A DNA stretch of 64,000 bases from an uncultured Fibrobacterota bacterium (GCA_963753345.1 CAVWBU010000027.1:32001-96000), one strand, 5' to 3'. Counted from the first letter of the stretch, positions 1 to 64,000 are shown. Notes: a model not told the origin generated them from the letters alone. Translations and numbers: made by a program.

Positions 1-8
1 CAAACCGC

Positions 9-707
9 TCAGAAAAATGCCGTGATTTCGAATCCAACTACGCACAGCGCCCCCAGCACGACGCCCAGGATTTCGCCGTTGCGCGATCCATTGTTGACAC
101 TATGAAAGTTGCCGTCGTTGCACTCCGCCACCGCCCACACAAATCCGCCGATCGCGCCTGCGCCGAATGTGAGCCGCAGGAGTGCCTTGTTGTCAAGCAA
201 GTTCTTCTTCGGCAGCGTCTTGTTGAGCACCACGGTCTCGCCTTTGGGCACCACGATGTCTTCGACCACCTTGTCGTAGGCCTTGCCCTGCTGTTTGATC
301 TCAAGCCTGTATTTGCCGGGAATGATGAAGTCGTTTGACAACGGCGTCTTGCCGAGGTTGGTGAGGACATACACGTCGGCGCCCTGAGGGTCGGAATTAA
401 CCTTGAGCGAGCCGTAGCGTGATTTGACGGTCTTTTCGACAAGGGTATTCTCGCCGGCCTGAATGAACACCTCCTCAACCGTGCTCGTGTGTTGCGCCGG
501 GTCCACGAGCTTGAGCGAATACCTGCCCGCCTTGAGCTTCTTGTCGAGCACGGGGGAGTCGCCGACGTATTTGTCGTCGAGCCACACCTCGATGCCGTCC
601 GGGTCGGTCTTCACCGTGAGCGTGCCGTCGGCATCCGCGAACGCGGCGGTTCTGAAACAAACGCAGACCGAAGCGGCGAAGATAACCGTCAATGTGCGTA
701 GGGTCAT
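9..707 (-). CDS. PEGA domain-containing exported/membrane protein (two PEGA repeats)
   Basis: Signal peptide, two PEGA-like repeats (LTVKTDPDGIEVWLDDKYVGDSP...GRYSLKL; LKVNSDPQGADVY...LGKTP...PGKYRLEI), hydrophobic C-terminal segments. Confidence 0.85.
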   Translation of the reverse strand: MTLRTLTVIFAASVCVCFRTAAFADADGTLTVKTDPDGIEVWLDDKYVGDSPVLDKKLKAGRYSLKLVDPAQHTSTVEEVFIQAGENTLVEKTVKSRYGSLKVNSDPQGADVYVLTNLGKTPLSNDFIIPGKYRLEIKQQGKAYDKVVEDIVVPKGETVVLNKTLPKKNLLDNKALLRLTFGAGAIGGFVWAVAECNDGNFHSVNNGSRNGEILGVVLGALCVVGFEITAFF

Positions 708-973
708 AGGATCTCCTGCGGGAGTCCGTCGTGAGAATACACCGTGTTTTCCCAGGAAAACCTTTTCAGGGGAAAGGGCACGGGTTTATTTTACTATGTA
801 CCGGACGGTCCGCCCTAATCTTCAGGCCCGATCCGGAAAAAAGCCATCGTCTGACAAGCGCGAATTTTCAAGGCGCATCCGTTTAAAATACAATACGTTG
901 CCGGTCAAAACAAAAGCAAACGTTCGCTCGTCTGCGCCGGCAGTCCGGACAATCTCACCGAAAAGAGGACACC

Positions 974-2326
974 GTGTTGGGAAACAGCAAGGTCATCTGG
1001 AAGGAAGGGATGTTCCTTCAGCCGCACCATTTCCAGCAGTCGGAGCGCCACCTGCTCAATGCGGTCCGCGCGGCGCAGCTCGCGCATTCGCCGCACTGGT
1101 ATGGCGTCACGGCGCTAGAAATCGACAAAGACGCGATCGCCAACGGCCTTTTCTCGGTGACGCGGTGCACCGGCATGCTCCCGGACGGCGTGACGTTTTC
1201 CGTGCCCGGGGAGGACCCGCCGCCTGCGGCGCGGTCGTTTGCCGACCACCTGAGCCACGACCAGCAGTCGCTCGACGTGTTTCTCGCGCTGCCGGTGCTC
1301 GCGGACGGCAAGGCCAACGTTGTTCCTGCCGCGGCGGAAGGAATGGCCGCGGCGCGGTTCCGCTCGCGTGCCGTTTCCGTCGCCGACGAGGTGCTGGGAA
1401 CGCAGCGCAAGGAGATCGACGTCGGTGCGTTCAATTTTGTGATCCTGTTCGGCGACGAATCGCTTGACAACCACGCAGCCTTCCAGGTCGGCAGGCTGGC
1501 GCGGAACAGGAGCGGCGGCGTGGAGCTTGCGGAGTCGTTCGTGCCGCCGCTGCTTTGCGTCGGCGCCTCGCCGTTTCTGCTGTCCCTCTTCCGCTCGCTC
1601 CTGGAGCTTCTTCTCGCAAAAATCAATTCGCTGTCCCAGGGAAGGAAACAGGTCGAGGGAGGGTTCGCGCAGTTCACGGGCGGGGAGGAGACGCAGTTTC
1701 GGCTCCTTACGACGCTCAACACGTTCACGCCGCTGCTTACGCATTACCATTCGTTTCCGAGCGTTCATCCGTTTGAGGCGTTCTGCCTCCTCACGCAGTT
1801 CGCCGGCGCGCTGTGCACCTTCTCGTCGGAGGTGTCGATTAAGAACCTGCCGCGCTACGATCACACGAATCTTTCCGGGACGTTTTCCAATCTTGTCAAG
1901 GTCATCCGCACCGTGCTCGAGGCCGACATCCAGGCCGGCTGCGTGCCCGTGCCCATAGAGCAGATCAACCAGGCCACGTTCCTGTGCAACATTCCCGACC
2001 AGAAACTGCTGTCGGTCGCAAAGTTCTTTCTCGGCGTTTCGGCAAAGGTGCAGGACAAGGAGCTGGTGGTGGGAGCGCTGCAGCGGATCAAGATGTGCTC
2101 CCGGAACCGGCTCGATCTGCTTATTTCGTCGGCAATGCCGGGCCTTCCGCTCAAGCACGTCATGCACCCGCCGCAGGGGCTTTCCACCAAGCCGGGGTTC
2201 GTGTATTTCGCGCTCGAACAGCAGGGAGATTTCTGGAACCAGATCAAGGCCGCGGGAAACATAGCGTTTTATTTTCCGAACAGCTATCCTGAATTAAAAA
2301 TGGAAATGCTGGCGTTAAAAGAATAG
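974..2326 (+). CDS. tssK: Type VI secretion baseplate subunit TssK (ImpJ/VasE)
   Basis: N-terminal KVIWKEGMFLQPHHFQQ signature, 450 aa, C-terminal AMPGLPL...YFALEQQGDFW; directly upstream of tssL/tssM. Confidence 0.95.
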   Translation: MLGNSKVIWKEGMFLQPHHFQQSERHLLNAVRAAQLAHSPHWYGVTALEIDKDAIANGLFSVTRCTGMLPDGVTFSVPGEDPPPAARSFADHLSHDQQSLDVFLALPVLADGKANVVPAAAEGMAAARFRSRAVSVADEVLGTQRKEIDVGAFNFVILFGDESLDNHAAFQVGRLARNRSGGVELAESFVPPLLCVGASPFLLSLFRSLLELLLAKINSLSQGRKQVEGGFAQFTGGEETQFRLLTTLNTFTPLLTHYHSFPSVHPFEAFCLLTQFAGALCTFSSEVSIKNLPRYDHTNLSGTFSNLVKVIRTVLEADIQAGCVPVPIEQINQATFLCNIPDQKLLSVAKFFLGVSAKVQDKELVVGALQRIKMCSRNRLDLLISSAMPGLPLKHVMHPPQGLSTKPGFVYFALEQQGDFWNQIKAAGNIAFYFPNSYPELKMEMLALKE

Positions 2327-2352
2327 GCTAAATAAAGAAGATATTTTTCTAA

Positions 2353-2454
2353 GGGGGGAGGTATCCCCCTCGCTACGGCCCGGCCGCGCCACTTTGCAAA
2401 CCAGTATCTCGGAGGCGCGTCCGGTCCTCCGCTACCCCCTCGTGGGTAGCCCCC
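2353..2454 (+). repeat. Conserved structured intergenic element X, copy 1 of 2
   Basis: Shares GGGGG, CCTCGCT(A/G)CGGCC and an identical GTCCTCCGCTACCCCCTC with 33218-33297. Confidence 0.75.
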
Positions 2455-2600
2455 TAGAGAGTTGATTTGCGAGAAAGAAACGTTAGCTGCGGGGGCACCG
2501 AGAAAAAGAGTTGAAAGTTGACGGTTGGCAGTTGACGGCGGGACTTGGAAGAAATTACCCGAGTTCATTTTGACAATTCAGGTTGGCGCAAAAATATAAC

Positions 2601-2760
2601 TTGACTGAAAAGATTTCCTCTGCCGCGCGTTAGGTGGACCGGAGGGTGAGCCAGGGCGAATTGCCGGCCGACCCGGCCGCAAGGCATTGGGCGGCCGGCA
2701 ACGAGGCGAATACCCGAGCCCGGAGGGAGACCGGCCGGAGCGTAGCGAGGGCAACGCCCA
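2601..2760 (-). repeat. Conserved structured element Y (candidate ncRNA/ssDNA motif, Flavo-1-like ends), copy 1 of 3
   Basis: Minus strand reads TGGGCGTT...CCACCTAACGCG with multiple hairpins, followed by TTCAGTCAA; homologous to 18019-18182 and 33441-33600. Confidence 0.85.
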
Positions 2761-2803
2761 GATTTTCGGACTATTTCAAGAAACTATTTCAAAGGACTTT
2801 GCC

Positions 2804-3551
2804 GTGCCGTCGTCATTCGTCCAAACCGTAACCTCCCAGACCATGAACCTGGACGTCACCAAGATGCTCGGCATCAAGCGCGACGTGACCGCGCTGTGCA
2901 CCGACCTGTTCCTCATCATCATTCGCATGCGTGAAGCGGAAGACCTGGGCGATCCGGCCGCGCTCCGCAAGCTCATCACCTATTACCTCTCCCTGTTCGA
3001 AAAGAACTGCAAGGCCATCGGCATGGACCCGGAGTCTGCGGCCGAGGCGAAATACGCCATTGTCGCGCTCGTGGACGAGACCGTGCTCAGCGTCCCGGGC
3101 GCGTGCAGAGACTACTGGATTTCGCGTCCCATGCAGCTCGACTACTTCGGCGACAACATTGCGGGACAGGAATTCTTCGAGAAGCTGCAGAAACTGCAGC
3201 TCACGGCCGAAAACAAGAAACACGTCCTCGAAGTGTATTTCCTGTGTCTGGCGCTCGGGTTCGAGGGCAAGTACAAGATGTTCAATCCCGCGGAGCGCAT
3301 CGCGATCATGGAAGACCTGGGCCGCAAAATCCGGAGAACCAGGATCAGGGTTTCCTCCGATTTGTCGCCGCACGGCAGGCGGCCGGAATCGTCCGCCGAG
3401 AAGAGGAGCAAGGCGTTTCTCTTCCCGCTGTGGCTTTCGGCTGCCGTCGCCGCCGCTGGCGGTGATTGTCTGCTGGGTCGTTTTGTTTTTTGTCAACAGC
3501 TCCGAGGCGAATGCCCTGCTTTCGTCCATCCAATCACTGGCGGCGCGGTAA
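2804..3551 (+). CDS. tssL: Type VI secretion membrane protein TssL (DotU family), frameshifted near 3455
   Basis: AKYAIVALVDETVL, W-x3-PMQLDYFGDNIAGQEFFEKL, LEVYFLCLALGFEGKY motifs; GTG start after AAAGGA; the TM helix continues in another frame (LAVIVCWVVLFFVNSS...) to a stop at 3551, just before tssM. Confidence 0.88.
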
Positions 3552-3557
3552 CAGACC

Positions 3558-6500
3558 ATGAAGAAACTTCCCGTCTGGATCATTGTCGTGTGGTGCGCGC
3601 TGGCGATATGCGGCGTGCTTGCGATGGTGATTGGCGCGCTTGTTAAGCTCCCCGCGCTCCTTCAATGGCTGCCCGGCGCACTGGTTCTCGCCGGTGATGC
3701 GATCTGGGTGACGCTGCGGCTCGCGCTCGGAAGGTCGAAGAAAAAACAGACAAATTTCTTTTCCGGAAGCCAGACGGTATTCGCACGGGTCGCCAGGGAA
3801 ACCAACGAGGCGGTCGACAGGTACCTCGGCGCTGTGGTGCGCAAGGGTCTGCTCGGCAAGAGCGCGCTGTACGAACGGCCGTGGTTCCTGTTGTGCGGCG
3901 GTGAGAAATCAGGGAAGACGTCGCTGCTGCGCGGTGCGGGGCTCAATTTCCGGCTCCGGTACCCTTCGGAAAAAGACGGCATGGTGCTCGACGGCCCGGG
4001 GCAGATCACGTGGCACTTTGCAAACGAGGCGGTGTGGATCGACACGCCGGGCGCTCTCATGTCCGACGAGGGAAAGGACACCTGGCAGGCGTTTGTCGCG
4101 TCGCTGTCGCATGTCCGTCCCGAACGGCCTGTGGACGGCGTGGCGCTCGTGGTGAGCGCGGCCGACGTCCTCAACGCCGACGACAGGATGATCAAGGAAA
4201 TGGCTTCCACGCTGCGGCGGAGAATCGACGAGCTCATCGCCGCGTGGACCATCGAATTTCCGGTGTATCTCGTTTTCAACCACGCCGACGGGATTCCCGG
4301 CTTCGCCGAATACTTCGGAGACCAGCTCACCCGGGCGCAGGAGCAGATCTTCGGCGCGACACTGTCGGCCGACCTTGACAAAATGCTTCCGCGGATCGCG
4401 TTTGCGCAGGAATTCTCCCTTCTTTGCAGGTCGCTCACCGATCTGCGCGTCGACAAGCTGTACAAGGAGAAGGACGAAGCCCGGCGCCGAATGATATGCC
4501 GGTTCGTCATCCACTTCGAAGGAATCCAGGAAAAACTCGGCGCCTTTGCCGCCGAGCTGTTCAAACCGAGCAGCTACGAAGGCAGGCCGCTTTTCCGGGG
4601 GTTCTATTTTACCAGTTGCATCGAGATTGCTTCGGGCGAATCGCGGGACGAGACCGCCCGCCAGCCCGATGTCGGCCAGACCATTGCAAGCCACCCGCTC
4701 AATCCGCGCAGGATGCTCTCGCCGGAAGCGTTGCAGCCGAAGGCCGCAGCCACGTCCGAAGTGAAATCGCTGTTCGTGCTGCCCCTGTTCCGCGAGCTCA
4801 TGGTGCGCGGAAAGGAACTCGTGACGGCCACGCAGAAGCGCACGCGCCGTCAATTTCTCCGGCACTACCTTATCACCGCGGGCATCGCGGCAGCTGCGTG
4901 CCTCATTGTCGGTCTCATGGTTTCGGGACTCTTCACCTCGCGCGAGCTGCTCGAATCGGTCCAGGCCGACCTTTCGGCCGCGCCGCCGTCCGCTGAAGGC
5001 GGCCCTCTTGGGCAGTTTGCCTCGCTTGACGCCGAGGGAAAGGCGGTGGCGCGGCTCCAGGGATACGAGGACCGGGGCGCGCCCGTGCTTGCGTGGGCGT
5101 TCGGGTTCTACCGCGGCCGCGAGGCGCTGGACCGGCTCAGGGTCGCGTATTTCGCAAAAATCAACAGTCTGATTGTCTCCCCGGCCGTCAAGTATCTCGA
5201 ATACCAGCTGTGGGACAAGGTGCAGGGATACGGCGAGCTTGCCGGGCCGGATTACGACAACCTGTACAGCGCGCTCAAGGCATACCTTTCCATATCGGAA
5301 ACCATGACCGGCCGCCCGAAGGACATCGACACCGTGTTTCTGCGCCCGGTGTTGCTCGACGCGATACAAAAGTCGCTCATGAGCGTCCAGAACGGCGCTG
5401 CGCGGCTGCCCGAACAGGTCGAAAAGATCCTCAGCGAAAACATGGGCGTGTACCTGCTGTTCCTCAAACGCCAGGCCATCCCGCCCATCCAGGAAAACCA
5501 GCGTCTGGTGACGCTCGCGCGCACGAAGCTGCGCCGCCTGCCGAGCGCGCAAGCGCTGTACGAGTCGGTGATCAACCGGGTGAGCCAGGACGCGCCGTCC
5601 ATTTCGCTCGACCAGATCCTGGCCCGCAAAGAGGAGGGCATCCTCAAGGCCGGCCGCGCCATCAGCGTCCTTTACACGCAGGAAGGCTGGGACAAGTTCG
5701 TGGCCGACGCCGTGGCCAGGGCCGCGGCCGACCCCTTCAAACTCGACTGGGTGATAGGCCTTTCTGCCGACCAGGTCCCCGGCGAGACGCTTGACAAGAA
5801 GAAACTATACGCAGACATGGTCGCCGCGTATCTCGCCGATTTCACCTCCCAGTGGCTCGGGTTCATCGCTTCCGTCAAGATCGATCCGTTCGGCGACCTG
5901 GGCAGGACCCAGCGCATTCTGCTCAAGCTCACCGCGGAGAAATCGGAGCTGGCCGTGCTGCTGGCCACGGTGGCCGACTACACCGTGCTCAAGAAGGAGA
6001 GCGTGGCCGACAAGGCCGGCGGCGCCGTTCTTGATGCAGCGTCAAAAGTCCCGGGCGGGCAGGCCCTGGCCGCAACTGCGGCCAAGGCGCAGAACGAGGC
6101 GAACAAGGCCGAAGGCGCGCTTGCGTTCTCCCTGGGGCAGAAGTCGCCGTTCGATGACCTTAACGCCACGTTCGATCCGCTGCGGTCGTTCGCGCGTTCC
6201 ACCGGAGGCGCGCTGAGCGGATACGAAGGCTACCGCGACAAGATACAGACGCTCGCGTCGAAAATCGCGGCGCTTGAAACGCAGGGCGAGGACAACGCGC
6301 CCGCCGTGTTCACCGGCAGGGACGACGATCCGCTCCTTTGCTGCTGGAAGTTCTCGCAGGCCGCGCTCGCCAATATGCCCGACAACCTCGCTTCGTCGCT
6401 CAAGGGCGTTCTCATGCAGCCGGTGGACAATGCCGCGGCGGCGGCCGCGTCCGTGCTCACGCGCGCGCTCACGGCGCGCTGGCATTCCGAAATTGTAAAG

Positions 6501-7187
6501 CCGTTCACGGCCAAGTTCTCCGGGAAATACCCGTTTTCGCCGAGGGGCGAGGACGCCGCGTTCGCCGACGTCATGGATTTCTTCCGTCCGCAGACCGGTA
6601 CATTCTGGGGGTTCTACGATCGCGTTCTCACGCCGTATCTCGTTAAAACGGCCTCGGGGTGGATGGTGAAACCCGTCGGGAGCCTCGCGCTCAATTTCAA
6701 CCCGCAGCTCGCTTCGTCGCTGGTGAGCGCGGAGCGCGTGCGCGACATTTTCTTCAAGCCGGACGGCACGGTGAGGCCTTTGTCAATCACCATGACGCCG
6801 TCCGCGTCCAACAAGAACAGCGCGAAACTCGAGGTGAACGGCCAGACGTTCGACCTCGCGCCCGGCGGACGGCCGGTCACGGTGACCTGGCCCAACGACG
6901 CAACGCCCCCCGGCGCCGCGCTCAAGATAAGCGTGAGCTCCGACTTCACCCAGGACATCTCCTTTGGCGGCCAATGGGGGTTTCTCAGACTCATGCAGGT
7001 CGCGCATGTCAACAAACTCAACGCCTCGACGCTCAACGCCCGCTGGCAGTCGAACGTTCAGAACATGTATATGGTGGTTATGGAATACCGGGTGCAGGTG
7101 TCGGGGACCGACCACCCGTTCGGCGACCCGGTCTTTTCGGAGTTCAATTGCCCGACGGAATTGTTTGTTGGAGAGGGGAAAAAGTAG
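3558..7187 (+). CDS. tssM: Type VI secretion membrane subunit TssM (IcmF)
   Basis: N-terminal TMs, LYERPWFLLCG-GEKSGKTS Walker A, AVWIDTPG, FRGFYFTS, C-terminal GQWGFLRL; 1209 aa. Confidence 0.95.
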   Translation: MKKLPVWIIVVWCALAICGVLAMVIGALVKLPALLQWLPGALVLAGDAIWVTLRLALGRSKKKQTNFFSGSQTVFARVARETNEAVDRYLGAVVRKGLLGKSALYERPWFLLCGGEKSGKTSLLRGAGLNFRLRYPSEKDGMVLDGPGQITWHFANEAVWIDTPGALMSDEGKDTWQAFVASLSHVRPERPVDGVALVVSAADVLNADDRMIKEMASTLRRRIDELIAAWTIEFPVYLVFNHADGIPGFAEYFGDQLTRAQEQIFGATLSADLDKMLPRIAFAQEFSLLCRSLTDLRVDKLYKEKDEARRRMICRFVIHFEGIQEKLGAFAAELFKPSSYEGRPLFRGFYFTSCIEIASGESRDETARQPDVGQTIASHPLNPRRMLSPEALQPKAAATSEVKSLFVLPLFRELMVRGKELVTATQKRTRRQFLRHYLITAGIAAAACLIVGLMVSGLFTSRELLESVQADLSAAPPSAEGGPLGQFASLDAEGKAVARLQGYEDRGAPVLAWAFGFYRGREALDRLRVAYFAKINSLIVSPAVKYLEYQLWDKVQGYGELAGPDYDNLYSALKAYLSISETMTGRPKDIDTVFLRPVLLDAIQKSLMSVQNGAARLPEQVEKILSENMGVYLLFLKRQAIPPIQENQRLVTLARTKLRRLPSAQALYESVINRVSQDAPSISLDQILARKEEGILKAGRAISVLYTQEGWDKFVADAVARAAADPFKLDWVIGLSADQVPGETLDKKKLYADMVAAYLADFTSQWLGFIASVKIDPFGDLGRTQRILLKLTAEKSELAVLLATVADYTVLKKESVADKAGGAVLDAASKVPGGQALAATAAKAQNEANKAEGALAFSLGQKSPFDDLNATFDPLRSFARSTGGALSGYEGYRDKIQTLASKIAALETQGEDNAPAVFTGRDDDPLLCCWKFSQAALANMPDNLASSLKGVLMQPVDNAAAAAASVLTRALTARWHSEIVKPFTAKFSGKYPFSPRGEDAAFADVMDFFRPQTGTFWGFYDRVLTPYLVKTASGWMVKPVGSLALNFNPQLASSLVSAERVRDIFFKPDGTVRPLSITMTPSASNKNSAKLEVNGQTFDLAPGGRPVTVTWPNDATPPGAALKISVSSDFTQDISFGGQWGFLRLMQVAHVNKLNASTLNARWQSNVQNMYMVVMEYRVQVSGTDHPFGDPVFSEFNCPTELFVGEGKK

Positions 7188-7369
7188 ACGGGTTTTTCTC
7201 CCGATTTTCTTTACGAAATCGGCGAAACTCTTGCGCGCTCCTCGTCGGCGGCTTGACAGTATCCCGCTTGCGGCCCCGCAACGATGATGGTGGAAATTCA
7301 TACGCCGCGATCCCGGTAGCCCGCCCAAACGCCAGATCCTCTCCAAGGAAATATTCTTGAAGCAAAGTC

Positions 7370-8059
7370 TTGACAAAGGCCCGTCAATATGGTTTATTAT
7401 GCTTGTATGACCCTTGGGGCGCACGGAAAGCCCTTGACATATCAGGGACGGATGCGGCTGGAAACGTGGTGATCGGCACCACAGGGTTTGTACTTGACAC
7501 GAGCGGATATGGTGCGACTGGGACAAACACGCTGGTGTACAGGCACAAGCCGGGGACACAGTATCCAGTGACGTGTTTGGTGGCGCCACAGACAAATCTG
7601 GAATGGAGGGATTATACGTTTACGGATACAATAATCAAGCCCTCCGGTTCGGTTTATGACAGTGTGGATTTATACGTGCCCTTCTACTACACGGACAGTA
7701 GCCATTCATATGAATTGGGGTTCACGCAGAACGGCGTCGTTCTGAACGGGGGCGGGTTTAAGGATTCGCTGTTGCTGCCAGGCGCAAAGATCAGTGGCGG
7801 CGACACGTTATCCTTTGCGATAACGGCGACAACCAATCCGGTTGGAGATGTGCCGGATAAAGATGTGCTGATAGTCCTAAATTGCAACAAAAATGGAGCG
7901 AGCATTCTTAATAATGCTCAGTATTCTGATGATTCGCCAAGCAGAGTGCTAAGTGGCTATCCCTGTTTCAAAGTTGATTTTAGCAACATCGTCAATTTGA
8001 ACAATCGTAGCATGTTGCCGTTAAGATTCAAAGTTGCCAAAGTGCAAAAGGTAAATTAG
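7370..8059 (+). CDS. Hypothetical beta-rich protein, start uncertain (possibly a gene remnant)
   Basis: 229-aa ORF, AT-richer than neighbours, Thr/Gly/Ser-rich, no clear RBS or signal peptide. Confidence 0.5.
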   Translation: MTKARQYGLLCLYDPWGARKALDISGTDAAGNVVIGTTGFVLDTSGYGATGTNTLVYRHKPGTQYPVTCLVAPQTNLEWRDYTFTDTIIKPSGSVYDSVDLYVPFYYTDSSHSYELGFTQNGVVLNGGGFKDSLLLPGAKISGGDTLSFAITATTNPVGDVPDKDVLIVLNCNKNGASILNNAQYSDDSPSRVLSGYPCFKVDFSNIVNLNNRSMLPLRFKVAKVQKVN

Positions 8060-8084
8060 CATGCATATCTGTTCGGGGGTGCAA

Positions 8085-9093
8085 ATGAAGAGGATACTCA
8101 CATTATTTCTTCTATTTCTCAACCTTAGAGCTTATCCGTAAATAATGATTTGGGCTGCAACCGGCTGCAAAAACCGCCTGCTTTGTCAGGCTGCATCGGC
8201 GTATCGCCATGTGATACGCCTGCTTCGCCTTTCGCGCATGCGGCTTTTTCGCTCGGTTTCGCCATCAAACCTTATTCACGGATAAGCTCTTAGTGTCTAT
8301 GGTTCTCAAGAAGGAGGATTAATTTTCTCTGGAATTGATACTATAAACACGAGGAATCAAGTTGGATTTGATTTTGTTATCCAGAAAAGTTGTACCGTAG
8401 GCATTATTAGCGCACCTTATACTTGTGTAAACCACTTTCTCTTCACATTCAACGCAAATAAATATGATTTGGCTCCGGACGCGCAAGAGGGGCCTGCATA
8501 TTGTATAACCGTGGGGAAAACTAATCTTGATTCGATCAAAACCGCCCCGTCAGACAGTCTTTTTTCAAGTCAACCGATTGCGCACGGAGACAACATTCCC
8601 GTATACTCCCTCTCCTCCCGCATCGGCAACGTCTACCTCCTCAAGACCTCCACCGACCCGCGGCCGGCTATGGGGCACACGCGTTTTATGCCAAAGATCA
8701 GGATTCTCAAATTCATAGTCGTTGATAGCGCAAGTCATAGCATTAAAATGGTGTTTCTGTGGGCATCCAATGAGCGGTACCGGAGATCTTACCACCTCCG
8801 GCCTCGACACCTTCCATCTCGACACGGTTCCCACGGCTATCCGGGAGAACAGTCTCGCGGTATCACGCCATTCCCGGTTTGCAGGCAGCGGGCAGGTTTT
8901 CAAAGTTGTTGGGGATGTGTTTACCGTTCCCAAAGAGCTTGTCGGCCCAGGCGCATCCGTTACCGTGTTCGATTTGAGCGGGAGAAGGCTGGGAACCGTG
9001 AGGATTGGACAGGAGAGGAGCGTTGATTTGAGAGGATACGGGATACGCAACGGGGTGAGGGTGGTGAGGGTGGAGAATTTTGTTCTGAAATAA
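8085..9093 (+). pseudogene. Secreted protein with T9SS-like C-terminal domain, interrupted by a MITE and a frameshift (~8770)
   Basis: Removing 8128-8292 restores an open frame MKRILTLFLLFLNLSVYGSQEGG... that joins the 8469 ORF; C-terminus VTVFDLSGRRLGTV lies in the 8722 frame. Confidence 0.8.
8128..8289. mobile_element. 162-bp MITE with 18-bp terminal inverted repeats and TTA target duplication (IS5/PIF-Harbinger-like)
   Basis: Left GAGCTTATCCGTAAATAA, right TTATTCACGGATAAGCTC (1 mismatch); TTA at 8125-8127 and 8290-8292; internal hairpin GGCGTATC...GATACGCC. Confidence 0.88.
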
Positions 9094-9489
9094 CCTCACC
9101 CCCGGCCTGCTTCGACTTCGCTCAGCACAGGCTCTCTCCGCCCGGAGAGGGGAGAATGGAAGCCGTGAAACATACTGTGACAAGCGGTGTGGTTGCACTG
9201 CAATACGTGGATGATTACAAGAAACGACAGTGCCGCGCTTTTTTGAATCCCACAGCGAGCGCATTCCTCGAAGCTTGCTTCGGGGCAAGCGAGCGACTAT
9301 AAGTATGTTCTTTTTCCATAGGGATGGAAGATTCCTCGCAGCTTGCTGCGGGGTTCTTCAAAGGCGCGGTCTAAGCGAAATCCGGTTCTCCAACGATGAA
9401 ATCACAAATAACATGCCGAAGGTACTTCAAAAAATGGGTGCCCGAAAATTCCCCTCTCCGGGCGGAGAGGGGATACAGGGGTGAGGTTA
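9091..9489. repeat. Inverted pair of REP-like palindromes enclosing IS200/IS605-end-like hairpins
   Basis: TAACCTCACCCC...CTCTCCGCCCGGAGAGGGGA (9091-9153) is inverted at 9450-9489; two ATTCCTCG(A/C)AGCTTGCT(T/G)CGGGG hairpins at 9263-9285 and 9331-9353. Confidence 0.75.
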
Positions 9490-9634
9490 CAAGGGATGTA
9501 CAAGGCGGATGGAATTTTGATCATTTGGTAAAAGCGCGCACAAGGACGCTTCTCGGGTCTGTAAATGTGCTTGAAGGATATCGACCGTTAGGTAAAATTA
9601 ATGGCGAAAAGGGTTTGATTCGTGAAAGAGGAAA

Positions 9635-10330
9635 TTGATGTTTAAACATCAAACGTTGTCTCTCTTACTGGTTGAGGTGGTGCTTTTATTTATTAGCTGC
9701 GGCCTGCAAAATAGTACAACAACTACCGTCAGTGTTGATCCTGCGGCCCTTATTTATCCACGGCAGATCAAAAGAGGATCGTCAATTGTATTGGAAGTGG
9801 GTTACATGTACGATCCCAACTTGGCTTTTCGCGGTAGTGTAAGTAGAAAGGACAATGTTTACAATGTAGTACTTAAAGGGATAGAGACAGATATCAATTC
9901 TAACCCGTTCCCAAGTGGATTGTATACGTGCCCATTAGACTTGGGAGTCTTTGATTCGCAGACCACTTATAGAGTGATAATAAATAATGCTGTGGGCGGC
10001 ATGTTCGACGTCCAGTGTACAACAGGCGTGTATGACTCAATGGCCTTTCCAATCAGCTATGAATATTACGTCAAGACATCTAACGCCCTTTTTAACGCCG
10101 ATACTCTGAATGGGTTTGAAGCATGGATTGCCGACAGTACGCAAGATTCGTTGTATACCGTTATCCCATTGCTTCGGACTGGAAATGGATATTGGAAATC
10201 TGGTTTTAAAAGCTACGTTGATTCGATGTTTATTCACCTAATTCCATTAGGTGTATTGACTTCAACATCTCAAATTTCCCTCTTTCGACTGACAATAGAG
10301 GATAGGGTTAGAATATGTGTCTTAAAATAA
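9635..10330 (+). CDS. Hypothetical lipoprotein (AT-rich)
   Basis: Hydrophobic leader ending LLFISC (lipobox-like), GAGG RBS, 231 aa. Confidence 0.7.
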   Translation: MMFKHQTLSLLLVEVVLLFISCGLQNSTTTTVSVDPAALIYPRQIKRGSSIVLEVGYMYDPNLAFRGSVSRKDNVYNVVLKGIETDINSNPFPSGLYTCPLDLGVFDSQTTYRVIINNAVGGMFDVQCTTGVYDSMAFPISYEYYVKTSNALFNADTLNGFEAWIADSTQDSLYTVIPLLRTGNGYWKSGFKSYVDSMFIHLIPLGVLTSTSQISLFRLTIEDRVRICVLK

Positions 10331-10382
10331 AGACAATGGCAAAATAAAATTCACCTAGGACGTGGAAGGCGGATGGCGGAAT

Positions 10383-10841
10383 TTACAGCACCTGCCCCTT
10401 TGTCTTCGAATACTCCTTGATGATCCTCACAAACCGGTATATCGAGCTGATCGTTCTGGCCGAAATTCGGTGCCAATTATGGTTCGTAATAAAAGTTCCC
10501 CCGCCTGCCGTCTTGCGGATGTGGCCGGCCAGGTCCATAAGGACCTCGATCTGGTCCGGGTTGAGAGGGATCACGACGCGCCCGGGGTCGCGCTGCACGG
10601 TCCCGCCGTATATTTCCACGAGATCAACAATTCCCTGGCTCAGCGGAATTGAACCCAGCAGTTCAAAAACGAATTTCCCGCGTGCGCCCACGGTGACGAA
10701 CATGGAGCAGAACTGCGTGAGATCGTCGTTATCATCCATGTCGTCAATCTGGATCGCGGAATCCTTCCTGAGTGTTCCTGTAAGAAACTCCTTTTCACCG
10801 AGATAGGCCTCTGCCAGGTACTGTCTGAGCCGTGCCGACAT
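10383..10841 (-). CDS. Hypothetical protein
   Basis: 152-aa ORF (MSARLRQYLAEAY...) with AGGAAG RBS and typical codon usage. Confidence 0.65.
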   Translation of the reverse strand: MSARLRQYLAEAYLGEKEFLTGTLRKDSAIQIDDMDDNDDLTQFCSMFVTVGARGKFVFELLGSIPLSQGIVDLVEIYGGTVQRDPGRVVIPLNPDQIEVLMDLAGHIRKTAGGGTFITNHNWHRISARTISSIYRFVRIIKEYSKTKGQVL

Positions 10842-11030
10842 AGCAGTCTTCCTATGCACCTGTTGCCGCCGGGCCGGTGCGCCTGCCGCACATGGATTGA
10901 TTTAAAAAAGATACTTGGTTCGCCGGACGCCTGCCAACTATTCATGGGTTGCGTTCAGGAACAGCGGGAAAGTCTGCGGAATCCTGCGGCAGGCGTGGTG
11001 AGGCGATTTGCTTTCCAATCAGTTTTTTTC

Positions 11031-11059
11031 TTGACCGCGGCCTGTCGTACAAATAATAT
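11031..11059 (+). promoter_or_regulatory. Putative sigma70 promoter of cspA
   Basis: TTGACC-17 nt-TAATAT about 70 bp upstream of the ATG. Confidence 0.45.
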
Positions 11060-11129
11060 TTAGAGGCATGGATATCAGTATGATATCCTGTTTTATTTTA
11101 CAATTAAATTTTAAGAAAGGTTGTTGTTT

Positions 11130-11336
11130 ATGGCGACAGGAGTTGTAAAGTGGTTCAACAGGTCCAAAGGCTACGGCTTCATCAAACCCGATGACGGCTC
11201 GAAAGACGTGTTTGTTCATTTCTCCGCCATTATCGGCGAAGGCGTGAAGGATCTCAAGGAAGGCGAAAAGGTTGAGTTCGAAATCGTTGTGAATCAGAAG
11301 GGACCGAATGCGAAAGATGTGAAGGTGGTCGCATAG
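11130..11336 (+). CDS. cspA: Cold shock protein (CspA family)
   Basis: [13 protein letters not shown]1 KGYGFI, RNP2 VFVHFSAI. Confidence 0.95.
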
Positions 11337-11380
11337 TCCCGCAGATTCGCGTTTTTGACGGATAAGCAGACTATCGCCGG

Positions 11381-11411
11381 ATGCCGTACTTTTCAGTACG
11401 GCATTTTTTTT
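11381..11411 (+). terminator. Rho-independent terminator
   Basis: ATGCCGTACT-TTTC-AGTACGGCAT followed by a T run. Confidence 0.8.
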
Positions 11412-11513
11412 GCTTTCCGGCGAAACCGCGCTTACCTTGCGGTCGAGCATTTTATATTTTTGTAAAGAACAGGCCGCCTCTTTTTTCACCCGGCAGGTCC
11501 GCTCGACACGCAC

Positions 11514-13985
11514 ATGGCAAACCGCATGCCGCCATTTCTCATCACTTCGCCTGACGGCCGCGCACGAGTGCGCGCGGCCGGGCAACGAACCCTGTTTGTT
11601 CTGTGGGTCCTGTTCGCCATTTTGTGCCGGGATGCCTGGGGCGCAACGAAAGGTGCCTTTCTTCAGGAACAATTTGCAGACCTCGATTCTCTGTTGTTGC
11701 GGACTGCGGCGCTCCCCAAGTCAAGTTTGAAGGAGAACGAACCCGTCAACGCGTTTTTCCATAGGCTTCTCGGGCGGTACCCCGAAATCGTGCAGATTTT
11801 GCGCACCAATGCAAAAGGAACCATCGTGAACGATGCGGAGCCGCTTGGCAGGCCGGAGGAACTGCGCGTCAATGCGTCGGACAGCGCCTGGCATGCCAAT
11901 CCGTGCAGAAACCTCGGGCCATGGCACAGTCCTCTCATGAAGGATAACCGGCGGCCCTACCTTGTCTGGAGCAGGCCGTTGACGGTGCGCACGGCAATCG
12001 GCAGGCAACAGTTCCACGGCGTGGTGGCATTCAAGATCGACGTGTTCGCGTGTTTCAAGAATTTCGCGGCGCATGTCGACGGCCCTTTCGAGATCCTGCT
12101 TGACGGCAGGAGTTTTTACTACCTTTCGTGGTCGGACACCATTCCTTTCAACGAAACGAGCGTGGTGATTCCCGGCGCCATTGTGCTCGCCCTTCGCCTG
12201 CCGAAAGCCGTGGGGGAGGTCCGGACGCCGCCGGCCGCCGGGCCGCAGGCGGCCGAACGCGCCGCACCGGTTCCGCGCCCGACCGAGGCCGAATCGTTGA
12301 CAAAAGAGGAAGACGGCGGCGCGGCTTTGCAGGGCGAAGTTCCCGTGCAGCGGAGCAGGGTGTCCGGCGACCTGTGGCTGTGGGTTGCAGCCGTTGCCCT
12401 GATTCTGGCGGGGGTGTTCGGCGCGGTGTTTATTGCCGGCCGCGCGCGAAGGCGCGCCGCACGGGACAGAACCGGCCCGGATGTCGGCGCGCCGGACTGG
12501 GCAAAGGAGTCGGCCGACATTGCCGCCCATGCCGGTTCAACGGATGCGGCCGAAGAGGTGACGGAAATCGGCGCCGGGGCGGCGTCCGCTCCGGCTGCTG
12601 CGCCGGAGGAGCTTTCCGATTTGCAAACAAGCGGCGCGCCGCCGCCTGGTAATGCTGCGCCGGATGCGGCCTCCGAGGCCCAACAGGCGGATGCGGAGCC
12701 GGTGCTTGGTCCCGACGACCGGCAGCGCATCAGAAACGAGGAACGCAAGCGGGTCGAAGAACAATACGCGCAGGAGATCCGCGCCGGGCTGCGCGAAGCC
12801 CTTACGGCCGAGATCAGGGCCGGGCTGGCCGCCGAAGTCCGGGCGGAGGTGGAGGCCAATGAGCGGGACGCAATTTACAAGAAGGAACGTGAGGCGCTCA
12901 CGTCGACGGTGCGGCGGGAACTCGCCGAACAGGACCGGCCGACGGTCGTCGAAATGCAGAGAAAACGTCTCTTCGCCGAAATAAGCGAAAGCGTCACGAA
13001 GTCGCTTTCCGCAGAATACGAGGAAAAGGCGCGCGCCGCGCTCCAGGCGGAGGTGGCGAAAAAGGTCGCGGACAAGGAGGCGGACCGCATCCGCAACGAG
13101 GAAACCGAACGGCTCAGGGAAACGCTGCGCGCAAGGATCATCGAAGAGGAAGCGCCGAAACTTGCCCGCACCATGCGCGAGAGCCTGGCTCGGGAAATCC
13201 GCGAAAAACTGGAAACGGGCGAGGGGGACGTGATCCGGAAGGGAATCCTGGCCGAAATAAGGGCCGGCGTCCGGGATGAACTTCTCGCCACCGAGCGCGT
13301 GAGGATCCGCGCCGAACAGCTTGAAAAGCTTGAGCGCGAACTGAGCGGTGAAATCGTTGCCGCGGAGAAGGAGAAAATCAGATCCGCGCTCCTTGACAAA
13401 GTGGCGCGCGAGGAGCGCGAGCGCGTTGAATCCGAAGACCGGCCGGCTATTCTCGAGGCGGAACGCAGCCGCCTGCTGGCCGAGGAATCGCCAGCATTGC
13501 GCGAAGAACTCCGCCGGAAGATACGGAGCCAGGAGATGGAGGCCATTCGAGAATCGGTGAAGTCGGAGATCTATCTGGAAACGGTGCAGGCGATACGCAA
13601 CGGACTGGAAGAGAAATACGCGTCTGCCGTAAAGGACCAGCTCGCGGGCATGAAGCAGGGACTTGGCAAGAAAGCGCGTACCGATTTAAAAAGCGGTCTT
13701 GAGCACGACTACGTCGGACTTACCGAAGGCGTCGAGCATCTCCTTGGGTTTCTTGCCGACAGCGAAGCTCTCAAGTCGCTTGGACAGACCGTTACGCTTC
13801 TGTCCGAAGAGAAGAAGAAGTACAAGTACTTCAACCTTAATGCCGTCCAGACCGAAAGCCTTCTTGATTACCTGAAGCGCGTTCATGCGCGTTTCAGCAT
13901 ATATCTCGATGACGTTGACCAGCGGGTGCGGGGCCTTATGCTCAAACTTGGCAGTCTCAAGAACAAACTTGACAGCGAGGAGTGA
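11514..13985 (+). CDS. Hypothetical membrane protein with extracytoplasmic N-domain and long E/R-rich coiled coil
   Basis: Hydrophobic leader, TM at LWLWVAAVALILAGVFGAVFIAG, Ala/Pro linker, about 400 aa of charged helical sequence. Confidence 0.75.
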   Translation: MANRMPPFLITSPDGRARVRAAGQRTLFVLWVLFAILCRDAWGATKGAFLQEQFADLDSLLLRTAALPKSSLKENEPVNAFFHRLLGRYPEIVQILRTNAKGTIVNDAEPLGRPEELRVNASDSAWHANPCRNLGPWHSPLMKDNRRPYLVWSRPLTVRTAIGRQQFHGVVAFKIDVFACFKNFAAHVDGPFEILLDGRSFYYLSWSDTIPFNETSVVIPGAIVLALRLPKAVGEVRTPPAAGPQAAERAAPVPRPTEAESLTKEEDGGAALQGEVPVQRSRVSGDLWLWVAAVALILAGVFGAVFIAGRARRRAARDRTGPDVGAPDWAKESADIAAHAGSTDAAEEVTEIGAGAASAPAAAPEELSDLQTSGAPPPGNAAPDAASEAQQADAEPVLGPDDRQRIRNEERKRVEEQYAQEIRAGLREALTAEIRAGLAAEVRAEVEANERDAIYKKEREALTSTVRRELAEQDRPTVVEMQRKRLFAEISESVTKSLSAEYEEKARAALQAEVAKKVADKEADRIRNEETERLRETLRARIIEEEAPKLARTMRESLAREIREKLETGEGDVIRKGILAEIRAGVRDELLATERVRIRAEQLEKLERELSGEIVAAEKEKIRSALLDKVAREERERVESEDRPAILEAERSRLLAEESPALREELRRKIRSQEMEAIRESVKSEIYLETVQAIRNGLEEKYASAVKDQLAGMKQGLGKKARTDLKSGLEHDYVGLTEGVEHLLGFLADSEALKSLGQTVTLLSEEKKKYKYFNLNAVQTESLLDYLKRVHARFSIYLDDVDQRVRGLMLKLGSLKNKLDSEE

Positions 13986-13988
13986 CCA

Positions 13989-14525
13989 ATGACTCACCGG
14001 ACCATGCGGAAGAAGCACTCTTCATCGATTGTCGCGAAGTTCGCGGCCGGCATAGGGCAGGACTCACACAGGTTTGAGCGCAGGCGTTCCGCAAAGCCGC
14101 TCGTGCTCGCCGGGGTGAAGATCCCCGGCTGCCCGGGGCTCGAAGGCAACAGCGACGCGGACGTGGTGCTGCATGCGCTCACCAACGCGGTTTCGGGCAT
14201 CACCGGCATCAATATTCTGGGACCCATTGCCGACAGGATGTGCCTCGTCCAAAACATCCGCGACAGCGGCGCCTATCTTGCAAAGGCCACGGAGGCAATG
14301 GGGTCGTGGCGCCTGTGCCACGTTTCGGTCGCAATCGAGGCAAAACGGCCGAGGCTGGTTGGCCACCTGCGCGCCATGCGCGTCTCCCTTGCGCGTCTCT
14401 GTTCGCTGCCGATTGACGAAATAGGAATAACCGCGACCAGCGGTGAAGGACTCACCGCGTTCGGAAAGGGCCTGGGCATCCAGGCATTCGCGGTTGTCAC
14501 GGCGCAGCGCGGCGGGCGGCGCTAG
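13989..14525 (+). CDS. ispF: 2-C-methyl-D-erythritol 2,4-cyclodiphosphate synthase
   Basis: GIGQDSHRF, LVLAGVKIP, SDADVVLHAL, ITATSGEGLTAFGKGLGI. Confidence 0.92.
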   Translation: MTHRTMRKKHSSSIVAKFAAGIGQDSHRFERRRSAKPLVLAGVKIPGCPGLEGNSDADVVLHALTNAVSGITGINILGPIADRMCLVQNIRDSGAYLAKATEAMGSWRLCHVSVAIEAKRPRLVGHLRAMRVSLARLCSLPIDEIGITATSGEGLTAFGKGLGIQAFAVVTAQRGGRR

Positions 14526-16936
14526 GGGATCACAAACACTTTCTGCGCCTGTTTCTTCATGCCCTTCGTTACCGGATCACGGTATCCGACATAGGCGAAA
14601 TAAACTCCCGGCGACACGGCCGCGCCCGCCGCATTGCACAGATGCCAGTCAAAGCCGTACGTTGATTCCGCGAGCGAGCGGGGCTGGCTGTTTTGCCCCT
14701 TAACGTCATGTGCAAGGAGCGTGCCGTTAATGGCGTATATCCACAGTTCGAGGAGGTTCGCGCCGCGGAACGCCATGCGGGTGTCGCGCGATTTTCGCGC
14801 CGGATTGGGATACGCGACATACGGAACCGACGTGTCGACGGTGAATGCCCGGACAAACAGCGCGTATATTCCGGGACCGGGCGGCGCACACTGCCACACC
14901 ACATTCGATGAATCGCCGGCAACCGCGGCGCCTGCGCAGGAGGACCATTTTCCGGACGAAGCGCTGTAGCGGCAGAGGGCGAGCGAGGAATCCGGCACGT
15001 GATGCAGCGCGGCGATCGCGTGCACGCCGGCGCGGGATTCCGTGATGGAAAGCTGCATCGCGGCGCCGCCGTGCAGCCACGAGAGCGGAAATTCGACGTC
15101 GTAGAATGATCCCGCCGCAAAGAGGCTGTCGCTCAGGGCCGACTGCGCCTGCTGCCCGGATATGACGGTTGTCGCAACAGTCAACGAACACAGAAGGTCT
15201 GCGGATGCGAGCACCGAGACCGTTGCATAAGGGGCGGTTGCGGGGGTGCCGGCCGCGGCCGAGGAATACAGTGCAGTTTCCCCTTTGTGAACCGTCACGC
15301 CGCAGGGCTGGAAGCCCACCGTGGCGGTCCTGGCGGTGTCGTACCGGGCATTCACCGCGATCACCAGCGCTTCGGTGAAGTTCTGCCAGCCCGCAATGAC
15401 GGTTGCTCCGACGCCTTTCGACGACAGCGGAAGCGTGAGGATGGAGTCGTGGGCGGGGGCGGAATCCTTTTTCAGGATGCAATGCACGCTCCACATCGGA
15501 CTCGTGTCGGCGCCGCCCGCCGCGGTCGTGTCGCCGGTAAAGCTGAGCCCGAGCGTGGGGTTGTCGGTCGGCTGGTGCAGGTAGGAAAACGTGTTCATGC
15601 TGAAAAGGTCAACCGGTTTCGTCACCGAGCCCGAAGCATCGGGAACATCGTTCGGGTACGTCCAATCTCCACCGAGCAGGGGCGCGTCGGTAATGAACCT
15701 GCCGGGCACCGCGCGGGGCCCGGTGTAGTAACTCCCGGTGTAGAAACTGCCCAGGATGTCGGCCCAGGTGCGGCCTGCGGCCGCAGAGGACTTGTCGAGA
15801 TCGGGCTTGAACCGGATTGCCTGCTGGTAATTATTGAAGAGCATGTTCTTGACAAAGTCTATCCTCGGCGTCGGATAGGCGAATTCGTACAGATAATGGG
15901 TGGCAAGAGCGTTTTTGTAAAGATCGTTGGGGTCCGGGGTCGTCCAGACAAACGCAGGGGCGAAGGGGTCGTCGAAAAACGAAGCGGCATACTGGATGTA
16001 ATCGTGCACATATTCAAAACCCAGGCCTTCCATGAGCACCGCAGTGCCTTCGAGCCACGAGGAGGGAAATCCATCCAGAAACAGGTCGCCGTTGATGTCC
16101 CCGGTGGGTGGCTGCCTGGTCATCGCATACTGTACGCCATGAAAGAACTCATGGCAGCAGGTGACCTCGACCGGTTCTTCCGGGTGCGTTCCGTAGTTGT
16201 TACCGTTGACGATGAACCCGGTCCAATCGTTGCGCAGCTCCATGTAGCAGCGCAGACCGATGCCTGCCGGCACCGAGCCGTACGGCCAGTACCAGGTCCA
16301 GGCGTAGATTCCCGCATCATCCCCGGTAAACTGGCGTATGCATATTTTGTATCGCGGCGACGGATGCGCGGCATCCACCAGCGGCCACGGCTTGACAAAG
16401 CCGAACCTGTCGATTTCCATTGACCACGCGCTGTCGGCGGCGTAGGCCACCAGATCGATGTAATCCGGGACGCCGTTGCCCTTATGCAACCTGTTGCGCC
16501 AATTGTTTGGATCGTACCCGAAGGTGTCGACGGGGGATACAGGCTCCTGGCCGGAGGTGTCGTACCAGATCTCGAAGTTGCCGCCGGGTGAAACGTACGC
16601 CTTCCACGTCGGCGGTATGCCGGCGCCATACTCGTATGTCGCTTTGAACGAAGGTGAGAGAAGGTTCCAGTACTTGGCGAGTGCAAACAGGTCGGCATCG
16701 GTGGGCGTGACCACAGGACCGGATAACGCACCCTTTACTCCGGCGCGCCGCTGGAAATAGGGCAGGAGCGCTGCCTCAAACGCCGGAATCGCCTGCTTGA
16801 TTTGCGCGAGGGTCGTTTTCCCCTCAAGCAGGCTCGATGCAGCGGCATGATGACGGCTCATCAATGCCTTGGCATTGGGAGAGACAGCGCAAAGCAGGAC
16901 AAGAAGTGCCGCTATCCGGCACAGGAGTTTGATCAA
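14522..16936 (-). CDS. Secreted zinc metalloprotease (HEFFH; MXAN_6640-like) with FlgD/T9SS-like C-terminal domain; start approximate
   Basis: Signal peptide (IAALLVLLCAVSPNAKA), GNGVPDYID, HEFFHGVQY, WLEGTAVLME, C-terminal YPNP...VSPGVYF. Confidence 0.8.
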   Translation of the reverse strand: MIKLLCRIAALLVLLCAVSPNAKALMSRHHAAASSLLEGKTTLAQIKQAIPAFEAALLPYFQRRAGVKGALSGPVVTPTDADLFALAKYWNLLSPSFKATYEYGAGIPPTWKAYVSPGGNFEIWYDTSGQEPVSPVDTFGYDPNNWRNRLHKGNGVPDYIDLVAYAADSAWSMEIDRFGFVKPWPLVDAAHPSPRYKICIRQFTGDDAGIYAWTWYWPYGSVPAGIGLRCYMELRNDWTGFIVNGNNYGTHPEEPVEVTCCHEFFHGVQYAMTRQPPTGDINGDLFLDGFPSSWLEGTAVLMEGLGFEYVHDYIQYAASFFDDPFAPAFVWTTPDPNDLYKNALATHYLYEFAYPTPRIDFVKNMLFNNYQQAIRFKPDLDKSSAAAGRTWADILGSFYTGSYYTGPRAVPGRFITDAPLLGGDWTYPNDVPDASGSVTKPVDLFSMNTFSYLHQPTDNPTLGLSFTGDTTAAGGADTSPMWSVHCILKKDSAPAHDSILTLPLSSKGVGATVIAGWQNFTEALVIAVNARYDTARTATVGFQPCGVTVHKGETALYSSAAAGTPATAPYATVSVLASADLLCSLTVATTVISGQQAQSALSDSLFAAGSFYDVEFPLSWLHGGAAMQLSITESRAGVHAIAALHHVPDSSLALCRYSASSGKWSSCAGAAVAGDSSNVVWQCAPPGPGIYALFVRAFTVDTSVPYVAYPNPARKSRDTRMAFRGANLLELWIYAINGTLLAHDVKGQNSQPRSLAESTYGFDWHLCNAAGAAVSPGVYFAYVGYRDPVTKGMKKQAQKVFVIP

Positions 16937-17117
16937 GGAATCGCTTCCGTTCGAAGTTGAAGATCGCGGTTTTAAAAATACGTCACCAGTATTACGTTTT
17001 GGAATGTAATAGTGGTGGGGGTGAAAAACAAAAGTGCCCGGGGATTGGATTGCGCCACTGCTCTCCAGGGTATATTTTTTGATCACCAGGCTGTCAATCT
17101 TACCGGTTACGGACATA

Positions 17118-17993
17118 ATGGACACTCTTCCCGACGATACTCCTCCTCTCGAAACCCCGTCCTCCAGGAACAACCGGAGTTTTTCCCTGTTCCAGCCGCA
17201 GCCGAGGGTCTCCTCGGGCGAATACGGACCGAAGAAGAAACGCGGCGGCATCTGGGCCGTGCTGGCGGGAATCGGCGTTGTCCTCCTGAAGTTCAAGTCG
17301 ATCCTCATCGCGCTCAAGTTCGGCAAGGTCGCGGGCACCATCATATCCATGTTCGTGATGATATGGGTGTATGCCCTGCAGTTCGGGTGGTGGTATGCGG
17401 CGGGGTTTGTCCTGCTCATCGCCGTGCACGAGAGCGGGCACGTGCTTGCCGCGCGCGGGGCCGGGCTCAAGGTGTCGATGCCGATCTTTATCCCGTTCGT
17501 GGGCGCCTTCATCTCGATGAAACAGCAGCCGACCAACGCGCGGACCGAGGCGATTGTTGCCGCGGGAGGGCCTGTGCTGGGCAGCATCGGCGCGTTTCTT
17601 TGTCTTGGCCTCGGCATCATGTACAAAAGCGAATTGCTCCTCGCCCTGGCCTACACCGGTTGCTTTCTCAATCTTTTCAATCTTGTTCCCGTGCATCCGC
17701 TTGACGGAGGGAGAATCGTGACCGCCATTTCGCCGCTCATGTGGATCATCGGCATTCCGGTTCTGGTGTACATTGCGCTGCGGTATCCGAACCCGATAGT
17801 AATCCTGTTCGTCATTCTCGGCGCGTTCCAGGCCTACCGGCTGTGGAAGTCGCCGAACAAGGAATACTTCGCGGTGTCGCGGACGACCCGGATCACGTTC
17901 GCCGTGCTGTATTTCGGGCTGATGCTCGTGCTCGGCGCGACCATGTCGTGGATTCACGGGTTGCGGATGGCGGCGGCGGGAAACGGATTGTAA
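17118..17993 (+). CDS. Site-2 protease family (M50) intramembrane metalloprotease
   Basis: HESGH, AAGGP and FNLVPVHPLDGG motifs, multiple TMs. Confidence 0.93.
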   Translation: MDTLPDDTPPLETPSSRNNRSFSLFQPQPRVSSGEYGPKKKRGGIWAVLAGIGVVLLKFKSILIALKFGKVAGTIISMFVMIWVYALQFGWWYAAGFVLLIAVHESGHVLAARGAGLKVSMPIFIPFVGAFISMKQQPTNARTEAIVAAGGPVLGSIGAFLCLGLGIMYKSELLLALAYTGCFLNLFNLVPVHPLDGGRIVTAISPLMWIIGIPVLVYIALRYPNPIVILFVILGAFQAYRLWKSPNKEYFAVSRTTRITFAVLYFGLMLVLGATMSWIHGLRMAAAGNGL

Positions 17994-18018
17994 GACTATT
18001 GATAAATAGAAAAAGAAT

Positions 18019-18182
18019 TGGGCGTTCCCCTCGCTCCGCTCGGGTCGGTCTCCCTGCGGGCTCGGCCATCCGGCCTCGTTGCCGGTCCGCCCCGATGGCC
18101 TGCGGCCGGGGTCGGCCGGCAATTCGCTATAGCTCACCCTCCGGTCCACCTAACGCGTGGCAACCGAATTCCATTCAGTCAA
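18019..18182 (+). repeat. Conserved structured element Y, copy 2 of 3
   Basis: TGGGCGTTCCCC...CCACCTAACGCG then TTCAGTCAA at the same spacing as in the other copies. Confidence 0.85.
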
Positions 18183-18301
18183 TTATTTCTTTTTGGGCCA
18201 TTTTAAGTGTCCCATGCCGACATGAAGTATTTTTGCAATTTCTAGCACTTATAACGACTTCTCGTCGCACAGTTACTTGACAAAAGAAGAAGGAACTTCG
18301 A

Positions 18302-19195
18302 ATGACCATTGTTCTGCCGAAAGACTACCATGCGAAGGAAGCGCTCGAACAGCGGCGCGTGCTGGTCGTAGACCAGGAACAGGCGCTCAAGGAGGACATC
18401 CGGGCGCTGCGCATCGGCGTGCTCAACATCATGCCGCAGGCCGAACGGTACGAATTGAGCCTGCTGTATCCGCTCGGAAGGTCGGTGCTGCAGATCGAGC
18501 CGGTGTGGATCCGCCTGGAGACGCACACCTACACGAGCACCGACCAGTCGCACCTTGACAAGCTGTACGTCACCTTCGAGGAAGCGGTTGCGCGCAGCAA
18601 GCTCGACGGGCTCATCGTAACAGGCGCGCCCGTGGAGGAAATTCCGTTCGAACAGGTGACCTACTGGGAGGAGATTCAGCGCATTTTAAAATACGCACAA
18701 CGCAATGTCGCTTCCACGCTGGGGCTGTGCTGGGGCGCGCTTGCCATCGCAAAGTTTCTGGGCATGGAGAAGGTGACGTACCCGCGCAAGCTGTTCGGCG
18801 TGTTCAAGACCGTCAATCTCGACCGCTCCAACCGGATCACCGGCGACATGGACGATGTATTCTGGTGCCCGCAGAGCAGGCACTCCGGCATTCCCGACAA
18901 GGTGCTCGAGGAGCGGCGCGACAAGGGGACAATCCATCTTCTCGCGCATTCCAAAGACGCGGGGTATGTGATTTTCGAGAGCGCCGACCAGCGTTTCATC
19001 ATGCATCTCGGCCATCTGGAATACGAGCCGGGCAGGCTCGTGGAGGAATACCGGCGCGACGTAAAGGCGGGCAGGAAGGACGTGAAGCCGCCGAAGAACG
19101 TGGACCTCGACGCACCCGTCAACGTGTGGCGCGCGCACGGCAACGAGTTCTTCTCACAGTGGATAAAGTTCGTTCACGAAACGACGCAGTATTAG
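18302..19195 (+). CDS. metA: Homoserine O-acyltransferase, MetA family (likely acetyl-CoA specific)
   Basis: DIRALRIGVLNIMP, DGLIVTGAPVE (Glu at the specificity position), CWGA, PQSRH, GHLEY. Confidence 0.93.
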   Translation: MTIVLPKDYHAKEALEQRRVLVVDQEQALKEDIRALRIGVLNIMPQAERYELSLLYPLGRSVLQIEPVWIRLETHTYTSTDQSHLDKLYVTFEEAVARSKLDGLIVTGAPVEEIPFEQVTYWEEIQRILKYAQRNVASTLGLCWGALAIAKFLGMEKVTYPRKLFGVFKTVNLDRSNRITGDMDDVFWCPQSRHSGIPDKVLEERRDKGTIHLLAHSKDAGYVIFESADQRFIMHLGHLEYEPGRLVEEYRRDVKAGRKDVKPPKNVDLDAPVNVWRAHGNEFFSQWIKFVHETTQY

Positions 19196-19206
19196 AAAGA
19201 AGTCAC

Positions 19207-20109
19207 ATGGAAACCGTCGCGTGGGTCAACAGGCACGTTCCGAGGATCGCGGGGATACTTGAGCGGGCGGTACGGGGCGGTATTTCGGCCCGCGACGAAG
19301 AAGGGCTCGACCTTGCGGGCAGAACCGTCATCTACGATATCCTCAACGACATTCTCGCCGTGCTGTTTCCCGGGTTCTACAGCAGGGACAAGGTGCCCCG
19401 CAAGGAAATGAATTTCTACCTTGGCGATATGCTCCGCCGCATCAGCCTCCGGCTCGTGCGCGTGATGGCCGAAATTCTCAAGTACCACTGCAGGAAGAAG
19501 GGGAAGTGCGACGAATGCACGTGCGAGGCGCGTGCGCAGAGGGTGCTTGCCAAGCTCGTCGAGTCGCTGCCATCGATCCGCGCCACGCTCATCGAGGACA
19601 TCAAGGCCGCCTACGACGGCGATCCCGCGGCGACCTGCCTCGAGGAGATCATTCTGAGCTATCCGTGCATCGAGGCGATCGCAACGCACCGCGTGGCGCA
19701 CCTGCTTTACAAACTGGATGTTCCCTTTGTCCCCAGGATCATGTCGGAACACGCGCATTCGAAGACGGGCATCGACATCCATCCCGGCGCGACCATCGCG
19801 CCGAGATTTTTTATCGACCACGGCACGGGCGTGGTGATCGGCGAGACCACCACCATCGGCCGCAACGTTCGCCTCTACCAGGGTGTCACGCTCGGCGCGC
19901 TTTCGCCGTTTGACAAACAGGGAAATCTCAAGCGCGGCGTCAAGCGCCATCCGACCATCCGCGACGAGGTGATCATCTACGCGAACGCCACCATCCTCGG
20001 AGGGAAGACCGTCATCGGTAAAGGCGCGATCATCGGCGGCAACACCTGGATCACGCGTTCGGTGCCAGCCGGTGCCGTTGTGTACAAGGGTCAGGAGGAC
20101 GGAAAATGA
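19207..20109 (+). CDS. cysE: Serine O-acetyltransferase (CysE/EpsC long form)
   Basis: AAYDGDPAA, HRVAHLLY, TGIDIHPGATI, IDHGTGVVIGET, LYQGVTLGA, KRHPTI. Confidence 0.93.
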   Translation: METVAWVNRHVPRIAGILERAVRGGISARDEEGLDLAGRTVIYDILNDILAVLFPGFYSRDKVPRKEMNFYLGDMLRRISLRLVRVMAEILKYHCRKKGKCDECTCEARAQRVLAKLVESLPSIRATLIEDIKAAYDGDPAATCLEEIILSYPCIEAIATHRVAHLLYKLDVPFVPRIMSEHAHSKTGIDIHPGATIAPRFFIDHGTGVVIGETTTIGRNVRLYQGVTLGALSPFDKQGNLKRGVKRHPTIRDEVIIYANATILGGKTVIGKGAIIGGNTWITRSVPAGAVVYKGQEDGK

Positions 20110-20246
20110 TGAAGAGCAAGCGTCGGCCGCGGTAAACGACGCCAACGGGCAAACGCGTTTTCGAAATCCTTGGATTATGTCTTCCTGAAATCTTGTTTCT
20201 TTGCATTGCCGTCACTCTGTCGCCCGACCGCACCCGGGAACTGCGC

Positions 20247-20447
20247 ATGCACGTCACGGTAAACGGCAAAGAAGAGGCCATTGATGCGGGCGTGTCGCTC
20301 AATCAGCTGCTTGCGTCCCGCGCCATAAACCCTCATGCGGTTGTTGTGGAAGTAAACCTCGATATCATACCGCGTGAACGCCTCGCGTCGGTTGTTCTCA
20401 AGGAAGGCGATACGGTTGAGATACTGAGGTTTGTGGGAGGCGGGTGA
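20247..20447 (+). CDS. thiS: Sulfur carrier protein ThiS
   Basis: 66 aa, VTVNGK...LKEGDTVEILRFVGGG with C-terminal GG. Confidence 0.93.
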   Translation: MHVTVNGKEEAIDAGVSLNQLLASRAINPHAVVVEVNLDIIPRERLASVVLKEGDTVEILRFVGGG

Positions 20448-20450
20448 GAG

Positions 20451-20530
20451 GTATATGCGTGGATGCGTAGACGCGTATATGCGTAAATGCGTAAAAGCGT
20501 TGATGAGTTCAATGTTGAAGGTTGAAAGTT
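20451..20530. repeat. Degenerate 8-bp then 7-bp tandem array
   Basis: GTATATGC GTGGATGC GTAGACGC GTATATGC GTAAATGC GTAAAAGC ... GTTCAAT GTTGAAG GTTGAAA. Confidence 0.8.
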
Positions 20531-20715
20531 ACTAATCAGTTCATAAGCATGATCTCATAGATTCGATGTCACCCTGAGCTTGTCGACCGCGACTACAACC
20601 GCATACAAACCTAAGGAGCAGTGGCGTCTTCACCAACGGTCTATCGAGTACGAGACGGTTCGACAGGCTCACCGTGACACATTTTGTGTAGCATTACTTA
20701 TGAACAGCTTAGTAA
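20529..20715. mobile_element. MITE-like element with ~55-bp imperfect terminal inverted repeats
   Basis: TTACTAA.CAGTTCATAAG...TGTCACCCTGAGCTTGTCGA is mirrored by TCGACAGGCTCACCGTGACA...CTTATGAACAGCTTAGTAA. Confidence 0.65.
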
Positions 20716-20781
20716 AAGCAATTTGTACCGATTACACACATCAATGAATCATTCCTAGAAAGATCGTGATAGCATTCTGCC

Positions 20782-21552
20782 ATGGAAGACCTTCTTAACA
20801 TTGCCGGAACAAAAGTGCGCTCGCGGCTCATTACGGGTTCGGGCAAGTTCCGCGACGAGCGCCAGCTGGCCGATGTTGTCGAGGCCGCGCAATGCGACAT
20901 CGTGACGGTCGCGCTGAGGCGCGTCGATTTCGACAGGCCGTCGGACAATGTTCTGCAGTACGTTCCCAAGGGCAAGATCCTTCTTCCGAACACCTCGGGC
21001 GCGCGCACCGCGGCCGAGGCGGTTCGCCTTGCGCGCCTCGCGCGTTCCATGGGCTGCGGAAACTGGGTGAAGATCGAAGTGATCCGGGACCAGAAATACC
21101 TTCTTCCCGACAACATGGAAACGCTCGCGGCAACGGAAACGCTTGTCAAAGAGGGGTTCGTGGTGCTGCCGTACATGTCGCCGGACCTTTCTGCGGCACG
21201 GCGTCTGGTGGAAGCCGGGGCGGCCGCGGTGATGCCGCTTGGCGCGCCCATCGGTTCGAACCGCGGCCTGCGAACGCTCGATCTCATAGAGATCCTTATT
21301 GACGAAATAGATATCCCCGTTATCGTGGACGCGGGAATTGGCAGTCCGTCGCACGCCGCGCATGCCATGGAAATCGGCGCGGCCGCCGTACTCCTCAATA
21401 CTGCCATTGCGTCAAGCGACGACCCGGTGAACATGGCGAATGCATTCAGGCTTGCCGTGGAGGCGGGGAGGCTTGCGTTTCTGGCCGGGCTGGGGAGCGT
21501 TTCGAAAACAGGGAGACCGTCGTCGCCGCTCACCGGGTTTCTGGATAGATAG
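20782..21552 (+). CDS. thiG: Thiazole synthase
   Basis: [56 protein letters not shown]. Confidence 0.96.
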
Positions 21553-21653
21553 ACAGAAAGAGAAGATCCACCACGGAGGCACGAAGGACACAGAGAAAAA
21601 AAAGGATTGGAGTCAAGTGCAATAACCACGGGCTGAATGCGTCGGCACTGATT

Positions 21654-21688
21654 CCAACCGTCAACTGTTAACTGACAACTGTCAACTG
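21654..21688. repeat. Degenerate 7-bp tandem array
   Basis: CCAACCG TCAACTG TTAACTG ACAACTG TCAACTG. Confidence 0.75.
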
Positions 21689-21717
21689 GTTTGCTATTAC
21701 ACCCGGGCGTAGTATTC

Positions 21718-22848
21718 ATGTCCTTCCTCGACATCATCAAGAAATACGAATCATTCGATTTTGCCGGTTTCTTTGATTCCGTCACCCCGCAGCAGGTGGA
21801 AACGGTTCTTGACAGAGACAAGCTGCGGCCGCTTGACTTTCTTGCCCTGCTCTCGCCCGCAGCCTCGCCCTTTCTGGAACCCATGGCGCAAAAAGCAAGC
21901 ACGATCACCAGAAAGAATTTCGGCAGCGTGATGTTTCTGTTCACGCCCCTGTACATTTCGAACCACTGCGACAACGGCTGTCCGTACTGCTCATTCGCCC
22001 GCCAGCACCGCATTGCGCGGAGTCATTTGTCGTTTGAAAAGATTCGCGGCGAAGCCCAGGCCATTTCCGCAACCGGCATGCGGCATATTCTCGTGCTCAC
22101 CGGCGAGTCGCGCTCAATGGCGTCGCCGGAATACGTTCGCGAGGCGGTTTCCATCATTCACGAACACTTTGCGAGCGTGAGCGTCGAGATCTATCCTATG
22201 ACCAGAGAAGAATATGGCGCGCTTGCAGCGTCCGGAGCCGACGGCCTCACCATCTATCAGGAAGTGTACAACGAGGAGCGTTACCACGAACTGCACCGGG
22301 GCGGGCCCAAGGACAACTACGCGTTCAGGCTCGATGCCCCGGCCCGCGCCGCGCAGGCCGGCGTGCGCTCGGTGACCGTGGGCGCGCTCATGGGACTCTA
22401 CGAGCCGAGGTCCGAGGCGTTCTTCGCGGGACTTCACGCCGCGTGGATGCAGAAAGCGTTCCCCGACGTCGAAGTGTCGGTTGCCTTTCCGCGCCTGAGA
22501 CCCATGGTGCGCGAGTTCGAGCCCTATTGCGAAATTAGCGACCGGCTCTATGTGCAAATGCTTGCGGCCGCCCGTCTTTTTCTTCCGCGGTGCGGCATAA
22601 CGGTTTCCACGCGTGAATCGCGCGAGTTCCGCAACGCCATTGCGCCGCTGTGCGTCACCAAGATGTCTGCGGGAGTGTCGACCGCGGTGGGCGGTCGTGC
22701 GAGCGGCGTTGCCTCCACGCCGCAGTTCGAAATCGCCGACGACCGCTCGCTTGACGAAATGAAATCCGACCTTGCGGCGATCGGGCTGCAGTCCGTGATG
22801 CAGGACTGGAATTCACACTACGTTGAGGGTGGCGCGGATCGGGGATAG
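21718..22848 (+). CDS. thiH: 2-iminoacetate synthase (radical SAM tyrosine lyase)
   Basis: FTPLYISNHCDNGCPYCSF (CxxxCxxC), YQEVY, PRLRP, STRES, QFEIADDRS. Confidence 0.94.
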   Translation: MSFLDIIKKYESFDFAGFFDSVTPQQVETVLDRDKLRPLDFLALLSPAASPFLEPMAQKASTITRKNFGSVMFLFTPLYISNHCDNGCPYCSFARQHRIARSHLSFEKIRGEAQAISATGMRHILVLTGESRSMASPEYVREAVSIIHEHFASVSVEIYPMTREEYGALAASGADGLTIYQEVYNEERYHELHRGGPKDNYAFRLDAPARAAQAGVRSVTVGALMGLYEPRSEAFFAGLHAAWMQKAFPDVEVSVAFPRLRPMVREFEPYCEISDRLYVQMLAAARLFLPRCGITVSTRESREFRNAIAPLCVTKMSAGVSTAVGGRASGVASTPQFEIADDRSLDEMKSDLAAIGLQSVMQDWNSHYVEGGADRG

Positions 22849-22941
22849 CCCCACAGTCCTATTTTGTGCAGCCTGAAAGGCTTTTGTGGTACGCCTATGG
22901 CGTTTTCTCGAAAAGAAACCACGGCCTATGGCCGTGGTCCT

Positions 22942-24147
22942 TTACTGTATCGCGCCCATCATGTCGAAAATCGGCAGGTACATAGCGACAAGCATGCCTC
23001 CCACCAACCCGCCCATCATGACAATCATGATAGGTTCGATTATGGAGGTGAGGGCGGCAACGGCCGCGTCCACTTCTTCGCCGTAGAATTCGGAGATTTT
23101 TCCGAGCATGCCGGCAAGGTCTCCGGTCTTTTCGCCCACGGCAATCATCTGCGTGACCATGGGCGGGAAAAGTCCTGTTTCCCTGAGCGGATCGGCTATC
23201 GAGAGACCTCCGCTTATCCTTTGGACGGTGCGCTCAAGCCCCTTTTCCAGCACCATGTTACCGGCGGTCCTGGCAGTGATCCTGAGCGCCTCCAGAATGG
23301 TGACGCCGCTCGTGAGCAGCGTGGAAAGGGTTTGCGAGAACCGGCTTATTGCCGTTTTCCTTTCCAGGTCGCCGATGATGGGAATTTTCAGCCTGAGATA
23401 ATCTATGTTGTATCTGCCATTTTCGGTTCGGTAGTACGTCGTCAGGGCGATACCGGCCCCCACGACGCCGATAATAATGTAGGGCAGACCATGCCGGACG
23501 AGATTTGAGAGATCCATGACGATTTGGGTTGGTAGCGGCAGCTTGCCGCCAAGGTCCGAGAACATCTTGGCAAACGTCGGGATGACAAAAATCAGCATTA
23601 TCGACGAAAGGCCTATGGCCATCACGCCTACGATGGCCGGGTAGGTGAGAGCGCCAACTATTTTGCGCCGCAGCTGTTCGGACTTTTCCTGATATTCCGC
23701 AACGCGGTTGAGAACGCCGTCGAGGTTGCCCGAGGCTTCGCCGGCGGAAACCATGTTGCAGTAGAGCGAATTGAAGATTTGCGGATGTTTGCCGAGAGCG
23801 TCCGCCAGTGTGCTTCCCACCTGGATATCGGACGAAATCTGCTGGATCTTCTGGGAGAAATTCTTGTTTTCGGTCTGGGAGACCAGGATGTCGAGGCACT
23901 GGACAAGCGGAAGGCCCGAGGAGGTCATGGCGGCAAGTTGCCGCGTAAACCTGCTGAGCGCCGCAAGGTTTACCTTTCCTCCGCCGAACCCCGGAATGCT
24001 CAGCCCCATCGACTTGGCCTTTACGGAAACGACGCGAATCTTCTTCCTGCGAAGCGCGGTGATGACTTCGTTCTTGGCCCCGGCCTGCAATTCCCCTTTC
24101 ACCTGCTGGCCGTTAGCGGCAATGCCGACGTATTCAAACCGTGCCAT
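22942..24147 (-). CDS. pilC: Type IV pilus platform protein PilC (T2SS F family)
   Basis: FTRQLAAM..SGLPL, AGEASGNLD, ALTYP, VGEKTGDL, IIEP, MYLPIF. Confidence 0.93.
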   Translation of the reverse strand: MARFEYVGIAANGQQVKGELQAGAKNEVITALRRKKIRVVSVKAKSMGLSIPGFGGGKVNLAALSRFTRQLAAMTSSGLPLVQCLDILVSQTENKNFSQKIQQISSDIQVGSTLADALGKHPQIFNSLYCNMVSAGEASGNLDGVLNRVAEYQEKSEQLRRKIVGALTYPAIVGVMAIGLSSIMLIFVIPTFAKMFSDLGGKLPLPTQIVMDLSNLVRHGLPYIIIGVVGAGIALTTYYRTENGRYNIDYLRLKIPIIGDLERKTAISRFSQTLSTLLTSGVTILEALRITARTAGNMVLEKGLERTVQRISGGLSIADPLRETGLFPPMVTQMIAVGEKTGDLAGMLGKISEFYGEEVDAAVAALTSIIEPIMIVMMGGLVGGMLVAMYLPIFDMMGAIQ

Positions 24148-24180
24148 GTGATCTCTCCTTTGTCCAGGAAAAAGACCGTG

Positions 24181-25233
24181 CTACCCGATCAGCTTCTGCA
24201 GACCATCGGGGTCGGACGTGCAGCTCAGCGCGTCCTTCATGGAAATAAGTCCCCTGCCGAACAACCGGGCAAGGTCCTGGTTCATGGTCTGCATGCCGAA
24301 CTTCTGTCCGATTTCCAGCATTCCCTGCATCTGATGGACCTTGTCGTCGCGGATCAGCGAGCGGATGGCGTTGTTTGCAACAAGCACTTCACAGGCGAGA
24401 GCGCGTCCGCCCCCGATCTTCGGTACGAGCGTCTGGCTCACGATCCCCTCGATCACCATGGCGAGCTGAGCGCGAATGGTCGATTTCTGGTCCGAGGGAA
24501 AAACATCGATGATGCGGTTGATCGACTTGATGGCGGAGTTCGTGTGGAGCGTGGCGAGCGTGAGATGGCCCGTTTCCGCTATGGAAAGCGCGGCCGAGAT
24601 GGTTTCGAGGTCGCGCATCTCGCCGATAAGCACGACGTCCGGGTCCTGGCGCAGGGCCACGCGGAGCGCGCTGCCGAACGACTCCGTGTCCTGGTGTACT
24701 TCACGCTGGTTGATGATGCATTTTTTGTGCTGATGCACGAATTCGATAGGGTCTTCCACGGTGAGAATGTGACCTTCGAGATCGTTGTTGATCTTGTCTA
24801 CCATCGCCGCAAGCGTCGTGCTCTTACCGCTGCCGGTAGGGCCGGTCACGAGGATTAGACCGTTCGGTTTCTCGGTAAACTTGCCCACCATGCCGGGCAG
24901 GCCGAGTTTCTCCAGAGGCTGGACAAGATAGGGTATCTGACGAAAGGCTCCGGCGGTGCACCCGCGCTGAAGATACACGTTGGCGCGGAATCGCGAGAGG
25001 TTCTGGATGCCGAACGAGAAATCCACTTCCTTTTTCTGTTCGAACGTTTTCTTCTGCTGCTCGTTCATCACGCTGTAGCTGAGTTTGAGTATCTGGTCGG
25101 CATTGAGCTTGTCGGCGCTCATCGGTCTGAGCCTGCCGTCTACGCGGAACAGAGGCGGAGCTCCGGCGGTGAGGTGCAGGTCCGACGCAAAAAGATCAAT
25201 CATCTGCTTGAGCAATTCGGGCATTGTAGGCAT
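24181..25233 (-). CDS. pilT: Type IV pilus retraction ATPase PilT
   Basis: ASDLHL, GPTGSGKSTTLAA, EDPIEF, ALRQDPD..GEMRD, AETGHL..TLHT, AIRSLIR, GMQT. Confidence 0.95.
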   Translation of the reverse strand: MPTMPELLKQMIDLFASDLHLTAGAPPLFRVDGRLRPMSADKLNADQILKLSYSVMNEQQKKTFEQKKEVDFSFGIQNLSRFRANVYLQRGCTAGAFRQIPYLVQPLEKLGLPGMVGKFTEKPNGLILVTGPTGSGKSTTLAAMVDKINNDLEGHILTVEDPIEFVHQHKKCIINQREVHQDTESFGSALRVALRQDPDVVLIGEMRDLETISAALSIAETGHLTLATLHTNSAIKSINRIIDVFPSDQKSTIRAQLAMVIEGIVSQTLVPKIGGGRALACEVLVANNAIRSLIRDDKVHQMQGMLEIGQKFGMQTMNQDLARLFGRGLISMKDALSCTSDPDGLQKLIG

Positions 25234-25549
25234 AGGGTTAAAAACTACTTTCAAGAAGAAGTGAAGAGACCAAAATTGCGCTGTTTGTTGCGCGCTGTAT
25301 TGATTGAAATCAATACGACGGAAATCCGAACACCAAAATAGTACTGTATTGCCGCGGAATTTGCAAGAGATGACGTGATCCGGTTGATGGCGGCACAGCA
25401 TGAGCTTGACTTGACGTTACGACCGATTTATTATTACAACAGGTCGGTGGAGCGGTTTCGCTCGGTCCCGTCCGCGCGGTGAGGCCATAGACGGCTGCAC
25501 GCGACGAAAACCGTTTTCACGGCCGTGCTTTGCAAACTGGAAAGGTGTC

Positions 25550-26062
25550 GTGATTATGATGTCGGTCACGTTTTTCCGCAATGCGTGCATCGCGGTGGTC
25601 CTTGTGCTCCTGAATTCGAATTATGCCATGTCGAAACGTCCTCCGGACGGTGAGCCGCAGGAGCGCAGGATTGTGCTTGCGCTCAACGACAAGGCGGCCG
25701 GCGAAACGTTTCTTGACACGCTCAACAGGGGACGGGAGGCGTGTCTTTCCGACAAAGACTTCAATCCTATCATCCCCGAAACGACAACGGTGTCCGACAA
25801 AAGCGGCGCTGCGGAAGCGCCGAACGGTTTTCGCGTGCAGTGTTTTGCTTCAAGCCAGATTGAGCGCGCCCGTGCGGAGCAGAAGGCGATTGAGTCGAAA
25901 GTCCGTTATCCGGTGTACATCGTTTTCGCCGCGCCGTACTACAAGCTGCTTGTCGGCGATTTTGTAAAGCGGGCTGAGGCCGACGCCGCCGCGGCTAAGA
26001 TGAAGGAACTTGGCTACGCCGATGCCTGGGTGATGCGGACGAAGGTGTGGACAAAGCAGTAG
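25550..26062 (+). CDS. SPOR domain-containing exported protein
   Basis: Signal peptide; C-terminal GFRVQCFA...YKLLVGDF...GYADAWV. Confidence 0.85.
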   Translation: MIMMSVTFFRNACIAVVLVLLNSNYAMSKRPPDGEPQERRIVLALNDKAAGETFLDTLNRGREACLSDKDFNPIIPETTTVSDKSGAAEAPNGFRVQCFASSQIERARAEQKAIESKVRYPVYIVFAAPYYKLLVGDFVKRAEADAAAAKMKELGYADAWVMRTKVWTKQ

Positions 26063-26121
26063 CCGGCTTCACCGCGGGAACCAAAGGTTGTCGGGTCGCC
26101 GCGTCTGCCGGCGCGAAAGAA

Positions 26122-26661
26122 CTATTCCTTTTTCAAATCGACGGTTATGATGCCCTGGGAAGGGACGCCGGGGGACACCCGCTTGTCCTGCTTGAGCAGG
26201 GAGGGTGACTGGCGTCTGGCAGAATCCGGGGCCTTCTGGGCCGCGGTAACGGCGACGGACGCCGTAGGCTGAGACGCTGAAGGGGTTTTCATCTGGGAAG
26301 CGTAGGTGCCGGACATCCTGGCCTGGAAATACGCAAAGGTGAAATAGCCTCCTGCGCTGAGGCCGAGGGCGAAAATCAGGATAGACAGCGCCGCGCGCTT
26401 GATCCAGGCGACGGAGAAAAGGCCCATCGTCGTCGGGACAGCAGGCCTGCAGCACAGTGATATTATCTTGTGGTCGAGGTCGGGAGAGGTGTCTTCGCAG
26501 AGGAGGGTGAAAAACTTGTTTTTCTCAAGGGAATACTGGGAGAATTCTTCTTTGCAGGGCGGGCAGGCTGCAAGGTGCTTTTGTAACTCGTCTACCTGCG
26601 CCTCGTCCAGTTCCCCTGACGTGAACAACAAGCCTGCTTCCTCACACTTACTGCAATCCAT
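26122..26661 (-). CDS. Anti-sigma factor (zf-HC2, single TM)
   Basis: HLAACPPC motif, TM helix, overlaps the end of the ECF sigma gene. Confidence 0.85.
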   Translation of the reverse strand: MDCSKCEEAGLLFTSGELDEAQVDELQKHLAACPPCKEEFSQYSLEKNKFFTLLCEDTSPDLDHKIISLCCRPAVPTTMGLFSVAWIKRAALSILIFALGLSAGGYFTFAYFQARMSGTYASQMKTPSASQPTASVAVTAAQKAPDSARRQSPSLLKQDKRVSPGVPSQGIITVDLKKE

Positions 26662-27211
26662 GGATACCCCTTTTTTTGAGTTCTTTCCTGATGTTCTTCA
26701 AAGCAAGCCTCATTCTGCCCAAAGCGGTGTTAATGGGGCAGTTCATGATCTGCGCTATATCTTTGAATGGAACATCGCCCAGTTCCCGGAGTAAGAACAC
26801 TTCCCGCTGCATCGGTTCCAGCGTCCGCACCGCCTCATTGATTACGGCGTTGAGCTGTTTGTTCGCCAAACCAAGGTCCGGAATGTCCGGCCCTTTTCCG
26901 AGTGATCGATCGGTGTCGAGAATATGTTCGTATTCTACTTTTACATGCCTGAAGTAATCTATGGTTCGCTTGTGCGCGATGCCGAAAATCCAGCTGAGAA
27001 AGTTGCGTTCCCTGTCGAACTGCTCGGCATTCCGCATTGCTGCAAGAAAAGTGTCCTGCAACAGGTCCTCCGCAATCTCCCTGTCGCCGGTCATTCTCAC
27101 CAGGAAACCGAACACCCGGTTCTTGTATCGCTCGTAGAGCGCGGAGAACCCGGCCGTGTCTCCCTTCATCCATTGGTCGAAAAGAACATGATCATCAAGC
27201 AAACTATTCAT
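26648..27211 (-). CDS. ECF sigma-70 factor
   Basis: AEDLLQDTF, SWIFGIAH, REVFLLRE, FKDIAQIMNCPINT region 4. Confidence 0.93.
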   Translation of the reverse strand: MNSLLDDHVLFDQWMKGDTAGFSALYERYKNRVFGFLVRMTGDREIAEDLLQDTFLAAMRNAEQFDRERNFLSWIFGIAHKRTIDYFRHVKVEYEHILDTDRSLGKGPDIPDLGLANKQLNAVINEAVRTLEPMQREVFLLRELGDVPFKDIAQIMNCPINTALGRMRLALKNIRKELKKRGIHGLQ

Positions 27212-27258
27212 AACTACGTTCGCCTCAAAAAAATTATTGCATTCTTTTTACAGGATTG

Positions 27259-27720
27259 TCACATGAGTCCCAGGTCGGCAAGCGCCCGGGAATAGGCTTC
27301 TTTCTTGAAATCGACGATTCTGTCAAGGACGAAAGCCGGGGGTTTCCACGACCAATCGTCGAATTCCGCCGGTTGATGCCGGAACCCTATCACGCGGTCG
27401 TCGCCAAAAAAATCGACAAGCACCCATTGCTGCGACTGGCCGGCGTAGTCCGGGTGCTTGTGCTTTGTGCCTTTTGGAAATTTGTAGACGTAAGGTCCCG
27501 GCGCGACCTTAACAACCGATACGTCGCTGATGCCGGTTTCCTCTTCGAGTTCGCGTTGCATTTCGGAAACAAGCTCGGCGCCCGGGTGAATCCCGCCCTG
27601 CGGGAGCTGCCATCCGGAATCGGGCGGATAGCCCTTTCTGTGGCACAGAAGAAGAAGGTTTGTCCCGGCCTTGCGGACCGCTATGCACACATTGGGGCGA
27701 AAACCTGCCACGTGAAGCAC
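27259..27720 (-). CDS. rppH: RNA pyrophosphohydrolase (Nudix)
   Basis: FRPNV, WQLPQGGI, RELEEETG Nudix box, GQSQQW, EFDDW.W, IVDFKK..Y. Confidence 0.88.
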   Translation of the reverse strand: MLHVAGFRPNVCIAVRKAGTNLLLLCHRKGYPPDSGWQLPQGGIHPGAELVSEMQRELEEETGISDVSVVKVAPGPYVYKFPKGTKHKHPDYAGQSQQWVLVDFFGDDRVIGFRHQPAEFDDWSWKPPAFVLDRIVDFKKEAYSRALADLGLM

Positions 27721-27728
27721 CGCCGCGG

Positions 27729-30700
27729 TCAGCGTTTTTTTGCCTCTTCCTTTATCTCGGCATTGTTCGGGTCAAGCTGCATTGCCTTGTCGAGATTCTG
27801 CTGGTAAAGCGCTGTGTTCTTCTGCTGCTTTGCCAGCCGGGCCAGGCCCAGATATGCCAGCGCGTAGTTCGCGTCCGCGCGGAGCGCCCGCTCGAAGAAC
27901 GTCTTTGCCCACTGGGGCTTGTTCTGCTGCATGTGAACTTCCGCGCGCTCGCACAGCGCCGGGGCATAGTTCGGATTGATATAGGAAATCTCCTTGTACG
28001 TTTCGACCGCGGAATCGAGCTTCTTCTGGCCCCGCTGGGCGCGCGCCAGGATCATGAGGGCTTCTATGTTTTCCGGGTCAGTCGCCTTGATGTCTTCCAC
28101 GGCGTCCTGGGCCTCCTTGAACCTTCCATCGTCGTACAGGCTTTGCGCATAAGACATAAGTGTTTTGTTGTCCCGCTTTATTGCAATGAGGTCTTTCATT
28201 TCCTCTATTGCCTTCTTATTCTGGTCGGTCTTCTTGTACAAATCGACAAGTTGGAGCCGGATGTCGGTGTCCTGCGGTTTCAGGGTTTTTGCCTTGACAA
28301 GAACGTCGACCGCGTCCTTGGGACGGTTGGTCTTGATGTAGCCGATGCCCAGAAGCGTGAGAACGTCCGGGTCTTTGGGCGACAGCGTGTTCGCCATTTC
28401 AAGGTACACCATGGCATCGCTGACCGACCCGCCCTTCATGAGCAGCACCCCGAGCCTCTTGTTCGCGTCGAGGTTCTGCGGGTCGAGCGTAATGAGCTTC
28501 TTGTATGCGTCAAGCTCTCCGCGGTCGTTGCCGAGCTTGTTGTACACCTGCGCCATCTCGATCCACATTGCAGGAATGGTGTCGGCGATCGTGGACGCCT
28601 TCTTGAGCAGCGACGCCGATTTGGCAAGCATGTTCTTGTCTTTTGCGTAGAGGATTCCCAGGCGGAGCATGTTCCGGTAATCGTTCGGGAACATCGCCAC
28701 GTTGTCCTCGTAGATCTTCCTGGCGCGCATCGGGTTCACCTTCTCCTGAAGGAAGCCAGCCTTGTACGCGACGTCGGGGTCCTTGGCGCCGGGCAGCATC
28801 GAGTACGCGGCATACATGTCGACCGCGCTCTGAAGATTGTTGTCCTTTTCGTATGACTCTGCGAGCAGCTTGATGACCTTCTTGATGCCGGGAACGGTCG
28901 GCTTGCGGAGCCGCAGCCCTTCGTAGATTTCCTGCGCTTTCTTGCTGTTGCCGGTAAGGTAATAGCTTTCGCCCGCGGCCATGAGATAGTCGATGTCGTC
29001 GGCGCCCTTTTCCTTGACAAGATCGAAGTACTTCACGGCGTCCTGCGGCTGTTTCTTCTGGTACAGTGCCATGCCCACGCCTTTTGCGACGTCCTGGTCG
29101 GTGGGGACTTTCTCAAGGTACTTCTTATACACCGTTATCGCCTGGTCGTTCCTGCCTTCCTTGAGATACAGGTCGCCAAGCTCCTTGTACTCAGCTTCGA
29201 CCTTGGGGTTCATCATGATCACCTGTTCGAAGGTGACGATTGCGCCGTTGCGGTCGCCGGTCTTTGCCTGGCACTCCGCGAGAGAGGAGAGAACGTCCAC
29301 GTTCTGGGGGTCCATCTGCATGGCCTTCTGGTACATCTCGAGCGCCTTGGCGAACTGCCCGCTCTTCTGGTAGATCATGCCGAGCGTAGTGTAGGTGTTA
29401 ACGTCGGCCTCGCCGGACCTGATGGCGCCGGAAAGAACCCGGATCACCTCTTCCTGCTGGCCCTTTGCGATAACAAGTTCGGCATACCGTTTGTAGAATC
29501 CCTTGATGGACGGATCGAGCTTGATTGCCGCTCGGTATGCGGCAAGCGCGCCGTCGCGGTCTTTCAAATCGTACAAGAGGTCTCCCAGGTTGCGCTGGGC
29601 CGCCGCGTCGGAAGGATTGATCGCCAGGTATCTCTTGAGGTACACGCTCGCGCCGCCCTTGTCTCCGCTTTTGAGGCACAGGTCGTACAGGTTCTTGAGT
29701 ACGTTGACATTCTGCGGGGCGAGCGCCGAAAGCTCTTTGTACAGATCAAAGGCCTGCTTGAGATCCTGCTGGTCAAGCGCGTATTTCGCGAGCCTGAGGC
29801 GCGACTCGACATTGGTCCTGTCCATGTCGATGATCTTTTTGTCGGCGGCCGAGAGCTTCGCCTGATCGCCGAGCTGGTCGTAGCAGACGGCAAGCTCCTT
29901 CCAGTATTCCAGTTCCTGGGGCTTCTTGTCGACAAGGTACTCGAGCTGATCTTTTGCAGACGCGTAGTGCTTGCCCTGGAAATATGCTTTGCTGAGAATA
30001 ATCCTGGATTCCATGAGCGAGGGATCGATCTTTACCGCCGATTCGGCCGCGTCGCGGGCCTTGTCCCACTGGCCGATCGAGGAAGCGGCGATGGCGATTC
30101 CCTCAGCCGATTTTGCGCTGTGGTCGATGAGGAAACATTTTTCGAAGTAGCCGACCGCCTCGGCGTACTTTTTTTCCTTCAGGTTGTACGTTCCGAGCGT
30201 CATGTAGACTTTGGGATCGTTCGGATTGAGCGAAATCATTTTTTCGTAGGTTGATTTTGCCTTTTCCTTCATGCCGTTCTTCTCATACAAGTCGGCGAGA
30301 CGGGCGGTGGCCTCGATGTTGTTCGGATTCTGCGAAAGCGCCTTTTCGAGACTCTGAATGGCTTTGGCGCCGTTACCCGATCCTTGGTACGCATCAGCAA
30401 GGAGAAAGTTGATGTTTTCAACGATCTTTCCCTGCGGATCGGCATTGGCAATGAACTGGAATTGCACCAGGGCAGCCTCCCAGTTTTTCTTTTCAAGATT
30501 GGCGCTGCCCACCTTGAAACGGGAGGTGATTGCTTCAGGGGAAGTCGATGCGCCGAATTTTTCAACCGCCATCTGATACGCCTTAAGGGCGTTTTCGGCA
30601 TTCTGGTTTTTTTCGTTGGACACGGCGCGGGCATACTGGTCCATTGCGGTCATTTCCGGACGGCCGCCTATCCTTTCGTACTCTCCGGCCGCCGCAAGGA

Positions 30701-31421
30701 ACTTTTCCTTTTTGTAATAGCACCGCGCAAGGGCGAGGCCGGCGTCGGTGAGGCCCGGGTTTTTCGCGGTGGCCTCCTTGAGGTAGTTGATGGCGTCGTC
30801 GACGCGGTTCACTTCAAGGCACACTTTTCCCAGCTTGAAGGCGAGGTCCGCGTCCGGCTGCGTGGCGTACGATCTCTGGAGAAGCGGCAATGCGTTTGCA
30901 TACTGCTTGTCGTTAAAGTAAATGTTCCCCAGTTCGCGGTTGGCGATTGCGTTCGAGGAATCGGCCTGGATCACCTTTTCAAGCGCCTTCTTCGCCTCGG
31001 GCGCCTTGTTGAGCTTGATGCACGCGCGGGCGTATTCCCAGCTCGCCTCGGCCGTGAAATTGACGTCGAGTGCCTTCTGCGCCATCGACAAGGCATTGTC
31101 CGCCTGGTCAAGCTTGTTATAGATTCGGGCCGCACCGAGCAGCGATTCGTAGTCTTTCGGGTTGAGGCGCCACGATACGAGGTAGCACGCGAGGCCCTTC
31201 TCGGTGAGGCCGAGGGCCTCGTTGGCCTTGCCGAGCTTTACCCATATATCCGCGGTCCTTGTCGGCGCGGGGATCTTGTCGTCCGCGTAGTCCAGCGCCG
31301 CCTTGTAGTTCTTATCGTTCATCATCTTGTCAAATGCGTCATCGGCAAAAGAGCGCGCGGTAAGAACGAAGGCGACAGAAAGTCCGGCCATGAAGCTCAC
31401 GATTCCAAACCGATTGAACAT
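27729..31421 (-). CDS. Giant exported tetratricopeptide-repeat protein (~1230 aa)
   Basis: Signal peptide followed by near-continuous 34-aa TPR units (A...Y.KA...DP/NP). Confidence 0.92.
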   Translation of the reverse strand: MFNRFGIVSFMAGLSVAFVLTARSFADDAFDKMMNDKNYKAALDYADDKIPAPTRTADIWVKLGKANEALGLTEKGLACYLVSWRLNPKDYESLLGAARIYNKLDQADNALSMAQKALDVNFTAEASWEYARACIKLNKAPEAKKALEKVIQADSSNAIANRELGNIYFNDKQYANALPLLQRSYATQPDADLAFKLGKVCLEVNRVDDAINYLKEATAKNPGLTDAGLALARCYYKKEKFLAAAGEYERIGGRPEMTAMDQYARAVSNEKNQNAENALKAYQMAVEKFGASTSPEAITSRFKVGSANLEKKNWEAALVQFQFIANADPQGKIVENINFLLADAYQGSGNGAKAIQSLEKALSQNPNNIEATARLADLYEKNGMKEKAKSTYEKMISLNPNDPKVYMTLGTYNLKEKKYAEAVGYFEKCFLIDHSAKSAEGIAIAASSIGQWDKARDAAESAVKIDPSLMESRIILSKAYFQGKHYASAKDQLEYLVDKKPQELEYWKELAVCYDQLGDQAKLSAADKKIIDMDRTNVESRLRLAKYALDQQDLKQAFDLYKELSALAPQNVNVLKNLYDLCLKSGDKGGASVYLKRYLAINPSDAAAQRNLGDLLYDLKDRDGALAAYRAAIKLDPSIKGFYKRYAELVIAKGQQEEVIRVLSGAIRSGEADVNTYTTLGMIYQKSGQFAKALEMYQKAMQMDPQNVDVLSSLAECQAKTGDRNGAIVTFEQVIMMNPKVEAEYKELGDLYLKEGRNDQAITVYKKYLEKVPTDQDVAKGVGMALYQKKQPQDAVKYFDLVKEKGADDIDYLMAAGESYYLTGNSKKAQEIYEGLRLRKPTVPGIKKVIKLLAESYEKDNNLQSAVDMYAAYSMLPGAKDPDVAYKAGFLQEKVNPMRARKIYEDNVAMFPNDYRNMLRLGILYAKDKNMLAKSASLLKKASTIADTIPAMWIEMAQVYNKLGNDRGELDAYKKLITLDPQNLDANKRLGVLLMKGGSVSDAMVYLEMANTLSPKDPDVLTLLGIGYIKTNRPKDAVDVLVKAKTLKPQDTDIRLQLVDLYKKTDQNKKAIEEMKDLIAIKRDNKTLMSYAQSLYDDGRFKEAQDAVEDIKATDPENIEALMILARAQRGQKKLDSAVETYKEISYINPNYAPALCERAEVHMQQNKPQWAKTFFERALRADANYALAYLGLARLAKQQKNTALYQQNLDKAMQLDPNNAEIKEEAKKR

Positions 31422-31581
31422 ACCGTACGCTCCTTTCAGCGAAGCCAATGGGGAAGTGCGGGCGATTTCATGTTCTGTTCCAGAAGGAATTTAACAGCAG
31501 ATAAATATATATGAACGAAAATGTCCGTGGGTATAGCAAATCAGCCGTTTCAGGCTCATGCCCGCACGATCCAGCGACGCT

Positions 31582-32220
31582 TTAGTGCGGGTGCCGGCGG
31601 GCACGCCGGCGCGGTTTGGTCCGAAACGATTTCGGCCTGCGGACCAGGCTGCAGAAAAGCTTCCAGTCCCACAGCGGACCGGGATCGGATTTGACGTTGT
31701 TTCGCAGGCCCAGCCCCACGGCAGTTTCTCCTGCGATGTGCTCGTGGCCCACATAGGTAAAGGCCCTGCCGTGACGCCGCTCGATGTCGCGGCACAACCG
31801 CGCGCACGATGCGTATTGCCTCTTTGTGAAGCCGGAATCCGGCGTCGCGACAAGCTCGATACCGATCGAAAAAGTGTTCGCCATTTTTCGCCCGTCCGGC
31901 AAGGGCATGATGCTTCCGCCCGCGTGCCACGCCTTCTTGTCTTCCGGCACAAGCTGCAGGACGCGCCCCGTTCTTTCCACGAGGTAATGGCTGCTCACTC
32001 CGAAATCGCAGAAGGTCCGAAGGATAAGCCCCAGGTCGAAGGGGCGGCTCGGGTCGATGTTGACCGCGCTGGTGTAGTGGATGACGATGACGTCGACGCA
32101 GGCCGGGGACCGCTCGTCCCAGAGGTGCTTCTTGCCCTGACCGCGGATGAGCGAAGAGAGCGTAACGCCGTCGACCCGCATATCGTTGCCTGTGTCAAGC
32201 AGGCATTGGGCAATGTTCAT
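31582..32220 (-). CDS. N-acetylmuramoyl-L-alanine amidase (Amidase_2/AmpD-like)
   Basis: IVIHYT, VSSHYLV, AWHAG, SIGIEL, GHEHIA, KSDPGP. Confidence 0.9.
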   Translation of the reverse strand: MNIAQCLLDTGNDMRVDGVTLSSLIRGQGKKHLWDERSPACVDVIVIHYTSAVNIDPSRPFDLGLILRTFCDFGVSSHYLVERTGRVLQLVPEDKKAWHAGGSIMPLPDGRKMANTFSIGIELVATPDSGFTKRQYASCARLCRDIERRHGRAFTYVGHEHIAGETAVGLGLRNNVKSDPGPLWDWKLFCSLVRRPKSFRTKPRRRARRHPH

Positions 32221-32235
32221 AGGTCTCGCCTTTGG

Positions 32236-32709
32236 TCAACTGCCGTGCTTGTTCTGCAGCAGGGGAACGATGCGGTCGATATGGTCGGACAGGATTCTAA
32301 AGGTCTTCCGGTAATCGCCGAGGGTGCCGCCTATCGGGTCTTTCACCCCCGATTTTCGCGCGTCGTTTCTGTCGGGCCACGCGCCGAGCAGAAATATGTT
32401 TTCGTCAAGACGGGGGTAGAACAGTTTGAGAAAGTCCTTCTGGAGGCGTTCCATGGCGAAAATCAGGTCGGCGCGGGTGAGTTCCTCGGGGACAAGGGGG
32501 CGGGACCGCTGCCTTGAGATGTCGATCCCGTTATCGGAGCATACCCGGACCGCAAGATCCGTCGGTGGAAGGTTGTCCATGCCGTGTATTCCCATTGACG
32601 AAACGGCACAGCCGCGGCCCCCGGATTTTACCCATCTCGCCCGCATGATTCCTTCGGCCATCATACTGCGGCACCTGTTGGCCGTGCATACGAAAACGAT
32701 GCTGATCAT
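32236..32709 (-). CDS. Low molecular weight protein phosphatase (LMW-PTP/YwlE-like)
   Basis: VFVCTANRCRS P-loop, DLIFAME, VKDPIGG. Confidence 0.9.
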   Translation of the reverse strand: MISIVFVCTANRCRSMMAEGIMRARWVKSGGRGCAVSSMGIHGMDNLPPTDLAVRVCSDNGIDISRQRSRPLVPEELTRADLIFAMERLQKDFLKLFYPRLDENIFLLGAWPDRNDARKSGVKDPIGGTLGDYRKTFRILSDHIDRIVPLLQNKHGS

Positions 32710-32844
32710 AATTTCCTTTTTGTAAAAGATGCCGGGTGCGGGCATCGGGAACCCCGAAAATATACTATTTTCTGTTGTTCGCAGTTCTGTTGCAGCCCGG
32801 CCCGCCGCGGGCCGCAAAATCCATCTAGTTCCGGAAGGAGCCCC

Positions 32845-33192
32845 ATGGCACTTACCAATGAGGAAAAGGCCCTTGTCGAAGAGGCAATGCAGGTGTATCT
32901 CCAGATCGTGGCGCGTCAGCTGCCGCCGGCGCAGGTCCAGCAGGTTGCGCAGGTCGCGCGCGGCATACTTGACAAGCTCGATTCGGTGGCAAGCGGCGGG
33001 AGCGGCGCCAGAGGCAACAGGCCCGACGGCATCACCGACGAGTGGTTCAAGAAGGTGTGTCAGAAATGCGCCAAGCTTTCACCCACGGGCTGCACCGACA
33101 AGGTGACGGCGAAGTTTCCGGGCAAGTGCGACCCGATATTGCGATATGAGAATGAGAAGAAGGGGATTAAGGCGAGGGACAAAGAATTCTAA
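32845..33192 (+). CDS. Hypothetical protein with Cys cluster
   Basis: AAGGAG RBS, 115 aa, CQKC-x6-C-x10-C. Confidence 0.75.
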   Translation: MALTNEEKALVEEAMQVYLQIVARQLPPAQVQQVAQVARGILDKLDSVASGGSGARGNRPDGITDEWFKKVCQKCAKLSPTGCTDKVTAKFPGKCDPILRYENEKKGIKARDKEF

Positions 33193-33217
33193 GTCTCTAA
33201 AAGAAAGATGGTCTGGT

Positions 33218-33297
33218 GGGGGAAGTTTCCGCCTCGCTGCGGCCTCCTCGACCTCCGGCCTGCGGTGTCCTCCGCTACCCCCTCCTGGGTGCACCCC
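33218..33297 (+). repeat. Conserved structured intergenic element X, copy 2 of 2
   Basis: Homologous to 2353-2454. Confidence 0.75.
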
Positions 33298-33440
33298 AAG
33301 TGGAAGCAGTTGCAGAACCAGACACCTGTGTGTGGGCACCCGAGAAGAGTAGTTGAAAAGTTGAATTGTTGAAGAGTCTTAAATTCAAACAGGACGCACT
33401 GACTAATTCGTTGCGGATGCCGATTGGCGTGGAAATAACA

Positions 33441-33600
33441 TTGACTGAATGGATTTTTGTTGCCGCGCGTTAGGTGGACCGGAGGGTGCGCAAGAGCGCA
33501 TTGCCGGCCGACCCGGCCGCAAGGCGTAGGGCGGACGGCAACGAGGCCAACGGCCGAGCCCGAAGGGAGACCGGCCCGAGCGCGGCGAGGGAAACGCCCA
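33441..33600 (-). repeat. Conserved structured element Y, copy 3 of 3
   Basis: Homologous to 2601-2760 and 18019-18182. Confidence 0.85.
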
Positions 33601-33620
33601 AATTATTGATCAAAAATTAT

Positions 33621-34904
33621 TTATCTAGTAGTGTTCACCAGCACGTAATTCTTCTTCCCTTTCTGCACCAGAATATATTTCCCATTAAGCAACACGTCGG
33701 TGGTGACCTTGTAATCCGCATCGGACACTTTGGCTTTATTTATAGACACCCCGCCGTTCTGAATGAGCCTCTTTGCCTCGCCCTTTGACGCGAGAATTCC
33801 AGACTTGACGGAAAGAAAATCCACGACGCCGATGCCTGTCTCGAGGTCGGTTCTGGCGATGGCCGCGTGCGGCACGCCCTCGAACATCGAAAGCAGATCT
33901 TTCTCCGAGAGTTTCTTCAGCGATTCCGCGGTGCCTTCGCCAAACAGAATCGATGAAGCGTCAACCGCCGCTTCCCAGTCGGCCTTCGAGTGCACGCGGA
34001 TGGTGATGTCCTTTGCCAGGGCTTTCTGCAGAGGACGCTCGTGCGGGGCCGCGTCATGCTCGCGGCACAGTGCATCGATCTCCTCCTTTGACAAAAGGGT
34101 AAATGTTTTGATGAAGCGCCGGGCGTCGTCGTCGGTGCAGTTGAGCCAGAACTGGTAGAACCGGTACGGGGACGTGAGAGAAGGATCGAGCCAGACTTTT
34201 TCGCCCGCCTCGGACTTGCCGAACTTGGTGCCGTCGGCCTTGGTGAGAAGGGGACAGGTGAGCGCGAACGCCTCTCCGCCCGCCTTGCGTCGGATGAGTT
34301 CGCACCCGGCCGTGATGTTGCCCCACTGGTCGGAGCCGCCCATCTGCAGGATGCAATGTTTATTTGTAAAGAGCCAGTAGAAATCGTATGCCTGCAGGAG
34401 CTGATAGGAGAATTCGGTGAAGGAGATGCCGCTTTCCAGGCGCGACTGCACCGAATCCTTGGCGATCATATAGTTGAGCGTAAGGTGCTTGCCCACATCG
34501 CGGAGGAAGTCGAGGAACCGTATGCCGCCGAACCAGTCGTCGTTGTTCACCATTTCCGCGCGGTTTTGGCCTGCACCGAAATCGAGGAACTTTGCGAGCT
34601 GTTTCTTGAAGCACTCGGCGTTGTGCCGTATTTCGTCCGGGGAAAGGAGCTTGCGCTCTTCGGTCTTGCCCGACGGGTCGCCGATCATGCCGGTGGCGCT
34701 GCCGACAAGAACGATGGGCGTATGGCCTGCTCTCTGGAAATGCACGAGCAGCATGATGGCAACAAGGTTTCCTATTTGCAAAGATGGCGCCGTTGGGTCG
34801 AAGCCCACGTAGCCGCAGATGCTCTTCTCTTTGAGTTTTTCCTCCGTGCCGGGCATGATGTCGCGGATCATGCCGCGCCAGGTGAGTTCTTCGACGAAGT
34901 TCAT
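33621..34904 (-). CDS. tyrS: Tyrosine--tRNA ligase
   Basis: [49 protein letters not shown]-terminal S4 domain. Confidence 0.97.
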
Positions 34905-35110
34905 CAATGGTCCTTTGAGGATAATGAGCGTCCGTGACGATTTTTCAGATGGATAAAATACAACTTGCGGGAGGGTGTTCAAATCGTTTGTGAAAGGAGT
35001 GATGAGGAAATGGGGAGGGCGATCACCGATCGGCCAGGACCGAGGCGGCCCCGTTCTTAATAATCCGTTTCCCCGCGACCGGACAATCACATCCAGGGTG
35101 AAACGTCTCA

Positions 35111-37051
35111 CTACCTCCGGAAAAGTTCCACGGTGCACGAAGATGCCATTTTTGCGCTTCCGTCTTCTTTTCGGTAAAGAGCGACCAGGTAGGTGCCCGC
35201 CGGCAGAACTTTGTTCTGAGCCGACCGGGCGGTCGACAGATCAATCCGATGATTGCCGGCGGCAATCAACCCTTCGAAGACCGTTGCAACCGTTCTGCCC
35301 CGGGCATCCAGAACCGCCAGTGTCACCGGTTCACTTATCGGAATCGAAAAGTCTACCATGGTCGTCTCTCGGCACGGCACGCAACGAGTATCCCGACGGC
35401 CCGGTAAAATGCGGGCTTGCGGACCGGCTGCTGGTTAAAGCGCCGTCGATAAAAATGAGCTCGATGCCGTTGCCTGTTCCAAGGTTCCGCGAATACTTTA
35501 TGTCAATTGGATTGTCCCAATGCTCGAAAACGCCAAGGCTTTGCAGTCGTTGTGTCCCGGTCGCGTGATTGGGGTCATAGAATGTGCCTGAAGGCGGATT
35601 GTCCGCCTGTGCCGCTTCAAGCGAGATAATCTTCGGCGCCGGCGATTTTAGGGTACTGATACGGATCGGGGTCGAGTTGAAACAGATCGAAAAGCACGCT
35701 TTCAATCGCCACCGGATCCTGCGACGCAAACAAGCTGGAAGTCCAGCCTCCGTTAAAAGGTGCTACCGGCCAAGTATGGGGGACGGTATCATTGTTGTGA
35801 TTTCCCTCATAGAGTCCATCGACCAGATACACTACGGTTTTTCCCCCAAGATACGCGTGTCCCATGATGTCCACCAGGGCGCGGTAGCTTCCCGTTTGAG
35901 GCGACATGAAGGCAAGGCTCTGATGAAGATCGTAATAACCGCTGTCGGTCGGCAGGCGGATAAGCGATCCGTAATGGTTTTTTGCGCAGGCGGTAATGCC
36001 CCCGCCCATATGGGATTTCATGTTGGCAAGGCTGATGACGTAGGTGGCCTCCAGAATAGTGCTGGGCCACGTAATCCTGCTTCACGCCGGCCGGTCTGCA
36101 GCTCCAATACACCGGTGCCGTGGAGAATTCAACTTTCGTTCGGCCGAATTTGCCCGCATGATCAACGTAGTGGACATCAGGGAATTCTGCGTGACAGGAA
36201 TCATAATATTCATTGGGATAGTAGGCAGTTGGATCCCCGACTGAGATATCCAGCCTGATGTACCCCGACCACATTGATAAGCTGCCTCAGCAGCGCACGT
36301 ACGACCTGATGCGAGGTATTCATGTAATCGAGTTTTTTGTTGAGTGAGTACGTCATGCTGTCAACGCAGCAGTACGCCGGAAGATAATTGCAGAAGGTAA
36401 GGTTTATCTTTGACGGCGATTTTTTCTCCCGTCACATACCCGACGTTGCCGCGGCCATGAACATAATTATAGTAGCGAAACAAAGTATCCCAGGCTGATC
36501 GCGTCGTCTGTTTTCCCGCTGAGCTCACGCAAGGTCCGCGACATCATCTGGTCCACAACTGTTTGGTTTGTATGATTGCTTTCCCACCAGTGACCGTCAC
36601 CCAGACCTTTCCAATTTGACACAGTGGAATCGTGAACCCAGACAACGCGGCCGGGGTTTGCGCCCTTTGCATTGCCGATCGGAGCATCGGCTTTTGTTGC
36701 GGCAAACGTCGGCGAATGGGGCACGGAAATAAGTGTTCCTCCCGCGATTGCTCCAATTGCGATGCAAACTGCGGCCGTCAGATATTTCGAATGCAGCAAA
36801 TGGCTGCGAGCCCGTTTCAGAAAAAAAAGGGAAGTTCCCAACCCCAGCAGCCATAGGACGAACGTAGATGCGAGGGGTGCCGCGATTCGCATGCATGGGT
36901 ATGCGGCACGGCTTGGTTTGGGAATTACACGTGCAAGAAACCACAGGAGGGATGCGATCCCGAGAACGGGGAACAATAGCCACAAGGGGAGATGCCGTTT
37001 GCCTGCTTTTTGAAGAGAACTCTTTTGCAAAGGATCAAGAATCTCTTTCAC
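35111..37051 (-). pseudogene. DUF362-family protein with T9SS-like C-terminal domain, broken by several frameshifts
   Basis: Consecutive fragments in different frames: RVIPKPSRAAYPCMR, PGRVVWVHD, ISVGDP, MKSH...KNHYGS, ASQDPVAIESV, LGVFEHW...YSRNLG, LDARGRTV. Confidence 0.75.
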
Positions 37052-37255
37052 ACGTTTGCTCCTTGAACTTGTTCTGCGCCAAAGCCGGAGTTGTGGTTCT
37101 CGTTTAATAATTTACATGGATTTTTAGGAATTACCAATAGTGCCGTGGAAAAAGTGTTTTCTGCAAGAGACCACTTGACCGTCGAGGCTTTTTCGTGACA
37201 GTGATATTGCATCTTCCTGCGACATACCGCTAAAATTATGAAGTTCAAATTTGTA

Positions 37256-37284
37256 TTGACAATTCGATTAAAAGTCGATATATT
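37256..37284 (+). promoter_or_regulatory. Sigma70 promoter of the tetR-efflux operon with an embedded palindrome (possible TetR operator)
   Basis: TTGACA-17 nt-TATATT; the spacer contains TCGA-TTAAAAG-TCGA. Confidence 0.6.
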
Positions 37285-37326
37285 TAACTCCCGGTCGGAA
37301 ATAAGAACCCAAAGTCAGGAGTTGGC

Positions 37327-37986
37327 GTGGATCCCAAAGAATTTCGCGAACAGGCGATCAAGGACGCCAAAAGCATGTTGATCCTTGATGCTGCCCGGAA
37401 GATTTTTTCGGAAAGGGGATACCTTAATGCGCGGCTCGAGGACATTGCCGCTACTGCCGGTTTTTCAAAGCCTTCCCTTTACAGCTATTACCCCGATAAA
37501 GAATCGATTTTCATGTCTCTTGCAATACGCGAAATGCAGGACGTTGCGCAGAAGATACAGGTCGCGGTCTCGTCCGGGGGCACTTTTACTGCAACCCTTG
37601 AATCCATCCTGCGCGTCATGTTCACGAATATTGCGCAGACATTTTCATATTTCAACACCGCGTCGAATTTCAGGGCCATGGGAGGTTTGGAGATCGATGC
37701 AAAAAAGCGCAAAGTGCTTATGGAACGTTTTCATGAGACCATGGCAAAAGGCCTTCATTCGATTGAAGAACTTATCCATCGGTCGCAGAAGGCGGGCGAG
37801 ATTTCCTCGAATCAGGAACCGGCCGAGCTTTCATGGTATATTGTTTCTCTGATCCAGGGCGTGCATATGCGCTCGTGGATGAGCGGGAAGGCATGCGATA
37901 TCGACACGTGCGTGCGTCAGGTGACGGATTTTATCATGAACGGGATTGCAGTACGAAATCAAAAATCAGGCAAGGTGCATGTATGA
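37327..37986 (+). CDS. TetR/AcrR family transcriptional regulator
   Basis: ILDAARKIFSERGY...LEDIAATAGFSKPSLYSYYPDKE HTH. Confidence 0.93.
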   Translation: MDPKEFREQAIKDAKSMLILDAARKIFSERGYLNARLEDIAATAGFSKPSLYSYYPDKESIFMSLAIREMQDVAQKIQVAVSSGGTFTATLESILRVMFTNIAQTFSYFNTASNFRAMGGLEIDAKKRKVLMERFHETMAKGLHSIEELIHRSQKAGEISSNQEPAELSWYIVSLIQGVHMRSWMSGKACDIDTCVRQVTDFIMNGIAVRNQKSGKVHV

Positions 37987-39545
37987 TGAAAAACGTTCTA
38001 TTCTCTTTTCGTAATGACGTCATTGGTAGCGGTTTTTTCGGTACGGCCCGGTATTTGCGGCGGATGTGGTGAAACTGTCGCCGGAAAAGGTGGTGGAACT
38101 GGCGAAGACGCAGAGCATGGCGGTGAAGGCGTCGGAATATAATGTAAAGGCGCAGGAGAATGCGGTGAAGTCGGCGGTAACAGCGTTTTTGCCGAGCGTT
38201 ACAGCGAGCGCAAGCGCGATGCACTTATACGACAAGCCGCAAATGGAACTCGGCAGCGGAGGCGGATTGTCCTTTTCGAGCCTGCCGGCAGGGATTGACC
38301 AAGGCGACATCATCATGCTCGAATATTTGGGACAGATGTTTTCCAATCTTAACATCGAGACGCCGAACAACATGTACAATGGAAGCCTCAATATTGCTCA
38401 GCCGATCTTTGCCGGCGGCAAGATCCTCAACGGCTATCGTGCCGCGAAGTTCGGCCTTGAGGCGCAGAAAGCACACCCATGGACGCACCGTCACCGAAAT
38501 CGGACTTGCAGCGCAGGATTTCTTCTGGGGATATGTCGGCGCGGTCAAGGGTCTTGATGCGGTGGTCGAAACCCGGCAGTGGCTTGAAACGCTCCTCAAG
38601 GACCAGAAGAAGATGCTCGACAACGGCCTCATCATCGAGCTCGACATGCTCAATACGAAAATCCAGGTTGATAATTTCAAGCTCACGGAAGAGAAAATGA
38701 ACAACGCCATCAAAACGCTCGGCGACCAGCTCCTGGTGTTTCTGGGTCTTGCGCCGGGCTCGGTGATTGACGCCGACACAACGATGCTTTCCGCCACGGG
38801 GCCCGGTTCCTTTGCGGCCTCAACCGATTCGATTGACCAATGGCTTGCCGGCCGTGAAGATATTCTCGCCATGAAGAGCCAGATAAAGGCGCTGCGGGCG
38901 ATGAAAGGTCTTCAGCTTGGCTCGTACTGGCCGACGCTTGCCGCATTCGGCAGCTATGGCGCGAACAATGAGTATTCCCTATACGAAGGAGAATTCAAGA
39001 AGAGCTCGTCCGTTGGCGTTCAGCTTTCGTGGACTTTGCTCGACTGGGGCAAGTCCTGGCGCGACGCGGAGAAAGTGCGTTGGCAGATGCAGGCTGCGCA
39101 GCTTCAGGCAGACAATATGCGCGACATGGTACGGCTCAAATATTTCGAGCTGAGCCGCAAAGTTGACGAAAGCGAAAAGGCATGCGATATCGCCCGTGAA
39201 GACCTCGAGACCGCGCAAAAGGCCCTCAAGATTGCGAAACTCAAATACGAGGCGCAGGCGATCACCAATACGGAATTGCTCAATGCAAGGAACCAATTGA
39301 CCGGAAAGATGGTCGCTTTCACCCAAGCGCGCATCAATGTGATATTGGCAATCGAAGAATTCAAGGTTGCGCCTTATTCCCCAGCGGGTTCGCCATCAAT
39401 GCAAGGTGGCAGTGCAAGCGGCACGGATGCAACGGGAGCGCAACAACAAGACGGTTCTTCACCGCCGGCAGGTGGCAGCGGTGGAATGGGTGGTGGCGCT
39501 CCGGGAGGAATGGGAGGCGGAGCGCCAGGCGGAATGGGTCAGTAA
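37983..39545 (+). CDS. TolC family outer membrane efflux protein (apparent frameshifts near 38010 and 38470)
   Basis: FLPSVTASAS, QPIFAGGK, VGVQLSWTLLDWG, ELLNARNQL pieces spread over successive reading frames. Confidence 0.82.
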
Positions 39546-39595
39546 ATTTGCGAAAACAGATTGTATAACGAAATATCAACGAAGAAGAGGACCTG

Positions 39596-40654
39596 ATGAG
39601 AAAAGAAATGTTGGCAGTGCTCGGCGCGTGCTGTGCCGTTGCTGTGGCATCCCTTTCCGGCTGCGACAGCCTGAAAAACCTGGGGAAGAAGCAGGCAAGG
39701 ACGGAGGCTGCGGTCCAGAGAATAAAGGTGGACGTCGCCATCGACACCGCTGTCCGCCGGACCCTGTACCAGGAACGCAAGCTCCTCGGCACGCTCTCGG
39801 CATACCGCGAAACCGACCTTGCCCCGCTTTCCATGGGGGCCGTGCGGGTGCGGTACCTGCCTGTCAAGATAGGGGACTTTGTGGAACAAGGCCAGATCGT
39901 GGCCAAGATGGACGACGCGCAGTATGTGCAGACCAACGCTCAGTTCGCGTCCATCAAGTCGCAATATGAGCGCTCCAAGGCGCTGTACGATTCGAGCGCA
40001 CTTTCCAAGGCGCAATTCGAAGGCGTCGAGGCGCAATATACGAGCATGAAGCGGCAGATGGAGACTATGGAGGAGAACACCGTTCTCAAGGCGCCGTTCT
40101 CGGGTTTGATAACCGCGAAATCCGTTGAGGAAGGTGAGCTGTATTCGACCCCCATGACGCCGGGTGCGTCAAAGGGACTTCTGCGCATCACTCAGCTCAA
40201 TCCGCTCAAAATAGACCTTGACGTGGACGACCAGACGGTCCAGTATGTCAAGAAGGGAATGCAGGTGCAGCTCACGGTCGACAATGCAAAGGACAGCCTG
40301 CCCGTATTGGGGAAGGTCGACTGGGTGAACCCGGTCGCGAATTCCATGAGCCGCACGTTCGGCGTGCGCATTATCGTGCCGAACCCGCAGCGCAAGCTGC
40401 TTCCCGGCTATTTCGCCGAGGTCCACATTCTTATGGGGAAGAAGGACAATTGCCTGAGCGTGCCGCGTTCTGCGATCGTGGACAGCAGGGTTTTCGTCCT
40501 CCGGGACAGCGTGGCGCTCGCGCAAAGGGTCATGGTGGGAATTTCCACCGAAAACTTTGCCGAAATTACGTCCGGTTTGAACGAGAGAGACCTGGTGGTG
40601 GTGAGGGGAAACAAGGCACTGCCCGACAGCGCAGAGGTGAATGTAGTCAAGTGA
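39596..40654 (+). CDS. RND efflux periplasmic adaptor (MFP) lipoprotein
   Basis: Lipobox LSGC, VKIGDFVEQGQ, LKAPFSG, SRTFGVR, LLPGYFA. Confidence 0.92.
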   Translation: MRKEMLAVLGACCAVAVASLSGCDSLKNLGKKQARTEAAVQRIKVDVAIDTAVRRTLYQERKLLGTLSAYRETDLAPLSMGAVRVRYLPVKIGDFVEQGQIVAKMDDAQYVQTNAQFASIKSQYERSKALYDSSALSKAQFEGVEAQYTSMKRQMETMEENTVLKAPFSGLITAKSVEEGELYSTPMTPGASKGLLRITQLNPLKIDLDVDDQTVQYVKKGMQVQLTVDNAKDSLPVLGKVDWVNPVANSMSRTFGVRIIVPNPQRKLLPGYFAEVHILMGKKDNCLSVPRSAIVDSRVFVLRDSVALAQRVMVGISTENFAEITSGLNERDLVVVRGNKALPDSAEVNVVK

Positions 40655-40683
40655 AAAGTTGAAAGTTATCAAAGGAAGAAGCA

Positions 40684-43600
40684 ATGACAGAACAAGAATC
40701 CACAAAAAAAATCAACCCGCTGGTGGAATTCTCAGTAAGCAAGCGCGTGACCATCACGATGCTCATCCTTATCGTCATGGTGTTCGGGTTCCTGTCGTTC
40801 ACGCGCCTGCCGCTCGACATGCTTCCCGACATTTCCTATCCCGTGATCACCGTGATGACCTCCTACACCGGCGTGGCGCCCGAGGAGGTGGAGCGCCTGG
40901 TGACCGTGCCGCTGGAAGGCGTCATCGCGGGCGTCAATCGCGTGAAGAAGGTGTCGTCCACGACGTCGGAAGGATATTCCACCATTTCGGTGGAGTTCGA
41001 ATGGGGCACCAATCTCGACGCTGGCGGACAGGACATAAAAGACTTCATCAGCCGCATCAAGGACTTTTTGCCCGACGGCGTGAGCGAGCCGCTGGTCCTC
41101 AAATTCAACACCGCGCAGATCCCCATGATGTTTTCCGGCGTAAGCGGCATCGACAACCCGTACAAGCTCAAGAAATTCCTGGAAGACAACGTGCAGCAGA
41201 GGCTGCAGCGGCTTGACGGCGTGGCGCAGGTGCTTGTGTACGGCGGCACCGACCGCGAAATCCAGGTCGCCGTCGACCCGACGCGCCTCAAAGGCAAGGG
41301 ATTGTCGGTGGACGGCATTGCGACAGCGCTCGGCGCCCAGAACATGAACACGCCTGCCGGCTACATGGTGAACGGCGGCACCGACTACCTCGTGCGCGCC
41401 ATGGGCGAGTTCGCCAACATCGACGACATCCGCAACTCTATCGTCGGCGCGGCAGCCGACGGCACGCCGGTGCGGCTCTACGAAGTTGCCGATGTAAAGG
41501 ACACCTACAAGGAAAAACGGAGCCTTTCGCGCATGAACGGCCGGCCCACGGTGTTCCTCATCATTTCGAAACAGAGCGGCGCGAACACCCTTAAGGTGTC
41601 CAAAGCGGTCAACAAGGAAATCGAAGCGATCAAGAAGGCGAATCCGCAGCTCATCTTTCATACCATTTTCGACCAGGGCGAACCTGTGGAGCGTGTTACG
41701 GGAAGAACCATTCGTGAAGGCGTGATCGGCGCGTTTCTCGCGATAATCCTGCTCCTTATCTTTCTGGGCAACCTCAGGCCGACGCTTATTATTGCAGTGG
41801 CCATACCGCTTTCCATCATCACCACGTTCATCGCCCTGTACGTGGGGGGATTCACGCTCAACCTGATGACGCTGGGCGGTTTCGCGCTCGGCATAGGACG
41901 GCTTGTGGACGACGCAGTCGTCGTCATTGAAAACATCTACCGTCACCTCATGAAAGGCGAGCCGCCCAACGTGGCCGCGCGCAGGGGAGCGAGCGAGGTG
42001 AGCATGGCGATCGCGGCCTCCACCTTCACCACCATCATCGTGTTTCTGCCGCTCCTTTTTTCGACCGGGCTTGCGGGCCAGCTCACGCGCGGCCTGTGCC
42101 TTACCATCATGTTCGCCCTGCTGGCCAGCCTTTTTGTCGCGTTCACCATTGTCCCCATGCTGTCGTCGGTGTTCTTCCGCAAACCAAAAAAAGACAACGC
42201 GGCCTGGTTCGAAAGCGTCAAGGACTGGTACGGCTCATGGCTCACGCGCGTGCTCAACCATCCCTGGATCACGGCGGGCGTCGTGGGCGCGGTCCTTGTG
42301 GTGAGCCTTGTCGTGGGTGTCAAGTTCCTCGGCAAGGAATTCATGCCCGAGGAGGACAACGGCATGATGGTGCTCAATGTCGACATGCCGCAGGGAACGC
42401 CGCTGGAGGAGACCGCAGGACTCACCGCACAGCTCCAGAAACTGCTGGCATCGTATCCGGAAGTCGGTTTTGTGGGCGAAATGGTGGGCGTCGACGACGA
42501 AAGTTCGCGTCACGGGGAGGGCGTCACGGGCCCGAACGGCGCCCAGGTGTTCGTCCGCCTGCTTGACCCGGGAAAACGCACGAGGACGCAGCAGCAGATA
42601 CAAGACGATTTCCGTGCTCGCCTGCCTAAACTGAAGAACGCGAACATTACGCTGGCGTCGATGTCCGGGTTCAACATGGGGGGAGGCAAGCCCGTTGCCG
42701 TGAATATTTACGGCAGCAACCTCGCCACCTTGAGCGACATTTCGCAGAATGTTCTTGACAGAATAAAAACGATTCCCGGCATCAAGGAAGCCGAGTCGTC
42801 GTTTTCAAAGGCCAGGCCGGAGTATCACTTTGTCATAGACCGGCAAAAGGCGCTTCTGTACGGCCTGGCGCCCATCCAGGTTCAGACCGCGCTGCAGGCC
42901 GCAAACCTCGGCACGGTGGCCACGCAGTTCAGAACGGGCGACGAGGAGATCGACGTGCGCGTGATTCTTGACAAGCGGTTCCGGGACAAGCTCGATTATC
43001 TCCGGCAGCTGCCCCTGAAAACGCCCGCGGGCGTCACCATTCCGCTCAGCCAGGTCGCGACGATACTCCCCGCGGAGGGGCCGGTGGTGATCAAGCGCGA
43101 CAACAAGTTCCGCGTGGGCATCGTGGACGCCAACATCACGGGCAGGCCGCTCGGCGCCATTGTGTCGGATGTCAAGACGCAGCTTGCGTCCGTCGAAAAG
43201 TCCCTCCCGTCCGGCTATTACATTTCGTACAAGGGCGATTACGAAAACATGCAGGAGAGCTTCCAGCAGCTGGGATTGGCCCTGATCCTTGCCGTCCTTC
43301 TCATTTACATGGTGATGGCCTCGCAGTTTGAAAGCCTGGTGCATCCGTTCACCATCATGTTCACCATTCCGCTGGCGGGCATCGGCGTTGTCTGGATACT
43401 CCTGTTGCTCGGCAAAACCCTTTCCATGGTATCGTTTCTCGGCGTGATCATTCTTACCGGAATCGTGGTGAGCAACGGCATTGTCATGGTGGACTATATC
43501 AACCAGTGCAGACATGGCGGCATGGCCATTCGCGACGCCATCCTCGAGGGCTGCAGAACACGCCTCCGCCCGGTCATTATCACCGCCGGCGCGACCATTA

Positions 43601-43788
43601 TCGCCATGATCCCCATGGGTTTTTTCGGCGGCGCAGAGGGCGCGACCACGAGTTCCATGGCCCTGTCGGTGATCGGCGGCCTTATAAGCGCAACGTTCCT
43701 CACGCTGTTTGTCGTGCCGCTTGTCTACAACGCGTTCGACAGATTCGGCGCATGGGTGAAGCGGGGGTTCAAGAGGGTGATTGGATGA
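40684..43788 (+). CDS. RND efflux permease (AcrB/AcrD/AcrF family)
   Basis: 1034 aa, PEEVERLVT, GRLVDDAVVVIENI, SQFESLVHP, RLRPVI. Confidence 0.96.
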   Translation: MTEQESTKKINPLVEFSVSKRVTITMLILIVMVFGFLSFTRLPLDMLPDISYPVITVMTSYTGVAPEEVERLVTVPLEGVIAGVNRVKKVSSTTSEGYSTISVEFEWGTNLDAGGQDIKDFISRIKDFLPDGVSEPLVLKFNTAQIPMMFSGVSGIDNPYKLKKFLEDNVQQRLQRLDGVAQVLVYGGTDREIQVAVDPTRLKGKGLSVDGIATALGAQNMNTPAGYMVNGGTDYLVRAMGEFANIDDIRNSIVGAAADGTPVRLYEVADVKDTYKEKRSLSRMNGRPTVFLIISKQSGANTLKVSKAVNKEIEAIKKANPQLIFHTIFDQGEPVERVTGRTIREGVIGAFLAIILLLIFLGNLRPTLIIAVAIPLSIITTFIALYVGGFTLNLMTLGGFALGIGRLVDDAVVVIENIYRHLMKGEPPNVAARRGASEVSMAIAASTFTTIIVFLPLLFSTGLAGQLTRGLCLTIMFALLASLFVAFTIVPMLSSVFFRKPKKDNAAWFESVKDWYGSWLTRVLNHPWITAGVVGAVLVVSLVVGVKFLGKEFMPEEDNGMMVLNVDMPQGTPLEETAGLTAQLQKLLASYPEVGFVGEMVGVDDESSRHGEGVTGPNGAQVFVRLLDPGKRTRTQQQIQDDFRARLPKLKNANITLASMSGFNMGGGKPVAVNIYGSNLATLSDISQNVLDRIKTIPGIKEAESSFSKARPEYHFVIDRQKALLYGLAPIQVQTALQAANLGTVATQFRTGDEEIDVRVILDKRFRDKLDYLRQLPLKTPAGVTIPLSQVATILPAEGPVVIKRDNKFRVGIVDANITGRPLGAIVSDVKTQLASVEKSLPSGYYISYKGDYENMQESFQQLGLALILAVLLIYMVMASQFESLVHPFTIMFTIPLAGIGVVWILLLLGKTLSMVSFLGVIILTGIVVSNGIVMVDYINQCRHGGMAIRDAILEGCRTRLRPVIITAGATIIAMIPMGFFGGAEGATTSSMALSVIGGLISATFLTLFVVPLVYNAFDRFGAWVKRGFKRVIG

Positions 43789-43908
43789 TACGGAAAAGCG
43801 TGGATGCGCCAATTCGTTGATGAGGTGGAGCGTTGGAGAGTTAGGGTCTTGAGGTTATAACTGGGAAGAGAGAGCGCCAATGTCCATCCCCGGGCTCAGA
43901 CGACGACT

Positions 43909-44901
43909 ATGATCGCAGTACGAACCGAAAATCTTGCGAAACGCTTCAAGGCCGCGGTTGCGGTGGACGGCATTTCTTTCGATGTGCGGGAAGGCGAGGT
44001 GTTCGGCTTCCTTGGCCCGAACGGCGCGGGAAAGACCACCACCATCAATATGCTTTCGACACTGATCTCGCCGTCGTCCGGCAGCGCCGAAATCATGGGC
44101 TACGACATTGTCAAGAGACGCAACGAGGTGCGCCGCTCCATCGGGGTCGTGTTCCAGGAGCCGGCGCTCGACAGCAGGCTTACCGGCAGGGAAAACCTTG
44201 AGTTCCATGCACACATGTACGGCATGCCGGCACAGGAACGCCGAAGCAGGATCGCCGAAGTGCTTGCACTTGTCGAACTTGACGAAAAGGCGGGCGCACG
44301 TGTGGAAACCTATTCCGGCGGCATGAAACGGAGGCTCGAAATCGCGCGCGGCCTTATGCACCGGCCCAAGGTCTTGTTCCTCGACGAGCCGACCATCGGG
44401 CTTGATGCCCAGACCCGCCGCCATATCTGGACATATGTAAAGAAGCTCAACGATGAAACCGGCATCACCATGATACTCACCACGCACTACATGGAGGAAG
44501 CGGACGCCCTGTCACACCGCATCCTTATTCTCGACCGCGGCCGGATCGTGGCGCTCGACACCCCCTCGGTCCTCAAAGACGTGGTGGGCGGTGACGTGAT
44601 AGAGCTCGTTATCGGCGGCGATGCCACCGCATTTGTCAATTTCATGCGCTCGACCGACTGGGTAACAAACGTCGTCGCGGAGCGCGAAGTCGTGCGCCTT
44701 AGCCTGGACAAGGCCGAGTCGCACGTTGCGCCCGTGGTCCAGGCGGCCGTCGATAGCGGCGTTTCGCTGTCGTCGGTGAGCATCAGGAAGCCGAGCCTCG
44801 ACGACGTGTTCATTCATTTTACCGGCAAGACAATTCGTGAAGTCGGAAACGACGCCGCGGTCGGGAAACGTCCGGGCCGCAGGCACGGGAGACACAGGTG
44901 A
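43909..44901 (+). CDS. ABC transporter ATP-binding protein (DrrA-like)
   Basis: [35 protein letters not shown]. Confidence 0.94.
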   Translation: MIAVRTENLAKRFKAAVAVDGISFDVREGEVFGFLGPNGAGKTTTINMLSTLISPSSGSAEIMGYDIVKRRNEVRRSIGVVFQEPALDSRLTGRENLEFHAHMYGMPAQERRSRIAEVLALVELDEKAGARVETYSGGMKRRLEIARGLMHRPKVLFLDEPTIGLDAQTRRHIWTYVKKLNDETGITMILTTHYMEEADALSHRILILDRGRIVALDTPSVLKDVVGGDVIELVIGGDATAFVNFMRSTDWVTNVVAEREVVRLSLDKAESHVAPVVQAAVDSGVSLSSVSIRKPSLDDVFIHFTGKTIREVGNDAAVGKRPGRRHGRHR

Positions 44902-44920
44902 GCAGGGAAGCGGAGAGACC

Positions 44921-45682
44921 GTGCGGATTGTAATGGTTATTTTTATCCTGTGGCTCAGGGACATGAAACGCTTCATGCGGTCGCCGTCGCGCATTGTCGG
45001 CAGCATAACGCTTCCGCTGCTCACGCTCGTGGCGCTTGGCGCGGGCTTCGGCCGCATGCCGATCCCCGGCATGAATTCCCCGAACTACCTTTCCTTTCTT
45101 GTGCCCGGCATGGTGGGAATGACCATCCTGTTCGGCGGCGTTTTTTCCGGCATGTCGGTGTTGTGGGACCGGCAATACGGGTTTCTCAAGGAAATCATGG
45201 TTGCGCCGGTGCCCCGTGTTGCGATTGTCATCGGCCGCATTGCGAGCGGCAGCACCACCGGCGTTATCCAAGCAACGGTGATCGCGCTGGTTTCATCCTT
45301 CCTCGGCTTTACGCTGCCGTCGGTGTCGGGGTTCATGCTCGCCCTGGTATTCATGATTTTTATTTCGGTGATCTTCACCGGTATCGGGCTCGTGTTCGCT
45401 TCACGCATGAAAGACGAGCAGGGGTTCGGCCTGATCATGAATTTCCTCATCCTGCCGTTCCTGTTCTTGTCGGGCGCCTTTGCGCCGATCAACAACCTGC
45501 CCGCATGGGTGAGAACTCTTTCGTACGTTGATCCCCTGACCTATGGTGTCGAAGGCCTGCGGGCGGCGCTGCTCGGCGCGTCGGCGATCTCACTTGCCCT
45601 GAGTTTTTCCGTGTGCGCGGTGTGCGCAACGCTGCTGGTGCTTGTGGGCGCATGGTTCTTTGAAACGAGCGAAGCGGTGTAG
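44921..45682 (+). CDS. ABC-2 type permease (DrrB-like)
   Basis: YLSFLVPG, DRQYGFLKEIMVAP, FLSGAFAP, PLTYGVEGLR. Confidence 0.92.
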   Translation: MRIVMVIFILWLRDMKRFMRSPSRIVGSITLPLLTLVALGAGFGRMPIPGMNSPNYLSFLVPGMVGMTILFGGVFSGMSVLWDRQYGFLKEIMVAPVPRVAIVIGRIASGSTTGVIQATVIALVSSFLGFTLPSVSGFMLALVFMIFISVIFTGIGLVFASRMKDEQGFGLIMNFLILPFLFLSGAFAPINNLPAWVRTLSYVDPLTYGVEGLRAALLGASAISLALSFSVCAVCATLLVLVGAWFFETSEAV

Positions 45683-45755
45683 AAATGTGTTGAAGTGTTG
45701 GTGCGTTGGAGCGTTAATGGGTTGAGGAGCAGACGCATGGATTTAATGGAAGAAA

Positions 45756-45783
45756 AGAAAGGCGTTCGGATTAACGCCTTTCT
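45756..45783. terminator. Hairpin between convergent genes (likely bidirectional terminator)
   Basis: AGAAAGGCGTT-CGGATT-AACGCCTTTCT. Confidence 0.6.
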
Positions 45784-45825
45784 CGTTTTACGGAAACTCT
45801 CTTGCTTTTAGAGAACCGAGAAAAT

Positions 45826-46761
45826 TTATTGAAACCAGCGGCGCGTTTTTGCCGTTTTGCCCGTCTTTTTCCGCACATCCTTTGAAGGGGCTGCCGCCGG
45901 TTTGTTCCGGCTTGCGGTGTCCGGCTTTGCCGCAGCCTTAGCCGCGGTATCCGAAGAAGAATCCCTTGGAGGAGGAAGACCGGACAGCGACATGTATCCG
46001 GAATCGTCGAGCATGTGCCTTCTGTAAAGATTGTTCGCCATCACCGTGACTCGCTTCTGAATGAACGCGCTCTTGTCGTTGAGAGGGGAAAGCCTGCTCG
46101 GCATGGCAAGCGTGGCGGCAAGCCGCGATGCTTCGGCCATGGTGAGCCGGGAGCTTGACTTTTTGTAATACTCACGGGCCGCCGCTTCGCATCCGAAGAT
46201 GGTGTCGCCCCATTGCGCATAGTTGAGGTAGAGCTCGAGGATCCTGTCTTTGCCGAGGTACTTTTCCAAAAGCAGAGTGTATCCCATTTCCTTTATCTTG
46301 CGCATGAAATTCTTGTCGTGGTCGCAGAATAGATTTTTCGCGAGCTGCTGTGTGATGGTGCTCGCGCCACGGACGATCCGGTTCTTGTCCTTGTTGTACT
46401 CGATGGCCGCAAGCATCGCCTCGATGTCGAACCCCGGGTGCGTGTAGAAGCCGTCGTCTTCAACGGCAATCACCGCGTTCTGCAATGCCGGGGAAATTGA
46501 ATCGAGCGGGACAAAACGCTGCTGCAGCGCGTCAGGCTTCTTCTGTTCTCGCAGGGAAGCCCGGTACTGCTTCATGTAGGCGGTTTCGAGCGGGTTGTGG
46601 TCGACAAGGTACTGAACGTCCCGCAAGGGTCTGGTGACGGCAAACCAGCCCCACACGATGATCGCGGTGCCTGCCAGCGAGAACGCCACCGCGTAAGCGA
46701 GAAACGCGGTCTTGAAAATGTTCCAGATGAGAAAAAAAATCTTGGATAATCGCCACGTCAT
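45826..46761 (-). CDS. mtgA: Monofunctional peptidoglycan transglycosylase (GT51)
   Basis: AVEDDGFYTHPGFD, RGASTITQQLAKNLF, RKIKE, KDRILELYLN; no transpeptidase domain. Confidence 0.9.
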   Translation of the reverse strand: MTWRLSKIFFLIWNIFKTAFLAYAVAFSLAGTAIIVWGWFAVTRPLRDVQYLVDHNPLETAYMKQYRASLREQKKPDALQQRFVPLDSISPALQNAVIAVEDDGFYTHPGFDIEAMLAAIEYNKDKNRIVRGASTITQQLAKNLFCDHDKNFMRKIKEMGYTLLLEKYLGKDRILELYLNYAQWGDTIFGCEAAAREYYKKSSSRLTMAEASRLAATLAMPSRLSPLNDKSAFIQKRVTVMANNLYRRHMLDDSGYMSLSGLPPPRDSSSDTAAKAAAKPDTASRNKPAAAPSKDVRKKTGKTAKTRRWFQ

Positions 46762-46918
46762 TATGGTATACTATTTTAAGAAAAGTTGTCCGGCCGCGCA
46801 CGGAGATACCGTGGTTCCGCGGCGAAGGGTTTAAAATAGTTGTTTTTCTGCGTCATACCTCCTGTTTTCGGCTGCAAGCAAGGATGGCAGGGGGATGATA
46901 ATAGGGGAAGGAAGCAGC

Positions 46919-47371
46919 ATGGAGGACAATTCTTACGGCGTCGTGAGCCTTTTTCTCGTTTTTATGGCCATTGCAATAGCGCTGGGCGCGGTCATTCCCA
47001 CGGCGCCGCTCATGGGTGCATTGTACGTTGTGATCGTCCTGTTCGGCTTTGTGCTCGTACTGGTTTCCTACTGCGCAAAATGCCCGTGTCGCCAGGGCGG
47101 CTGCGGCCATGTTATGCCGGGAAAACTCGTTAAATTCCTTCCCAAGAGAAAAGAAGGACCGTATTCGCTCACCGATTACGTCTTCACCGCAATCGGCCTG
47201 GCAGCCATTCTTCTCATTCCGCAACTATGGCTGATCCGCAACATTCCCGCGCTCGTTCTGTTCTGGGGATGCGCGGTCGTTGCGGCGCTCATTTCGTACT
47301 TTCTCGTGTGCCCGGACTGTCCGAACAAGAACTGCTATTTGTGCGGAAACAGGGTGAAGACGAAAAAGTAA
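46919..47371 (+). CDS. Hypothetical 4-TM protein with two Cys-rich motifs
   Basis: CAKCPC-x4-CGH and CPDCPNKNC.LC after TM pairs. Confidence 0.75.
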   Translation: MEDNSYGVVSLFLVFMAIAIALGAVIPTAPLMGALYVVIVLFGFVLVLVSYCAKCPCRQGGCGHVMPGKLVKFLPKRKEGPYSLTDYVFTAIGLAAILLIPQLWLIRNIPALVLFWGCAVVAALISYFLVCPDCPNKNCYLCGNRVKTKK

Positions 47372-47536
47372 GACCCGGCTGAAATTGATTGCTGATTACT
47401 TTCCCACTTCGAGCCTCTCATTGACAATGTTCTTCATTATGACTCGTTGACATGATATGCGTGGCCACCCTTGGCGATGTATACCGTAAGCTAACAAGCA
47501 TCGGTCAGTGACGCTAAAGGAGGATTTGTCAACCAG

Positions 47537-48535
47537 ATGACGGACAGACTTTCCATCGGTATTGTCAATTACAACGGCGGGTCCTATCTGAAGAAATGCG
47601 TTCTCTCCGCAATTACTCAGGGAAAGGTTTTCGTTTACGACAACGCCTCCACAGACGGATCATTTGAGACCATTGCGGACATCGAGATCGTCACCAGGAT
47701 CAAGGGGGCAAAAAACCGCGGGTATGCCTTTGCCTGCAACCGTCTCATCGAGGCAATGAACAGCGAATTCGTTGCGGTGGCAAACATGGATTTGGAGTTC
47801 GATCCCTCCTGGTCCGCTCAGATTTGCGCAGCGTTCGATTCCAGCCCTGATGCGGATGCTGTTGCGTCGGTCGTGCTGGAGCATGGAGAACCCGTGACCG
47901 TGAATTTTGCGGGCATGGGATTCTTTCCGGACTTGCACACGCAGAGCATTTACGCCGGATCGGATCCGTCTTCGATTCCCGCAGCGCCGGCTTTTATTTT
48001 CAGCTCCTACGGCGCGGTCATGGCGTTCAGGAAGACGCTCTTCGCGGCGGTCGGTTTTTTCGACGAGGACTATTTTCTCTTCTATGAAGAAACGGAATTC
48101 TTCTGGCGTATGAACCTCTACGGCAGGAAAACGCTGTACTGGCCCGGCGCGCGGGTGTTGCATTACCGGTCGCTTGCCACGCAACGATACTCGCCGCTCA
48201 AGCTGTTTTACACCGAGCGAAATCGGATTTATACCGGCCTGAAAATATTACCCGTTGCACTGTACCCCGGGCTCTTCCTGTGGTCGCTGTATCGGCTGTG
48301 GCGCATGAGGATGGCCGCCGATTCTTCACAAAGGGAAAAAATGAAGGAGAGGGGTTCGTCCGCAATCCGCATTCTGTGGACGGTTGCATCGGCATGGATC
48401 GCCGCGCTCGTGAAGTTCCCGGAAATCGCGCGGAAACGGCGGATCTTGTGGGCCAAATCGGGCGCGAATCCGCGGAAGGCGGCGGCGATCCTGAAGAAGT
48501 ACCGGCTGTCGTGGAGCGCGCTCACGCTCAAGTGA
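47537..48535 (+). CDS. Glycosyltransferase family 2
   Basis: IVNYNG, DNASTDGS, NRGYAFACN, FDEDYFLFYEE. Confidence 0.92.
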   Translation: MTDRLSIGIVNYNGGSYLKKCVLSAITQGKVFVYDNASTDGSFETIADIEIVTRIKGAKNRGYAFACNRLIEAMNSEFVAVANMDLEFDPSWSAQICAAFDSSPDADAVASVVLEHGEPVTVNFAGMGFFPDLHTQSIYAGSDPSSIPAAPAFIFSSYGAVMAFRKTLFAAVGFFDEDYFLFYEETEFFWRMNLYGRKTLYWPGARVLHYRSLATQRYSPLKLFYTERNRIYTGLKILPVALYPGLFLWSLYRLWRMRMAADSSQREKMKERGSSAIRILWTVASAWIAALVKFPEIARKRRILWAKSGANPRKAAAILKKYRLSWSALTLK

Positions 48536-48612
48536 GGCGTCAGGTAAATCTGTTGCCCGCATTTGATTCCGCTCTTTGCTTTTCCCCGAAGAATCTTCTA
48601 TTTTTCCTGGTC

Positions 48613-49416
48613 ATGAAAATCATCGACTTTCACACCCATATATTTCCCGACAAGCTCGCCGAACGTGCTCTCAATGCCCTCAAGGCCCATTCTCCCGAAG
48701 CAAAATCGTACAGCGACGGAACGCTTTCCGGGCTGAGAAAATCCATGAAACAGGCGGGCGTGTCGCGCGCGGTATTGCTTCCCATCGCCACAAAACCCTC
48801 GCAGGTTGCGACAATAAACAAAACGTGCGCGGACCTCATGGCGGATGACACCGTTCCTTTCGGGACATTGCATCCGGGAGCAGACACCTTTGCAAAGGAT
48901 ATTTCTGCGCTCGTTTCGTCCGGCGTCAAGGGCATAAAGTTTCATCCGGAGTACCAGGACTTTTACATAGGCGAACCGCGCTATTTCCGCATCTACGAAG
49001 CGATCCAATCGGCGGGCTTGGTCGTTGTTTTCCATGCAGGAAAAGACCCCGGGCCGTTTACCTGCGATCATGCGCTGCCGCCGGCATTCCTGGAAATCAA
49101 CAAGAATTTTCCCCGGTTGAAGATCGTGGCCGCCCATATGGGAGGGTGGAGAGTGTGGGACGACGTGGAGAAATACATGCTCGATCTTCCGATTTACTTT
49201 GATGCCTCCGCGATAAGGGAATGGATGAAGCCCGATGAATTCGTGCGGCTTGCGCGGAAGCACGGAACAGACCGCATCCTGTTCGGCTCTGATTCACCGT
49301 GGTTTGATCAGGCGGCGGATGTGCGGTGGTTCGATGCTATGAAAATCACCAGCGATGAGAAGGAAAAGATATTTCACAAGAACGCGGAGGCGCTGCTCGG
49401 AGAAAGTGCGCTGTAG
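48613..49416 (+). CDS. Amidohydrolase family protein (Amidohydro_2)
   Basis: IIDFHTH, GIKFHP, FHAG, AAHMGG, ILFGSDSPW. Confidence 0.9.
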   Translation: MKIIDFHTHIFPDKLAERALNALKAHSPEAKSYSDGTLSGLRKSMKQAGVSRAVLLPIATKPSQVATINKTCADLMADDTVPFGTLHPGADTFAKDISALVSSGVKGIKFHPEYQDFYIGEPRYFRIYEAIQSAGLVVVFHAGKDPGPFTCDHALPPAFLEINKNFPRLKIVAAHMGGWRVWDDVEKYMLDLPIYFDASAIREWMKPDEFVRLARKHGTDRILFGSDSPWFDQAADVRWFDAMKITSDEKEKIFHKNAEALLGESAL

Positions 49417-49451
49417 CGGGACGTCAATCCAATCAAGTAAATTGTAGCACC

Positions 49452-51185
49452 ATGGAAAATCCTCAGCCAAACAGAACACAGGAACTCCTCTCCGGCGACG
49501 AGGCGGTTGCACGCGGGGCGTGGGAAGCCGGTTTGCGCGTGGCATGCGCATACCCCGGCACTCCGTCAACCGAGATCCTCGAGACACTCGCCGGTTTCAA
49601 GGATGTCGACGCGCAATGGTCGGTCAACGAGAAGGTGGCGTTCGAGGTGGCGCTCGGGTCGGCGATCGCGGGCGGTCGCAGCCTGTACGCATCCAAGCAT
49701 GTGGGCCTCAATGTCGCCATGGACCCGCTCATGACCGCCTCCTACACCGGCGTGAACGCCGGGTTCGTGGCCGTGGTGTGCGACGATCCCGGCCTTGCTT
49801 CGTCGCAGAACGAGCAGGACACGCGCTGGGTGGCGCCCTACGCCAAGCTCCCGATGATAGAGCCTGCCGGCCCCTCCGAGGCGCTTGCCTATGTCAAGGA
49901 GGCATTTTCCATAAGCGAACGATACGATACGCCCGTCCTTTTCAGAATGACCACCCGCGTGGCGCATTCAAAGGAAAACGTGGCGGTGGGCGCGCGGCAG
50001 GACGTCGCGCTGCGGCCTTTTGCGCCGGATATTCCGAAGTATGTCATGGTCCCCCGGAATGCCTACCAGAAGCACATCCGTGTGGAGAAAAGGCTTGTCG
50101 AGCTTGCCGCGTTTTCCGAAACAACGCCGCTTAACAGAATAGAGAAGGGGAGCGCGAAGCTCGGATTCGTCACCTCGGGAATTGCGTATCAGTATATCAG
50201 GGAAGCCTATCCGGAGGCGTCGGTTCTCAAACTCGGGTTCACCTTTCCGTTCTGCGATAAGAAGATCGCCCGGTTCGCGAAAAGCGTGAGAGAACTTGTT
50301 GTGGTGGAAGAGCTCGATCCGATCATTGAGGAACACGTGCGGATGCTCGGGATAAAGGCCAGGGCAAAACATGCTTCGTTCAGGATAAGCGAGCTTCTCC
50401 CCGAGCATATTCCTCTCATTTACAAAGGCTCGAAGAAGAAGGAAGTGCCTTCAACTGCGCGCAAGCCCGTTCTTTGTCCCGGATGCCCGCACCGTTTTGT
50501 GTTTTCGGTGCTCAAACGGAACAAGGCGATTGTCGCGGGCGACATCGGGTGCTACACGCTTGCGGCAACGCCGCCGCTGTCGACGCTTCACACCTGCCTG
50601 TGCATGGGGTCGGCAATCACCCTTCACGAAGGATTCAGAAGGATACTGCCGGACGGCAAAATCGTGGGCGTGCTGGGAGATTCCACGTTCGTTCATTCCG
50701 GCATCACGGGTCTTGTGAATGCGGCATACAACAGGATGAAGGGACTCATTGTCATCCTCGACAACTCGACCACGGCCATGACCGGCGGCCAGAACCACCC
50801 GGCCACGGGCAAAACCATCCGCGACGAACCAACCAAGCAGCTTTCGCTGGAAGGCATTTGCGCAGCATGCGGTGCGGACAATGTTGATGTGATAGATCCG
50901 AGGAACTTGAAACAGCTTGACGCGCTTGTGAAGCAGCGGCTTGCCGGTAACGGCCTGTCGGTGATCATTGCCCGGATGCCGTGCAAGCTTGTGGACCGGA
51001 ACAGATTGCCCATGCCGGAGTACGACCGGGCAAAATGCAAGACGTGCGGCCTGTGCTTCAATCTTGACTGCCCGGCGCTTGTCAAAACGGAAGACGGATA
51101 CGTAGACATCCAGAAATCGCTGTGCGCGGGCTGCTATTTGTGCGTGGAGACGTGCGCATCCGGCGCGCTCAAACGGCCGGGATGA
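49452..51185 (+). CDS. iorA: Indolepyruvate:ferredoxin oxidoreductase alpha subunit
   Basis: YPGTPSTEI, NEKVAFEVA, KHVGLNVAMDPL, SSQNEQD, LCPGCPHR, GDSTF, C-terminal 4Fe-4S motifs. Confidence 0.95.
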   Translation: MENPQPNRTQELLSGDEAVARGAWEAGLRVACAYPGTPSTEILETLAGFKDVDAQWSVNEKVAFEVALGSAIAGGRSLYASKHVGLNVAMDPLMTASYTGVNAGFVAVVCDDPGLASSQNEQDTRWVAPYAKLPMIEPAGPSEALAYVKEAFSISERYDTPVLFRMTTRVAHSKENVAVGARQDVALRPFAPDIPKYVMVPRNAYQKHIRVEKRLVELAAFSETTPLNRIEKGSAKLGFVTSGIAYQYIREAYPEASVLKLGFTFPFCDKKIARFAKSVRELVVVEELDPIIEEHVRMLGIKARAKHASFRISELLPEHIPLIYKGSKKKEVPSTARKPVLCPGCPHRFVFSVLKRNKAIVAGDIGCYTLAATPPLSTLHTCLCMGSAITLHEGFRRILPDGKIVGVLGDSTFVHSGITGLVNAAYNRMKGLIVILDNSTTAMTGGQNHPATGKTIRDEPTKQLSLEGICAACGADNVDVIDPRNLKQLDALVKQRLAGNGLSVIIARMPCKLVDRNRLPMPEYDRAKCKTCGLCFNLDCPALVKTEDGYVDIQKSLCAGCYLCVETCASGALKRPG

Positions 51186-51190
51186 ACCCA

Positions 51191-51307
51191 AGTTGAATGT
51201 TGACAGTCGAAAGTTGAAAGCGGGCATAAAGGAGTGGACTCGGCAAGCTGTAAAGCCTTTTCAACGGCATTGATCCAACTTCCAACTTTCAACTTCCAAC
51301 TTTTAAC
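51191..51307. repeat. Two oppositely oriented 7-bp tandem arrays
   Basis: AGTTGAA TGTTGAC AGTCGAA AGTTGAA ... TCCAACT TCCAACT TTCAACT TCCAACT. Confidence 0.75.
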
Positions 51308-51322
51308 ATCGGTGTTTTAACC

Positions 51323-51859
51323 ATGAGAAAAAGAGCATTTGTCAAGTCTTTCCCCGCCGAGCGGGTCTGGAACGTCTTCTTCTGCGGCACCGGCGGTCAG
51401 GGAGTTCTCACGGCCGCCGAGGTCTGCGCCATTGCCGCCATGCATGCAGGCTATCATGTGAAGAAATCGGAAGTGCACGGCATGGCCCAGCGCGGAGGGT
51501 CGGTGGAGTCGCACGTACGTTTCGGCAGGCGGATCTTTTCGCCGCTTATCAAGCTGAAGACAGCGGATTTCATCGTGAGCTTCCACGAAGGCGAGGGAAA
51601 CAGGCTTGCCTCGTACCTCAGGAAGGGCGGAACCACGTTTGTTCCGTTTCTCAAAGACCCGGCGTTCCAGCCCATTGACAGGCGCTTTCTCAACACGTAC
51701 TTCCTCGGCATTCTGAGCGCGTTGATGCCTGTACCGGAGGAAGCCTGGCGCCGCGCGCTGTCGCAACAGCTCAAGCGCGCCCTTGCGGAAAACCAGGCGG
51801 CATTCGGTGAGGGCAGAAAAGCCGGGTTCGCCCTTGCGGGCCGGCCGGCCGGGGCATAG
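51323..51859 (+). CDS. iorB: Indolepyruvate:ferredoxin oxidoreductase beta subunit
   Basis: CGTGGQGV, KKSEVHGMAQRGGSVESHVRFG. Confidence 0.92.
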   Translation: MRKRAFVKSFPAERVWNVFFCGTGGQGVLTAAEVCAIAAMHAGYHVKKSEVHGMAQRGGSVESHVRFGRRIFSPLIKLKTADFIVSFHEGEGNRLASYLRKGGTTFVPFLKDPAFQPIDRRFLNTYFLGILSALMPVPEEAWRRALSQQLKRALAENQAAFGEGRKAGFALAGRPAGA

Positions 51860-51861
51860 GC

Positions 51862-53172
51862 ATGCAGATTTCCTTCCGCGACAGGCGCGCCGAAACCATT
51901 GACAAAGACACCCTTCGGCGTGAACAGCTTGGCCGCCTGCAGAAGACCGTCGACCACGCGCTCGCCACCCCGTTTTACAAAGAGAAACTCAGGGCGGCCG
52001 GCATCGCTTCCGGCAGCGACATAAAAAGTCTCGCCAATACGGCGCGGCTGCCGTTTACCACCAAGAACGATTTACGCGACGCGTATCCGCGCAAACACCT
52101 CGCCGTTCCCATGGACTCGGTGGTGCGCATTCACATGTCAAGCGGCACCACCGGCATTCCCACGGTGATCTATCACACGCAGGCCGACATCGACGACTGG
52201 ACCGAACTGGTGGCACGGTCCGTGGTGTGCGCCGGGTGCGGCCCCGCAGACATCTTTCAGAACATGATGACCTACGGCCTGTTCACGGGCGGGCTCGGCC
52301 TTCACTACGGCGCCGAAAGGGCGGGCCTCACCGTCATCCCGTCGAGTTCCGGCAACACCAAGCGCCAGATATGGCTCATGAAGGAGTTCGGCACCACCGT
52401 GGTGCACGCAACGCCGAGCTACATGCTTCACATTAATTCCGAGATTGTCAGGGAGGGGGTGTCCCTTTCGGACCTGAAGCTCGCGCGGGCTTTTCTGGGT
52501 GCCGAGCCGTATTCGGAAAACACGCGGAGAAAGATCGAGGACCTGTTCCGGATCGAGGCCTACAATTCCTACGGGTTGAGCGAGATGAACGGCCCCGGCG
52601 TCGCTTTCGAGTGCGTTTACAAGTGCGGCATGCACGTGTGGGAGGATTCGTACATCGTGGAGGTGATCGATCCGGACACCCTGGAAACGCGCCGCGACGG
52701 GGAGGAGGGCGAGCTCGTCTTCACCACGCTCAAGCGCGAGGCCACGCCGCTTCTCCGGTACCGCACGCGCGATCTGTCGAAAATTATCGAAGGGCCCTGC
52801 GCGTGCGGCAGGACGCACCGCAGGATGGACCGCATCAAGGCCCGCACCGACGACATGCTCATCATCAACGGCGTGAACGTGTTCCCCTCGCAGATCGAGG
52901 AGGCGCTCATGAACATGCCGGAGATGGGCACCAACTACCAGATTGTTGTTGACAAGAAAGAGTCTCTTGACAAGCTCACGATCAAGACCGAGGTGCGGCC
53001 GGACCTCTTCAAGGACGATATGCGTGCCTTGGATTCATTGAAGAAACGTATTGGCGACACCATCAAATCACAGCTGCTTGTCAATCCCGCCATCGAACTC
53101 CACGAGCCGGGCATGCTGCCGGTGTACGAGGGAAAGGCGAAACGGGTATTTGACAACAGACCGCCCTTGTAG
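51862..53172 (+). CDS. paaK: Phenylacetate--CoA ligase family protein
   Basis: [56 protein letters not shown]. Confidence 0.93.
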   Translation: MQISFRDRRAETIDKDTLRREQLGRLQKTVDHALATPFYKEKLRAAGIASGSDIKSLANTARLPFTTKNDLRDAYPRKHLAVPMDSVVRIHMSSGTTGIPTVIYHTQADIDDWTELVARSVVCAGCGPADIFQNMMTYGLFTGGLGLHYGAERAGLTVIPSSSGNTKRQIWLMKEFGTTVVHATPSYMLHINSEIVREGVSLSDLKLARAFLGAEPYSENTRRKIEDLFRIEAYNSYGLSEMNGPGVAFECVYKCGMHVWEDSYIVEVIDPDTLETRRDGEEGELVFTTLKREATPLLRYRTRDLSKIIEGPCACGRTHRRMDRIKARTDDMLIINGVNVFPSQIEEALMNMPEMGTNYQIVVDKKESLDKLTIKTEVRPDLFKDDMRALDSLKKRIGDTIKSQLLVNPAIELHEPGMLPVYEGKAKRVFDNRPPL

Positions 53173-53326
53173 AAGTCGCTGTTGATGTTCCATGCAGGCC
53201 GGGAAACTTGGGTGATTTTTTTCACGCAGCGCGGCACTTCATTTATTATATTTTTTCGAGCCTCATCAGAATCCGACAATTGCCCATTTGAAAAGACCGT
53301 CACCATTTTACCATGAGGGAGGTTGC

Positions 53327-54781
53327 ATGCGTACGATGTGTTCGCTGTTATGTGTGTTGTTCGTGAGCGCTTTGGTCTTGGCGGCCGATACGACGGCGGT
53401 GAAGTCGCCGTCCGCGGCTCCGGCGCCGAAGGCTGCTCCTGCACCGGTAAAAGCCGCGCCTGCGCCCGCTGCCGCCGAGGCTCCGGCTCCTGCGCCCGCT
53501 CCTGCACCGGCGCCCGCTGCAGAAGCTCCTGCGCCGGCTCCTGCGCCTGCGGCGGAAGCTCCGGCTCCTGCCCCGGCTGTCAAGCCCGTGGAAGCCCCGG
53601 CAAAGGTTTGCGCTGCGCCGGCAAGTCCGCTTCTCACGTGGGGCGGCTTGGCCATGCTCAGGCTCAGGGACGAGATTGTCACCAACTACCAGGCTGACGG
53701 AAAAACAGCGGAAGACGCGAACTTTTCCTACCAGATAGCCTACCACCTTGGCGTAAAGGCGAAGCCGAACGACCAGGTGATGCTGCAGTTTGATATCGGC
53801 AACGACTGGTACGCCACCGAGGAGGTCGAAGGTCTTCCCGGCAATTACTGGACAAAGAGGAACCCGATGACCCCGTGGTTCGATCTTGCCTATGCCCAGT
53901 GGGACCCGGGTTTCATGCATGTTCAGGCGGGTATCATTCCCGTGCGCGGAACGCCGCTTATGGACCTGCTCGGCGTCTCGATTTTCCTCAACAGGAATTA
54001 CCAGAAAGCTGCCCATATTCCGTGGGGAGTGGTCACCAATTTCAGCCAGACCGGGTTGCGTCTTGGGGCGCCTATTGTCAAAGGAGATTTTTCACTCGGC
54101 GTAGACGCCATGTCCACGGTCATCGAAATGCGGAAGGTGCCCACAAAAGCGGATACCTTCAATCTCAATCCGATAGCGGTGGAATTCGAATTGGAAGCGC
54201 CGCTCTCGGTCGGCGGATTTACGGCGGCACCGCAGGCCTTTATCATTCCCAACCGCAGTTACAATCTTAAGAGCGGCGCAAGCGATCTGGAATTCGGCGC
54301 TGGCTTCGATGCCGGGTACAAAGTCAATCCCGGTATCACCCTAAGGGCGGGGTTCGGTTATGCACGGACATCCAACAGGAATTCGTATAAGAACTCCGAC
54401 GGCAGCTACAACACCTTTTTTGACACCTACGGCGATCCCTTCAACATCACTTCGAAGACCGATACGGTCAACAAGGTTGTTGACAGTGTGGAATTCGACC
54501 GCTGGGGAACCAATCTGAACGTCGGTACCACCGTTGTGCTGGGGCCGGGCAAACTTGATTTTGATTTCAATCTGAGCAACCAGCAGAACGCGTACAACAA
54601 GAATATCGACGACTGGTATCCTTTCTTCGACCTGAAGTACGGCTGGGCGCTCAACAAGAACTTCATCGTCATGCCGCGGGTCAGGTTGTTCTTCACCGAG
54701 CCCAAAGCGGCGGTGGGCGGCATTACCTACAACAACATGCTCACCACGAGACCGGAGATTATCTTTACGGGCGTGTTCTGA
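53327..54781 (+). CDS. Putative outer-membrane beta-barrel protein with Ala/Pro-rich N-terminal linker
   Basis: Signal peptide, (AEAPAPAP)n, amphipathic beta-strand pattern, C-terminal Phe (IIFTGVF). Confidence 0.75.
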   Translation: MRTMCSLLCVLFVSALVLAADTTAVKSPSAAPAPKAAPAPVKAAPAPAAAEAPAPAPAPAPAPAAEAPAPAPAPAAEAPAPAPAVKPVEAPAKVCAAPASPLLTWGGLAMLRLRDEIVTNYQADGKTAEDANFSYQIAYHLGVKAKPNDQVMLQFDIGNDWYATEEVEGLPGNYWTKRNPMTPWFDLAYAQWDPGFMHVQAGIIPVRGTPLMDLLGVSIFLNRNYQKAAHIPWGVVTNFSQTGLRLGAPIVKGDFSLGVDAMSTVIEMRKVPTKADTFNLNPIAVEFELEAPLSVGGFTAAPQAFIIPNRSYNLKSGASDLEFGAGFDAGYKVNPGITLRAGFGYARTSNRNSYKNSDGSYNTFFDTYGDPFNITSKTDTVNKVVDSVEFDRWGTNLNVGTTVVLGPGKLDFDFNLSNQQNAYNKNIDDWYPFFDLKYGWALNKNFIVMPRVRLFFTEPKAAVGGITYNNMLTTRPEIIFTGVF

Positions 54782-54808
54782 GAAATTAGAAAGAGTTGTG
54801 TTTGACGG

Positions 54809-54846
54809 ACGGGAGGGGACGCGAGGTTCCTTCCCGTTCTGTTTTC
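54809..54846 (+). terminator. Putative terminator
   Basis: ACGGGAGGGGAC-GCGAG-GTTCCTTCCCGT followed by TCTGTTTT. Confidence 0.55.
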
Positions 54847-54890
54847 TCGCAGAGATCGCCACGGGGAACATCTTTGGCGAAAGGTCCCCT

Positions 54891-56204
54891 TTACCTCTTC
54901 CTTTTATCCACCACCAGCGGCTGTTTCTTCCCCCGTGCCTCGTTCTGCAGCCTTCCTTCCTCGACGAACGTCACCGTCGCATTGACGCCGAGTACGCTTT
55001 GCAGACGCTCGATGACGGTCTTCCTGAGTTTTTCGAGCGCCTTGATCTCGTCGATGCAGTCGCTTTCTCCCGACACGGCCACGCCCACTTCCATGGTGTC
55101 AACGTCATCTTTCGTGGCAAGGACAATCCTGCACAGGGGAGCGATGCCCTGCACGCCGAGCACGGTCTCGAACACCTGGCTGGGGAAGATCTTGACACCC
55201 TGGATCGCGATCATGTCGTCGGTGCGGCCGGCCACGCGGCTCATGCGCGCAAACGTACGGCCGCACGCGCAGGTACCGGGGAGAAGACGCGCGCGGTCGC
55301 CGGTGCGGTAGCGGATGAGCGGGAACGCCTCTTTGGTTATGGTGGTAAAGACGAGCTCGCCCTCTTCACCCTCCGGGAGCGGCTCCATGGTCACGGGGTT
55401 GACGATTTCCACGATGAAATGGTCTTCGCTTATGTGAAGGCCGGTGCGTTTTTCACATTCGCCCGAGACTCCCGGGCCCATCACCTCGCTCATGCCGTAC
55501 GAATCGTACGCGGTGATGCGGAACGTTTCTTCGAGTTCCCTGCGCACCGATTCGCTCCACGGCTCGGAGCCGAAGATGCCCCGCTTGAGGTGCAACTGTT
55601 CCGGGCGCACGCCCATGGAGGTCATGGCGCGCGCCAGGGCAAGCGCGGTTGACGGAGCGCAAATGAGCGCCGAGGTCATAAAGTCCTTCATGATGGTAAC
55701 CTGGTCGCGCAGGTTGCCGTGCGTGGATGCCGGAATCACCGACGCGCCCAGGTGTTCCGCGCCGAAATGAAATCCCAGTCCACCCGTGAACAGGGAATAG
55801 GAAAAACCGATCTGCACCACGTCGTGCTCGGTTATTCCGGTCCATGCGAGTTGCCGTGCCACCAGCGCCGACCAGTGCAGAATGTCGTTCTTCGAATATC
55901 CAACCACAATGGGCTTGCCCGTGGTGCCCGAACTTGCGTGGATCCTTACGATATCGCGGAGGGGAAGGGCGAACATGTCGTAGGGGTAGCTCGTGCGCAG
56001 GTCTTCCTTGGTGGTAAACGGCAGGCGCCGCATGTCCCCCAGGGACCGGATGCTTTCTATAACGACCTTATTCGCATCGAGCGCATGCTTGTAGAACGCG
56101 ACGTTGCGGTAGACGCGGTTAAGCGTCACCTGCAGTTTCTCGATCTGCAACTGCGAGAGATCGTCACGGGACATGGTTTCGAATTGCTGAATGTCTGTCA
56201 TCAT
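54891..56204 (-). CDS. paaK: Phenylacetate--CoA ligase family protein
   Basis: [41 protein letters not shown]. Confidence 0.92.
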   Translation of the reverse strand: MMTDIQQFETMSRDDLSQLQIEKLQVTLNRVYRNVAFYKHALDANKVVIESIRSLGDMRRLPFTTKEDLRTSYPYDMFALPLRDIVRIHASSGTTGKPIVVGYSKNDILHWSALVARQLAWTGITEHDVVQIGFSYSLFTGGLGFHFGAEHLGASVIPASTHGNLRDQVTIMKDFMTSALICAPSTALALARAMTSMGVRPEQLHLKRGIFGSEPWSESVRRELEETFRITAYDSYGMSEVMGPGVSGECEKRTGLHISEDHFIVEIVNPVTMEPLPEGEEGELVFTTITKEAFPLIRYRTGDRARLLPGTCACGRTFARMSRVAGRTDDMIAIQGVKIFPSQVFETVLGVQGIAPLCRIVLATKDDVDTMEVGVAVSGESDCIDEIKALEKLRKTVIERLQSVLGVNATVTFVEEGRLQNEARGKKQPLVVDKRKR

Positions 56205-56243
56205 TGATAACCTCCGGAGTAACGCGGCAAACTGCCGCGAATG

Positions 56244-56978
56244 CTATTCGTTGATTTCCCGGTAATCCTTTCCCAGATACGCGCGCTGCACGTCGGTGTT
56301 GTTGAGCAGTTCCTGTGCCGTGCCTTCAAGAACGATGGAGCCGGTCTCCATAACGTACCCGCGGTCGGCGATGGCGAGGACGGCCTTCGAATTCTGTTCC
56401 ACCACGAGCACGGTCCTCCCGGCGTCGCGCATGGCCTTGACAGCAGCGAAAATGCCCTTCACCACGATCGGCGCCAGCCCCATGGACGGCTCGTCGAGCA
56501 TGATGAACGACGGCGCGGCCATGAGCGCCCGTCCTATGGCGAGCATCTGCTGCTCGCCGCCCGACAGGGTCCCCGCGAGCTGGTCGAGACGCCGCTCGAG
56601 CAGCGGAAAAAGGCCGAAGACGCGGGCCAACTCGTTCTTGACGGACGCTCCCTGGCGCTTGCGGAACCGTGTGTATGCGCCGAGCGCAAGATTTTCGTCC
56701 ACGGTCATTGTCGCAAACAGGTGCCTGCCTTCGGGCACGAGCGCGCATCCGCGCGAAACCACAAGGTGCGCCGGCAGCCCGCAAATGGGTTCGCCGCCAA
56801 AGACAATGTCGCCGGACCATGCGCGGATAACGCCCGCTATGGTTTTGAGCAGCGTGGTCTTGCCCGCGCCGTTTGCGCCGATGATGCCCACGATTTCGCC
56901 CGGCCGCACATGCAGCGAAACGCTTTTGAGTACGCGGAGGTTGCCGTATCCGGATTCAAGACTTCTTATTCTAACCAT
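56244..56978 (-). CDS. livF: Branched-chain amino acid-type ABC ATPase LivF
   Basis: [40 protein letters not shown]. Confidence 0.92.
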   Translation of the reverse strand: MVRIRSLESGYGNLRVLKSVSLHVRPGEIVGIIGANGAGKTTLLKTIAGVIRAWSGDIVFGGEPICGLPAHLVVSRGCALVPEGRHLFATMTVDENLALGAYTRFRKRQGASVKNELARVFGLFPLLERRLDQLAGTLSGGEQQMLAIGRALMAAPSFIMLDEPSMGLAPIVVKGIFAAVKAMRDAGRTVLVVEQNSKAVLAIADRGYVMETGSIVLEGTAQELLNNTDVQRAYLGKDYREINE

Positions 56979-57734
56979 CGGCGTCCCCCAGATACACCCT
57001 GACCACCTCGGGATCTTTCTGCACGTCGCGCGGTTTTCCCTGCGCAATAAGCTGGCCGAACGAGAGGACGCAGATGTCGTCGGACACGTTCATCACAAGC
57101 GACATGTCGTGTTCCACAAGCAGGATGGTGATGCCCCGGTCGCGGATGGCAAGGATGGTCTCGCCGAGTTTTTCGGTTTCCTTCATCGTAAGTCCGGCGG
57201 CCGGTTCGTCGAGCAGCAGCAGTTCGGGTTCGCCTGCAAGGGCACGGGCAAGCTCAACGCTTCGCTGCTGGCCGAAGGAAAGGCTCTGCGAGTCGGCGAA
57301 CGCCAGGTGCGCCGCACCGAGCATGTCGAGCACTTCAAGCGAGCGTTCGCGTATGCGGTTGTCCTCTTTACAAGAATAAGGAAGGGAAAGCATTCCTGAT
57401 GCCATGCCTGCGCTGCTTTTGGTGTGCATGCCCACCATCACGTTCTCCAGAACGTTCATTTTTGCAAACAGCTTGATATTCTGGAAGGTGCGGAGAATAC
57501 CAAGGGAGGCTATGAAGTGAGATGCACGGTTTTGAATCGGGTTTCTTTGAAAAGTATAGTCCCGGAATCAGCCCGAAGCGCACCTGAAACTAAATTGAAA
57601 AGCGTAGTCTTGCCGGCGCCGTTGGGGCCGATAAGGCCCTTGATCTGGCCTTTGTCAACGGCAAAGCTCACATCATTGACGGCATGCAGGCCGCCGAAGG
57701 AGCGGTGAAGATGGGAAATGGCGAGTAATGGCAT
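56971..57734 (-). CDS. livG: Branched-chain amino acid-type ABC ATPase LivG (frameshift near 57540)
   Basis: FGGLHAV...[12 protein letters not shown] in one frame; RTFQN...LLDEPAAGL...LVEHDM in another. Confidence 0.87.
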
Positions 57735-57742
57735 GATGGAAA

Positions 57743-57790
57743 GCGACAAAGTTACAAAGTGACAAAGATACAAAGTGAAAAGATGACAGG
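57743..57790. repeat. Degenerate 8-bp tandem array
   Basis: GCGACAAA GTTACAAA GTGACAAA GATACAAA GTGAAAAG ATGACAGG. Confidence 0.75.
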
Positions 57791-57812
57791 TCTTTATCTC
57801 CAAATCCTATTC

Positions 57813-58934
57813 CTATTTGTGTTCTTGATGCCTCTGGGGTGCGTCTTTGTTTTCCCTCTCCGGGTTTCGTTTCATCAAACTTCTGATCTTTTTCCCCAGC
57901 TCCTTAAGCTGACCGGGTTTTACCAGTATCCCGTTCGGGGCGAACAGCATGACGGCAACGAGAATTGCGCCGAACACGGCCTCGTCGTAGGAGCCGAAAT
58001 ACCCGCGCAGGGAAAGAAAATTGAGGATCACGCTTGCCGCAATCGCTCCCCACAGGTTTGCCATGCCGCCGACCGCCACAATGGCAACATACCGGATCGA
58101 TTTCATGATTGACGCTTCGGAAGGTCCGATGCCGCCGTTATAATGGGTGAGAAACACGCCCGCCACCGATGCGAACACGGCGCTCAACACGAAGAGTCCC
58201 AGCTTATACCGCGCGGCGTTCACGCCCATGGCCGAGGCCGCGTCTTCGTTGCCGTGAATGGCGCGCAGCGCCCTGCCGGCCCGCGAATCCACCAGGTTGT
58301 GCATGAGAAGGGCCGCGCCGCACACCATGAACCACGCCATGTAGTAGCCGGTGACCCGGTCGGCAATTTTGCCGGATATGGTGAGTCCCTTTACAAGCGT
58401 GAAGGCCGGAACGCCCGAAAGTCCGTCGGCGCCGCCGAACACCCTGGTGCCAAGCACCAGTTTGTAAATGATGGAGCCGAACCCGAGCGTCGCCATGGCG
58501 AGATAATGGCCCTTCAGGCGCAGCACCGGCATGCCGATGAGGACTGCGATGACCGCGGTGACGAGGACGGCAGCGGCGAAGGCCAGCCAGGGGTTGCAAC
58601 GGGCGACGTCCGATCCGTACAAGTCCTTACCAAATGTGAGGAATCCTGTTTTGACAAAAAGGGCGCCCAATCCGCTGTGCGCCGCCGTTGAAAAGTCGGC
58701 GGTGGTGAGCGCAGCGGACACATAGCCGCCAATGGCGAAGAAGCCCGCATGGCCCAGGGAAATCTGGCCTGCGTAGCCCATGAGCATGCACAACCCGATG
58801 ACGACCACCGTGTAGCAGGCCGCCATGGTGAGCTGGGTGAGATAGAACGTCTGTCCCAGAAGCGTTACAAGCACCTGGACCGCAACGACCAGGCCGGCGA
58901 TGATAAGGATGGGGAGGATGCGTCGGAGGTTCAT
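57813..58934 (-). CDS. livM: Branched-chain amino acid-type ABC permease LivM
   Basis: GYAGQISLGHAGFFAIGGY, LRLKGHYLAMATLGF, GRALRAIH.NE.AA. Confidence 0.92.
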   Translation of the reverse strand: MNLRRILPILIIAGLVVAVQVLVTLLGQTFYLTQLTMAACYTVVVIGLCMLMGYAGQISLGHAGFFAIGGYVSAALTTADFSTAAHSGLGALFVKTGFLTFGKDLYGSDVARCNPWLAFAAAVLVTAVIAVLIGMPVLRLKGHYLAMATLGFGSIIYKLVLGTRVFGGADGLSGVPAFTLVKGLTISGKIADRVTGYYMAWFMVCGAALLMHNLVDSRAGRALRAIHGNEDAASAMGVNAARYKLGLFVLSAVFASVAGVFLTHYNGGIGPSEASIMKSIRYVAIVAVGGMANLWGAIAASVILNFLSLRGYFGSYDEAVFGAILVAVMLFAPNGILVKPGQLKELGKKIRSLMKRNPERENKDAPQRHQEHK

Positions 58935-58944
58935 GCGGTTTGCT

Positions 58945-59835
58945 TCAGAATTCCTTGAGTGCGCCTACCTCTTTGCTTCCAAAAAGGCCTGCGGGTTTGA
59001 AAAAGAGAATAGCCAGCAGTATGCCTATGGCTACCACGTCCTTGTAGGCCACGGGCAGCACGCTGATGCTGAACGCCTCGATAACACCGAGAAGCAGCCC
59101 GGCCGCAACTGCAGCGCTGCTGTTTCCAAGGCCCCCCAGAATCGCCACGGTAAATCCCTTGATCGCCAATGGCGTGCCGCATTCGTACTGCGTTTGGGTG
59201 AGCGGCGAGATCACGCAGCCAGCGAGCGCGCCGATCGCCGCGCTCAGCATGAACGACAGGGTGACCATGTTCTTCACGTTGATGCCGCATAAGACCGCGG
59301 CCATCCGATTGGCGGAGCAGGCGCGCATGGAGCGGCCGGCGAGCGTGTACCGGAAGAACAGCGAGAGGCCTGCCACCATCGCCCCGCATACGCCGAGAAC
59401 CCACAGCACCTGCGGCGATATGTGCGCGCCGAGGATAGCAATCGACGAGCACTCGTTCCCGGAAAAGTAGTGAAGGGCCCGGACCTTTTCGTCCCAGATG
59501 TGAAGCGCCGCTTCACGGATGAGAATCGAAACGCCGATCGTAATGATGATCATGCGCAGCACCGACGGGTGCGAAAGCCACCTGATAAACGTAAGTTCCA
59601 CGAGCGCGCCGACAACCGCCGTGATGGCAACAGCGCAGGCGATGGCGGCGGGAAGCGGCATCACGGCCGACAGGGAAACCGCAATCATGCCGCCGAGCAT
59701 CACGAACTCGCCCTGTGCGAAATTGATGATGCCCGTGGTGTTGTAGATGATGTTGAAGCCGATTGCAACGATTGCGTAAATGCTGCCGCTGGTGATGCCG
59801 GAAAGAAGATATTGCAGAAAGAGTTCGAAGGACAT
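58945..59835 (-). CDS. livH: Branched-chain amino acid-type ABC permease LivH
   Basis: GSIYAIVAIGF, IINFAQGEF, KGFTVAILGGLG. Confidence 0.92.
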   Translation of the reverse strand: MSFELFLQYLLSGITSGSIYAIVAIGFNIIYNTTGIINFAQGEFVMLGGMIAVSLSAVMPLPAAIACAVAITAVVGALVELTFIRWLSHPSVLRMIIITIGVSILIREAALHIWDEKVRALHYFSGNECSSIAILGAHISPQVLWVLGVCGAMVAGLSLFFRYTLAGRSMRACSANRMAAVLCGINVKNMVTLSFMLSAAIGALAGCVISPLTQTQYECGTPLAIKGFTVAILGGLGNSSAAVAAGLLLGVIEAFSISVLPVAYKDVVAIGILLAILFFKPAGLFGSKEVGALKEF

Positions 59836-59870
59836 TGCTTGCTCATGCAATTTGAAATGATGACATAGAA

Positions 59871-60021
59871 AACCCCTCTCCTGTGGGAGAGGGGCGGCCA
59901 TAGGCCGGGGTGAGGTTCGTTGGGCAACGCGACCTCATTCCCCTTGCCCCCTTCTTACCTCTCCGGGTACTTCCCCCTCGTCAGGGATTCCCAAGGGTCA
60001 CCCACCGGGAGAAGGGGGAAG
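59871..60021. repeat. Back-to-back REP-like palindromes of the family seen at 9091/9450
   Basis: CCCCTCTCC-N5-GGAGAGGGG...GGGGTGAGGTT then ACCTCATTCCCC...CCCCCTTCT...AGAAGGGGG. Confidence 0.65.
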
Positions 60022-60034
60022 AAATATTCTCCGA

Positions 60035-61264
60035 TCAGTTCCCGTAGACGGTGAACTTTCCGCCTTTTACCGTGAGCATCTCAAATGCGTTGATGTCAAG
60101 CCCGTTGTGGTCGGTCGCCGAGAAATTGAAAATGCCGGCGGTTCCTACGAACCCTTTCAGGTTTTCGATGGCCTCGCGCACTTTTTCCTTGTCCGTGCCT
60201 GCGGTCTCAATCGCCTTTACAAGGATGGTGATTGCATCATATGCGTGGCCGCCGAACGTGCTCACGTCTTCCTTGTATTTCGATTCGTAATCGGCCTTGT
60301 ATTTTTCGAGCAGCGCCTTCTGCGGGTTGTCCTTTGCAAGCACGTCCGCAACGAGGAGCCTGCCGGCCGGGAAGATAATGCCTTCCGCCGCCTCGCCCGC
60401 GGCCTGCACGTACTTGATGTTGCCGAAACCGTGGCTCTGGAAAAGCGGGAACTTCAGGCCGAGCTGCTTCATGTTCTTGGCAAGAAGCGCCTGTGCGGGT
60501 TCGATGGACCAGTTGACGATCGCGCCCGGATTCGCCGCCTTGACTTTGGTGAGCACGGCGGTGAGGTCGGTGGCATCTTTCTCGTACACTTCGTTTGCGA
60601 CGATGGTGATCTTGTATTCGGGTGCGATTTTTTCAAGCTGTTCCTTGCCGGCCTTGCCGAAACCGGTGTTGCTTGACGTAACGGCGATCTTATCGATCTT
60701 GAGCTTGTTGAGCGCCATGAAGATCTTGCGGGCGGCGTCGCTGTCCTTCTGCGGGGTCTTGAACACCCACTTGGCAAGCGGGTTGACAATCGCTTCCGCG
60801 GCGGCGCAGGAAATGAGAAGGGTCTTGTTCTCGTCGCAGAGTGCCTTAATCTGCATGGTTTCGCCCGTGGTGGAGGGCCCGATGATGGCGAACACCTTCT
60901 CCTCCTCGATCAGCTGCTTTGCAAACGAGACTGCGTTCTCCGGCTTGCCCTGTGAGTCCTTGATGACGAGGACCAGCTTCTGTCCCTTGATCCCGCCCTT
61001 TGCGTTGATCTCGTCGACAACCATCTGGGCGGTTCTTTCTTCGGGAGCGCCCAAGTTCGCGGCCGGGCCTGTCACGGCAAAGATCGCGCCTATCTTAATG
61101 GGCTCGGCTGCTTTTGCCGGAGCGGCGACCGGGGCGGGAGAGGCAGCGGGAGTGGGAGCAGGAGCTGGCGAGGCCTTTGTGTCCTTGGCGCCTCCTGCTG
61201 CGGAAAGATTCAATGCACTCACCAAGAATGCAGCGCAGCAAAGCGCTCCTATGCGTCTGGTCAT
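60035..61264 (-). CDS. livK: Branched-chain amino acid-type ABC substrate-binding protein (LivK/LivJ-like)
   Basis: Signal peptide, IKIGAIFAVTGPAA, INAKGGI, HAYDA. Confidence 0.9.
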   Translation of the reverse strand: MTRRIGALCCAAFLVSALNLSAAGGAKDTKASPAPAPTPAASPAPVAAPAKAAEPIKIGAIFAVTGPAANLGAPEERTAQMVVDEINAKGGIKGQKLVLVIKDSQGKPENAVSFAKQLIEEEKVFAIIGPSTTGETMQIKALCDENKTLLISCAAAEAIVNPLAKWVFKTPQKDSDAARKIFMALNKLKIDKIAVTSSNTGFGKAGKEQLEKIAPEYKITIVANEVYEKDATDLTAVLTKVKAANPGAIVNWSIEPAQALLAKNMKQLGLKFPLFQSHGFGNIKYVQAAGEAAEGIIFPAGRLLVADVLAKDNPQKALLEKYKADYESKYKEDVSTFGGHAYDAITILVKAIETAGTDKEKVREAIENLKGFVGTAGIFNFSATDHNGLDINAFEMLTVKGGKFTVYGN

Positions 61265-61357
61265 TCTGAACCTCCTTGCGGTGACAGGTGAAAAGGGCTG
61301 TTGTCTTGGGTGTTTTCAACAAGTAGTGCACCCGGCGCTTCTTCTCCGAAACGCCGG

Positions 61358-61795
61358 TCAGATTTTCTTCACTTCATCGTCGGAAAGAAGCTTGTAGCCT
61401 TTCTTGGCGAGCGCCTCGATGGCCTTGTCCCCATTTTCGAAACGCAAGAACAGGATGGCCTTATTGGAATACTGCTCGACAAACGAGTAAGTGTACTCGA
61501 TGTTGAGGCCGTTTGTGTCGCACAGGCTCATGATGTCGTAGAATATGCCTTCGCGGTCGTCGATTTCGACGGCAATCACCGTGTTGATCTTAACGGTGAA
61601 GCCGGCCTTCTTAAGCACGTCGTTGGCAAGCTCGGGCTTGTTGACGATCATTCGCAGGATGCCGAAGTCCGAGGTGTCGGCAATGGTGAGCGCGCGGATA
61701 TTTATCTTGTTGTCCCTGAGGACCATTGCGACATTCGCAAGCCGGCCTGGTTTGTTTTCAAGAAAAACCGAAATCTGCTGTATGTTCATCGGCAT
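61358..61795 (-). CDS. Tandem ACT domain protein
   Basis: QISVFLENKPGRLA, IRALTIADTSDFGILRMIV, NIEYTY. Confidence 0.92.
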   Translation of the reverse strand: MPMNIQQISVFLENKPGRLANVAMVLRDNKINIRALTIADTSDFGILRMIVNKPELANDVLKKAGFTVKINTVIAVEIDDREGIFYDIMSLCDTNGLNIEYTYSFVEQYSNKAILFLRFENGDKAIEALAKKGYKLLSDDEVKKI

Positions 61796-61807
61796 TCTCC
61801 TTTTGTG

Positions 61808-63106
61808 TCAGATAATTCGTTTGTCAATGACCCTCTTCGCCTTTCCCTCGCTTCGGGCAATCGATTTCGGCTCAACCAGTTTGACCTTGGCATGGATGAG
61901 CAAGGCGTCGTGCAGGGCTCGTTCGATCTCTTTTTCGCGCACTTCAAGTTTTTTTATCTCGTCGGAGAAGCTCGTTTCTCCCACTTCCACCTGGACTTCA
62001 AGGTAATCAAGGTTTTCACGCCGTTCAACCACAAGCTGGTAGTGCGGTTCAACCCCTTCCATTTTGAGAAGGACCTCCTCGATCTGGGACGGGAACACGT
62101 TGACCCCGCGGATGATGAGCATGTCGTCGGTGCGGCCGAGGATCCGGTGCATTCTCACCGAGGTACGGCCGCAGGGGCACCTCGTGTGGTCGAGGAAGGT
62201 GATGTCGCGCGTCCGGTAGCGGATGACGGGTGTTCCTTCCTTGGTGAGCGTGGTGAACACGAGTTCGCCTTTTTCTCCGTCGGGAAGCACCTTGCCGCTG
62301 TCCGGGTCTATGATTTCCGGGTAGAAATGGTCCTCGAAAATATGCAGCATGTCCTGGCGCTCGCACTCCGAGGCCACGCCCGGCCCGATTATCTCGGTGA
62401 GCCCGTAAATGTCAATCGCCTTGAGATGGAGCTTTGCTTCGATTTCTTTGCGCATGTTCTCGCTCCACGGTTCTGCACCGAACAGGCCCGCCTTGAGCGG
62501 CAGCTTGGAAAAATCGATTTTCTCCTCCCGGCCCACTTCGGCGAGGTACAAACTGTACGATGGCGTGCAGGCAAGAACGGTTGTTCCGAAATCCTGCATT
62601 ATCTGCAGCTGGCGCTTTGTATTGCCGGCGGAAATCGGGATGATCATCGCGCCCATCCTGCGCGCTCCGTAATGCACGCCGAGTCCTCCGGTAAACAGGC
62701 CGTACCCGTAGGCGTTCTGGACCCTGTCCTTTGCGGTGGCGTCGCCCATGGCCAGCGTTCTTGCCATCACTTCCGACCAGATTTCAATGTCCTTTTTTGT
62801 GTAGGCGTCAACCACGGGCTTGCCGGTGGTGCCCGACGAGCTGTGGACCTCGACGATGTTGTTGACATGGCAGGAAAGCAGTCCATAGGGATACACGTCG
62901 CGCAGATCCGTCTTGGTGATGAAAGGAAGCTTGACAATATCGGAAATGTGCTTTATATGGGTCGGTTTCACGCCGGCCGCGTCCATCTTTCCGCGGTAAA
63001 AGGGATTGTAGACGTAGGCTCTTCGCGCCAGATTCTGCAGCCGTCTTGTCTGAAGTATGGTGAGCCGCTTCCGGCTCATGGTTTCGAATTCTCTGTTCCA
63101 TATCAT
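61808..63106 (-). CDS. paaK: Phenylacetate--CoA ligase
   Basis: [48 protein letters not shown]. Confidence 0.94.
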
Positions 63107-63228
63107 AAAAGGGCTCCATAGGGCGTTGGGTTATTCGGGCGATAGGGGCGGGCTTTCGGACCGACCTATTAACATAATATATGGGACAGAGGGTTTGGCA
63201 ATAGGGAAAAAAGAGTGCGGCCTGTGCG

Positions 63229-63411
63229 GCAACCAACGCCTTGGAGTTGCTCGGGATTGTTCCAAGCACGCTTGGACGACCCGTGATAAGAATAGTTACT
63301 ACTGGCTTTCCGGAGTTCGCCAAAGTCTGCACCAGAGTCTGCTGGTCCGCGAGCAGGGAAATATCCGTCTTGTCTCCGCTGCGCTCGGCATACGGCGTTT
63401 CCCCGATTGCT
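63229..63411 (-). pseudogene. Fragment of a GH3 beta-glucosidase C-terminal domain
   Basis: Translates AIGETPYAERSGD...QQTLVQTLANSGKPVVTILITGRP...ALVAA, with no start and no rest of the gene. Confidence 0.65.
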
Positions 63412-63610
63412 ATTGGGCAACTCTACAAGGTCAAATCAAGCAGATTTGACAATCAACTAGTAAGTTCTGTGAAATAAATCCGATAATACTTATTATAATA
63501 GAGAAACATATCACCATCTGTAACAAATTGTTTTGCAATTAAATAGAACAAGTTATCTCTAAATTACAAATTCTAATTTCACTGACAACTGTCAGTTTGT
63601 AAGATTTGTC

Positions 63611-63657
63611 TTGACTTTGTTGCAGAATAGTGCTATATTATGTGAAACAAGTAACAG
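63611..63657 (+). promoter_or_regulatory. rex promoter with adjacent Rex-operator-like site
   Basis: TTGACT-17 nt-TATATT (TG-extended) followed by ATGTGAA-ACAA-GTAACAG (Rex consensus TTGTGAA-N4-TTCACAA). Confidence 0.6.
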
Positions 63658-63676
63658 CTCATCCTTTGGTGCTGAC

Positions 63677-64000
63677 ATGCGAAGAAATGCTCAAATCAAT
63701 GTTCCTCATCCATCGCTCACCCGCCTGCTCTGCATTTATCGTCTTCTCGAACAAATGGAGCGCGAGAACGTCAAGTCCGTCTCGTCATCCGAACTAGGCA
63801 GGGTGCTGGGGTTCAAAGCCGACAGCATCCGGAAGGACGTGAGCTATCTCGGGGAGGTGGGTAATTTCGGCGGCGGATACGAGGTTCTCAAACTCAAGGA
63901 GCATATCAGCACCAACCTTGGCCTTGACAGAAAAAGAAAAGCGTGCGTGGTGGGGCTGGGGAGGCTCGGAACGGCAATTCTCAACTACGACGATCTTAGT
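63677..64000 (+). CDS. rex: Redox-sensing transcriptional repressor Rex (runs off the window end)
   Basis: Own translation: ...TRLLCIYRLL...VSSSELG...IRKDVSYLGEVG..GGGYEV...VVGLGRLGTAI. Confidence 0.9.
   Translation, partial: MRRNAQINVPHPSLTRLLCIYRLLEQMERENVKSVSSSELGRVLGFKADSIRKDVSYLGEVGNFGGGYEVLKLKEHISTNLGLDRKRKACVVGLGRLGTAILNYDDLS

Follow-up and report, generated by a model that had tools for sequence, protein, structure and literature searches.

Module A is a strand-specific folded element of which three copies lie in the window, the whole stretch of 64,000 nt analysed here, and which is dispersed in large numbers through the 4.5 Mb genome of the host, an uncultured peat/sediment bacterium of the Fibrobacterota (Chitinivibrionales). 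Searches with nhmmer gave 406 matches to the family in this genome (E<=1e-3), 346 of which cover the folded core. A folded, strand-specific and dispersed element with compensatory changes in its stems had been proposed in a preliminary description of this DNA, and covariation across the family supports that proposal. On balance, module A is best read as a non-autonomous interspersed repeat that acts as a folded single strand, of the REP/BIME/PATE kind. It would probably belong with REP/BIME elements, REPINs and the hairpin-ended miniatures of IS200/IS605 in one broad class, in which it stands out by a roughly fivefold greater size and a far more elaborate build. It is not a member of a known RNA family.

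Module A copies in the window

A direct check of the sequence found the three copies where they had originally been placed. Their folded cores start with TGGGCG (at 2760 on the minus strand, 18019 on the plus strand and 33600 on the minus strand) and end with ...CCACCTAACGCG (at 2626, 18157 and 33466, respectively). When aligned with their flanks, the copies have a mean column identity of 78%, and the covariance model matches them at 2572-2772 (-), 18007-18212 (+) and 33413-33612 (-) with 198-216 bits (E 1e-58 to 3e-64). The resemblance between the three is far above chance. The length of about 140 nt first given for the unit was too short; it measures about 205 nt, reaching from about 8 nt 5' of TGGGCG to about 55 nt 3' of AACGCG, with a folded core of 135-150 nt across the family. 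Two of the three copies form the 5' part of composites of 412-433 nt, located at 2335-2767 and 33200-33611, in which a second folded module, module C, follows. The features of the window are as follows.

2353..2505, minus strand: module C copy 1, GC-rich second folded module, CTCGGTGCCCCC ... GGGGGTAGCGGAGGAC ... GAGGGGGATACCTCCCCC; 73-160 BLAST partners
2510..2535, minus strand: TCAAC/CCAAC short tandem tract of composite 1, between modules A and C, seen in the sequence
2572..2772, minus strand: module A copy 1; folded core 2760-2626; TTCAGTCAA 2609-2601; GCGCCAA 2589-2583; covariance model R1 198.2 bits, E 1e-58
18007..18212, plus strand: module A copy 2, solo, without module C; core 18019-18157; TTCAGTCAA 18174-18182; GGGCCA 18195-18200; covariance model 216.3 bits
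33213..33345, minus strand: module C copy 3, seen in the sequence; BLAST coverage of the composite 33200-33611, up to 270 partners
33352..33372, minus strand: TCAAC octamer tract of composite 3, seen in the sequence
33413..33612, minus strand: module A copy 3; core 33600-33466; TTCAGTCAA 33449-33441; CGCCAA 33429-33424; covariance model 205.1 bits

Copy 1 has 80-256 BLAST partners within the genome, and BLAST coverage of copy 2 extends over 17997-18204. According to the ORF list, copy 2 begins 26 nt past a stop codon at 17991-17993 and copy 3 directly past the stop of a 505-aa ORF (33621-35138, minus strand). Most of the finer details originally reported for these copies were confirmed. TTGCCG...CGGCAA is present in all three, the stem CCGCCC/GGGTCGG becomes CCGCCCC/GGGGTCGG in the 18-kb copy, and TTCAGTCAA begins exactly 16 nt 3' of AACGCG in each, with (G)CGCCA or GGGCCA found 12-13 nt further on. 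The loop of the middle hairpin had been described as UNCG in every copy; TCC, TGC and TTC do stand between CCC and GGG, but across the element's hairpins the loops read as UNCG are mostly C-YNC-G triloops.

Fold, covariation and strand

Module A folds into a closing helix, a 4-bp inner helix and five hairpins. In an alignment that was fitted to the model and consists of mutually related sequences, both partners vary in 33 of the 43 pairs, amounting to 346 cells where 89 are expected (107 distinct copies from several genomes), and pair cells are paired in 90.2% of cases versus 81.3% in shuffles. The covariation score of 0.220 in this alignment compares with 0.085 in shuffles, is equalled by none of 500 shuffles, and is at most 0.046 with the partners slid. 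Covarying variants of the closing helix are GCGTT/AACGC, GCGCC/GGCGC, GGGTT/AACCC and GCCTT/AAGGC, and entire hairpins are swapped for different hairpins between copies. The inner helix contains a U-G pair in 68 of 100 copies, and the joining strands of the multi-helix junction are unpaired yet conserved.

Loops of UNCG type, always on the same strand, had been taken as a mark of the element. The one-strand asymmetry holds across the family, whereas most of the hairpins are fully paired stems over a Y-N-C triloop. A C-YNC-G triloop corresponds to C-GNA-G on the opposite strand, with GC-GNA-GC in hairpin 1. On the originally described strand, C-TNC-G occurs 652 times in 240 copies as against 102 occurrences of C-GNA-G, and TCGC..GCTC occurs 110 times while its complement is absent. 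That choice of strand may have been wrong, because stability predictions favour the opposite strand, in 186 of 207 copies when DNA parameters are used and in 163 of 207 when the parameters are those of RNA. On the originally described strand there are 125 G-U versus 43 A-C combinations, with 70 of the 125 G-U contributed by one pair.

Flanking words and composite architecture

The flanking motif at fixed distance, a putative protein-binding site in the preliminary description, is real, but it lies outside the conserved core of the family. The TTCAGTCAA/GCGCCA flank is common to the lineage of genomes G000 and G001 only, and is absent in the copies of G002, G004, G005 and G022. Among the 340 copies with a recognisable closing motif, GTCAA stands exactly 21 nt past the closing pentamer in 158 and at 22 nt in 20, and 139 have no exact GTCAA within 45 nt of the pentamer.

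Slightly more than half of the core-covering copies (179/346) are followed by a TCAAC octamer tract and then by module C, in this fixed order and orientation. The module C family has 277 nhmmer matches, 179 with a same-orientation module A upstream; a module A in the opposite orientation or downstream was found for none of the 277. YCAAC words reach a median of 4 in the composites compared with a background of 0.42 per 200 nt, and TCAAC is positioned exactly 10 nt 5' of GG(G)TGCC in 106 of the 173 module C copies that follow module A. Copies of module A also occur as tail-to-tail pairs, 19 of them within 250 nt (38/346 copies), 13 of which join the AACGC and GGCGC subfamilies. Head-to-head or tandem pairs within 250 nt were not found.

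Genomic location and ends of the element

Modules A and C together comprise 120,619 nt, which is 2.7% of the genome and, using a crude ORF map, about one fifth of its intergenic DNA; on that map they are found in 307 of 2464 intergenic gaps. A single one of 327 module A copies is inside a long ORF. Orientation is random relative to the neighbouring genes, as the four classes of arrangement hold 71, 88, 85 and 69 copies and the upstream gene is co-oriented in 156 copies and divergent in 157. Where it is co-oriented, the median onset of module A is 8.5 nt past the upstream stop codon. The G-rich strand of the copy is the locally G-rich strand in 129 of 218 copies (Fisher p 0.005), a replication bias of only about 59:41 that assumes the strand with G>C to be the leading strand. 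No sigma-70 promoter or intrinsic terminator was called at the three window sites.

The left end, AA(A/G)ANTT-GGGCG, is unrelated to the right end, so the ends are not inverted repeats, and no target-site duplication was definable at the orthologous and strain-variant spacers compared. Both features are marks of a classical MITE, which module A is not. Nearest-neighbour identity among the copies has a median of 89%. No recently copied pair was found in the genome, as 17 copies with a partner of >=98% trace to duplicated strain contigs, and the activity of module A therefore appears old or slow. Contigs from public sequencing runs terminate at module A/C repeats, which may help explain the fragmented assemblies of these peat/sediment bacteria.

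Distribution and turnover between genomes

The spread of module A is lineage-restricted and patchy. The family is carried by 15 of 81 genomes of the order, 16 of 151 genomes of the phylum sample, and four of the five other genomes of the genus; none was found in the fifth, G003, a 99%-complete genome of a sister species. The seven-helix fold is kept across at least four families of the order and also beyond the order, and exact 20-mer matches (31 stretches) were to records titled Fibrobacterota, Fibrobacteres or Chitinivibrionales only.

Empty sites had been suggested as a check at orthologous loci, and occupancy of the orthologous spacers does differ between genomes. At site 1, G003 has a 43-nt spacer and G002 has module C alone; at site 3, G002 and G004 have spacers of 118-131 nt without A or C. 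In G005, each of the two sites has an A-family copy, in reverse orientation. A clean pair of filled and empty alleles with a defined junction was not found among the orthologous and strain-variant spacers, which differ by replacement; in strain-variant contigs the entire spacer is replaced. G000 and G001 share orthologous copies that have been retained from the time the two species split, and cassette-like swaps of segments are seen between orthologous copies.

Such persistence and segment swapping are points in favour of a structural job kept by the host, for which the read-through RNA or the DNA would shield the 3' ends of mRNAs, insulate neighbouring genes or serve as a binding site for nucleoid or topology proteins, with spread and likeness arising mainly via recombination. 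Structural roles of this sort have been proposed for REP/BIME elements. Copies that differ by 10-25%, and for which no near-identical partner exists at another locus, still preserve the fold, which suggests selection at each site, and the closeness to the stop codon of a co-oriented upstream gene is also in line with a host role. We nevertheless consider such a role rather unlikely as the main explanation. Orientation is random to both neighbours and the loops are strand-asymmetric, and therefore a role at the RNA level is possible for only about half of the copies. Furthermore, terminator calls were negative at the three window sites, and the sister species represented by G003 is without module A.

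It is more doubtful again that each module A copy or A-tract-C composite is an independently transcribed gene for a structured non-coding RNA, with C(UNCG)G-type loops on the originally described strand. The complex multi-helix junction, its conserved unpaired joining strands, the covariation and the inner-helix U-G pair would all fit such a gene, the T-N-C(G) loops with their free middle base are compatible with UNCG tetraloops, and the fixed A-to-C polarity suits one transcript. However, a UNCG reading of hairpin 1 leaves its loop without a closing pair (GC-TNC-GC) and most loops of this type close over three bases, while even RNA parameters predict greater stability for the opposite strand in most copies. 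Calls for promoter- and terminator-like sites were negative at the three window copies, no Rfam family matched, and we know of no precedent in bacteria for at least 346 gene copies of one RNA.

Comparison with known repeats and candidate enzymes

The reading as a non-autonomous folded repeat draws on several likenesses to the REP/BIME/REPIN elements of Enterobacteria and Pseudomonas, which go with RAYT transposases. Module A shares with these the hundreds of intergenic copies, the compensatory upkeep of structure, the lack of terminal inverted repeats, and the regular mosaics formed with other motifs (A-tract-C). Its inverted doublets are mostly of two different subtypes, a likeness to BIMEs, which contain inverted doublets of Y and Z REPs. 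In contrast to the single palindrome of 20-40 nt of REPs, module A has about seven helices in its 135-150 nt and a unit of about 205 nt, its loops are strongly strand-asymmetric, and it bears no sequence similarity to REP. Being far more structured than the usual REP-type repeats, it makes a good test case for the upkeep of structure in (semi-)selfish DNA, and it is a candidate new entry for catalogues of RNA/DNA structures. BOX elements of Streptococcus pneumoniae are modular boxA-boxB(n)-boxC repeats, intergenic and present in about 100 or more copies. Modules A and C resemble them in having short middle units, variable in number, flanked by two unlike folded end modules, in intergenic position and in a copy number of about 100 or more, yet sequence and phylum are unrelated, the A and C end modules are much larger, and A is often solo or in inverted doublets.

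RAYT-like genes are encoded in the genome, three plus one fragment. The C35 protein, the one scanned, matches NCBIfam REP_Tyr_transpos at E 2.6e-13, below the curated cut-off, and stays under both of the curated cut-offs applied to it (14.7 bits versus 23, and 50.1 versus 80). Of the 81 genomes of the order, 55 have relatives of these proteins; G003, which has no module A, is among the 55, and G022 and the 73%-complete G001, both with module A, are not. In difference to REP/RAYT systems, no RAYT gene is flanked by module A save for one one-sided case: one of the three RAYT-like loci in G000, the present genome, has a copy, on one side, and none of 12 RAYT-like loci has one within 1.5 kb (no covariance model match better than E 0.0027, 14 bits). 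Pfam Y1_Tnp (PF01797) had no match in the genome at E<=0.001.

With IS200/IS605 elements such as IS608, and with PATEs, the miniature non-autonomous derivatives of these elements, modules A and C share strand-specific folded ends without inverted terminal repeats and a modest orientation bias to the replication strands. The portion of PMC3201880 consulted places TTAC 19 nt 5' of the left hairpin of IS608 and TCAA 10 nt 3' of its right hairpin, so that the words outside the folds are at 19 and 10 nt compared with 21 and 10 nt for A and C, the right-end word of IS608 being TCAA as well. Unlike in IS200/IS605, searches of the genome gave neither a canonical Y1 transposase nor TnpB, and exact junctions of excision or insertion were not seen for A and C. 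The recognition structures would be multi-helix junctions in place of single imperfect hairpins, and the A-then-C order is that of a right-end/left-end junction, not of an element running from left end to right end.

If module A does act as a folded single strand, folding would take place in one of the two DNA strands, more likely the G-rich one, while it is single-stranded, for example at the replication fork, and a trans-acting enzyme would read the fold and cut or join at short words lying outside it at a set distance. The words would be, on the G-rich strand, TTGAC, 21 nt 5' to the fold of A, and GTTGA, about 10 nt 3' to that of C, and the geometry of words and folds would be that of the IS608 ends. 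The diverged RAYT-like Y1 transposases of the genome are candidate enzymes, and after insertion, segments might be exchanged between copies by gene conversion. Tentatively, A and C could be miniature 'peel-and-paste' single-strand transposons, recognised by the whole multi-helix junction and moved by diverged RAYT-like enzymes. Each would insert 3' of TTGA on the G-rich strand, so that A would land behind the GTTGA end of C, and the octamer tract would be a landing pad or scar. Were this speculative reading true, HUH transposases would read DNA folds far more complex than any known.

Strand-specific folds in hundreds of copies also bring to mind the Ssn model, in which the folds would be recognition sites of a single-strand DNA nuclease specific for sequence and structure, or of a similar 'self-marking' system. 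Ssn nucleases have hairpin repeats in hundreds of copies that modulate transformation. As far as the part of PMC11893778 consulted describes them, Ssn/NTS pairs are widespread, and the recognition motifs are single 20-50-nt hairpins flanking the ssn gene. This genome does have a small GIY-YIG gene that lies within hairpin repeats, but it sits among a different, 111-nt tandem repeat, and the 8 kb that hold it (C27:256000-264000) contain no module A match. Given also the size of the multi-helix fold of module A, 135-150 nt against a single short hairpin, we regard the Ssn model as quite improbable here. Module A shares with Flavo-1 that it is a structured non-coding element of unknown function in the wider FCB group. 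Flavo-1 occurs in Flavobacteria/Bacteroidota, and that module A is Flavo-1 or another catalogued RNA family, a suggestion whose sole support was a perceived likeness of the ends, can be dismissed with near certainty, as none of 4227 Rfam families matched at gathering score in the whole window, the organism belongs to a different phylum, the Fibrobacterota, and is not a Flavobacterium, and all genomes found with the exact 20-mer are Fibrobacterota/Chitinivibrionales MAGs. A permissive Rfam scan (E up to 10) of 17950-18260 gave only two matches, both at chance level, to CRISPR-DR58 (13.5 bits) and SCARNA6 (11.1 bits).

In both copies examined, an IS110-family element occupies an identical position within module A (CCT^AACGC). 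Module A is a natural target for recombinases of the IS110 (bridge-RNA) type. Module A resembles REP elements in this respect too, since IS110 elements are reported, in the part of PMC11208160 consulted, to insert into REP elements.

The repeat family and its unit

The three structured copies in the window belong to a repeat family, here called module A, which is real, strongly structured, abundant and matches no Rfam family. All three copies are present as previously described, each reading TGGGCGTT...CCACCTAACGCG, and they score 198-216 bits against a covariance model built later. The details noted in the preliminary description also hold: the loop of the middle hairpin varies (CCC-TCC-GGG, CCC-TGC-GGG and CCC-TTC-GGG), the CCGCCC/GGGTCGG stem gained one C and one G jointly in the 18-kb copy, TTGCCG/CGGCAA is invariant across the three, and TTCAGTCAA starts 16 nt past AACGCG in every copy, with GCCA further on. 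Conservation begins approximately 8 nt 5' of TGGGCG (consensus AA(A/G)ANTT-GGGCG), with an A-rich run 5' of this start that is gone by position -18, and stops approximately 55 nt past AACGCG, at ...TTGCGCCAATCGG.ATCC. These limits therefore give a unit length of some 205 nt. The elements in the window, delimited by BLAST coverage, are as follows.

2335-2767, minus strand: composite, site 1
17997-18204, plus strand: solo module A copy, site 2
33200-33611, minus strand: composite, site 3

The window corresponds to C27:32001-96000 of the source genome (4.52 Mb in 55 contigs, 55.9% G+C, 94% complete), in which an HMM of the three window copies gave 406 matches at E<=1e-3, some of which are duplicates owing to near-identical strain contigs in the assembly; 346 of the 406 cover the folded core. 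The near-duplicate contigs (89-99.6% identity; C10/C39/C43, C3/C17/C37, C15/C55, C16/C4/C5, C2/C26 and others) are probably co-assembled strains. They inflate repeat counts slightly and offer natural allele comparisons. A partner at 98% identity or above was found for 17 of 239 copies, all on such contigs, and nearest-neighbour identity among copies has a median of 89%, so no recent burst has taken place.

Composites and doublets

Composites are ordered as module A, then a tract of TCAACNNT-like octamers, then a second GC-rich folded module (module C), and the stretch between A and C holds no recurrent ORF. Module C has 277 matches in the source genome, 179 of them with A upstream in the same orientation (median gap 56 nt); A is opposite or downstream in none of the 277, and for the other 98 no A occurs within 400 nt. 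The spacing from the last TCAAC to the GG(G)TGCC downstream of it is exactly 10 nt in 106 of the 173 C modules with a preceding A and in 34 of 93 without one. GTCAA occurs 21 nt past the closing pentamer of module A in 158 of 340 copies. The pentamer TCAAC/GTCAA recurs at three positions: 21 nt past the A fold, in the octamer-tract unit and 10 nt upstream of the C fold. Octamer tracts with the TCAAC unit are found at window 2510-2535 and 33352-33372.

Module A also forms doublets. Nineteen tail-to-tail pairs lie within 250 nt of each other, with no head-to-head or tandem pairs in that range, and 13 of the 19 join the two main subfamilies, which are distinguished by closing motif (AACGC, 237 copies; GGCGC, 85 copies).

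Fold and covariation

RNAalifold on MAFFT alignments was dropped because unequal-length hairpins were misaligned, giving poor and partly spurious structures. It was replaced by a hand-drawn structure of 43 pairs, from which the covariance model (R1) was made. The parts of the fold, read off an alignment of 26 sequences, are listed here.

Closing helix: GCGTT/AACGC
Hairpin 1, three forms: CCC-TC-GC-TNC-GC-TC-GGG, CCCCGC...GCGGGG or CCCGGCC...GGCCGGG
Inner helix, short: YCGG/CCGG
Hairpin 2: CCC-TNC-GGG
Hairpin 3: GGC(C)-loop-(G)GCC
Hairpin 4, long: base TTGCCGG/CCGGCAA or TTGCCGCCTG/CAGGCGGCAA, tip variable
Hairpin 5: swapped for an unrelated hairpin in some copies

Covariation was measured on 112 matches (107 distinct) from the source genome, three named MAGs, three genomes of the same genus (G002, G004 and G005) and one of another family (G022). 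Paired cells made up 90.2% against 81.3% in shuffles, and both-sided changes fell in 33 of the 43 pairs (346 cells against 89), counts that come from an alignment fitted to R1 and from mutually related copies. The structure-preserving substitutions proposed from the window alone were borne out across genomes, with a covariation score of 0.220 compared to 0.085 when shuffled and none of 500 shuffles as high; sliding the partners by 1-3 columns lowered the score to 0.046 or less. Hairpin 2 had double changes in none of its three pairs, and only 67.5% of cells were paired in the hairpin 4 tip. A short version in G022 keeps a covarying closing helix (GGGTT/AACCC, GCCTT/AAGGC) and retains hairpin 1, the block GGGCTCGGCTATTCGCCTCGG and ACCCTCC..CTAAC, with hairpin 4 shrunk.

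Strand asymmetry and loop identity

Across 240 copies, the strand reading TGGGCG...AACGCG carries C-TNC-G 652 times against 102 for C-GNA-G, and the tandem-mismatch context TCGC...GCTC 110 times against 0 for its complement. Because a double-stranded palindrome would lack such loop asymmetry, one particular strand matters. The loops had been taken for UNCG tetraloops, a reading that needs amending: in hairpin 1 (GC-TNC-GC) and most hairpin 4 tips the G is paired to the C before it, leaving three-base loops. On the opposite, G-rich strand the same loops take the forms C-GNA-G and GC-GNA-GC, and tandem G-A, flanked as pyrimidine-GA-purine, replaces the U-C/C-U mismatches. Loops of the C-GNA-G type and tandem G-A are unusually stable motifs, the loops especially so in DNA. 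Folding predictions for 207 cores favour the G-rich strand, which comes out as the more stable one in 163 under RNA parameters and in 186 under DNA parameters. Favouring the other strand are G-U cells, which outnumber A-C cells by 125 to 43; a single inner-helix pair supplies 70 of the 125, and without it the numbers are 55 and 42. We lean towards the G-rich strand as the one that would fold.

Distribution and turnover

The range of the element is phylum-wide but patchy. An exact 20-mer was found in Fibrobacterota/Chitinivibrionales MAGs only and was absent from viral contigs. DNA searches identified the element in four of the five other genomes of the genus, the exception being G003 (99% complete), where R1 also gave no match. 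Among 150 scored candidates, R1 matched 135-146 in G002, G004 and G005, and 55 in G022. Of 81 genomes in the order 15 carry the element, spread over 8 of 33 genera; in a sample of the phylum it is present in 16 of 151 genomes, two of them outside the order.

Orthologous spacers in other genomes of the genus

Site 1, G001: composite, oriented as in the source genome
Site 1, G002: module C alone
Site 1, G003: 43-nt spacer
Site 1, G004: 419-nt spacer without an A match
Site 1, G005: weak A-family copy (36 bits), opposite orientation
Site 3, G001: composite, oriented as in the source genome
Site 3, G002: 131-nt spacer without A or C
Site 3, G004: 118-nt spacer without A or C
Site 3, G005: A-family copy (72 bits), opposite orientation

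Site 2 had no informative orthologous spacer, and G005 has an extra gene there. Occupancy differs between genomes at sites 1 and 3. Strain-variant contigs had the entire spacer replaced at three polymorphic sites, with no clean fill or emptying, and orthologs in the source genome and G001 likewise differ by segment replacement, as seen in one of two such pairs, and not by clean insertion. In one example a stretch of approximately 100 nt in module C is nearly identical, but module A and one C hairpin belong to other subtypes. Such replacements point to frequent exchange of segments among copies.

Genomic context

Spacers are mostly taken up by their elements. Relative to the ORFs on either side, copies number 71, 88, 85 and 69 in the four classes of orientation, so orientation is independent of transcription. 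Matches start a median of 8.5 nt past the stop codon of an upstream gene that has the same orientation. Neither sigma-70-type promoters nor intrinsic terminators were called at the three window sites. The G-rich element strand lies on the locally G-rich strand in 129 of 218 copies (GC skew; odds ratio 0.42, p 0.005), and genes show the expected association with local skew, opposite to that of the elements. None of the runs containing the element among 14 public runs listed was an RNA run. Contigs from four DNA runs, compared with window 1-20000, gave no joint spanning any element; they stop at the repeats, and the joints listed derive from other copies.

Candidate partner enzymes

The Pfam models Y1_Tnp and TnpB had no match in the source genome. 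It does carry three diverged RAYT-like (Y1/HUH) genes, at C27:259567-260427, C35:162291-162770 and C32:21867-22664, plus one fragment. The C35 protein scored 14.7 bits against Y1_Tnp (cut-off 23) and 50.1 bits against NCBIfam REP_Tyr_transpos (cut-off 80). Of 81 genomes in the order, 55 have RAYT-like relatives, G003 among them but not G022 or G001, and their co-occurrence with the element is not clean. Module A was near none of 12 RAYT-like loci examined and near one of the three in the source genome. Homologues of the C35 protein at 85 bits or above occur in ten other genomes, six with A-like elements, compared to eight of the remaining 70; this co-occurrence is only a lead, since the threshold was chosen with the data in view and the genomes are related. 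Given the sub-cut-off scores, imperfect co-occurrence and few A-adjacent loci, a link between RAYT-like enzymes and the element is no more than a lead. In two of the three genes a long insert of low complexity separates the HUH region from the tyrosine region, and next to the C27 gene is a small GIY-YIG gene surrounded by tandem hairpin repeats of 111 nt.

IS110 insertions

The single IS110-family element of the source genome (C16:259731-261147) encodes a 356-aa DEDD recombinase (Pfam PF01548, DEDD_Tnp_IS110, 51.5 bits). An 83% identical copy is located in G005 (C27:86488-87910); these are the only two close copies in the order, and an exact 20-mer from the IS110 end had no match in the genome contig collection. 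Both interrupt an A-family element at the same point, after CCT and before AACGC, with CT repeated at both junctions. In the source genome, only about 24 nt of the A element remain to the left of the insertion, and to the right the contig breaks off 2 nt beyond the junction. Insertion of IS110 elements into REP elements around a short core has been reported (PMC11208160).

Comparison with known elements

Module A is best classed with those interspersed repeats of bacteria that work as folded single strands, as a large, elaborate and new form of them. It resembles REP/BIME/REPIN sequences in being intergenic and numerous, in keeping its structure through compensatory change, in combining as mosaics and in forming doublets of two subtypes; like REPs, it is also a target of IS110-type elements (PMC11208160). 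Unlike REPs, it is not a short single palindrome, nor is a RAYT gene found flanked by the repeat. The fixed-distance words of modules A and C recall those of IS608, where a TTAC sits 5' of the left hairpin at a distance of 19 nt and a TCAA 3' of the right hairpin at 10 nt (PMC3201880). The defining features of classical MITEs are lacking, as are those of Ssn motifs (PMC11893778). The suggested likeness to the Flavo-1 RNA did not survive: its defining features are absent, and no Rfam family matched at gathering or permissive thresholds. Integron attC sites have conserved ends in the order RYYYAAC...GTTRRRY. Judged by reading, module A has its ends (GCGTT...AACGC) in the reverse order and its copies are dispersed, and attC was rejected. 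Among the papers listed by a full-text literature search, none described repeats in Chitinivibrionales/Fibrobacterota, going by listing entries and the opening lines of abstracts.

Other repeats

A repeat of 930-940 nt was considered in the search for a partner enzyme and rejected, being an IS with terminal inverted repeats unrelated to modules A and C. It is found at C18:84589-85529 and in three more copies (the four 98-100% identical, transposase frameshifted) and is read from its sequence as IS5-like. Window 9239-9370 holds a different GC-rich hairpin repeat (...CCTCGAAGCTTGCTTCGGGG...CCTCGCAGCTTGCTGCGGGG...) with approximately 50-60 BLAST partners in the source genome, and a 533-nt stretch at window 29110-29642, with at most 9 such partners, may be a gene family.
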